Source of the DNA: Schaalia meyeri
Lineage (GTDB): Bacteria > Actinomycetota > Actinomycetes > Actinomycetales > Actinomycetaceae
NCBI RefSeq assembly: GCF_900105015.1
Contig: NZ_FNLK01000010.1
Coordinates: 60,001-92,000, forward strand
Direction: 5' to 3'
Length of the DNA: 32,000 nt
A model generated the notes under the pieces. The model had not been told where the DNA came from, searched no databases, and was given only the letters and a program-made list of their open reading frames with translations. Position numbers and translations under genes: made by a program. Position 1 is the first letter of the stretch. The number at the start of each line of letters is the position of its first letter. Below are positions 1 through 32,000 of the stretch, in pieces.

Positions 1-194
1 GCGTGGTCGCGCTGGCTCTGGCCAGACCCTTTGTTTCCTGGTTCGACATGAATGGCGTGTCCTGGGTCGGTGTGGTCGCCTACGCGTCAGGCGTCCTGGT
101 TCTGGCGGTGTTCCTTGCACGCGATTACTGCAGGCTCTCGGACTCTCCCGCTGCCGCGCTCGGGGACCGGGAGGATGCGCCCACGGGCGCGTGA
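1..194 (+). CDS. 3' end of an ORF entering from upstream; hydrophobic C-terminal fragment, product unknown
   Basis: Open frame from the window edge to TGA at 192-194. The translation contains a hydrophobic stretch (VSWVGVVAYASGVLVLAVFLA). No recognisable motif. Confidence 0.25.
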   Translation, partial: VVALALARPFVSWFDMNGVSWVGVVAYASGVLVLAVFLARDYCRLSDSPAAALGDREDAPTGA

Positions 195-330
195 GGGGCG
201 AGGGACGCGTCGATGGGGTCGCGGGATTGACGCGCCAGATCGTGATCTTTGCCCCCGCGCCCGGCCGCGGTGCCCCCAGGCGGTTCGAACCACGTACCCT
301 GGTGTCAGTTCATGAAGACGAGGAGACACC

Positions 331-1308
331 ATGGCCGCACACAGCGGGCGCCCCGGCGCCATCCGTAAGAAGGGCACGAAGAAGGGCGCGCAGGTGGGCA
401 CGGGCGGGCATTCTCGCCGCCGCCTCGAAGGCAAGGGACCCACCCCCAAGGCCGAGGATCGGCCCTACCATCCCGCCCACAAGCGCAAGATTACGCGCGA
501 GGCCCGCGAGGCTCGCGAGGCCGCCATCGCACGGGCCCGCGCCAAGTCCTCCATCCGAATCAAGCCGGGCCACGAGCTGATCGCCGGCCGTAACCCCGTC
601 GCCGAGGCGGCCCGGGCCGCGGTCCCGATCGAGCGCGTCTTCATCCTGGATAACGTCAAGGATGATCGCGTGGAAGAGGTCGTGCGCCTGGCCTCAGCTA
701 TGGGCGCCCCGGTCTATGAGGTCACCCGCCGAGACCTGGATGTCGCGACCGACGGGGCCGTCCACCAGGGCGTGGCAATCGAGGTGCGCGGCTACGAGTA
801 CGCCGACGCCTCCGATCTCATCGCGGGTTCCCTGCAGCAGCTGGGTCACCCCCTGCTGATCGCCCTCGACCAGGTGACGGACCCCCACAACTTGGGTGCG
901 GTCCTGCGCAGCGCGGGAGCGTTCGGGGCGGACGGCGTTCTGATCCCTGAGCGCCGCAGCGCGGGTGTCAACGCGACCGCCTGGAAGGTGTCGGCGGGCG
1001 CCGCGGCGCGCGTGCCCGTGGCACGTGCGACGAACCTGGTGCGCGCCCTGGAGGAGGCGAAGCGGGCCGGTTACTTCGTGGTCGGCCTGGACGGTGGTGG
1101 GGATGCGCCGCTGCGGGGCCTGCCGCTGGCGGACGGACCGCTCGTCATCGTGACGGGCGCGGAGGGCACCGGCCTGTCGCGGCTGGTGCGCGAGACCTGC
1201 GACCAGATCGTGTCCATCCCGATCGCCTCGACCGTTGAGTCCCTGAACGCCGCGGTCGCCACGGGCATCGCCCTGTACGAGGTGGCGTCGCTGCGCGCCC
1301 AGGATTAA
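331..1308 (+). CDS. rlmB: 23S rRNA (guanosine-2'-O)-methyltransferase RlmB, SpoU/TrmH family
   Basis: 325-aa ORF with GAGGAG a few nt upstream of ATG 331. It has a Lys/Arg-rich N-terminal extension and SpoU-type motifs (LDQVTDPHNLGAVLRSAGAFG, IVTGAEGTGLS, IPIASTVESLNAAVATGIALYE). Confidence 0.9.
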   Translation: MAAHSGRPGAIRKKGTKKGAQVGTGGHSRRRLEGKGPTPKAEDRPYHPAHKRKITREAREAREAAIARARAKSSIRIKPGHELIAGRNPVAEAARAAVPIERVFILDNVKDDRVEEVVRLASAMGAPVYEVTRRDLDVATDGAVHQGVAIEVRGYEYADASDLIAGSLQQLGHPLLIALDQVTDPHNLGAVLRSAGAFGADGVLIPERRSAGVNATAWKVSAGAAARVPVARATNLVRALEEAKRAGYFVVGLDGGGDAPLRGLPLADGPLVIVTGAEGTGLSRLVRETCDQIVSIPIASTVESLNAAVATGIALYEVASLRAQD

Positions 1309-1342
1309 GAAACCTGTGGCCCTGGCTGCGGGGGTGCCTAAG

Positions 1343-1370
1343 CCTGCGGGCGCTACCTGGTGCCCGCAGG
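1343..1370. terminator. Hairpin between convergent rlmB and the WXG100 gene; candidate bidirectional terminator
   Basis: Perfect 9-bp stem CCTGCGGGC (1343-1351) / GCCCGCAGG (1362-1370) with a 10-nt loop, followed by CCATTCTTGT. It lies between two convergent stop codons. Confidence 0.55.
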
Positions 1371-1476
1371 CCATTCTTGTCGGACGCCTTGCGCATCGCG
1401 CCTTTGCGCCCTGCGCATCGGGGTCAGGGGGCCGTGGGACAGATGGGGTTAACTGTGGGGGACTCCGCCTGCCATC

Positions 1477-1767
1477 TCAGTTTCCCCACAACGCGGAGAC
1501 CTTTTGCTCCGCTTCGCTGTAGGCCTCCAGCGCCGATTCCAGCGCCTTTTTATTGGCCGTCAGGCGCTCTGCGATCTGCCGCAGTTGCTTTTCGTCCCGG
1601 ATGATGCGGTCCAGCGCCGCGGTCGCCGCCTCACCTTCCCAGTTGTTTGCCAGAAATGCTGCTGTCTGTGGGACGCCGTCGATGCGCGCCTCGAGTTCCT
1701 GGGCTCGTGCCCCCAGGGTGGTGGCCAGGGACTGGAGTTCGCCCGCGTTGACGAATATCTCTGTCAC
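1477..1767 (-). CDS. WXG100-family protein (ESAT-6-like type VII secretion substrate), 96 aa
   Basis: GTG start at 1767-1765 preceded by AAGGAAG. The track ORF 1477..1947 extends further upstream with non-protein-like sequence. The product is about 96 aa and predicted helical, with a central W-E-G (WxG) at residues 43-45 and a C-terminal YSEAE (YxxxD/E export-type motif). Confidence 0.85.
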   Translation of the reverse strand: MTEIFVNAGELQSLATTLGARAQELEARIDGVPQTAAFLANNWEGEAATAALDRIIRDEKQLRQIAERLTANKKALESALEAYSEAEQKVSALWGN

Positions 1768-1950
1768 GGATGCTTCCTTAATCCTGTTGTTACTGGTTGG
1801 ATTCCAGGATTCCCGCACGTTACGGGTGGTCGTTCGATCTGCTCGCGGACCGGCGCGAACGGTTCCTGGAGGGCGAAAGGACCCCCGCCGACACGCCGTT
1901 TTTGGCGCTTGAGGGCGGGCCAATTGCCTTGCGCCATAAAGTAACACACT

Positions 1951-2616
1951 CTATAAAAACTCAGCAGCGAGCGTCTGATAGGTGGAGCCGTGCATCGTGC
2001 CGCGGTGGCTGCTACGAGCGTTTGCCGAAGAGCCGCGTCCTGTCCATGCCTCGTTCTTGGCGGCCTTGCGCATGATCGCGATGCTGCGCCAGTACAGGAC
2101 GTGATCCTTCGGCAGGTTGCCGCTGAGGAAGTAGCGTGGATAGCTCAGCAGGATTCCCTGCCGACCGAGGGCGTCCGTGAGTTCGGCGAGGGCCGTATCC
2201 ATGTACGCGTTGGTAACAGAGGGGTCCGATACTAGTTCAGCGTCGAAGCACCATAGCTCGCTCGCCGGGCGGCCCCCGACGGAGCTGGCGCGGGCAGCAA
2301 TGATGATCCGGGTCTTTTCCTGCCGGGCTCGCTTGACCGATTTGGGGGCGAGGGATGGAAAGATGTTAATGATCGGGATGTCTTCGATGGCTGGCGAGAT
2401 GAGGGAGTGTCGCAGGTCGCTGCCGGTGATGATCTCGGTGCCGACCCAGCCGTGCTTGGCGAGCTGGTCGCTCACCCCTGGGGTTTCTCCCCTGGCCCCG
2501 GTGGAGATCCAGTAGTCGACACAGCGTGAGACAGCCTGATGTGGGTTGGTCGCCACCTGTGCGACCATGTAGCGGTGTCGGTCGTAAAGCCTGCGCAGTG
2601 AGAAACGTGGGGTCAT
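1951..2616 (-). CDS. Paralog D of an unassigned tandem family (221 aa), intact
   Basis: ATG 2616-2614 overlaps the TGA of paralog C (ATGA). It shares LYDRHRYMVAQV, AVSRCVDYW, ELWCF and MDTALAELTDAL..GILL..P.YF..GNLPKDHV blocks with paralogs B and C. The longer track ORF (to 2856) is Pro/Arg-rich and overlaps C. Confidence 0.7.
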   Translation of the reverse strand: MTPRFSLRRLYDRHRYMVAQVATNPHQAVSRCVDYWISTGARGETPGVSDQLAKHGWVGTEIITGSDLRHSLISPAIEDIPIINIFPSLAPKSVKRARQEKTRIIIAARASSVGGRPASELWCFDAELVSDPSVTNAYMDTALAELTDALGRQGILLSYPRYFLSGNLPKDHVLYWRSIAIMRKAAKNEAWTGRGSSANARSSHRGTMHGSTYQTLAAEFL

Positions 2617-3320
2617 GAGCGGCCTCCACGCGAAAAGTGACTCGTGAATGGTGCAGTCGTGTCGCCCCGCGTGGCCGCGAGGCTGGCGGGTGCCAGGACG
2701 TGGTCGTCGGGCAGGTTCGCAGGATTGACGAGGCGTGGGGGCCCCAGGAGGATGCCCTGGCAGTGGAGGGATGCGTGCAGATACGCGTACACGCGGGTGA
2801 GGGGATCCGTGCCCGGCTGGGCGCGCTGGATGAGTCTGTCCCACGGGAAACACCATAGCTCGGTCGAGGCCCGCCCCGCGTATGTGGAGGGGTGGGCCGC
2901 GATGATGATGGTCCGCTTGTTGAGTTGTGCGCGCACGGCCTTCAACGTGAGGTACGCGGCGAGTCCTCCCAGCGCAACAACGAGAAAGGGGTCCGGGGAA
3001 CCGCCGGGCGCCTCAATTCCGACGAGGTCCGGCATCCGGGTTGTCTTGACGACGACCGTGAGTTCGGTGCCTGACCAGCTGCGGTTCGCGAGCTCCTTGG
3101 CTATCGCGCGCGACTCTCCCGAGACGTTGATAGCGCGCCAGAAGTCGACGCACCGCGCGACCGCCTCGTCGGGCGGGCACGACACGTCGAACACCGTCAT
3201 GTGACGGCGTTGAAAAACAGGGTGCTTTCGTGCGATGATCCGAAGGTGGGCAGTGCGGATTCTAGGTAAGGAATTGCGAGACCCGTCGCTACTCTTCCCG
3301 CCTGCCTGGTGGATGCCCAT
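2613..3320 (-). CDS. Paralog C of the tandem family (235 aa), intact
   Basis: ATG 3320-3318 overlaps the TAA of paralog B (TAATG). Family homology (VFQRRHMTVFDV vs LFDRRRFAAYQV / LYDRHRYMVAQV) extends upstream of the internal ATG at 3200, so the 3320 start is preferred. It contains AVARCVDFW, ELWCF and GILLGPP...LPDDHV. Confidence 0.65.
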   Translation of the reverse strand: MGIHQAGGKSSDGSRNSLPRIRTAHLRIIARKHPVFQRRHMTVFDVSCPPDEAVARCVDFWRAINVSGESRAIAKELANRSWSGTELTVVVKTTRMPDLVGIEAPGGSPDPFLVVALGGLAAYLTLKAVRAQLNKRTIIIAAHPSTYAGRASTELWCFPWDRLIQRAQPGTDPLTRVYAYLHASLHCQGILLGPPRLVNPANLPDDHVLAPASLAATRGDTTAPFTSHFSRGGRS

Positions 3321-3535
3321 TAGCGATTGTTGTTCGTTCGTGTATCGGTCTTGGCAGTACGTTGCATTGTCACCATATTTGCCCTGCCAAAGGGGTGGCT
3401 TTCGGGAAGGCTCCCTCCGAGGAAATAATTTGGAGGCCCCAGTATGATCCTTTGCTTCGTGAGAGAATTCGTGAGGTCGTTCAGGGCTGTATCCATGAAT
3501 CCGTTCGTATCTGAATCCGCTGATAGGCCTTTGGA
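3320..3535 (-). pseudogene. Paralog B, C-terminal fragment, separated from its N-terminal part by the IS
   Basis: The frame not listed in the track reads ...KGLSADSDTNGFMDTALNDLTNSLTKQRIILGPPNYFLGGSLPESHPF...NNNR*, matching the C-terminal block of paralogs A and D. It joins in frame to 4972-5360 once the IS and one TSD copy are removed. Confidence 0.8.
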
Positions 3536-3557
3536 GGCTCTTCATAATTGAGGGTGT
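3536..3557. repeat. IS left terminal inverted repeat
   Basis: GGCTCTTCATAATTGAGGGTGT is the exact reverse complement of 4950-4971. Confidence 0.9.
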
Positions 3558-3654
3558 GGGGGTGGTATGCGGGGTTCGGTGTGTCGTGGCCGGGTAGGGG
3601 TCGAGGTCTTCCGATGATGGGGGTTCCTACACCGTCCATCCGAAAGACCTCGAC

Positions 3655-4965
3655 ATGTCCAATGCTACCTTTGGTCGCCCTGACCTGAGCGCCTTCACGG
3701 GCCTGGATGACCTAGGACTGGAAGTGATGGGTCAGCGTGTAGGAGGCGATCGGACCGTCTTGGCCTGCAAGGTAGTGGGTGAGGATCGGTGGTGCCGACA
3801 GTGTGGGGGCGAGGGCGTCGTACGCGACACGGTGATCAGGCGCTTGGCTCACGTACCCTACGGGTGGCACCCCACCATGTTGCACGTGAGCGTGCGCCGC
3901 TACCGCTGCCAGACGTGTGCTCACGTGTGGCGTCAAAACATGAGTGCAGCAGCCGATCCGCGCGCGAAGCTCTCGCGCGCAGCGGTGCGCTGGGCGCTGG
4001 TGGGCCTGGTGGTCCACCATCTGACGGTGGCGCGCATCGCCGACGTATTGGCCGTGTCATGGAACACTGCCAATACCGCGATCTTAGGTGAAGGCCAGCG
4101 CATACTCATCGATGATCCTGATCGTTTCGAGGGAGTGTGCGTCATCGGTGTTGATGAGCACGTGTGGCGCCACACCCCTTACGGCGACAAATACGTCACC
4201 GTCATCTTGGACTTGACTCCTATACGAGACCGTCGTGGTCCCTCCCGGCTCCTGGATATGGTCCCAGGCCGCTCCAAGCAGGTCTTCAAAACCTGGCTCT
4301 CTTCCCAGCCCGACACGTGGCGCGAGAACATCGAGGTCGTAGCGATGGATGGATTCACCGGGTTCAAAAGCGCAGCCGCTGAAGAACTCTCAGACGCAAC
4401 CGCGGTCATGGACCCCTTCCACGTCGTACACCTTGCCGGTGATGCTCTCGATGAGTGTCGCAGGCGCATCCAGCAAGAACTCCACCACCGGCGTGGGCGT
4501 GCCACCGATCCCCTGTACAAGGCCCGCAGAATGTTACACACCAGATCCTGCCTGCTCACCCCGCGCCAACAACACCGGATCCTCGACCTGTTCGCCAGCG
4601 ATTGCCACGTCGCCCTCGAAGTCACCTGGAGCGTCTACCAGAGTATTATCGACGCCTACCGCGATCCCAATAAAATCCGCGGTAAGGCCCTGATGCAAGC
4701 CGAAATAGACCGTCTCAGCAACGCGGGTGTCCCTCGCTCCCTCACGGAGATCATCACACTGGGAAGAACGCTCAAACGCCGATCCCGGGACATCCTGGCT
4801 TACTTCGATCATCCACACACCAGCAACGGTCCTACCGAAGCGATCAACGGACGTCTCGAACACCTACGCGGATCCGCACTCGGGTTCCGAAACCTCACCA
4901 ACTACATCACCCGCTGCCTCCTCGAAACAGGAGGATTCAGACCCCAACTACACCCTCAATTATGA
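3655..4965 (+). CDS. ISL3-family transposase (436 aa)
   Basis: N-terminal CxxC...CxxC zinc-finger pattern (CRQCGG ... CQTCAH) followed by a long DDE-type region, which is the ISL3 transposase layout. The stop codon lies inside the right IR. Confidence 0.85.
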   Translation: MSNATFGRPDLSAFTGLDDLGLEVMGQRVGGDRTVLACKVVGEDRWCRQCGGEGVVRDTVIRRLAHVPYGWHPTMLHVSVRRYRCQTCAHVWRQNMSAAADPRAKLSRAAVRWALVGLVVHHLTVARIADVLAVSWNTANTAILGEGQRILIDDPDRFEGVCVIGVDEHVWRHTPYGDKYVTVILDLTPIRDRRGPSRLLDMVPGRSKQVFKTWLSSQPDTWRENIEVVAMDGFTGFKSAAAEELSDATAVMDPFHVVHLAGDALDECRRRIQQELHHRRGRATDPLYKARRMLHTRSCLLTPRQQHRILDLFASDCHVALEVTWSVYQSIIDAYRDPNKIRGKALMQAEIDRLSNAGVPRSLTEIITLGRTLKRRSRDILAYFDHPHTSNGPTEAINGRLEHLRGSALGFRNLTNYITRCLLETGGFRPQLHPQL

Positions 4966-4971
4966 AGAGCC
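4950..4971. repeat. IS right terminal inverted repeat
   Basis: ACACCCTCAATTATGAAGAGCC is the exact reverse complement of 3536-3557. Confidence 0.9.
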
Positions 4972-5360
4972 CCTTTGGACTCGAAACACCAAAGCTCACT
5001 GACATCCCTGCCCTGCTTCGAGTTAACACGGGCGACGATAGAAATCCAGGTCTTCTCTTGGACGGCTCGGGCCACCTTCTTAGGAATCAGAGGCCTCAGG
5101 AGAGTGCGTGGAAGGTCATTATTAAACGGTGAGAGGAAAAAACTACGCAGGGTACTTCCAAATATTAGTTCAGTCCCCGCCCACCCATGCTGGGCGAATT
5201 GGTCCCGCATGCCCGAAACCTCGCTGTGTGCACCGATAGAGACCCAAAAATCCTTACAGCGAGCAACGGCATCGTGCGGAGTCAGTGTCACCTGGTAGGC
5301 TGCGAAACGCCGCCGATCAAACAGCTTATTACCAGGTGTTGGTGGGGTTATCGAAGCCAT
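4972..5360 (-). pseudogene. Paralog B, N-terminal fragment, truncated by the IS
   Basis: ATG 5360-5358 with GGAG 7 nt upstream. It contains LFDRRRFAAYQV, AVARCKDFW and ELWCFESKG, then reads into the IS and stops (..ALHN*). Confidence 0.8.
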
Positions 5361-5875
5361 GTGATATCTCCGGGTTGGTCGGGATAATAGGGTTGTTGTT
5401 CTTTGTATCTCGGCGAAGTCTCATCACACCGAGGTCGGAAAACACATGATCGCGGGGGAGGTCGCCGCCTCGGAAGAAATGGGGCGTGCCCAGCAAGAGG
5501 CTCTGCTTGGCGAATGCTTCCCCGATGTCTGCGAGCGTGGACTTCATGAAAGCGTCCGTGAGAGCGGGTTCCCTGAACGAATCTTTCACGAGGAAGCGAA
5601 ACGTGCAGTGGCGATCCGTCCCGCCGATCGTAAATTGGCTGCCGATGAAACCGCGTTGTGCGTCCTGGATTAGACTGAGTACGCCGTCGCCAATGTTAAC
5701 GACGGTCTGATTGATCGGGTGGAAGGCCATCAAAAGAAGACCACTTGCGTCTTCGCCCTGTGCGAAAGTTCCCCACTGATTCAGGAAGCGGCGCATCTCG
5801 GGGAGATGATCGGATCCCTGGCGCCAAGCACTTGCTGGGCGAGCGATAGGTCCGCATACTCGACGGATAGTGTCA
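5329..5875 (-). pseudogene. Paralog A: apparent +1/-1 frameshift near 5800-5815 (or a shorter 155-aa protein starting at ATG 5796)
   Basis: ATG 5875-5873 has a GAGGA RBS and encodes MTLSVEYADLSLAQQV..., which resembles the family N-terminus, but it stops after 31 codons. Family homology (PEMRRFLNQW, then LTDAFMKSTLADIGEAF..SLLLGTPHFFRGGDLPRDHV) continues in another frame down to the stop at 5329. Confidence 0.5.
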
Positions 5876-6020
5876 TGATTCCTCGTTATGTGTCGAAGCT
5901 CTGGTGGTTGGTTTCCGCCGACGTTGTTTCCTGAGCTCGGCGGCGAGCTGTTTTCCCTGTAGGTGAAAGTAGCACAGGTAGTCAGAGTTCGTCGATGCAT
6001 GAGCAGGCCGACTCGCGGGC

Positions 6021-6026
6021 TATCAT
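6021..6026 (+). promoter_or_regulatory. Possible -10 box (TATCAT) 6 nt upstream of the GTG start, suggesting a leaderless transcript
   Basis: The sequence reads TATCAT-cgtccc-GTG(6033). No SD-like sequence is present. Leaderless mRNAs are common in Actinobacteria. Confidence 0.3.
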
Positions 6027-6032
6027 CGTCCC

Positions 6033-6527
6033 GTGAGCATCCTTGGAACCGTGATCGTCGGCGTCGTCATCGCGATCGGAGTGGTCGGCGCGGTCGTGCA
6101 GATCTGGCCCTCTTCGCCCCTCATCGGCGGTGCGATCCTGGTGTGGGCGTGGATGAGCGGCACGCGCGCCGCGTGGGTCGTCCTGGCCCTCACGGTCGTC
6201 ATCCTCACAGTGGGAACGGTACTCAAATACGTGATCCCCGCGCGCGGCATGAGCAAGGCCGGGATCCCCCAATCAACCCTCATCTGGGGCGGCATCGGCG
6301 GCCTCATGGGCTGGTTCCTGGGCCTGCCCGTCGGCCTCCTCCTGGGCATGATCGCGGCCATCTTCCTGGTCGAATACCTGCGCAGCCGCGAAGCGTCCAC
6401 GGCCTGGAAATCCACCCTCCACGCACTCAAGGCGTACGGCTGGACCATCGCCATCGAACTGTTCGCAGCGCTGGCCTCCGCGACCCTGTGGGGCATCGGC
6501 GTTGCCATGGTCGCCTCCGGAAGCTAA
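6033..6527 (+). CDS. Small integral membrane protein, DUF456-like
   Basis: 164-aa ORF with four or so hydrophobic helices and Gly-rich segments (IWGGIGGLMGWFLGLPVGLLLGMIAAIFLVEYLRSR), which is reminiscent of DUF456. Confidence 0.6.
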   Translation: MSILGTVIVGVVIAIGVVGAVVQIWPSSPLIGGAILVWAWMSGTRAAWVVLALTVVILTVGTVLKYVIPARGMSKAGIPQSTLIWGGIGGLMGWFLGLPVGLLLGMIAAIFLVEYLRSREASTAWKSTLHALKAYGWTIAIELFAALASATLWGIGVAMVASGS

Positions 6528-7922
<1,395 letters not shown>

Positions 7923-8295
7923 AACTCCCACCGCCCCTGCTTGCCCCAAACAGACCAAAAGTGGCCGTTGCTGGGGTGCGGGGGTGGTCTCGGTTTCACC
8001 GGGCGGGCGCATGTCGCGCGCAGGGGCGGTGTGGGTTTCGGGCGAGGTCGGCAGGGCACCCGGCGCTCCACGCCGTGGATGGGTGCTCCACGCCATCGCT
8101 GCCCGGATACGACAAGGCACGCCGAACCGAATGCGCCTGTCGGCGTGAAGGCCGCTCGTAGCGGCAGAGTTTGGAGCCCGGGGCATACCGGTCCGGCGTG
8201 CTCAATAACTGTACGGCGTGCCTCGCGCGGTCGCATCCCGTGGGGACGTGCAGCAACCCACACCGGCCCGCTCCGCGCCCTCTCCAGCTCCCGCG

Positions 8296-8328
8296 GCTCA
8301 CCCGGGGTGGGTGTTCCCCCGGGTGAGC
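8296..8328. other. Perfect 12-bp GC-rich hairpin in the noncoding region
   Basis: GCTCACCCGGGG (8296-8307) and CCCCGGGTGAGC (8317-8328) with a 9-nt loop. There is no U-tract on either strand. Confidence 0.6.
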
Positions 8329-8342
8329 GGACCTGCGACAGT

Positions 8343-8372
8343 GCCTCGTCCCCGCCCGGCACGGACATGTGG
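8343..8372. repeat. 30-nt direct repeat, copy 1
   Basis: GCCTCGTCCCCGCCCGGCACGGACATGTGG is identical to 8405-8434. Confidence 0.85.
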
Positions 8373-8404
8373 ACGCCTCGGATCGCGGTCCCGGAAACGG
8401 GATG

Positions 8405-8434
8405 GCCTCGTCCCCGCCCGGCACGGACATGTGG
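8405..8434. repeat. 30-nt direct repeat, copy 2; ends 15 nt before ATG 8450
   Basis: Identical to 8343-8372. The 62-nt offset is not a multiple of 3, and the flanks diverge immediately. Confidence 0.85.
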
Positions 8435-8449
8435 GACCATGGAAGAGTG

Positions 8450-9373
8450 ATGACATCGACCCCGCCACCCACACGACGTCGAACCGGCCCCGACCGCGGG
8501 CGCCGCCGCGAGACACCGGCGACCAAGCCCGTGCCCGCCGTCGTCGACACGGTGACCGTCACCCTGCTGGCTGCATTGACCATGACGGCCTGGTGGTTGC
8601 CAGGCTCTCGGTGGAGCGTGGGGCCCGTCATCGCTGTCGCCTCGCTCTTGCTGGCGGTCGGCTGGCCGACCCTGGCACGCCTGCACATGCCCTGGCTCGC
8701 CCAGGCTGTCCTGGCTGCGGGGGGTGCGCTCACACCGATGGCCGTGGCCTACTGGAAGAACCTCGACATCGCGGTTCCCCTGACGGGCATCACGCTGGTC
8801 GCCCTGGTCGCGGCGACGATCCTCGACGCGCCCGCGCCCCGCGACCACTCCATCGGGCACACGAGCGAGCACTGGGGATCGACCGCCCTGAGTGCGGCGC
8901 TCGCCTCGTCGGTGACCGCCCTCCTCATCGTCACGGCCGGATCCATGTGGGTATCCCTGACCGTCCACGAGCGCTGGTCCGTCATCGTGCCCATGGCCGC
9001 CCTGGTCGCCATTGTCGCGGCTGCGTCGGTTCGCGTCGGACGCAGCTCCAGCGCCGTCATCGTTCTGTCCATGGTCACGGGGCTTTGCGCGGGATTGCTG
9101 GCCGCGGCGATCGCGTGGGTCATGGGACAGACCTCAGACCTGCTGCCCGTCGTCTTCCCGTTCATCGCGAAGCGATTCGGCGAGTTCGCCGCGTTCCTCA
9201 CGCTGGGCGGTGTCACCGGATTCGGCGTCGGTTTCGCCGTGTCCGTCGTGGACACGCTGCTGGGTGGGCGGGCTGCCTCCGCACAGCTGGCGAGCGTGCT
9301 GGGGCGAGGGGCCGCCAAGTTCCTGGTCGCCGCGCTGCCCGTGTACGCGATGATCCGTATCGGCGGCATCTGA
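8450..9373 (+). CDS. Polytopic membrane protein of unknown function
   Basis: Arg/Pro-rich N-terminus followed by about 8 hydrophobic segments. The start was chosen at ATG 8450 (GGAAGAG just upstream). The track start at 8369 would include repeat-derived sequence. Confidence 0.55.
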   Translation: MTSTPPPTRRRTGPDRGRRRETPATKPVPAVVDTVTVTLLAALTMTAWWLPGSRWSVGPVIAVASLLLAVGWPTLARLHMPWLAQAVLAAGGALTPMAVAYWKNLDIAVPLTGITLVALVAATILDAPAPRDHSIGHTSEHWGSTALSAALASSVTALLIVTAGSMWVSLTVHERWSVIVPMAALVAIVAAASVRVGRSSSAVIVLSMVTGLCAGLLAAAIAWVMGQTSDLLPVVFPFIAKRFGEFAAFLTLGGVTGFGVGFAVSVVDTLLGGRAASAQLASVLGRGAAKFLVAALPVYAMIRIGGI

Positions 9374-9457
9374 CCGGCCCCGGGATCGCCCCGTCGGCTT
9401 GCCCCCACGCGGCCTGTGGCCTCGGCCAGCGCGGGCACGAGGGGCTAGGCTGGAGGC

Positions 9458-10122
9458 ATGATGGTGATACCCGCTGACCTGCCCGCACTCGTCGCTCCCG
9501 TTGCGTGGATGCTTGGAACGTGGGAGGGGTGGGGCATGCGTGCTGGCTGCGGCGAGTCCGGCGAGGCATGCCAGTCCGGCGAGGACGCTCCCGTGATCGA
9601 GGAGATCCGCGGGGATGTTGTGGGCGAACAGATGCGCCTGGTGACCCGCGTGTACGCCGGTGTCTCCTCGGCGCCGATCGACCCGACGTGGGACGCGGCC
9701 CATGGGCTCTCCGTGATCGCCAAGGGCGACCTGGTGAGCGAGGAAACCCTGTACGTGTCGGTCGCCCCCTCTGACGCTCCGCTGCCGCCCCCGGCCAGTA
9801 CAACCCGCGCGAGTTTACCGCGACGTCGGCATCTACCGAGGGGCACGCCGCCGTATGGGACGGCGTGAGCGTGGGTCCGCGCGTGCAGATGGTCTCCGAC
9901 GCGATCGCGCTGGGGGCGAGCGCGGCGCGCGTCAATCACCTGGGCCGGATGTTCGGCCTGGTGGCGGGCGAGCTCATGTGGACGCAGGAACGCTCACTCG
10001 ATGGCGAGGATCAGGCGAACGTGGAGATTTCTGGTCGCCTGATGCGTACCGCGCAGGCCTCCACGGAATCGGGTGAGGCCATTGAGGGCATCGACGATTC
10101 TCAAGGGGGTTTTCTTGTCTGA
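9458..10122 (+). pseudogene. Nitrobindin / FABP-like (DUF1794) beta-barrel protein, split by a frameshift
   Basis: ORF1 (9458-9868) starts with the family-typical LP.L..L.WMLGTWEGWG. The C-terminal strands (VNHLGRMFGLVAGELMWTQE...ISGRLMR) lie in ORF2 (frame open from 9775 to 10122). The frames switch around a C5 run at 9788-9792. Confidence 0.5.
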
Positions 10123-11281
10123 GGAACGCCGCGGGTCCGACCTTGTGGACCAGGCCTCGGCCTCCTTCGGCGAGGCCCCTCACTATGGGGATCCGTCGGG
10201 TGAGCAGTGGGCGCTGGAGGGTGGGCGTGCCATCGTGGAGCGCCCGGACCTGGCCGTCATTGACGTGGGCGGCGCGGATCGGTTGACGTGGCTGACGTCG
10301 CTGTCGTCGCAGGTATTGACGGGGCTGGAGGCGGGGGATAGCCGCGAGCTGTTGATCCTGTCGCCCAACGGGCACATCGAGCATTGGGCGGGCGCCAGCG
10401 ACGACGGCCAGAGAGCACACCTGATCGTGGAGCGCGCCGATACCGAGTCGTTCGTGGAGTTCTTGGAGTCCATGCGTTTTGCGCTGCGCGTGAGCGTGGG
10501 CGTGCGCGATGTGTCCGTGTTTTCCTCCGTGCGCGCGGGAGCTAACACCGCCGAGGCCGTGGCTGGGCTGCCCGGCGTCGAATGGACGTGGGAGGATCCG
10601 TGGCCGGGCGTCGTCAAGGGTGGGGCCGCGTACTTTATGGGCGCGCGTCACCCCGGCGCGCGCACCCCGATGATGTTTCACGTCGTTTCACGCGACCGTG
10701 CGACCGAGTTCGAGGCCGCGTGGTTGGCCGTGACCGAGGGCGGCAGCCGACGCCGCGCCGGGAGTTTGGCGTGGGAGGCGATGCGCGTTGCCGCGTGGAA
10801 GCCGCGCCTGGGGCGCGAGGTGGACGCCCGCACGATCCCGCCCGAGGTGGATTGGCTGCGTAGCGCCGTCCACACGGCAAAGGGCTGCTATCGCGGGCAG
10901 GAGACCATCGCCCGCGTCATCAACCTCGGTCGTCCGCCGCGCCGCCTCACCTACCTGCAGCTGGATGGGTCGCGCGCCGACCTGCCCGCGCCGGGCACGC
11001 CCATAGAGCTGGGGGGCCGTCAGGTCGGTGTCGTCACGTCGGCGGCGCGCCACGCGGACGAAGGGCCGGTCGCGCTGGCGCTCATCGCCCGCGCGGTGCC
11101 CGTGACGACGGTCTTTGACATCGATGGGGTTGCCGCCGCGCAGGAAGAGATCGTGCCCCCGCACGGCAAGTCCTCTATTTCTCCGCAGACCCGCCCCGGC
11201 CGGGGCCTCTCCCGCGAGGCCGGCCAGCGCGGCGGGGCAGGCGGATTCGGGGGGCTCGGATCGGCCTTGGGGGCACGCTGA
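10073..11281 (+). CDS. ygfZ: Folate-binding YgfZ / GcvT-family protein
   Basis: Contains the KGCYRGQETIARV signature. The start is uncertain (GTG 10073, TTG 10115 or GTG 10145), and the first option overlaps the previous gene. TGA 11279-11281 overlaps the ATG of dtd. Confidence 0.8.
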   Translation: MRPLRASTILKGVFLSEERRGSDLVDQASASFGEAPHYGDPSGEQWALEGGRAIVERPDLAVIDVGGADRLTWLTSLSSQVLTGLEAGDSRELLILSPNGHIEHWAGASDDGQRAHLIVERADTESFVEFLESMRFALRVSVGVRDVSVFSSVRAGANTAEAVAGLPGVEWTWEDPWPGVVKGGAAYFMGARHPGARTPMMFHVVSRDRATEFEAAWLAVTEGGSRRRAGSLAWEAMRVAAWKPRLGREVDARTIPPEVDWLRSAVHTAKGCYRGQETIARVINLGRPPRRLTYLQLDGSRADLPAPGTPIELGGRQVGVVTSAARHADEGPVALALIARAVPVTTVFDIDGVAAAQEEIVPPHGKSSISPQTRPGRGLSREAGQRGGAGGFGGLGSALGAR

Positions 11282-11766
11282 TGCGCGCCGTCATCCAGTG
11301 TGCCACCTCCGGTGAGGTGCGGGTCGGCGGCCGCCTCGTCGGTCGGCTCGCACTCGGCGATGCGGCGGGCCCTCGGGCCGCCGACCCTGAGGCGGAACGC
11401 GGCGCGGTGGCGCGCCAGGGCCTGGTCGTCCTGCTGGGCGTTGCCCGAGGGGACGGGCCCGAGCAGGTGGCCACGGTGGCCCGCAAGATCGCCGAACTGC
11501 GCATCCTTGACGGGGAGGCGTCCGCCATGGAAGTCGGCGCCCCGATCCTTCTCATCTCCCAATTCACCCTGTACGGGGATACGCGCAAGGGCCGGCGCCC
11601 CTCGTGGGCGCATGCCGCACCCGGGGACGAGGCCGAACCCCTGGTCGATGCGGTCGTCGAGGATCTGCGCTCGCGGGGCCTGCACGTCGAGACCGGCCAG
11701 TTTGGCGCGATGATGGAGGTCCACCTGGTCAACGACGGCCCATTCACGGTCCTGGTGGAGGCCTGA
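11281..11766 (+). CDS. dtd: D-aminoacyl-tRNA deacylase
   Basis: Motifs SQFTLYGD, KGRRPSW and GQFGAMMEVHLVNDGPFT. The start overlaps the ygfZ stop (TGATG). Confidence 0.9.
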   Translation: MRAVIQCATSGEVRVGGRLVGRLALGDAAGPRAADPEAERGAVARQGLVVLLGVARGDGPEQVATVARKIAELRILDGEASAMEVGAPILLISQFTLYGDTRKGRRPSWAHAAPGDEAEPLVDAVVEDLRSRGLHVETGQFGAMMEVHLVNDGPFTVLVEA

Positions 11767-11953
11767 GGGTCGGGGGCGACGCGCCCGCCCTGGCCCCGAC
11801 CGGGTTAGTCGGGGCGCATCGGGGCAGAGTTCCCCTGCGCCCAGGGCGAAAGCGCGCGCACGCGACGGGTGGGCCTCGTAGGCTGGTAACCAGTCAACTG
11901 GGACGGGTGTACGTCGAGCGCGGCGGGACTTCGCCCCTGAAATGAGGAGAGGC

Positions 11954-14422
11954 ATGTTCGAACGCTTTACCGACCGCGCCCGCCGGGTCGTCGTGCTCGC
12001 ACAGGACGAGGCGCGCGGTCTCAAGCACAACTACATCGGCACGGAGCACCTGCTGCTCGGCCTGATCTCCGAGGGGGAGGGGGTTGCCGCCAAGGCCCTG
12101 GAGGCGATGGAGATCAAGGGCGAGGCCGTGCGCGCCTCGGTCATCGAGATCATCGGCGAGGGCGAGAAACCGGTCGAGGGGCACATTCCGTTCACCCCGC
12201 GCGCCAAGCGTGTCTTTGAGCTGAGCCTGCGCGAGGCCCTGCAGCTGGGCCACAACTACATCGGCACGGAGCACCTGCTGCTCGGCCTGCTCAAAGAGGG
12301 CGAGGGCGTGGCCGCTCAGGTCCTGACCAAGCAGGGAGCCGACCTGGCGCAGGTGCGCCAGACCGTCATCCAGATGCTGTCCGGCTATCAGCGCGGCGAG
12401 GAGGAGGGGCGCGAGTCCGTGGGTGCCGGCGTGGGGGGCAGCGGCGGCCCGGAGCGTTCGAACTCGGCGATCCTGGAGCAGTTCGGCCGCAACCTGACGC
12501 AGGCCGCGCGGGAGAATAAGCTCGATCCTGTGATCGGTCGTCGCACCGAGATGGAGCGCGTCATGCAGGTCCTGTCGCGCCGCACGAAGAACAACCCGGT
12601 GCTGATCGGCGAGCCGGGCGTCGGTAAGACCGCCGTCGTTGAGGGCCTGGCCCAGTCGATTGTGGCGGGCGACGTGCCCGAGACGATCAAGGGTCGTCAG
12701 ATTTACAGCCTCGACATGGGTTCTCTGGTGGCGGGTTCGCGCTACCGCGGCGATTTCGAGGAGCGCCTGAAGAAAGTCCTGAAGGAGATTCGCACGCGCG
12801 GCGACATCATCTTGTTCATTGACGAGATCCACACCCTCGTGGGTGCCGGTGCCGCGGAGGGGTCGATTGATGCCGCCCAGATGCTCAAGCCGATGCTGGC
12901 GCGCGGCGAGCTGCAGACGATCGGCGCGACCACGAACGACGAGTACCGCAAGTACATCGAGAAGGACGCGGCGCTGGAGCGGCGTTTCCAGCCGGTGAAG
13001 GTCGAGGAGCCCAGCGTCGACGAGACGATGGAGATCCTCAAGGGATTGCGCGACCGCTACGAGGCCCACCACCGCGTCATTATCACGGATGCCGCGATCC
13101 AGGCGGCCGCCGAGCTGGCGGATCGTTATGTTTCGGATCGTTTCTTGCCGGACAAGGCGATTGACCTGGTTGACGAGGCCGGGGCGCGTCTGCGCATCCG
13201 TCGCATGACCGCTCCGCCGGAGCTGCGCGAGCTGGACGAGAAGATCGCCGAGGTTCGCCGCAACAAGGAATCGGCGATCGACGATCAGGATTTTGAGAAG
13301 GCCGCCTCCCTGCGTGATGAGGAGTCGAAGCTGGCCGAGGAGCGCAAGTCGAAGGAAGAGGCCTGGAAAGGCGGGGCGTCCGACGAGATCGCGGAAGTGG
13401 GGGATCAGGAGATCGCCGAGGTCCTGGCCATGTCGACAGGTATTCCGGTCGTTCGCCTGACCCAGACGGAGACCACGAAGCTGCTCAAGATGGAGGAGGA
13501 GCTGCATAAGCGCGTCATCGGACAGGACGAGGCGGTCAAGGCGCTGGCCCAGTCGATCCGCCGCACGCGCAGCGGATTGAAGGATCCGAACCGTCCGGGC
13601 GGTTCGTTCATCTTCGCCGGCCCGACGGGCGTGGGCAAGACGGAGCTGGCGAAGGCCCTGGCGGAGTTCCTGTTCGGGGACGAGGATGCGCTGGTCCAGC
13701 TGGATATGTCGGAGTTTTCTGAGAAGCACACGGCCTCGCGCCTCTTCGGCGCCCCTCCCGGCTACGTCGGTTACGACGAGGGCGGGCAGCTCACGGAGAA
13801 GGTGCGTCGCAAGCCTTTCTCGGTCGTCCTTTTCGACGAGGTTGAGAAAGCCCACCCGGACATCTTCAATTCTTTGCTGCAGATTCTGGAGGAAGGCCGC
13901 CTGACGGACTCGCAGGGCCGCAAGGTGGACTTTAAGAACACCGTCATCATCATGACGACGAACCTGGGTACACGCGACATCAATAAGGGTGTTTTGACGG
14001 GCTTCCAGTCGGCGGATCACCAGACGCACGACTACGCGCGGATGAAGTCGAAGGTGTCGGAGGAACTCAAGCAGCACTTCCGCCCGGAGTTCCTGAACCG
14101 CGTCGACGACACGATCGTGTTCCCGCCGCTGACCAAGCTGGAGATCGCCCGCATCGTCGATCTGATGATCGCGAAGCTGGCGAAGCGCATGGAGGCACAG
14201 GATATGCGCCTGCAGTTGACGGATGAGGCGCGCGAGCTCCTGGCCGACGTGGGTTTCGATCCGGTCCTGGGGGCGCGTCCGTTGCGTCGCGCGATTCAGC
14301 GAGAGATCGAGGACGCGCTGAGCGAACGTATCCTGTTCGGAGAGCTACAACCCGGTCAGGTTGTCACTGTTGGCGTGCAGACGAAGGGCGACGAGCGCAC
14401 GTTCACCTTTAACGGAGAGTGA
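11954..14422 (+). CDS. clpC: ATP-dependent Clp protease ATP-binding subunit ClpC
   Basis: Canonical [14 protein letters not shown]-terminus with GAGGAG upstream of ATG 11954. It has duplicated Clp_N repeats ([12 protein letters not shown] twice) and two AAA+ modules ([16 protein letters not shown]). Confidence 0.95.
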
Positions 14423-14485
14423 TCTATTCGCCAGTTGTGTGAGGTTGACAAGCTTTCAATATTTGCGGAACGACCCGTCGATCTG

Positions 14486-14494
14486 TGATAGAGT
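14486..14494 (+). promoter_or_regulatory. Candidate extended -10 promoter (TGA-TAGAGT) for the large-protein/MoxR cluster
   Basis: TGnTAGAGT lies in the A/T-rich 186-bp gap after clpC, about 115 nt upstream of ATG 14609. Confidence 0.35.
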
Positions 14495-14608
14495 ACCCTC
14501 TGATTGTTAGGTAACTATTTGTCTGATAGGTTCTAATTAACTATTGATCCTGGGTAAACTCGTGCCACACTATACCTAGGGCAATGCTCATCAATCGAGA
14601 GAGGGTCT

Positions 14609-17600
14609 ATGACCGCGCGAGCGCGACGAAACGTGACTAGCCTGAGGCGACGCCTGCCGTCGGCCATTCTCATGCTGATCGTCGGGGCGCTCTGTATTGC
14701 GGGCATCATCTACAAGGGCGCCGAGGTGACCCAGGTGAACGTCAACGACGGCGGAATCTGGGTGACAAACAAGTCCAAGCAGATGGTCGGCCACCTCGAC
14801 TACGAGGCCCGTATCCTCGACGGCGCGCTGCGCACCGAGGCGACCAACTTCGACGTCGGACAGGCCGCCGAAACCGTCACGGTGTCCGACCTGAGCGCAC
14901 TCACCGTTTCCCCGGTCAACGTGACGCAGGTGGCCCTGGGATCCCCGACCGTTTTGCCCCCCGGCGCCAGCGTGATGCAGGGCGGCGACGTCCTGGGCGT
15001 CCTGAACGCGGCCGACGGCACCCTGTGGACGACCTCTGCGGCTTCCCCCAGCTCGAATAACCTCTCCGACGGGGCGGCCCTGGCCTCGAACATGGGGGCC
15101 AGCGCCTTCGTGACCGGCACGGATGGTACCGTGTACTCCCTGTCCGCCTCCGGCACGCTCACGACCGTGAAGCACCAGGGGTCGATCGACGAAACGAAGA
15201 CCAGCCAGGTGAGCGGCATCCCCGAGGACGCGCGGCTCACCATGACGGCCGTCGGCGACCAGGTTGTCGCCCTAGATACCGCCTCCAACACCCTCTTCCT
15301 GCCCGGGAACAAGACGCTGGATCTGAGCGCGGTCGGCGTCGAGTCGGGTGGCGTCCTACAGCAGGCCGGCCCAAAGGATAATTCCGTCCTGCTGGCCACC
15401 GCCTCGTCCCTGGTGGAGATCCCCCTGCGGGGCGGGAACCCCGTGATCACCCCCGCGGCCGAGGGAGCCCCCAGCGGCCACCCCGCAGCCCCCGTGCGTC
15501 ACGAGGGCTGCGCCTACAGCGCGTGGAGCGGATCGGGCGCGTACATACGGTCGTGCGACGACCCCTCCGCCAACAGGCAAATGATCGTCGATACGCTCAC
15601 GACGGCTCAGGAGCTGGTTTTTAGGACCAACCGCAAGGCCATCGTCCTCAACGACGTCGCGCAGGGCAGCGTGTGGCTGCCCGACTCCAACATGGTGCTC
15701 ATGGACAACTGGGACGAGGTCGAGAACCAGCTCGAAGAGAGCGAGGAAGAGCAGGACAGCCCCGAGCTGACCAACGAGGTCGCGGACCCTGAGCAGCGCG
15801 AAGAAAACACGCCCCCCGAGGCCGTGGATGACGACTTCGGCATCCGCCCCGGTCGCTCAACCGTCCTGCCCGTCCTGGATAACGACTCCGACCTGGATGG
15901 AGACGTGCTCACCGCATCCCCGACCTCCCAGCCCGGTTGGGGCTCGGTCGTGGTGGCGCGCAGCGGGCGTGCCCTGCAGATAGAGAACGTATCGGCCAGC
16001 CAGACAGGTTCCACGTCGTTTAGCTACGAGGCATCCGACGGGCAGGCATCCGCCTCCGCGCGCGTCCAGGTCACGATCCACCCCTACGGGCAAAACGAGG
16101 CGCCCGTCCAGCTGCGGTCCTCCACCGTCAAGATCGGCGCCGGCGCGCAGATCCAGTACCAGGCGCTCAGCGACTGGCGCGACCCGGACGGGGATCCCAT
16201 CTACCTGAAGGATGTCCAAGCCCCCGGCGGATTGAACGTGTCGTTCATCGAGGACGGCACGTTGACGATCACCGAGGAAGGCAGCGCGGTCGGCCCGAAG
16301 ACCGTCGTCCTGACCGTCGCTGACGACCAGGGCGGCGAGGCGCACGGCGAACTCGTCGTCAACGTGCAGGAGGCCGGTAACCTGCCGCCTTCGGCCAACG
16401 GAGACCTTTTCCAGGCGCACCCGGGCGAGACCGTCACCCTGGACCCGCTGAAGAACGACACGGACCCCAACGGCGATCCGCTCTCCCTCGCGGCTGTGTC
16501 GGGCACCCCGGCGGGCGTGACCGTCACTCCCGACCTGGATCGGGGAACCATTGATTTTCGGGCGCAGCAGCCCGGGTCCTACTCCTTCGCGTACACGGTT
16601 TCCGACGGTCTCGCGACGACGCTGGGGATCATCCGCGTCGAAGTCGTGGCCTTCTCCGCGTTGCCCCCCGTCGCCGAAAACGACACGGCCGTCCTGCCGC
16701 AGGGCGGGTCCGTGCTGGTCAATCCGCTGGGTAACGACTATGACCCTGCCGGCGGCATACTCTCCGTCACGTCGGTCGACACCTCGAGGGCGCCAGGTAT
16801 CCAGGTCGCCCTCATCGAACGCCACCTGCTGCGCGTGACGGCCCACGCCGGTCTGTCCGAGACGGTGACCTTCTCCTACACGGTGTCTAACGGGCAGGCG
16901 AGTGCCACCGCCGAGGTGACGGTCATCCCCGGTGCGCCCGACCGTTCCGACATGCCACCCATCCTCAAGCCGGACCGCGCCAAGGTGCGCGTCGGCGACA
17001 TCGGCACCGTGTCCGTGCTGTCGAATGACCGTTCCCCGGCCGGGTTGAACCTACAGGTCGAGTCGACCCTCCAATACGACCAGGCTTCTCCCGTGGGAAC
17101 CCCCTTCGTGACGGGCAACCAGGTGCGCCTCGAGGCTGGAACGACTCCCGGGATCCTAGAGGTCATCTACACGGTCATCGATTCCGCGGGCAACCGCGCG
17201 TCCAGCACGGTCACTTTCGAGGTCATCCCCGACTCCGAGAACAACGAGGCGCCGCGCCCGCGCACCCTCAACGCCTGGACCAGCGCCGGACAGAACGTGC
17301 GTATTCCCGTCACCCTGAACGGCATTGACCCGGACGGGGATTCCGTCACCCTGGTGGGTGTGGATTCTTCGCCCACGCAGGGGGTGGCGACCGCCTCCAC
17401 CACGTGGATCGATTACACGCCGAACCGCGGCGCGGTGGGTACCGACACCTTTACCTACACGGTCGAGGACCGCAGGGGCGCCCGCGCTTCGGCGCGCGTG
17501 CGTGTCGCGATATCCCCCGCCCCTTCGTCCAATCAGAACCCCGTGGCCGTCCCGGACACGGTGCAGGCCCGGCCTGATCGTGTGCTCACCATCAACGTGC

Positions 17601-20461
17601 TGTCCAACGATGTCGACCCCGACGGTGATTCGCTGTCCCTGGATGAGGGCGGGCTGTCCACCGCGACATCCGAATTGGCGCCGCAGGTGCGTTCGGCCTC
17701 GACGATCCAGGTGCGCACCCCCTCGGAGCCCGGCAGCTACGCGGTGGCTTACACGGTCTCGGATGGGCGCGGCGGGTCCGCGGTGGGCCTGGCCACCATC
17801 TACGTGTCCCCCGACGTTGCCCTGAAGGCGCCCGTCGCGCGCGACGATTATGTTGCCTACACGGAACTGCCCGACGACGGATCGGCGGTGCGCGTGCGCG
17901 TCACCGAGAACGACGAGGATGCTGATGGATCGGTCGACGAGCTGACGGTCACCACCGGTGAAGACGGGGTGAGCGTGAACGGCCAGGACCTGCTGATCCC
18001 CGTCTCCGACCAGCTCCGCCTGGTCGTCTACACCGTGACCGACCGTGACGGCTTGACCAACTCCGCCGTCGTGACGGTCCCCGGACGCAACACGACCGCC
18101 CCCTTCCTGAACAACGCGAATCTGCCCATCGAGGTGGACGCGGGCACCCAGCGCACGATCAGCCTCTCCGACTATGTGACGGTGCGTTCGGGCCGCTCCC
18201 CGCGGCTCGCGGCGGACTCCTCCCCGCTCGCTCAAACGGGCCTGGACTCCGTGGTCGCCGGGGGAGACTCGCAGCTGACGATCAGCGCATCCCAGGGTTT
18301 CTCCGGTCATACGGCCTTTGCCATCCAGGTGAGCGACGGAGACGACAGCGGTGCGCTCTCCGCGACCCTGTCCGTGCCCGTGCACGTGCGCGCCACCCAG
18401 AACCAACCCCCCACGTTTACGCCGACCACCGTGCGCGTCAAACCCGGGGGCAATCCCGTCAGCCAGAACCTGGCACTCGGCGTGTCCGATCCCGAGGGCG
18501 CCGACCCCTCAACCTTCACGTACGCGCTCGGGGCCGCCCCCGACGGTATCACCGCCTCGCTGTCGGGATCGACGCTGAGCGTTTCAGCCGCCGAGGGGAT
18601 ATCCCGCGGCCAGGTCGGTGCCATCGAGGTGACCGTGACCGACACGGACGGAAACTCCGTCTCCGGTTCCGTCCCCGTCGAGGTGGTGGATTCCACGAGG
18701 CCGCTGGTCTCTGTGCCCGCCACTTACCAGCTGCATACCCGGGTCGGCGAGAAGGTGACGATTGATGTTGCCCGTATAGCTACCAAACCGTCCCCGGATT
18801 CGTTGCTGGCCCTGGAGGGCCCGGCCACCACCTTAGGTAGTGCACAGGTTGATACCAAGGGCACGGAGGTGTCGATCACCCCGTTGAGCACCGAAACCGT
18901 CACGGTGACCTATCGCATCACCGACCGGTTGGGCGACCTCTCGCGCGCCGTACAGGGGACCCTCACCGTTACGGTGGACGGCGGCCCGCCGGATGCCCCG
19001 ACAAGCGTGCACGCCGAGCTCGTGGGAAAGAAAAAAGCCCGTGTTACCTTCACCCCGGGTAAAGACAAGGGCAGTAAAATTCAGGGCTACAGGGTGTATG
19101 CGACGACGGGCGAGGAGATGACCGCGGAATGCCCCCTCCGCGACGACCACGTCGTGTGCAAGGTCAAGGGCCTAGAATTGGGGCGGGACTACTCTTTCAC
19201 CGTCGTTGCCCGTAACGCGGACGGCGAATCGAAGCACTCACTCCCCTCGAATCCGATTACGACGAGCGACAAACCGGGTCAGATGGTTCGCCCCATCGTG
19301 ACCCCTGGCGACTCCGAGCTGAAGGTGTCGTGGGTGCCTCCGGAGAGTAACGGCGGATACTCGATCGACCACTACGAGTTGAAAATTAACGATAAGGCCA
19401 CTGGTGTGCCCTACGACGACACGTCGGCCAACATTCCCGCCCTGAACGGGCGCGACTACTACGTGCAGGTTCGAGCGGTCAACCGCGCGGGCAAGGGCCC
19501 CTGGTCCCCGCCCGCCTGGGGCCGCCCACGCCCCTCGCACGTGAACCCCGATCAGCCGAGGGTCTCCCTGAACGCCCAGAGGGCTGCATCGGGAGAGGTC
19601 AGCGTGAGCGTCTCCTGGACGGTCGGCTCCAGCGGGGGCAGCGGCTGGGGCAATACGACGGTCAACGTGAATGGCGATCCCATCACCGTCCCCGGGGGCA
19701 TTCGCTCCTGGAAGGGAACGTTGCCAGCTTCGGTGAACAGCGTGACTGTGATCGTGACGGTCTCCAACGTCGAAGGGGATACCGCTACGTCCAGTCCGCA
19801 GACCAGGAGGGTGCCCCCGAATGGGCCGCCGCTGACACCGGACGCGCCGACCATTACCGCCACGGGTAATTCCGGCCAGCTTCTGGTCTCGAACGTCAGG
19901 GTCAAGCCCGGCAGGGGCTACGTGGCCGATGACCTGACCGTGTTCTGGGGCACGAGCGGGGAGGAATGCCAACAAAAGGCGCGCGCTCGCGACCCAAACC
20001 GGCACATCCACGGCACTAACTTCATCTGGCGGGGCGGCTCCGATACCAACGGGGTGCTCCAGAGGTTCTTCTTCTGCCAGATCTCCACGTCCGACGAGGT
20101 ATCGGACAGCGTGGTGGCTACCGGCACGCCGAAGGACAACAACGCCGGTGGAGACGAGAAAGACTGGGAGAACGTGGACATCCGCACGAAACGTGAAGAG
20201 ATCGACGGTGGCTTCGAGATAAAAATCAAGCACACCAAGGAGATCAAGGGCATGTGCAGGTACGGGTGTCGATTGAAGGTCGTTGATAGCGCGACCGGGA
20301 CAAGGATCTACACGCAGAGCGAGGTGATCGTTTCGGAGAACGAGACCCCGACCCTGCGTGCGTACTGGAACCAGCTGCCTTCGGACCCCAAGGAGTATCG
20401 CATCGGTTTGTACATCACCCTGTCGTCTGGGAGAGACATAATCAAGTACGTCGACCGTTAG
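14609..20461 (+). CDS. 1950-aa N-terminally anchored surface protein with cadherin/Ig-like Ca-binding repeats and FN3 domains
   Basis: Arg-rich N-terminus plus one TM helix (LPSAILMLIVGALCIAGIIY). This is followed by a ~330-aa domain with propeller-like DG(T)-repeats and an acidic linker (EESEEEQDSPE...). Roughly ten ~100-aa modules follow, at least 8 with recognisable NDxDxDGD-type motifs (LDNDSDLDGD, KNDTDPNGD, SNDVDPDGD, ENDEDADGS ...). Then come FN3-like modules (PPDAPTSV..GYRVYA..YSFTVVARN; SELKVSWVPPESNGG..YYVQVRAVN) and a ~190-aa Cys-containing C-terminal domain. Confidence 0.85.
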   Translation: MTARARRNVTSLRRRLPSAILMLIVGALCIAGIIYKGAEVTQVNVNDGGIWVTNKSKQMVGHLDYEARILDGALRTEATNFDVGQAAETVTVSDLSALTVSPVNVTQVALGSPTVLPPGASVMQGGDVLGVLNAADGTLWTTSAASPSSNNLSDGAALASNMGASAFVTGTDGTVYSLSASGTLTTVKHQGSIDETKTSQVSGIPEDARLTMTAVGDQVVALDTASNTLFLPGNKTLDLSAVGVESGGVLQQAGPKDNSVLLATASSLVEIPLRGGNPVITPAAEGAPSGHPAAPVRHEGCAYSAWSGSGAYIRSCDDPSANRQMIVDTLTTAQELVFRTNRKAIVLNDVAQGSVWLPDSNMVLMDNWDEVENQLEESEEEQDSPELTNEVADPEQREENTPPEAVDDDFGIRPGRSTVLPVLDNDSDLDGDVLTASPTSQPGWGSVVVARSGRALQIENVSASQTGSTSFSYEASDGQASASARVQVTIHPYGQNEAPVQLRSSTVKIGAGAQIQYQALSDWRDPDGDPIYLKDVQAPGGLNVSFIEDGTLTITEEGSAVGPKTVVLTVADDQGGEAHGELVVNVQEAGNLPPSANGDLFQAHPGETVTLDPLKNDTDPNGDPLSLAAVSGTPAGVTVTPDLDRGTIDFRAQQPGSYSFAYTVSDGLATTLGIIRVEVVAFSALPPVAENDTAVLPQGGSVLVNPLGNDYDPAGGILSVTSVDTSRAPGIQVALIERHLLRVTAHAGLSETVTFSYTVSNGQASATAEVTVIPGAPDRSDMPPILKPDRAKVRVGDIGTVSVLSNDRSPAGLNLQVESTLQYDQASPVGTPFVTGNQVRLEAGTTPGILEVIYTVIDSAGNRASSTVTFEVIPDSENNEAPRPRTLNAWTSAGQNVRIPVTLNGIDPDGDSVTLVGVDSSPTQGVATASTTWIDYTPNRGAVGTDTFTYTVEDRRGARASARVRVAISPAPSSNQNPVAVPDTVQARPDRVLTINVLSNDVDPDGDSLSLDEGGLSTATSELAPQVRSASTIQVRTPSEPGSYAVAYTVSDGRGGSAVGLATIYVSPDVALKAPVARDDYVAYTELPDDGSAVRVRVTENDEDADGSVDELTVTTGEDGVSVNGQDLLIPVSDQLRLVVYTVTDRDGLTNSAVVTVPGRNTTAPFLNNANLPIEVDAGTQRTISLSDYVTVRSGRSPRLAADSSPLAQTGLDSVVAGGDSQLTISASQGFSGHTAFAIQVSDGDDSGALSATLSVPVHVRATQNQPPTFTPTTVRVKPGGNPVSQNLALGVSDPEGADPSTFTYALGAAPDGITASLSGSTLSVSAAEGISRGQVGAIEVTVTDTDGNSVSGSVPVEVVDSTRPLVSVPATYQLHTRVGEKVTIDVARIATKPSPDSLLALEGPATTLGSAQVDTKGTEVSITPLSTETVTVTYRITDRLGDLSRAVQGTLTVTVDGGPPDAPTSVHAELVGKKKARVTFTPGKDKGSKIQGYRVYATTGEEMTAECPLRDDHVVCKVKGLELGRDYSFTVVARNADGESKHSLPSNPITTSDKPGQMVRPIVTPGDSELKVSWVPPESNGGYSIDHYELKINDKATGVPYDDTSANIPALNGRDYYVQVRAVNRAGKGPWSPPAWGRPRPSHVNPDQPRVSLNAQRAASGEVSVSVSWTVGSSGGSGWGNTTVNVNGDPITVPGGIRSWKGTLPASVNSVTVIVTVSNVEGDTATSSPQTRRVPPNGPPLTPDAPTITATGNSGQLLVSNVRVKPGRGYVADDLTVFWGTSGEECQQKARARDPNRHIHGTNFIWRGGSDTNGVLQRFFFCQISTSDEVSDSVVATGTPKDNNAGGDEKDWENVDIRTKREEIDGGFEIKIKHTKEIKGMCRYGCRLKVVDSATGTRIYTQSEVIVSENETPTLRAYWNQLPSDPKEYRIGLYITLSSGRDIIKYVDR

Positions 20462-20539
20462 GTCGGCTCTGCCAGCGGCCAGATCGGTTGACGACCCGAC
20501 GGACAAAAATACAACACGAACGAAGAGAAAAGGATACTC

Positions 20540-21505
20540 ATGTCACTGTCCATTGAGGACGCGACGCGTTTCGCCCAGGTTTTCAAGAGCCTCGTTAACG
20601 GTGTGTCCGTGGCGGTCTTGGATAAGCGCCAGGCCGTGCGGCTCGCGCTCACGACGATGTTCGCCGGCGGGCATCTGCTGCTTGAGGACGCCCCCGGCAC
20701 CGGCAAGACCGCGCTGGCACGCGCGATCAGCGCCGTCATTGATGGCACGCACTCGCGTATCCAGTTCACCCCGGACCTGCTGCCCTCGGACATCACGGGC
20801 GTCAACATGTTCAACCAGAAGACCGGCGAGTGGGTCTTCCACGCGGGCCCCGTTTTCGCGGAGATCGTCCTGGCGGACGAAATCAACCGCGCCTCGCCAA
20901 AGACGCAGTCCGCCCTCCTGGAGGTCATGGAGGAAGCTCAGGTCACGGTGGACGGCGTTCGCCGACCGGCCCCCCAGCCCTTCATGGTCATCGCTACCCA
21001 GAACCCCGTCGAGCAGGCCGGTACCTACCCGCTGCCTGAGGCCCAGCTGGATCGCTTCCTCATGAAGACCTCGATCGGCTACCCGTCGCGCAGCGCGATG
21101 ATCGACGTGCTGGACGGTTCGGCCGCGCCCGACCGTTCGAAGAACCTGCAGCCAATGGTCACGGGACGAGACATCGTCGCCTGGTCGTCCCTGGCGTCGG
21201 CGAACCACACGGACCGGGCCGTCCTGGACTACGTGGCCGCCCTGGCGGAGGCGACCCGTGAGGACGAGTCCTCGCTGCTGGGCGTGTCCACTCGCGGTGC
21301 GATCGGCATGGTGCGCTGCACCCGCGTGTGGGCGGCCGCGCAGGGGCGCAACTTCGTCCTGCCCGATGACGTCAAGGCACTCGCGGTGCCCGTGTGGGCA
21401 CACCGCATCGTCGTCGACCCGGACGCCGCGTTCTCCGGCGCGACCTCCGAGGGCGTCATCCAACGAGCTTTGACCTCGGTGCCTGCCCCGGCAGTGGGCG
21501 CCTAG
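20540..21505 (+). CDS. MoxR-family AAA+ ATPase
   Basis: 321 aa. Walker A DAPGTGKT, Walker B IVLADEINRASPKTQSALLEVMEE, and the MoxR-typical length and C-terminal lid. An AAGGA RBS is present. Confidence 0.9.
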   Translation: MSLSIEDATRFAQVFKSLVNGVSVAVLDKRQAVRLALTTMFAGGHLLLEDAPGTGKTALARAISAVIDGTHSRIQFTPDLLPSDITGVNMFNQKTGEWVFHAGPVFAEIVLADEINRASPKTQSALLEVMEEAQVTVDGVRRPAPQPFMVIATQNPVEQAGTYPLPEAQLDRFLMKTSIGYPSRSAMIDVLDGSAAPDRSKNLQPMVTGRDIVAWSSLASANHTDRAVLDYVAALAEATREDESSLLGVSTRGAIGMVRCTRVWAAAQGRNFVLPDDVKALAVPVWAHRIVVDPDAAFSGATSEGVIQRALTSVPAPAVGA

Positions 21506-21525
21506 GACGTCTATCGACAACCACG

Positions 21526-22755
21526 ATGGAAGGGAAGCGTTCGGAAAGCAACGACATGGTCTGGCACTCACGGGAGCAGGCCAGCGGTTCGCGTCCCCTC
21601 GCAAAGTTGGCGGGAGCGGTCACACCGATCGGATGGGCCGTTATCACGCTCATCTTCGTCGGCGTGGCGCTGGCAGCAGCACTCGAATGGGTCGAGGCCC
21701 TGGCGTGCGCGCTGGCGGGCGTCGTCACGTTGGTGCTGGCGGCCCTGCGCGTCGCGTGGAAGCCGCCGCACCTCGTGTCGATCCGCGTCCCTAACGAACG
21801 CATCGTCGCCGGACAGACGGCCGTCGGCGAGATCCTGGTGCGCAACGAGCGCTCCCGCCCCGTCCGATCCGGCATCATTGAGCTACCGATCGGGTCAGGC
21901 ACCGGCGAATTTGTCGTGCCCCCGTTGGGTGCCCGCAGGTCGTGGGACGAAATGTTCCTGATATCCTCGCGTCACCGTGGCCTCATCAACGTCGGGCCGG
22001 CGCGGTCGGTGCGATCCGACGCCCTGGGGCTCTTGCGCCGCGTGCGAGTGTGGGACGAACCCGTCGTCCTGCACGTGCACCCCCGAACGGTCCGCGTCCC
22101 TTTCGATGCGACCGGCTTTCAGCTGGACGTGGAGGGCGTGTCCACCGGCAAACTCTCCAGCTCGGACGTGTCGTTCCATGCGCTGCGTGACTACGAGCCG
22201 GGGGACGATCGCCGCGCCGTCCACTGGCAGTCGACCGCCCGTTTGGGCAAGCTCATCGTGCGCCAGTACGAAGAAACGCACCGTTCGCACCACGTCATCG
22301 TCCTGGACACGTCGCGCGACGCCTGGGATCACGATTCTTTCGAAACGGCCGTGTCGGTTGCGGCGTCGCTGGGCCTGGCTAACCTGCGCGAATCGCGTCC
22401 GGTGTCGGTAACCACGACCGACACGTGGCTGCCTTCCGGGGGCGCCATGCGTATGCTGGATGCCCTGTCCGAGGTGGGGGCCCGCTCCGGCGGCGATCTT
22501 TTCCTGCGCGTTCGCGAGGCCCTGGCTCAGCGCCCCGGCGTTTCCGCGCTCACGCTCGTGGTCGGTCCGAAGGTGACGGATGTGGATGCCGCGCACCTGG
22601 CGCGCCTGGCTCCCATCGATGTTCCCGTCTCCATCATCCGTATCGGCGGCGGCCGGGGCGGGCGTACGCGGCGGGATCTGGGGCGAGGGGTGCTCCTGGA
22701 CTGCTCCAAGCTGGATGACCTGCCGCGCATCATCGTCGCCGGGGGGCTGGCATGA
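21526..22755 (+). CDS. DUF58 (vWA-like) membrane protein, the usual MoxR partner
   Basis: Two N-terminal TM helices and the DUF58 signature ALRDYEPGDDRRAVHWQSTARLGKLIVRQYEE. The start is at ATG 21526 (alternative 21556). The track start at 21394 overlaps moxR. Confidence 0.8.
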   Translation: MEGKRSESNDMVWHSREQASGSRPLAKLAGAVTPIGWAVITLIFVGVALAAALEWVEALACALAGVVTLVLAALRVAWKPPHLVSIRVPNERIVAGQTAVGEILVRNERSRPVRSGIIELPIGSGTGEFVVPPLGARRSWDEMFLISSRHRGLINVGPARSVRSDALGLLRRVRVWDEPVVLHVHPRTVRVPFDATGFQLDVEGVSTGKLSSSDVSFHALRDYEPGDDRRAVHWQSTARLGKLIVRQYEETHRSHHVIVLDTSRDAWDHDSFETAVSVAASLGLANLRESRPVSVTTTDTWLPSGGAMRMLDALSEVGARSGGDLFLRVREALAQRPGVSALTLVVGPKVTDVDAAHLARLAPIDVPVSIIRIGGGRGGRTRRDLGRGVLLDCSKLDDLPRIIVAGGLA

Positions 22756-25433
22756 GCCGTAGCACCGTCGACACCAAGCCGCGTATCCAGCGGGTCGATC
22801 CCCAAGCGGGGCACCCAGCCCCCTCGCCCGTGTCGACCCAGCCCCGTTCGATGGACGTCCCGCCGCCAGAGTCGGCCAAGCCCCGGGGATCGGACGATGC
22901 CCGCGGCGCTTCGCAAGGCACGCGCCCCAAGACGACACGATCGCGCCTGCTGTCGGTCACGCAGCGCTTCGCGACGTATCGTTCGAAGCTGCCGATGTGG
23001 TCGCTCCTGGTGCTCGCCGTCCTGTTTGCCGGTCCGGTCGCCGCCTTTGAACCCGTCTTTGGCGGCGGAGTTGGCGCAATCGCCGCGGCTGCCGGTGTGG
23101 TCAGTGGCCTGTTGATTGCCGCCGCGTCGACCCGATGGCGGTGGGACGTGCTGACGACGGTGCTGAGCATCGTGGTCACGTATTTCCTGCTGGGCAGCGC
23201 GGCGGCGCTGCGCTCGGAGGCCCTGTTCGGTTTCCTGCCCACGGGACGGACACTGCAGGTCATGGTCCTGGGGTCTTTCCGCGCCTGGAAGGATCTGCTG
23301 ACTCTGACGGCACCCGTGTCCGTGTACTCGGGGCCCGCCCTGGTGCCGTGGATGAGTGGCCTGATCCTGGCCGTCGTCGCTGGCCTGATCACCGCGCGCG
23401 CAGGACGCGCGATTGTGGGTTCCATCCCCCTGGTGATCATGGCGGTTATCGCTGTGTTCTTTGGGCTGACGCGCCACCCGCTGCCCGTGTGGGTGGTGCT
23501 CGCCTGGTGGGCGCTGCTGGTCGCCTGGTGGGCAACGGCCGCCCAGTACCAGCGCATCACGCTGGGTCAGGACGTGCTGGTGGGGCGCACGGGATCCCGC
23601 GGAGGCGAGGCCACGGTCGGGCGCCGGTCTCGATCGACCGTGTACGTGGGGACGCGGATCGCTGGCGCGCTCATCACGCTGGCGGTCTCCGTGGGTGTGG
23701 CGCTGCCCGCCGCGTCCTTCCTGGGGGCGTCGGGTTCGCGCATCGTGGGCCGCGACCTGGTGAAGCCGCCCCTTGACGTTCAGGCGTACCCCTCTCCCAT
23801 GTCCTCGTTTCGTCACTACACGACCGACCTGAAGGACGAGGCGCTCCTGACCGTATCGGACCTGCCCGAGAACCAGCGTGTGCGCATCGCCGCGATGGAC
23901 GTGTACGACGGTACGACCTTCGGCATGTCCGAGAATCGCGGCGACGGCCACACGGGATACATTCTGGTGGAAACGACCATCCCCGGACGAGCCGAGGGTA
24001 CCTCCGTGACCACGGTGACCACGACTGGCCTGTCGGGTCCGTGGGTGCCCGTCCTGGGGGAGCCCTCCCAGATCGCCTTCACGGGCCCCAACTCGGCCGC
24101 GCAAAAGGCGGGGCTGCACGTCGATACGTGGGCGAACGCGGCCCTGACGACCGGCCCCGCCGGGACCATGAGCTACAACGTGACCACGGACTTTACTGCT
24201 CCCGTGCGCGACGAAGAACTGGCGAACCTGGTGGCGCTGCCGTCGACGTCGCAGGACACGAACGTGCCCGAGGGCATCAAGTCAAAGGCCGCGGATATCA
24301 CGCAGAACGCGGTAACGCCGCTGGCTGCCGCGCGCACGATCGAGCAGTATCTGGCGACGAACGGCTACTATCTCAACGAAAACACGCAGTTTTCGCGGCC
24401 GGGCGTGCGCACCGACCGCCTGGAGCGCATGCTCTTTTCGGACGAGAATCTGATAGGCGATGACCAGCAGTACACGGCCATCATGGCTCTCATGCTGCAC
24501 CAGCTGGGCATCAACGCGCGCGTCGTCATGGGCGCGTACCCGGAGGGCGGTTCCCAGGGTGGTGCTGCGACCCTGCGCGGATCGGACATCCGGGCGTGGG
24601 TGGAGGTCGAGTTCGCCGGTGGCGTGTGGGGGGTCTTCGATCCGACGCCGCCGCGTGACCACACGCCGCAGACGCAGGTTCCCAAGCCTCGTTCCGTGCC
24701 GCGCCCGCAGGTGCTCCAGCCCCCGGAGCCCCCGGAGCCCCCGGCCGAGCTGCCTCCGCCGACGAACGACCAGAACGCCGACCCGAACAAGCCCCCCGAG
24801 GCGGGCTTTCCGTGGAGGATCATTGCCGGTGTTTCGGGCGGCTTCCTGCTGCTCCTGCTGCCCCCGCTGGCGATCATAGCGTTCAAGGCGGGACGCCGCA
24901 GGCGCCGCCGCCGAGCACCCGCCGGTGACGCGCTGATCGGTTCGTGGGACGAGGTCGTGGACCTGGCCGCCGATTCCGGCCTGCGCATTGAGGTCGGGCG
25001 CACGCGTCAGGAGACCGCGTGGTCCCTGTCCTCCCAGTGGAAGCTCGGCGAGGATCCGGGCGATCCCTTTACCCTGGTGACGGGTGAGATGCGTCCCGGG
25101 GAGGATGGCTCGATATACTCCGTCGAAAACGCCGCCGCCGGGCAGGGGCGCTACGTGATCGACGGGTGGAGCCGCTTCGGCGGCGACGTACCGGCTCCGG
25201 TCGTCATCGCCCGCTATGCGGACGTGGCGAACTTCGCGTCTCACGGTGCCTCCCGTGACCGTGCGCGTGCCGCGTGGGTTCAGGTGGTTGCGCTGCGCAC
25301 GCAGGTGACCAAGCGCTTTGGCTTCTTTGCCCGCGTGCGCCAAGCGCTGTCCCTGCGCAGCCTGCGCATGCGTCATAAGCTGCGCCAAAGCGCCTCGGCT
25401 GCGCGCGCGACGCGAGAGGAGACACAGCAGTGA
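22752..25433 (+). CDS. Multi-pass transglutaminase-like membrane protein (TgpA-like architecture) with a non-canonical triad
   Basis: ATG overlaps the DUF58 stop (ATGA). There are about 6 N-terminal TM helices, then a TGase-like core (GDDQQYTAIMALMLHQLGINARVVMGAY ... DIRAWVEVEFAGGVWGVFDPTP). A Pro-rich linker, a further TM helix, an RRRRRRR stop-transfer and a C-terminal cytoplasmic domain follow. Confidence 0.75.
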   Translation: MSRSTVDTKPRIQRVDPQAGHPAPSPVSTQPRSMDVPPPESAKPRGSDDARGASQGTRPKTTRSRLLSVTQRFATYRSKLPMWSLLVLAVLFAGPVAAFEPVFGGGVGAIAAAAGVVSGLLIAAASTRWRWDVLTTVLSIVVTYFLLGSAAALRSEALFGFLPTGRTLQVMVLGSFRAWKDLLTLTAPVSVYSGPALVPWMSGLILAVVAGLITARAGRAIVGSIPLVIMAVIAVFFGLTRHPLPVWVVLAWWALLVAWWATAAQYQRITLGQDVLVGRTGSRGGEATVGRRSRSTVYVGTRIAGALITLAVSVGVALPAASFLGASGSRIVGRDLVKPPLDVQAYPSPMSSFRHYTTDLKDEALLTVSDLPENQRVRIAAMDVYDGTTFGMSENRGDGHTGYILVETTIPGRAEGTSVTTVTTTGLSGPWVPVLGEPSQIAFTGPNSAAQKAGLHVDTWANAALTTGPAGTMSYNVTTDFTAPVRDEELANLVALPSTSQDTNVPEGIKSKAADITQNAVTPLAAARTIEQYLATNGYYLNENTQFSRPGVRTDRLERMLFSDENLIGDDQQYTAIMALMLHQLGINARVVMGAYPEGGSQGGAATLRGSDIRAWVEVEFAGGVWGVFDPTPPRDHTPQTQVPKPRSVPRPQVLQPPEPPEPPAELPPPTNDQNADPNKPPEAGFPWRIIAGVSGGFLLLLLPPLAIIAFKAGRRRRRRRAPAGDALIGSWDEVVDLAADSGLRIEVGRTRQETAWSLSSQWKLGEDPGDPFTLVTGEMRPGEDGSIYSVENAAAGQGRYVIDGWSRFGGDVPAPVVIARYADVANFASHGASRDRARAAWVQVVALRTQVTKRFGFFARVRQALSLRSLRMRHKLRQSASAARATREETQQ

Positions 25434-26968
25434 GTCCAGTGGCCGCGGGCTTGAAGGGCCCCGATATTCCAGGTTTCCGATGGGTTCGTCCGCTGGGGCA
25501 GGGCGGCTTCGCCGACGTGTTTTTGTATCGTCAGGAGCTGCCCAGCCGCGACGTGGCGATCAAGGTCGTGCGCGCGCAGGGGGATGAGCGGGGCACGAAG
25601 GAGCTGCATCGCGAAGCAGACGCGATGACGCTGCTGTCCGGCCACCCCTCTGTCGTGGAGCTGCACGGCGTGGGCACGACCGCGGATGGGCGCGCCTACC
25701 TGGTGATGGAATATTGCCCGGTGGCTGATCTGCTCACGCAGGTGCGCGCGCGTCCGATGTCTCTGGAGACGGCGCTGGACATGATGATCAAGATGTGTGG
25801 CGTGGTCGAGACGTTTCATTGGAAGGGCTACGTGCATCGCGACATTAAGCCGTCGAACATCATGCTGGACGCCTATGGAAAACCGGTGTTGGCTGACTTT
25901 GGCGTGGCCTCGAAGGCGGGGCAGCTGGAGGTTGGCGCATTCGATGGTTTTTCGGTCCTGTGGGCGCCTCCGGAGCAGCAGGACGTGTCCTCCGCTGCGT
26001 CGCCGTTGCAGGACGTGTGGGCGCTGGCATCGACGACGTGGACGTTCGTGACGGGGCGCAGCCCGTTCGAGGATCCAATCGGGGATAATTCGGCGGCGTC
26101 GATCGCGAATCGTGTGCAGCGCGGGCGCGTGCGCGCCTTGGGGCGGGCGGACGCTCCGGCGGAGTTGGAGCGAGTGCTGCGCACCGCGATGTCCGTCGAT
26201 CTGGCGGAGCGCACGCAGTCTGCGAAGGCGTTTGGCGAGGGGCTGCAGCGCGTCCAAAAAGAGCTGGGGTACCCGCGCACGGAGATGGAAATAAAGGAGA
26301 AGCGTTCGAAGGCGGCCGCCGCTGCGGTCAGCGCGGACGACAGGACCCGTCTGCGCGGCGCGGCATTGATCGACGCGGATGCGACGCGCCTGCGCTCCTC
26401 CTCGCCCTATTCCTTTGAGGGGGGAACGGGTTCCGGAGGCGTCGAGGCCGTAGCGGATTCGTGGAAGAGCGAGCGCTCCGCTGACTTAGACGATTCCTCC
26501 TCCAGCCGCGTCGTCGAGGAGGCGGCGGCAACCGGGAGGGGCCTGACCCCGGTGACGGGTGCGATTCTGGCGCTGCTGGCCGCGGTGATCGCCGCGGGCC
26601 TGGTCGTGGGTATGCTGCGCGGCCAGGGTTCTTTTACTCGTATCGCGCCCGGGAAGGAGACGACGACCCCGTCTGCGGCTCCGGGTGACGCGTTGGGCGC
26701 CGCCCCGCCGCAGGTGACGGATTTGACGGGCGAGTACGCGGACGGCCTGGTGGCGTGGAAGTGGAGTGCCCCGGAGGGCATCGCCCAATCCGACATCGTG
26801 TACGTGTACGAGGGGTCGAGTGAGGGGGGAACCTCGCGCGGTCGCGTCAACGAGACGACTGTGAGCGTGGACGCCTCCAGCGGAGAGAACTGTATGCAGG
26901 TCACAACGGTGTCGCGGTCGTCGGGGCGTTTGTCCGATCCGGTTCGCGCGTGCGTGACCGTTCCGTGA
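25430..26968 (+). CDS. Receptor-type Ser/Thr protein kinase (Hanks type)
   Basis: GTG overlaps the upstream TGA (GTGA). Kinase motifs: G-loop LGQGGFADV, VAIKV lysine, HRDIKPSNIML, DFG, APPE. A single TM helix (about 26545-26617) precedes a ~115-aa ectodomain with an FN3-like pattern. Confidence 0.9.
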   Translation: MSPVAAGLKGPDIPGFRWVRPLGQGGFADVFLYRQELPSRDVAIKVVRAQGDERGTKELHREADAMTLLSGHPSVVELHGVGTTADGRAYLVMEYCPVADLLTQVRARPMSLETALDMMIKMCGVVETFHWKGYVHRDIKPSNIMLDAYGKPVLADFGVASKAGQLEVGAFDGFSVLWAPPEQQDVSSAASPLQDVWALASTTWTFVTGRSPFEDPIGDNSAASIANRVQRGRVRALGRADAPAELERVLRTAMSVDLAERTQSAKAFGEGLQRVQKELGYPRTEMEIKEKRSKAAAAAVSADDRTRLRGAALIDADATRLRSSSPYSFEGGTGSGGVEAVADSWKSERSADLDDSSSSRVVEEAAATGRGLTPVTGAILALLAAVIAAGLVVGMLRGQGSFTRIAPGKETTTPSAAPGDALGAAPPQVTDLTGEYADGLVAWKWSAPEGIAQSDIVYVYEGSSEGGTSRGRVNETTVSVDASSGENCMQVTTVSRSSGRLSDPVRACVTVP

Positions 26969-27044
26969 GAGCGATCACCTAATCGCGCCAGTTTTGTTGC
27001 GCGCAGCGCGTCTCTTCGTGGCGAGGCACCGGTTACGTCGCGTG

Positions 27045-27050
27045 TAGAAT
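27045..27050 (+). promoter_or_regulatory. Candidate -10 box (TAGAAT) in the kinase-phosphatase gap, bracketed by GGTTAC(C)GTCGCG direct repeats
   Basis: TAGAAT lies 54 nt upstream of ATG 27105. The repeats are at 27031-27042 and 27051-27063. Confidence 0.35.
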
Positions 27051-27104
27051 GGTTACCGTCGCGCGTAATCCCTCGCGCCCAACACAGTGGAAAGATGAAG
27101 GCAG

Positions 27105-27977
27105 ATGGCTCTCGATGAACAGGCGGAGCAGCCCGCAGTTCGGTGGGGTGCATCGACCGACATCGGGCCGGTTCGATCAGAGAACGAGGACTCGTGGCTG
27201 GCGGTTCCGCCTGTCTTTGCGGTCGCCGATGGGATGGGTGGTCACCTGGGCGGCGCTCAGGCCTCGTCCACGGCTGTTCTCACGCTGCAGGAGTTTCTCA
27301 GCCCCGACAGGCTAGGCGACCGCGCGGTGGACTTGGTGGACCTGTCCGTTGCGATTGATTCGGCTGCCGCTGCGGTAGCCGCGCTGGCGTCGGACGATAA
27401 CCCGATGGGCGCGCCCGGCACGACGCTGTCGGGCCTCATGGTACTGCACACGGCCGAGGGCCCCTACTGGCTTTCCTTTAACGTGGGCGATTCGCGCGCG
27501 TACGTGGTGGGCGGCGGCGGAATCCGTCAGCTCACGCATGACCACTCGGCCCTGCAGGAGGCGCGCGACTTGGCGGCTGTCTCGGGTGCGCCGCGGGTGA
27601 TTCCCCCGGCGAACGTCGTGACGAAGGCGCTGGGCGCCGGGCAGTGCGGGACCGTGAAGGCCGACTATACAATTATGCCGTTGGAGGACGGCGATCGGGC
27701 GGTCATCTGTACGGACGGCGTACACGGAGTGCTTCAGGATGCGCAGCTATATGCGCTGGTTGCCGCGGGGAACGGTCCGCAGGGAAACGCCGACGATCTG
27801 ATTCAGGCTTCTCTCGAGGCGGGTACTCGGGACAATACGACAGCCGTTGTGGTTTACGCAGGAACCGAATCGCGAGTAACATTGACATCGAATGTCATGA
27901 GTCGAATGATTCAACCAGTACGTCCGGCGTCGATCGAGACCGCTCGCCGGATTCCTCGCAGAAAAGGCAGTAACTGA
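27105..27977 (+). CDS. PP2C-family Ser/Thr phosphatase
   Basis: Motifs RSENEDS, FAVADGMGGHLGG, ICTDGV and GTRDNTTAVVV. There is no TM segment. Confidence 0.9.
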   Translation: MALDEQAEQPAVRWGASTDIGPVRSENEDSWLAVPPVFAVADGMGGHLGGAQASSTAVLTLQEFLSPDRLGDRAVDLVDLSVAIDSAAAAVAALASDDNPMGAPGTTLSGLMVLHTAEGPYWLSFNVGDSRAYVVGGGGIRQLTHDHSALQEARDLAAVSGAPRVIPPANVVTKALGAGQCGTVKADYTIMPLEDGDRAVICTDGVHGVLQDAQLYALVAAGNGPQGNADDLIQASLEAGTRDNTTAVVVYAGTESRVTLTSNVMSRMIQPVRPASIETARRIPRRKGSN

Positions 27978-29311
27978 TGCTTCAGATTGGACGCTTCCTG
28001 TGTCGCGGACAGGGCGCGATGCTCGTCACCGGACCGCTCGGTGCAGCGTTGGTTCCGCTGGATTTCGCGGATTCCGCGGCTGATGTCGTGTGGGGGCGTG
28101 CGGACACCCAGGCGTGGCTGTCTCACGTGCAGGCCGAACAGGGCGACGTCCTGCTGTTGGACTGCGCCGGCGAGCAGCCGTACCTGACGGTGCTCGGCAA
28201 CATCCAGCTGCGCATGCGCGCCGCCGGTCAGATCACCGAGCAGGTGTGGACCGACCCGATTTGGGCGTGGCCCTTTAATCCCGGCGAGTGGCAGACCTTT
28301 GAGGCCACCATCATCGACGGCGACGAGGTGACGTGGATGGTTCCCGCTGCCGACCGCGTCGAGGCCGCCGAGATCCGCATCGGTCGCGCTCTGGACGAGG
28401 TCGAGGCCATGGCCTCGATGCCCGTCGACACGATGGGCTTCCTCATCAACCCCGATATTCCCGATCACGAGCGTCGCGCGCGCAGAGAGGCCCGCGAGGA
28501 GCTTCCCGAGCCGTCGGTGCGCACCTCCTCCGTTGATCTGGAGGCCCTTGAGGCGCAGTTCCTGGCGGCCACCAACAACCCCCCGGTGTTCCTCTCGTCC
28601 TCCCGCGGGTCCTCCTCCGATGCGGATGAGGCCGCCCATGCTCCCGCCGAGCCGGACCAGGATGAGCCGGTCGAGCGGATCGACGAGGCGCCCAAGAAGG
28701 ATATCGAGCAGCCCTCGGGCGACCTTTACGTCGTCGCCGCCACGGAGGAGCCGCCGGTTGACACGGCGGAGTCCGCCTCCTCTGAACGCGCGGGCGCCTT
28801 CGACGAACCCAGCGCCCCCTCCGTTCCCGAGCCCGCCCCGGAACCCGTGATGGGCTCTCCCGCCGCGCCCGAGGCCATGAGTGCCGTTGGCCTGGCTGGC
28901 TTGAACGCGGAAACCGACACCGAATCCACGATTCTGCGTCTGCCCTCCGTGGACTCCGGCCCCGCCGCTCCGGTCGCCTTCCTCATTCACGGCGGCACCG
29001 TCCCCGTCGAGGTCTCACGCGATGTCGTCATCGGTCGCGATCCCGACGCGTCCGCCCTCACCGGCCGCCCCGCCGCCACCGTCCTGCGCGTTCCCAGTCC
29101 CGCGACGGAGATCTCGCGTTCTCACTGCGCCGTCATGATCACCGCCCCCGGCTCGTGGGCGCTCATGGATCTCGGCAGTGCGAATGGCACCGTCCTGCGC
29201 CACGCCGACGGCTCCTTCCAGGACGTCACCCCCATGGTGGCTCTCTCTCTGAGCGACGGTGACCTCATCGACGTCGGTGAGGGGACCACGGTCGAGTTCC
29301 GAGTGCGTTGA
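27977..29311 (+). CDS. FHA-domain protein with an unassigned N-terminal domain and a long acidic/Pro-rich linker
   Basis: ATG overlaps the PP2C stop (TGATG). The C-terminal ~95 aa carry FHA motifs (VVIGRD, EISRSHCAV, LMDLGSANGTVL, LSDGDLIDVG). The middle ~170 aa are low-complexity and rich in E/D/P/S/A. Confidence 0.85.
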   Translation: MLQIGRFLCRGQGAMLVTGPLGAALVPLDFADSAADVVWGRADTQAWLSHVQAEQGDVLLLDCAGEQPYLTVLGNIQLRMRAAGQITEQVWTDPIWAWPFNPGEWQTFEATIIDGDEVTWMVPAADRVEAAEIRIGRALDEVEAMASMPVDTMGFLINPDIPDHERRARREAREELPEPSVRTSSVDLEALEAQFLAATNNPPVFLSSSRGSSSDADEAAHAPAEPDQDEPVERIDEAPKKDIEQPSGDLYVVAATEEPPVDTAESASSERAGAFDEPSAPSVPEPAPEPVMGSPAAPEAMSAVGLAGLNAETDTESTILRLPSVDSGPAAPVAFLIHGGTVPVEVSRDVVIGRDPDASALTGRPAATVLRVPSPATEISRSHCAVMITAPGSWALMDLGSANGTVLRHADGSFQDVTPMVALSLSDGDLIDVGEGTTVEFRVR

Positions 29312-29330
29312 CATACATTCGACACGTGAT

Positions 29331-29359
29331 GTGGGGCGGGCCAGGTGGGCTCGCCCCAC
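29331..29359 (+). terminator. Stem-loop terminator candidate after the FHA gene
   Basis: GTGGGGCGGGCC-aggtg-GGGCTCGCCCCAC forms a 12-bp stem (one G-U pair) and begins 20 nt after the stop. It is followed by ACTCGTTTG. Confidence 0.6.
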
Positions 29360-29531
29360 ACTCGTTTGACGCGGTGCGGTCGCCTAAGAAACGGCCCGGG
29401 CCTGGTACATATCGGGACAACCAGTCGCCGTCGTGGCGTAAGGTGACCTAGGTCCCGTGATCAGTGTATTCTTTCCTGTGGTAGCGGCCCGGGCGCGGGC
29501 CGGTCACATGCAACCACGGAAGTTGAGGACC

Positions 29532-32000
29532 ATGATGGTCAAGTACGTATATGACTTCTCCGAGGGTGACAAGTCCATGAAGGACCTGCTCGGAGGAAAG
29601 GGAGCGAACCTAGCCGAGATGACGAAGCTCGGCCTGCCCGTTCCCCCCGGCTTCACGATCACCACCGAGGCATGCCGGGCATACCTCAAGGATTCGGTCG
29701 TCCCCGAGTCCCTGGCCACCGAGGTCACCACCGCCCTGCGTCGCGTCGAAGACCAGATGGGCCGCGTGCTGGGCGACGCGACCGATCCGCTCTTGGTTTC
29801 CGTGCGAAGCGGCGCGAAGTTCTCCATGCCCGGCATGATGGAAACCGTCTTGAATATCGGCCTCAACGACGAATCCGTTCGCGGCCTCGTCGCCTCCAGC
29901 GGTAACGAGCGCTTCGCGTGGGACTCTTACCGCCGCCTCATCCAGATGTTCGGCAAGACCGTGCTCGACATCGACGGCGACCTGTTCTCCGACGCACTCG
30001 ATGGCCTCAAGGCCGAGCGCGGCGTCACGGGGGACACGGAACTGACCGCCGACGACCTGCGCGGCCTCGTTGACACCTTCAAGGGCATCGTCAAGGAACA
30101 GACCGGGCAGGACTTCCCGCAGGACCCGCGCACCCAGATGGACATGGCCATCGAGGCCGTCTTCCGTTCCTGGAACACCGAGCGCGCCCGCATCTACCGC
30201 CGCCGCGAGCGTATCCCCCACGACCTGGGTACCGCCGTCAACGTCTGCACCATGGTGTTCGGAAACATGGGCGAGAACTCCGGCACGGGCGTGTGCTTCA
30301 CCCGCGACCCCTCTTCTGGCCACTCGGGCGTCTACGGTGATTACCTGGAGAACGCGCAGGGCGAGGACGTCGTCGCCGGCATCCGCAACACGCTGGCCCT
30401 GGCTGACCTGAAGCGCATCAACAAGCCCGTGTACGACGAGCTGCGCTCCATCATGCGCAAGCTCGAGACGCACTACCGCGACATGTGCGACATCGAGTTC
30501 ACGGTCGAGCGCGGCAAGCTGTGGATGCTGCAGACCCGCGTCGGCAAGCGCACGGCGGCAGCCGCGTTCCGTATCGCCACGCAGCTGGTTTCCGAAAAGC
30601 TCATCACGCGCGACGAGTCCCTGGGTCGCGTGACCGGCGACCAGCTCACCCAGCTGATGTTCCCGCAGTTCGACGCGAAGGCCGACAAGGAACTGATCGC
30701 GCGCGGCATGGCTGCCTCTCCGGGTGCGGCCGTCGGTAAGATTGCCTTCAATAACGAGCAGGCCATCCTCGCCGCCGAGAAGGGGCTCAAGACCGTCCTG
30801 GTGCGGCGCGAAACCAACCCCGATGACCTGCCCGGCATGGTCGCCGCCGAGGGCGTGTTGACCGCGCGTGGCGGCAAGACCTCTCACGCCGCGGTCGTCG
30901 CGCGCGGCATGGGTAAGACCTGCGTGTGTGGCGCCGAGGCGCTCGTGATCGATGCTGCGGCAGGCACCGTCACGATCGGCGACCTGGTTCTGACCGGCGA
31001 TGACACGATCGCGATCGACGGCCAGACCGGCGAGATCTTCCGCGGAGAGGTGCCCGTCACCGACTCACCCGTCACCACCTACCTGGCGGAGGGCCTCGAA
31101 GCGGGCCTGGCTGCCGCCGGCGAAGACGAGGGGACCCGCGAGCTGGTCAGGGCGGTCGACAAGATTCTGGCTCATGCCGACAAGGTCCGCCGCCTGCGCG
31201 TGCGCGCCAACGCGGACACCCCGCTGGACTCAAAGCGCGCCATCGAATTCGGCGCGGAGGGCATCGGATTGTGCCGCACCGAGCACATGTTCCTGGGCGA
31301 GCGGCGCCCGCTGGTCGAGCGAGCCATCCTCTCTGCCCCCGCCTCCCCCGAGCGTCAGGCCGCGTTCGACGAGCTGGAGAAGCTGCAAAAGCAGGACTTC
31401 CTGGAGATGCTTCAGGTCATGGATGGCAAGTCGATGACCGTGCGCCTCATCGACCCGCCGCTGCACGAGTTCATGCCGGCGCTCATCGAGTTGGAGACCA
31501 AGGTCGCCGTCGGCAAGGCCACCGGCACTTTAGATCCCGCGGACGAGAGCATGCTGGCAGAGGTGCGCCGCATGCACGAGCAGAACCCCATGCTGGGCCT
31601 GCGCGGCGTGCGCCTGGGCATCTACCTGCCCGGCCTGTTTGCCCTGCAGATGCGCGCCCTGTGTGAGGCCACCGCGGAGCTGGTCGCGCGAGGCCTGCAT
31701 CCCGAGCCGGAGATCATGGTGCCTCTGGTCGGCTCCGTGCGTGAGCTTCAGCTGGTGCGCGAGGAGGGCGAGGCCATCATCGCCGACGTGGCCCGGGCCC
31801 GCGGCGTGGATCTGTCGGGCGTGACGATCGGTGCGATGATCGAGCTGCCGCGCGCCGCGATGACCGCCGAGGATCTGGCTGAGGAAGCCGACTTCTTCAG
31901 CTTCGGCACGAACGACCTGACGCAGACCGTGTGGGGCTTCTCGCGCGACGACGTTGAGGGCGTTTTCTTCCCGCACTACATTGAGGCGGGAATCTTTGGC
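29532..32000 (+). CDS. ppdK: Pyruvate, phosphate dikinase (5' 823 codons; runs off the window)
   Basis: Not in the ORF track because there is no stop in the window. GAGGA RBS then ATG 29532. N-terminus reads MMVKYVYDFSEGDKSMKDLLGGKGANLAEMTKLGLPVPPGFTITTEAC. The phospho-His motif GGKTSHAAVVARGMGKTCVCG has its His codon at 30885-30887. Confidence 0.95.
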   Translation, partial: MMVKYVYDFSEGDKSMKDLLGGKGANLAEMTKLGLPVPPGFTITTEACRAYLKDSVVPESLATEVTTALRRVEDQMGRVLGDATDPLLVSVRSGAKFSMPGMMETVLNIGLNDESVRGLVASSGNERFAWDSYRRLIQMFGKTVLDIDGDLFSDALDGLKAERGVTGDTELTADDLRGLVDTFKGIVKEQTGQDFPQDPRTQMDMAIEAVFRSWNTERARIYRRRERIPHDLGTAVNVCTMVFGNMGENSGTGVCFTRDPSSGHSGVYGDYLENAQGEDVVAGIRNTLALADLKRINKPVYDELRSIMRKLETHYRDMCDIEFTVERGKLWMLQTRVGKRTAAAAFRIATQLVSEKLITRDESLGRVTGDQLTQLMFPQFDAKADKELIARGMAASPGAAVGKIAFNNEQAILAAEKGLKTVLVRRETNPDDLPGMVAAEGVLTARGGKTSHAAVVARGMGKTCVCGAEALVIDAAAGTVTIGDLVLTGDDTIAIDGQTGEIFRGEVPVTDSPVTTYLAEGLEAGLAAAGEDEGTRELVRAVDKILAHADKVRRLRVRANADTPLDSKRAIEFGAEGIGLCRTEHMFLGERRPLVERAILSAPASPERQAAFDELEKLQKQDFLEMLQVMDGKSMTVRLIDPPLHEFMPALIELETKVAVGKATGTLDPADESMLAEVRRMHEQNPMLGLRGVRLGIYLPGLFALQMRALCEATAELVARGLHPEPEIMVPLVGSVRELQLVREEGEAIIADVARARGVDLSGVTIGAMIELPRAAMTAEDLAEEADFFSFGTNDLTQTVWGFSRDDVEGVFFPHYIEAGIFG

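Follow-up and report, generated by a model that had tools for sequence, protein, structure and literature searches.

A tandem protein family at the end of a candidate Esx-substrate cassette and its decayed locus in Schaalia meyeri

What are several divergent copies of one gene family doing next to a WXG100 gene? In the oral bacterium Schaalia meyeri such a block lies between DUF456/purA and rlmB, in a window of 32,000 nucleotides, which is the whole stretch of DNA that was analysed and from whose first letter positions are counted here. The original prediction, made from the sequence alone, described four tandem paralogues (A to D) without known domain, half of them decayed, and read them as an immunity or accessory island beside a type VII substrate. 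Very little is known of Esx effectors and immunity factors in the Actinomycetaceae; no secreted effectors had been reported from them before a preprint of 2026, the year in which a type VII toxin-immunity pair of the Actinomycetota was first published, too. The family is called FAM in the following, and BIG, MID, WXG100 and FAM are the genes of a cassette that is described below. The features of the block, all with their strand, are these:

1477-1767, minus strand: WXG100 gene (WXG2), 96 aa, GTG start, intact, PF06013
1951-2616, minus strand: FAM paralogue D, 221 aa, domain intact, HMM positions 6-198 of 200, E 3e-94
2613-3320, minus strand: FAM paralogue C, 235 aa from the ATG at 3320, HMM positions 11-196, E 2e-64
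3320-3535, minus strand: FAM paralogue B, 3' part, HMM positions 139-199, includes the target duplication copy 3528-3535
3536-4971, plus strand: ISL3-family insertion sequence (IS), 1436 bp, transposase ORF 3655-4965, 436 aa
4972-5360, minus strand: FAM paralogue B, 5' part, HMM positions 5-132, E 4e-37, target duplication copy 4972-4979
5329-5652, minus strand: remnant of a fifth FAM copy (B' type) in A, HMM positions 131-196
5653-5876 (inner end about 5653), minus strand: BIG stub in A, codons 1 to about 76

The gene block of the S. meyeri window

The neighbour of the block is a WXG100 gene, as had been claimed. WXG2 scores 39.5 bits against PF06013 (E 7e-10, cutoff 27.3) and also matches TIGR03930 (E 4e-10) with 39.7 bits, which is under the 44.85-bit cutoff; its WxG motif reads NWEGEA and its C-terminal YxxxE motif AYSEAE. 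B, C and D are indeed tandem paralogues on the minus strand with 31-47% identity (B without the IS vs D, 47%, E 1e-60; C vs D, 35%, E 2e-24; B vs C, 31%, E 5e-19), and the sequence blocks that had been listed as shared are found in all three, whereas A is only a chimeric remnant. The junctions are exactly as first described, with an A/B overlap of 32 nt, TAATG between B and C, and ATGA between C and D, where the start of D overlaps the C stop and is preceded by a GGAGG ribosome-binding site. The lower G+C of the block also holds, as a recount of three hand-counted lines gave the same 27, 31 and 45 of 60, and the block minus the IS has 59.8% G+C vs 67.2% for the remaining window. In agreement with the lack of a recognised domain, A to D had no match in Pfam, NCBIfam and PADLOC.

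The copy that had been described as IS-split is B, and the interrupting stretch 3536-4971 is an ISL3 element. Its DDE_Tnp_ISL3 transposase matches NF033550 (E 7e-107) and PF01610 (E 2e-56), its terminal inverted repeats of 34 nt (3536-3569 and 4938-4971) are 85% complementary, and the 8-bp target duplication CCTTTGGA is found at 3528-3535 and 4972-4979. Joining the 3' part of B to 4980-5360, and thus removing the IS and one duplicate, regains an intact ORF of 197 aa, and a clean empty site without ISL3 occurs in S. meyeri W712, which carries the same locus, and in three metagenomic contigs. Intact copies of B occur in four further sequences of S. meyeri type, and B has 198 aa in the loci L040, L041 and L043. 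D has a 1-nt deletion near its 3' end in the alignment with W712, and because of this deletion its tail is rewritten, giving 221 aa vs 201 aa in other S. meyeri strains. C is intact and combines sequence from two C-type copies as a mosaic, with 98% identity over 554 nt to copy C1 of the L042 haplotype and C2-like sequence thereafter; the NCBI call of 195 aa would put its start at ATG 3200. W712 has a C-type mosaic with a different breakpoint.

The four-gene cassette in relatives and its remains in S. meyeri

Searching relatives for an association with type VII genes, as had been proposed, showed that FAM ends a cassette in which it is preceded by an all-helical protein of about 400 aa (BIG), an acidic, helical one of about 140 aa (MID) and a WXG100 protein, FAM itself having about 190 aa. 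At the same purA/DUF456-rlmB site, BIG-MID-WXG100 is followed by 1-6 FAM copies in 8 loci. Distant BIG homologues (30-37% identity) are found at unrelated genomic sites with the same four-gene order in 4 loci, in Microbacteriaceae and other lineages, and there the genes are tightly coupled, with overlapping start and stop codons. The distant Actinomycetota (Microbacterium, Aeromicrobium) have the same four genes with a single FAM copy, and the fourth gene of the distant cassettes is homologous to FAM (hhalign 97.7%, E 2e-12, 146 columns). FAM is the last cassette gene in every case, and, as it is kept in the distant cassettes, its place as fourth gene of an Esx-substrate cassette is therefore conserved; the order that is maintained at unrelated sites with overlapping codons argues for a functional link and not for hitch-hiking. 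A four-gene cassette and a lineage-specific family without database annotation are thereby defined.

The protein BIG has the ESX-1 substrate EspB as best PDB fold match, with a probability of 0.91 but an E of 0.16, and it contains an invariant W-x-G in an internal hairpin and a hydrophobic C-terminal hairpin. The model thus weakly suggests that BIG is an EspB-like candidate Esx substrate. No toxin domain can be recognised in it, purifying selection is strong over its entire length (dN/dS 0.12), and its variation is spread beyond any C-terminal payload; BIG could be a structural or host-directed substrate without need for immunity.

The FAM family comprises at least 5 old subfamilies and has been amplified in oral Actinomycetaceae to 2-6 old, divergent paralogues per string. 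At 9 or more Schaalia/Actinomyces-like loci, FAM-only arrays of 2-5 divergent, full-length genes lie directly between DUF456 and rlmB, with no BIG, MID or WXG100 at that site. Orthologues across loci have a dN/dS of 0.24-0.38, which means purifying selection, and the central loop evolves fastest (0.58 vs 0.22-0.35 in the flanking domains). Tandem copies recombine, as is seen in C of the window and at the W712 breakpoint, with the chimera A as a further example, and fragments and frameshifted copies are frequent across loci. Of 1.84 billion proteins in an exhaustive profile search, 74 had an E <= 0.001, and no relative from mycobacteria came up in it; the relatives from other searches that bear a name all belong to Actinomyces, Schaalia or Pauljensenia. 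A signal peptide and a clear membrane span are lacking in FAM, which is mostly soluble and cytoplasmic (maximum hydropathy 0.6-1.9). An alpha/beta fold is predicted, the model having a pLDDT of 71.6 with 68 residues below 50, and Foldseek gave no match at E < 0.001, the best E being 0.013. BamC-N was matched with E 0.02, probability 0.87 and TMq 0.27 by this model, KA1 with probability 0.82-0.85, and there is a weak SRPBCC resemblance as well, all with TM <= 0.30 and E >= 0.013.

The S. meyeri window contains a decayed copy of this variable island at purA/DUF456-rlmB. A had been taken for a fourth full paralogue, which we reject, as it consists of a BIG start to which two pieces of a fifth, now lost FAM are joined. 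Only residues 44-129 of its 155-aa ORF derive from the family. They correspond to FAM residues 54-78 (5652-5596) and 127 to the end (5595-5329), with an internal deletion of the central 49 residues, and the first FAM copy in the cassette of S. odontolytica UMB0018 aligns to them by BLASTP with the same 49-residue gap (E 6e-33). The HCTFRF of A is not the equivalent of the central ELWCF of the other copies, but instead aligns to RYYAFR in the first domain of the family. In the BIG stub, codon 18 (about 5825) has lost 1 nt, which causes a frameshift, so that the HMM matches BIG positions 19-75 (E 6e-16) with positions 1-18 in a different frame; the identity to residues 28-76 of the BIG of locus L003 is 49% (E 1.6e-12). 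The window was said to contain no toxin gene, and a trace of a candidate effector gene is present in the form of this stub; T7SS core genes are absent from the window. The decay had thus been recognised and its extent understated, as A is a wreck, B is split by the IS, the tail of D is frameshifted and C is a recombinant mosaic.

A was generated by a deletion in this strain that joined BIG, at about codon 76, to the interior of the first FAM copy, and the same deletion took the remainder of BIG, MID and the first WXG100 gene; two WXG100 genes are present in the L042 haplotype, and WXG2 of the window corresponds to the second of them, after D. The ISL3 insertion in B came after this deletion, and D and the second WXG100 gene are the survivors in the window strain, with C as a recombinant. 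The S. meyeri reference strains, including the experimentally used W712, thus have a wrecked effector gene and have kept the accessory genes. An Esr-type cluster for the sensing of epibionts or threats lies 9 kb from the array.

Possible functions of the family

An immunity-like function of FAM against BIG-type effectors has, in our estimate, about even chances. FAM would neutralise BIG-type effectors, a BIG producer would need it for self-protection, and non-producers would retain orphan FAM strings against BIG variants from neighbours. On the inner side of the membrane, FAM may bind the C-terminal hairpin of BIG, which would be membrane-active, or may block it, and the contact surfaces of FAM would be the fast-evolving, partly hydrophobic central loop and the basic C-terminal helix. 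This is strengthened by the last position of FAM in the cassette, the recombining strings and the orphan arrays under purifying selection. It also counts in favour that the Schaalia Esx system is functional and secretes effectors, according to a preprint (PMC13622651), and that T7SS toxin loci across Actinomycetota are reported to include helical partners and, downstream, immunity genes in varying number (PMC13444075). Several points count against it. The BIG allele and the FAM type beside the WXG100 gene do not go together, as the loci L003 and L023 have 97% identical BIG genes and first FAM copies of different types, BIG lacks a toxin domain and is under purifying selection, the window lacks T7SS core genes, and the best Foldseek match of FAM has only an E of 0.013. 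To our knowledge, immunity to membrane-acting T7SS toxins is conferred by integral membrane proteins in the known cases, and FAM is mostly soluble. The predicted immunity or accessory island is still the reading with the best support, and the relatives strengthen it, with the immunity role itself as an inference. It would be a quite improbable extension that Saccharibacteria-hosting Actinomycetota possess in this cassette an Esx effector module that has not been described before, with BIG as a membrane-inserting helical effector and FAM strings as T7SS immunity or guard proteins of a new class, bound peripherally to the membrane and wired to the Esr pathway, in an arms race with epibionts or neighbouring Actinomycetaceae.

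The main rival to immunity is a function as dedicated cytosolic chaperone or stabiliser of the BIG/WXG100 pair, with arrays that serve several substrates; in mycobacterial ESX-1, EspD serves EspA/EspC and EspH serves EspE/EspF in an analogous way. Such a role is somewhat doubtful, although one conserved FAM ends every distant-lineage cassette, sizes and order (406 / 96 / 195 aa) resemble EspA-EspC-EspD and EspE-EspF-(EspG)-EspH, EspH binds EspE and is required for its secretion (PMC6107294), BIG is strongly conserved without a toxin domain, and FAM has neither signal peptide nor clear membrane span. A chaperone without client is not expected to be kept or multiplied, and the 2-5 divergent FAM genes under purifying selection at 9 or more loci without BIG, MID and WXG100 at the site therefore count against it. 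Moreover, EspD and EspH are YbaB-like, whereas FAM had no match to YbaB_DNA_bd or any other Pfam family at E <= 1, no YbaB among its Foldseek matches, and neither a Pfam match to EspG nor an EspG structure among the Foldseek PDB matches; no mycobacterial relatives came up in the profile search either. That FAM functions independently of BIG, for example as a peripheral-membrane or lipid-binding helix-grip-like protein or as another defence factor, and only shares a recombination-prone island, is unlikely. The weak fold likeness to BamC-N, KA1 and SRPBCC, the common FAM-only arrays, the long glycine-zipper-like repeat insertions in the central loop of one subfamily and the nearby threat-sensing cluster would fit, but the BIG-MID-WXG-FAM order at unrelated sites, with overlapping codons and at only 30-37% BIG identity, and the lack of a PADLOC match argue against it. 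It is very improbable that the block is just decaying DNA, a pseudogene graveyard of a lost cassette. The damage to A, B and the tail of D and the frequent fragments at other loci would agree with this, but C and D have intact domains, B is intact in other S. meyeri-type sequences, orthologues at many loci are full-length and under purifying selection, and translational coupling and ribosome-binding sites are kept.

Comparison with known systems

The loci espA-espC-espD and espE-espF-espG-espH of ESX-1 share with the cassette the order of a substrate of about 400 aa, a WXG100-like partner of about 100 aa and an accessory protein of about 185 aa (PMC6107294). EspD and EspH are YbaB-like chaperones (PMC6107294), whereas FAM is not YbaB-like, similarity is not detected even by profiles, and MID is without counterpart. 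EspD and EspH are neither amplified into arrays nor kept without their substrates, whereas FAM forms arrays, also at sites without BIG.

The Eat/Tap loci, which encode toxins secreted by the T7SS (Benedict et al. 2026, PMC13444075), belong to the same phylum, with hosts in Mycobacteriales and others, and are similar in having a helical-bundle substrate of 400-1000 aa, 1-2 small helical partners and variable downstream candidate immunity genes; in that survey, 47% of the protein sequences had no predicted function. There is no sequence relationship, the Eat/Tap helpers are encoded upstream whereas MID and WXG100 follow BIG, and EatI, which inhibits a glycosidase, is a lipoprotein that is secreted, in contrast to the cytoplasmic FAM. 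[quoted passage not shown] 2026 preprint, PMC13622651) come from the same genus and each lie beside a WXG100-like gene, and an all-helical candidate with such a partner is found there as in the cassette. According to the preprint, they are induced by Saccharibacteria through the Esr pathway, to be compared with the Esr-like cluster 9 kb from the FAM array. The validated effectors AesA and AesB differ from BIG and have no immunity partner stated there, and the main text and legends of the preprint contain no description of the cassette or of a FAM-like family.

The esaG (DUF600) and tipC strings in T7SSb loci of Staphylococcus and Streptococcus (Garrett et al. 2022, PMC9484751) share with FAM the non-identical tandem paralogues downstream of a type VII substrate and small helical partners. 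They differ in phylum and type of secretion system, FAM being from Actinomycetota, there is no sequence or fold relationship, and FAM copies do not belong to known immunity families (EsaG/DUF600, TipC, TsaI) in Pfam, NCBIfam and PADLOC. Unlike the toxins of those strings, BIG lacks a nuclease, phosphatase or any other known toxin domain, and its neutralisation by FAM is putative. The esaG and tipC strings are present with or without the toxin gene, and FAM strings with or without BIG at the site, and in both the copy number shifts by recombination of paralogues, leaving mosaics and fragments (PMC9484751). In gene arrangement, FAM resembles such immunity strings, as it lies directly downstream of the substrate and helical partners, forms tandem paralogues also without BIG at the site, and recombines. 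FAM behaves genetically like the Firmicutes immunity strings, and it is a candidate whose part in conflicts between bacteria, or against epibionts, can be tested in species that are abundant in the human mouth.

Anatomy of the block and the remains in gene A

In this Schaalia meyeri window, all genes of the block, A to D and a WXG100 gene, are encoded on the minus strand between rlmB and DUF456/purA.

Features of the block and its flanks (window positions)
331-1308, plus strand: rlmB, one flank of the block
1477-1767, minus strand: WXG100 gene
1951-2616, minus strand: gene D
about 2030-2045: single-base deletion within a G/C run of D, as compared with W712 and the majority of cluster members; last ~8 residues replaced
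2613-3320, minus strand: gene C
3320-3535 and 4972-5360, minus strand: gene B
3536-4971: ISL3 element of 1436 bp with 34-nt inverted repeats and an 8-bp duplication CCTTTGGA
5329-5875, minus strand: gene A
5876 to about 5653, minus strand: start of BIG within A; BIG is a gene of about 400 aa, unrelated to the paralogue family
6033-7922, plus strand: DUF456/purA, the other flank

The observation behind the original prediction, four tandem paralogues beside a WXG100 gene, is real and for the most part correct. B, C and D are true paralogues, here called FAM, with 47% identity between B and D (E 1e-60) and 31% between B and C (E 5e-19), both with the IS removed from B, and 35% between C and D (E 2e-24), and the motif blocks that had been described are found in all three. 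The junctions, an A/B overlap of 32 nt followed by TAATG and ATGA, were given exactly, as were three G+C counts made by hand, and the lower G+C content is borne out by 59.8% for the block without the IS versus 67.2% in the remaining window. The WXG100 neighbour is indeed present, and no known domain can be assigned to the paralogues, which have no match in Pfam, NCBIfam or PADLOC.

It is the fourth paralogue that does not stand, as A consists of fused remains of the candidate effector gene BIG and of a fifth paralogue. In A, the stretch 'MTLSVEYADLSLAQQVL' and then 'RQGSDHLPEMRRFLNQW...' match the BIG of a relative with 49% identity (residues 28-76, E 1.6e-12), and this part carries a 1-nt deletion in codon 18. 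The remaining A aligns with the first FAM copy of the cassette in Schaalia odontolytica UMB0018 (E 6e-33), covering residues 54-78 and 127-188 with an internal gap of 49 residues. As a BIG start is thus joined to a gapped FAM remnant, A is a deletion scar. The deletion behind it took out most of BIG, two more genes and the first third of the fifth paralogue, and a second, internal deletion came afterwards in A.

The other copies are altered in different ways. That B is split by an IS could be confirmed, since excising the ISL3 element together with one duplicate gives back an ORF of 197 aa. S. meyeri W712 and three metagenomic contigs of S. meyeri type have a clean, empty site and an intact B, and the insertion is therefore recent; it is specific to the strain of the window. 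C is a mosaic that is 98% identical to one of the two C-type copies in an S. meyeri-like haplotype (L042) and then follows the other copy, and the C of W712 is a mosaic with a different breakpoint. D encodes 221 aa rather than the 201 of W712 due to its 1-nt deletion near the 3' end, and its product is identical to QQC43836.1 (on CP066065.1). The W712 orthologues of D and of the WXG100 gene have the locus tags ADJ76_06660 and ADJ76_06665.

The cassette in relatives and its age

At the purA/DUF456-rlmB site, eight loci of relatives carry an intact cassette of BIG (about 406 aa), MID (an acidic, helical protein of about 137 aa) and WXG100, followed by 1-6 FAM genes. FAM thus belongs to a conserved Esx-substrate cassette, of which no earlier description was found in the literature searched. 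In L042, a second WXG100 gene follows D, which accounts for the position of the WXG100 gene downstream of the array in the window; a relocation of this gene had been considered and was dropped, as the presence of two WXG100 genes is ancestral, judging from L042. The L042 genes, one at 2629-2916 behind MID and one at 4996-5283 behind the last FAM copy, share about 75% identity across 149 nt.

In at least nine further loci, which come from genomes and MAGs of Schaalia, Actinomyces or Pauljensenia type, FAM alone lies between DUF456 and rlmB, in 2-5 copies, and frameshifted copies and fragments are frequent there. In a neighbour-joining tree, FAM falls into at least five old subfamilies, each present mostly once per genome. 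The family is tiny, with 74 matches when 1.84 billion representative proteins were searched by profile; one of the 74 (P0139, 2497 aa, 7 matched stretches) was discarded as spurious, being an unrelated repeat adhesin. FAM is an unannotated, lineage-restricted family.

The FAM arrays of two closely related species-level genomes (L025 and L026) are nearly the same, at 92-98% identity of the amino acids, whereas the whole BIG-MID-WXG100 block is present in one and missing in the other, so that the effector part has been gained or lost recently. Pauljensenia hongkongensis CP017298 has two more divergent FAM copies past rlmB, outside the usual site, and directly past clpC a 904-aa EccB-mycosin fusion gene of the T7SS core (fusion and copies at 1-312, 13900-14463 and 15469-16011 of that locus). 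In contrast to Pauljensenia, there are no T7SS core genes in the window.

More distant BIG homologues (30-37% identity) are found at unrelated genomic sites in one Microbacteriaceae MAG and three metagenomic contigs, and in all four loci BIG, MID and WXG100 follow each other in this order, then comes a fourth gene of 184-203 aa, and the start and stop codons of neighbouring genes overlap or abut. The family of the fourth gene, which has no Pfam match, takes in proteins named from Microbacterium and Aeromicrobium. A comparison with FAM by hhalign (29- and 23-sequence alignments) gave 97.7% probability and E 2e-12 over 146 columns, and a smaller alignment gave 79% probability. On this profile evidence the fourth gene is homologous to FAM, and FAM is therefore the conserved final member of a four-gene module. 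The cassette is old, and FAM multiplied only in oral Actinomycetaceae. Pfam, NCBIfam and PADLOC scans that took in every FAM copy, BIG, MID and the fourth genes of the distant loci returned nothing significant except the matches to WXG100 and ISL3.

Selection and predicted structures

The median dN/dS among FAM orthologues, most of them taken from FAM-only loci, is 0.24-0.38, which indicates that also the orphan copies are held by selection; the values are 0.12 for BIG, 0.14 for MID and 0.24 for WXG100, and no signal exceeding 1 came out of the pooled dN/dS. The central loop is the least constrained part of FAM, with 0.58 versus 0.22-0.35 in the flanking domains (two subfamilies).

FAM is predicted to be an alpha/beta protein (pLDDT 71.6) with a low-confidence loop of varying length at residues 67-98, followed by a basic C-terminal helix, and has neither a signal peptide nor a clear membrane span. 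Foldseek found no PDB match at E < 0.001 and weak resemblances to helix-grip-like folds (BamC-N, KA1, SRPBCC; all E >= 0.013). Some subfamilies have a moderately hydrophobic central loop. In one subfamily (256-295 aa; L007:10603-11373, protein P0128), this loop has a long insertion of repeated glycine-zipper-like 'TVGEVxGFVGSAA' units, which hints at a contact of the loop with the membrane or a partner. A catalytic triad with the conserved Cys of ELWCF and the His of DH was rejected; neither residue is kept in Pauljensenia or Microbacteriaceae members.

The BIG model (pLDDT 72, pTM 0.71) is helical throughout. It begins with a hairpin, further along has two long helices (residues 236-334) with an invariant W-x-G between them, and at the C-terminus shows a pair of moderately hydrophobic helices. 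In Foldseek, the PDB entry that fits its fold best is the ESX-1 substrate EspB, at a probability of 0.91 and an E of only 0.16, and this likeness is a lead, not a proof. A few BIG members have sub-threshold WXG100 or EspC Pfam matches, and PDB sequence searches with BIG, and with FAM and BIG profiles, gave chance matches only.

Esr context and candidate function

The main text and figure legends of a 2026 preprint describe an Esr epibiont sensing-and-response pathway by which Schaalia controls the expression of Esx, an induction of Esx by Saccharibacteria via this pathway in S. odontolytica and S. meyeri W712, and candidate substrates outside the esx cluster that adjoin WXG100-like genes (PMC13622651); the cassette and FAM are absent from these parts of the preprint. 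The window has a gene set that matches the Esr component list there.

14609-29311, plus strand: Esr-like cluster of seven consecutive genes, 9 kb from the array

The cluster starts with a 1950-aa Big_9/cadherin/fn3 repeat protein (Ig-repeat filament protein), continues with a MoxR ATPase, DUF58 and an 893-aa transglutaminase-core protein, and ends with a Ser/Thr kinase, a PP2C phosphatase and a 444-aa FHA protein. Adjoining the FHA gene is a 425-aa ORF (29610-30887, minus strand) without Pfam match at E <= 1e-5.

As to the function of FAM, an immunity-type role is ranked first, with about an even chance of being correct. Against it speak the lack of a known toxin domain in BIG, the strong conservation of BIG over its full length, and a FAM type adjoining the WXG100 gene that does not follow the BIG allele. 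The main rival would be a chaperone for the substrate, comparable to EspD or EspH, to which sizes and gene order are strikingly alike, but EspD and EspH are YbaB-like (PMC6107294) and FAM is not, and one would not expect a chaperone to be kept and multiplied where its client is missing.

The immunity-type role is preferred because of the pattern: FAM genes come last in a type VII substrate cassette, form strings of non-identical paralogues, persist without a substrate gene at the site, and undergo recombination and decay. All four elements have been described for immunity strings in Firmicutes, those of esaG and tipC (PMC9484751). The pattern also fits T7SS toxin loci reported recently across Actinomycetota, where helical partner genes accompany the toxin and the number of immunity genes downstream varies (PMC13444075). 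Immunity or accessory strings next to type VII substrates are a kind already known, to which the FAM strings would belong.

Follow-up and report, generated by a model that had tools for sequence, protein, structure and literature searches.

A seven-gene cluster joining a giant surface protein to Ser/Thr phospho-signalling in a Schaalia species is very probably the Esr1 epibiont-sensing pathway

The window, a 32,000-nt stretch of DNA analysed as a whole, carries a cluster of seven ORFs on the + strand (14609-29311) that encode a surface protein, a MoxR ATPase, a DUF58 protein, a transglutaminase-like membrane protein, a Hanks kinase, a PP2C phosphatase and an FHA protein. We explain this cluster, with high confidence, as the Esr1 pathway (for epibiont sensing and response) of a Schaalia species; its residue numbering fits S. 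meyeri, and at the level of sequence we identify it here as a direct ortholog of Esr1. Esr1 was described in Schaalia odontolytica and S. meyeri in a preprint without peer review (Wang et al., bioRxiv, September 2026; PMC13622651), which studied S. odontolytica F0309 by genetics and phosphoproteomics and S. meyeri W712 by proteomics. According to that work, the giant surface protein EsrA is needed for detection of an attached Saccharibacteria epibiont and stays on the cell only with EsrD, the transglutaminase-like membrane protein. Detection leads to threonine phosphorylation of the FHA protein EsrG in a disordered linker, and this phosphorylation drives a transcriptional programme for Esx secretion, surface appendages and wall polysaccharide (PMC13622651).

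The window and Esr1 share the seven components, their order and their flanks (ClpC upstream and PPDK downstream, as in S. odontolytica-group loci), and we found no structural difference between them. In the window, PPDK is the next gene and starts at 29535. Co-occurrence in relatives had been proposed as a check by the first-pass annotation of this DNA, and the same seven genes stand in the same ClpC-A-B-C-D-E-F-G-PPDK order in 21 loci (20 species-representative genomes and one metagenome assembly). Of the 72 loci from the genome scan, nearly all have a five-gene core. This adjacency is far beyond chance. In the ~18 closest Schaalia/Pauljensenia/Actinomyces loci, identity is 93-95% for MoxR and mostly 80-84% for the FHA protein (range 72-84%); more distant seven-gene loci have 71-80% and 55-72%, respectively. 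As in published Esr1 genomes, the genomes with these loci also have a second, paralogous cluster; it is Esx-linked and adjoins mycosin genes, the setting published for Esr2. In more distant relatives, the cluster adjoins EccB, EccD, MycP and WXG100 genes, and the family extends to relatives annotated as environmental Actinomycetes (Arthrobacter, Microbacterium, Sinomonas).

The seven genes are co-directional, as had been claimed, and start and stop codons overlap at exactly the three junctions named earlier (ATGA at 22752-22755, GTGA at 25430-25433 and TGATG at 27975-27979). The 186-bp intergenic region upstream (14423-14608, + strand) had been called an A/T-rich promoter-like gap. Its GC content is indeed low (43.5%, against ~67% for the cluster genes), and the blocks TGACAA, TCTGATAG, TAACTAT, CACACTAT and GAGAGG, the last being the RBS before the ATG, are kept in six orthologous Schaalia/Pauljensenia loci; a simple consensus scan of the gap gave no canonical σ70 promoter. 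The region is probably a promoter/operator. Within the 136-bp gap between the kinase and PP2C genes lies an extended -10-like element, GTGTAGAATGG (27042-27052, + strand), which occurs once in the whole window. Its TGTA[GA]AATG core recurs at four orthologous loci of Schaalia/Pauljensenia (L078, L067, L020 and L008) and is absent from L029. The element is a candidate internal promoter, and PP2C and EsrG might be transcribed from a promoter of their own. The cluster is closed by a terminator-like hairpin with a 13-bp G+C-rich stem (29331-29359, + strand); it is as strong as first supposed, folding at -35.6 kcal/mol in a 69-nt segment (z = -3.59, equalled by 0 of 200 shuffles).

EsrA (esrA1-like; 14609-20461, + strand) is a 1950-aa ORF with Big_9, cadherin-like and two fn3 domains and is a homolog of the "FN3" protein of the PFNA operon of Bifidobacterium (see below). 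It resembles the Esr1 protein in its Sec-type N-terminus, N-terminal β-propeller and Ig-like filament, and in having no LPXTG motif. A hydrophobic helix at aa 16-34 (14654-14710, + strand; Kyte-Doolittle 2.55 for LPSAILMLIVGALCIAGII) follows Arg-rich residues, and aa 7-34 are helical in the predicted model. The helix is predicted to be a Sec signal or an uncleaved membrane anchor, and it is on this one helix that the description of EsrA as "anchored" rests. The propeller (aa ~45-365; 14741-15703, + strand) was recognized from an AF2 model, all-beta over residues ~50-360 with 10-residue blocks mostly at pLDDT 85-97, and from Foldseek, whose best matches are PDB β-propellers (BamB, YVTN, NirF and Tako8; probability 1.0, E 4e-8 to about 1e-6). 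It is followed by a stalk of Ig-like/cadherin-like repeats (aa ~406-1450; 15824-18958, + strand) with matches in Pfam (Big_9 in 9 stretches, Cadherin_5 in 5, Cadherin_4 in 6) and NCBIfam (tandem-95 repeat). The stalk carries motifs of DxDxDG type, and Ca binding by EsrA is no more than inferred: the protein has six such sites, drawn from seven regex matches that overlap and of which one is borderline.

The C-terminal third of EsrA (18959-20458, + strand) comprises the two fn3 domains (aa ~1459-1640, E 1.6e-23) and aa 1641-1950; no Pfam family matched aa 1640-1950. It has a native GC3 of 0.82 and diverges fast. Against Schaalia/Pauljensenia orthologs, the best-segment identity of EsrA is 64-78% (mostly 64-67%). 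By region, identity is 80-83% in the propeller, 38-44% in the fn3 region and 37-41% for aa 1641-1800, and there is no BLASTP similarity for aa 1801-1950 (E > 0.01). Among Esr1 orthologs within the Actinomycetaceae, to which this gradient applies, the fastest-diverging end of EsrA in Schaalia is the C-terminus and not the propeller, whereas the preprint, taking all Esr pathways together, counts the propeller as one of the most diverse parts (PMC13622651). The conserved propeller, adjoining the N-terminal helix, would be the machine-facing end of EsrA, and the fn3/tip region would be its outward, ligand-facing end. This orientation argument is weaker if the helix is cleaved.

The transglutaminase-like protein (esrD-like; PFNA tgm; TgpA_N and Transglut_core; 22752-25433, + strand) is polytopic, with seven TM segments, an ectodomain, an eighth TM segment at aa 690-708 and an Arg-rich cytoplasmic tail. 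Its transglutaminase-like core (aa 511-640; 24282-24671, + strand) aligns to Pseudomonas aeruginosa TgpA (6g49), the only PDB sequence match of EsrD. TgpA has a Cys-His-Asp triad, and the aligned EsrD residues are Asp571 (codon 24462-24464), Arg614 and Asp630, so the first-pass term "pseudo-transglutaminase" was well chosen. Among Schaalia/Pauljensenia orthologs the core keeps 84-89% identity, and its GDD[EQ]QY motif, invariant in A1, was found in all 74 motif matches among 80 loci and in three further loci (tblastn). The nucleophile position carries Asp, or Ser in the one Bifidobacterium TGM examined, and Cys in none of the loci examined. We infer that EsrD is a pseudo-enzyme, which makes non-covalent docking a more likely basis for EsrA retention than transglutaminase cross-linking, although the Asp might still support some non-canonical chemistry. 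The covalent linkage proposed in the preprint (PMC13622651) is at odds with a catalytic Cys that is absent at every locus examined.

The MoxR-family AAA+ ATPase (Esr MoxR; PFNA aaa-atp; 20540-21505, + strand) matches AAA_3 (5e-62, 208 bits), AAA_lid_2 (4.6e-22) and bpMoxR (1e-11; 44.6 bits, passing the Pfam cutoff), with no predicted TM helix. The DUF58 (vWA-like) membrane protein (Esr vWA; PFNA duf58; 8.8e-11) has two N-terminal TM helices (aa 35-53 and 59-77); we place it at 21526-22755 (+ strand) following the ATG of the source-genome gene call, the mechanical ORF starting at GTG 21394. The receptor-type Hanks Ser/Thr kinase (esrE-like; 25430-26968, + strand) has a cytoplasmic kinase domain (Pkinase 1.2e-34; VAIK, HRDIKPSN and DFG intact), one TM helix (aa 378-396) and a ~115-aa ectodomain; it has no PASTA domains and scores 143 bits against the PknB_PASTA model, below the cutoff of 450 bits. 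The cytoplasmic PP2C phosphatase (esrF-like; 27105-27977, + strand) matches PP2C_2 (7e-11) and, under the cutoff, Stp1_PP2C (6e-42), and retains ADGMGGH, GDSR, TDG and RDNTT.

EsrG (27977-29311, + strand) shares the layout of its Esr1 counterpart, with a C-terminal FHA domain (3.4e-8). Its T152 and T263 each lie in a PVDT motif, are invariant in orthologs and match the residue numbers published for EsrG1 (T152 in S. odontolytica, T263 in S. meyeri). The N-terminal domain belongs to a small family (43 clusters) in which 18 of 19 members carry FHA. It is assigned as a "pseudophosphatase" in the preprint (PMC13622651); hhalign detected no PP2C similarity in it, there was no PDB match, and the predicted model has a pLDDT of 32. 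Every part of the cluster is intact: the kinase looks active, PP2C is whole, and the residues with which FHA binds pThr are in place, as are the two phospho-threonines. EsrD and the kinase would carry the signal across the membrane, with the cytoplasmic DUF58(vWA)-MoxR pair serving as an ATP-driven switch; the kinase would phosphorylate EsrG at its PVDT sites, and these would be reset by PP2C.

The first-pass annotation had taken the giant protein and the MoxR/DUF58/transglutaminase-like triad as one functional unit coupled to Ser/Thr phospho-signalling, which is correct, as was its account of the anatomy. It had also cast that unit as a phosphorylation-gated chaperone machine for assembling, anchoring or remodelling a giant adhesin in the envelope, so that EsrA would be cargo and the kinase, PP2C and FHA protein would only gate the process. 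MoxR ATPases are chaperone-like, and the propeller and the EsrD ectodomain, both strongly conserved, would suit a dedicated docking pair; in addition, the B. longum cluster kinase Pkb2 phosphorylates the MoxR ATPase in vitro (PMC8430577, PMC6803598). However, once esrA1 is deleted, EsrG1 is no longer phosphorylated and almost all of the response in proteome and transcriptome is lost, an outcome that puts EsrA upstream of the kinase; EsrG1, rather than MoxR or EsrA, carries the sole infection-dependent phosphosite found (PMC13622651). A transglutaminase-like domain without a nucleophile would also be unable to perform the cross-linking required of an "assembly enzyme." The part that stands is that EsrD is needed to keep EsrA on the cell; by the published genetics EsrA itself is the upstream sensor, and we regard the assembly reading as unlikely. 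The idea that an adhesin gene lies only by chance next to a generic MoxR/DUF58/transglutaminase-like triad and to a housekeeping set of kinase, PP2C and FHA genes deserves practically no weight. Each of these module types occurs separately in Actinobacteria, and the 136-bp gap ahead of PP2C holds a promoter-like element, but the idea is refuted by synteny (the 21 seven-gene loci and the widespread five-gene core) and is further opposed by the overlapping codons, by a kinase unlike PknB in score and lacking PASTA domains, and by an EsrG domain found almost only with FHA.

A host-interaction module is a further alternative, in which the fn3-bearing protein would be an adhesin or cytokine-binding receptor and the kinase would relay host immune cues, as PFNA has been read. 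The gene set is the same as that of PFNA, with homology that extends over the full length for PFNA TGM and over the N-terminal half-kilobase for PFNA FN3; the organism is host-associated, the fast-evolving part in Schaalia is exactly the fn3/C-terminal region, and B. longum FN3 fragments (two fn3 and the C-terminal domain) bind TNF-α or IL-8 in vitro. Yet those binding data come from fragments, in vitro and without knockouts, the family occurs in the environmental-annotated genera named above, and a host-cytokine role leaves unexplained why the cluster often lies inside Esx loci. Moreover, the Schaalia pathway responds specifically to an epibiont strain (PMC13622651). We consider this alternative quite improbable and retain Esr1 as the identity of the cluster.

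The belief that no characterised system has this composition was mistaken, since both Esr (PMC13622651) and PFNA (PMC8430577, PMC6803598) exist. The cluster is already known, and what we add beyond the main text of the preprint is the Cys-less EsrD, the C-terminal divergence of EsrA and the -10 element upstream of PP2C. Three other systems invite comparison. TgpA shares with EsrD a polytopic N-terminal membrane domain (TgpA_N), a transglutaminase fold outside the cytoplasm and one more TM helix, but has Cys at the nucleophile position where EsrD presents Asp-Arg-Asp across the triad; TgpA is not known to belong to a MoxR/kinase/FHA cluster.

The MoxR-vWA-β-propeller ternary conflict systems (Kaur, Burroughs, Iyer and Aravind 2020; PMC7159879) likewise encode a MoxR ATPase, a vWA-superfamily partner and a β-propeller "sensor" together, and their associated signalling parts include Ser/Thr kinase and FHA modules. 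In the window, however, MoxR scores far higher as MoxR-proper (AAA_3) than as bpMoxR, the vWA partner is DUF58 rather than the vWA-MoxR-associated type, and the propeller forms the N-terminus of an extracellular filament of 1950 aa. No toxin/effector domain was found in the window cluster, and PADLOC returned no system match. According to the Esr preprint, Esr clusters went undetected in the 2020 survey (PMC13622651).

The PFNA operon, pkb2-fn3-aaa-atp-duf58-tgm-prpC-hyp-fha, was described by the Danilenko group as Bifidobacterium-specific and read as a host cytokine/adhesion module (PMC8430577, PMC6803598). The Esr preprint makes no mention of PFNA (PMC13622651), and in the PFNA papers searched, all older than the preprint, we found no link to other actinobacterial genera. 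Both clusters encode a receptor STPK, a giant fn3-bearing secreted protein, MoxR, DUF58, a transglutaminase-like protein, PP2C and FHA. They differ in the kinase gene, which comes first in PFNA and after the transglutaminase-like gene in the window, and in the additional hypothetical gene between prpC and fha of PFNA. EsrD is collinear with B. adolescentis TGM (WP_011743632.1; 29% identity over 738 aa, E 3e-45), whose catalytic triad is missing too, the three residues being Ser, Thr and Tyr, and the N-terminal 508 aa of EsrA are collinear with B. adolescentis FN3 (WP_041777402.1; 28% identity, E 3e-39). The B. longum operon has an additional TSS 58-61 bp upstream of prpC (PMC8430577, PMC6803598), matching the conserved -10 element upstream of PP2C in the window. 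The window cluster is homologous to the Bifidobacterium PFNA operon.

The ORF listing of the window places seven genes in one direction between 14609 and 29311, all on the + strand. Domains were assigned with Pfam and NCBIfam, using gene calls precomputed for the source genome. The first gene (14609-20461) encodes a giant protein of 1950 aa with nine Big_9 stretches, cadherin-like repeats and two fn3 domains. It is followed by a MoxR-proper AAA+ ATPase (20540-21505; AAA_3, 208 bits, 5e-62; AAA_lid_2), a DUF58 protein (21526-22755; DUF58, 8.8e-11), a transglutaminase-like (TGase-like) membrane protein of 893 aa (22752-25433; TgpA_N/Transglut_core), a Hanks kinase with one TM helix (25430-26968; Pkinase, 1.2e-34), a PP2C phosphatase (27105-27977; PP2C_2, 7e-11) and a 444-aa protein with a C-terminal FHA domain at aa 351-434 (27977-29311). 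The most likely start of the DUF58 gene is the ATG at 21526 rather than the GTG further upstream with which the mechanical ORF opens. This is the anatomy that the first-pass annotation had described, and it proved accurate. The overlaps ATGA (22752-22755), GTGA (25430-25433) and TGATG (27975-27979) lie where it had placed them, and the strong hairpin that it had seen at the end of the cluster folds with -35.6 kcal/mol (z = -3.6). ClpC lies upstream of the cluster and pyruvate phosphate dikinase (PPDK) downstream; an exact-sequence lookup of this ClpC matched no record.

Catalytic motifs are complete in the kinase (VAIK, HRD, DFG) and in the PP2C protein, as are the FHA motifs (GR, SxxH, NG). 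Hydropathy gives the kinase a cytoplasmic kinase domain and an ectodomain of ~115 aa. Pfam at permissive E-values found no family in this ectodomain, so its fn3-like look (AWKWSAP) is best treated as an impression. DUF58 proteins belong to the vWA superfamily, and the two TM helices predicted here by hydropathy would place the vWA-like domain in the cytoplasm, as is MoxR. The gap upstream of the cluster (14423-14608) had been called A/T-rich and promoter-like. The composition (43.5% GC) and the conservation of blocks within it favor that description, but a consensus scan of the gap gave no canonical sigma-70 match. The short blocks TCTGATAG, TAACTAT and CACACTAT are conserved in orthologous loci, and the near-repeats TCTGATTGTTAGGTAAC and TCTGATAGGTTCTAAT are also present. 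Together, the blocks and near-repeats could be operator sites for some regulator.

A profile of the TGase-like protein run on species-representative genomes yielded 72 loci, and all seven proteins, together with ClpC and PPDK, were searched by tblastn against the fetched loci. All seven genes occur in the window order in 21 fetched loci (20 species-representative genomes and one metagenome assembly), so the genes do co-occur in relatives, and the possibility against which the first-pass annotation had staked its single unit, that they do not, fails. Among these 21 loci, ClpC was detected upstream in 19 (including S. odontolytica UMB0018) and PPDK downstream in 20. The UMB0018 locus and ~17 similar loci hold all seven genes between ClpC and PPDK, a layout also shown by an annotated metagenome locus, and an A. 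oricola locus holds all seven in a different order. The sequence of the window FHA protein recurs unchanged on CP066065.1, a 2.03-Mb chromosome (assembly GCA_016127995.1), and the closest homologs are named Schaalia, Actinomyces and Pauljensenia. For the Schaalia/Pauljensenia loci nearest to the window, identity of the best segment to the window is 93-96% for ClpC, mostly 64-67% and up to 78% for the giant protein, 93-95% for MoxR, 81-90% for DUF58, 74-78% for the TGase-like protein, 76-80% for the kinase, 83-87% for PP2C, 72-84% for the FHA protein and 92-93% for PPDK.

In many of these genomes, a paralogous second cluster lies elsewhere on the contig (~57-170 kb off in the three checked) with the order giant-DUF58-TGase-kinase, in which tblastn detected no MoxR, PP2C or FHA. 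In the one metagenome locus viewed in detail (L077), the second cluster adjoins several mycosin-type S8 protease genes. More distant Actinomycetaceae show ClpC-giant-MoxR-DUF58-TGase-kinase, then MycP, EccB, EccD and a WXG100-domain protein; these loci were read from ORF listings and Pfam, the GC3-based choice of ORFs being unsuited to lower-GC genomes. In Actinomyces sp. Z16, the order giant-MoxR-DUF58-TGase is followed by an RDD/FHA protein.

The first-pass annotation had held that no characterised system has this composition. That claim falls, since this set of parts is known from the epibiont sensing and response (Esr) pathway (PMC13622651) and from the PFNA operon of Bifidobacterium. The name Esr comes from a September 2026 preprint (PMC13622651). 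There, EsrA is described as having a Sec signal but no LPXTG, with a WD40-class beta-propeller at its N-terminus and 14 Ig-like domains. The other parts are a MoxR and a vWA protein, EsrD (transglutaminase), EsrE (kinase), EsrG and, in Esr1 only, the phosphatase EsrF. In EsrG, a disordered linker joins a pseudophosphatase-like N-terminus (EsrG1 aa 1-136) to the FHA domain at the C-terminus. S. odontolytica F0309 no longer responds to Nanosynbacter TM7-008 once esrA1 is deleted, and deletion of esrD1 releases EsrA1 to the supernatant. EsrG1 T152 is the sole infection-dependent phosphosite, and T152A phenocopies the esrA1 deletion; the phosphosite in S. meyeri W712 is EsrG1 T263. Esr2 is embedded in esx operons, and 40% of the 3502 Esr pathways found are adjacent to esx (PMC13622651).

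The window holds MoxR with its adjacent vWA-type partner (AAA_3 and AAA_lid_2; DUF58), the EsrE and EsrF equivalents with motifs intact, and a giant protein with the EsrA features of N-terminal helix, propeller and repeats without LPXTG. EsrD, predicted in the Esr pathway to be a transglutaminase membrane protein, is represented by a protein with TgpA_N and Transglut_core, but the canonical Cys and His are absent. On gene content and domains, the window cluster is best assigned as an Esr1 ortholog, and thus as a system already characterised rather than a new one. The ClpC and PPDK flanks, the presence of all seven genes and the reduced second cluster argue for Esr1 rather than the Esx-embedded Esr2.

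Some loci depart from this layout. In Pauljensenia sp. 20925_1_34 (L016, 12670-21676), Esr1-like genes A-E are followed by a second giant ORF of 2027 aa and a 421-aa ORF, which stand where PP2C, FHA and PPDK would be. This suggests two Esr clusters in tandem, with PP2C and FHA lost or moved. Another fetched locus (L022) gave a similar tblastn pattern, with no PP2C, FHA or PPDK detected by tblastn. In Arthrobacter alpinus (L079, 10001-21335) and Actinomyces sp. Z16 (L080, 10001-15794), the giant-protein homologs are broken into many short called genes, through frameshifts in the assemblies or decay of the genes; in A. alpinus, the stretch apparently holds two successive giant-protein remnants.

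By hydropathy, EsrD crosses the membrane seven times before its ectodomain and an eighth time before a cytoplasmic tail. On the tail and on the ectodomain before the TGase core, Pfam at permissive E-values gave nothing beyond a weak TgpA_N match. In alignment, the residues at the Cys, His and Asp positions of TgpA, which we take to be the TgpA catalytic triad, are Asp571, Arg614 and Asp630. The motif GDD[EQ]QY is invariant in an 11-sequence EsrD alignment. It also occurs in 74/74 motif matches among 80 loci, which include clusters of the Esr1 type and of the Esr2 type, as well as in loci of Propionibacteriaceae, A. oricola and Actinomyces sp. Z16. Asp takes the place of the triad Cys in each of the 74 matches and in these three additional loci, and the His position among the matches is His in 40 and Arg in 32. 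The TGase-like core is 84-89% identical among Schaalia/Pauljensenia orthologs, indicating that it is under constraint. As judged from these alignments, EsrD is a pseudo-enzyme and not a catalytically active TgpA-like transglutaminase.

The preprint proposes that EsrD links EsrA covalently, and the words “catalytic” and “cysteine” are absent from its text (PMC13622651). With Asp, Arg and Asp at the triad positions, covalent linkage of EsrA by EsrD would be without its usual chemical basis. The release of EsrA fits non-covalent docking and covalent linkage equally well. The supposed sensor-cross-linking “transglutaminase” has lost its nucleophile in every locus examined.

The only hydrophobic helix of EsrA by hydropathy is N-terminal (aa 16-34). 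An AF2 model of aa 1-480 (23-sequence alignment) has a mean pLDDT of 82; aa ~45-365 are all-beta, most 10-residue blocks there having a pLDDT of 85-97, and the top Foldseek matches in the PDB are beta-propellers (BamB, YVTN, NirF and a designed 8-blade propeller; probability 1.0). Compared with Esr1 orthologs, identity is 80-83% in the propeller (aa 45-365), 78-81% in the first five Ig repeats, 38-44% in the fn3 region (aa 1451-1640) and 37-41% in aa 1641-1800, and the last 150 aa have no BLASTP similarity (E > 0.01). The same N-to-C gradient recurs in other ortholog pairs. A cassette imported in recent times might have explained why GC is lower toward the 3' end of esrA. This was ruled out by the native GC3 (0.82) of 18959-20458 (aa 1451-1950), which points to rapid divergence instead. 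The C-terminal 311 aa match no Pfam family at permissive E-values.

Because the conserved propeller adjoins the N-terminal helix, we infer an orientation with the propeller toward the conserved membrane machinery and the C-terminal tip outward. The preprint stresses propeller diversity across all Esr pathways (PMC13622651), whereas the gradient seen here, among Esr1 orthologs, places the divergence at the C-terminus. It is therefore the tip of EsrA, not the propeller, that is pointed to as the arms-race surface in Schaalia.

EsrG in the window carries Thr at both published phosphosites, that of S. odontolytica (T152, MPVDTMGF) and that of S. meyeri (T263, EPPVDTAES), each within a PVDT motif. 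Both are invariant in the ortholog alignment, including a protein named S. odontolytica, in which T152 has the same number and the second site is off by one residue. The agreement of the window protein with the published number 263 suggests S. meyeri. The N-terminal domain (aa 1-140; 27977-28396) is 97-98% identical across Schaalia/Pauljensenia orthologs, above ClpC (95%). Its family is very small, with 43 clusters (clustering at 50% identity) in a search of 1.84 billion representatives, and 18 of 19 members carry FHA. Comparison of this domain with the neighboring PP2C by hhalign profile-profile alignment gave a probability of 0.06%, and a profile search of PDB sequences returned nothing below E 0.8. 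Structure prediction for EsrG, from a shallow alignment (7 sequences, ~85% identity), reached a pLDDT of 32.

Elsewhere in the window, an ISL3-family transposase (3655-4965, +; DDE_Tnp_ISL3, 2e-56, with a zinc ribbon) lies in a lower-GC patch (4001-6000; GC 0.55-0.59 compared with ~0.67 elsewhere). Three long ORFs (6273-8186, -; 8218-9477, +; 29610-30887, -) match no Pfam family. The last is almost certainly a high-GC artefact, since it runs antisense within the PPDK gene.

In the published pathway, EsrA acts upstream of the kinase and is retained by EsrD, and phosphorylation of the EsrG linker switches the output, a transcriptional response (PMC13622651). What we add on this point is the evidence of the genes themselves that the window cluster is orthologous to Esr1, with every part intact. 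We propose that EsrD, as a pseudo-enzyme, would dock EsrA, whose C-terminal tip would be the end facing the ligand. The signal would then cross the membrane via EsrD and the kinase, with DUF58-MoxR as an ATP-dependent cytoplasmic switch. The PVDT threonines would be the kinase targets, and PP2C would reset the system. By analogy with the characterised pathway, the cluster would be a threat-sensing pathway through which oral Actinobacteria detect Saccharibacteria epibionts and turn on Esx-based defence.

Two other systems of related composition were weighed and set aside. The MoxR-vWA-beta-propeller ternary systems of Kaur et al. 2020 have a dedicated bpMoxR, a vWA-MoxR-associated protein, a stand-alone propeller sensor and a linked effector or toxin. 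This is not so in the window, where the ATPase scores 44.6 bits against bpMoxR and 208 against AAA_3, its partner is a DUF58 protein, and Pfam and NCBIfam found no effector or toxin domain in the seven proteins. PADLOC likewise matched no system, returning only generic kinase-domain matches (PD-T4-6, mad6, PglW). The PknB/PstP/FhaA phospho-signalling cluster of cell division has a PASTA-domain kinase. The window kinase has no PASTA domains and reaches 143 bits against a PknB_PASTA cutoff of 450, and its cluster adjoins ClpC and PPDK rather than the FtsW/PBP neighbors expected.

The PFNA operon, studied since about 2014, comprises pkb2, fn3, aaa-atp, duf58, tgm, prpC, a hypothetical gene and fha, of which the first five are the core and prpC and fha occur in some species; it is polycistronic, with an additional start site ahead of prpC (PMC8430577, PMC6803598). 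In vitro, the MoxR ATPase is a substrate of Pkb2, and TNF-alpha is bound by fragments of FN3 (PMC8430577, PMC6803598). The window cluster has the same domain set as the PFNA core. In PFNA, however, pkb2 comes first and the genus is Bifidobacterium, whereas the window kinase is fifth and the nearest relatives are Schaalia, Actinomyces and Pauljensenia. Using the gene alignments of the PMC6803598 supplement, we found an alignment of 738 residues between B. adolescentis TGM and the EsrD-like protein of the window, in which the membrane regions take part (29% identity, E 3e-45). The first 507 residues of B. adolescentis FN3 are collinear with EsrA from the N-terminal helix through the propeller to the first Ig repeat (28%, E 3e-39). 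The triad positions of this TGM are Ser, Thr and Tyr, Ser replacing the Cys. These alignments indicate that Esr and PFNA are homologous. The gap 26969-27104 holds a further parallel, an extended -10-like element (GTGTAGAATGG, 27042-27052). It precedes the PP2C start by ~55 nt, and it has a TGTA[GA]AATG core conserved in four orthologous loci. Its position corresponds to that of the B. longum PFNA start site upstream of prpC (PMC8430577, PMC6803598), and thus PP2C and EsrG may have a promoter of their own.

The Esr preprint mentions neither PFNA nor bifidobacteria (PMC13622651). Two separate literatures are here tied to one homologous system. It is conceivable, though we put it somewhat short of probable, that Esr and PFNA represent a single surface-surveillance system of ancient actinobacterial origin whose geometry departs from the current model in two respects: a dead TGase-like protein would non-covalently dock the conserved propeller end, and ligands would be recognised by the hypervariable C-terminal fn3/tip. 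In that case, bacterial antagonists or epibionts would be what the bifidobacterial “cytokine-binding” operon senses or, alternatively, Esr-type sensors could recognise a much wider range of ligands, host ones included. Beyond the known Esr system, the present analysis thus adds a dead triad in EsrD, a variable tip at the C-terminus of EsrA and the link between Esr and PFNA.
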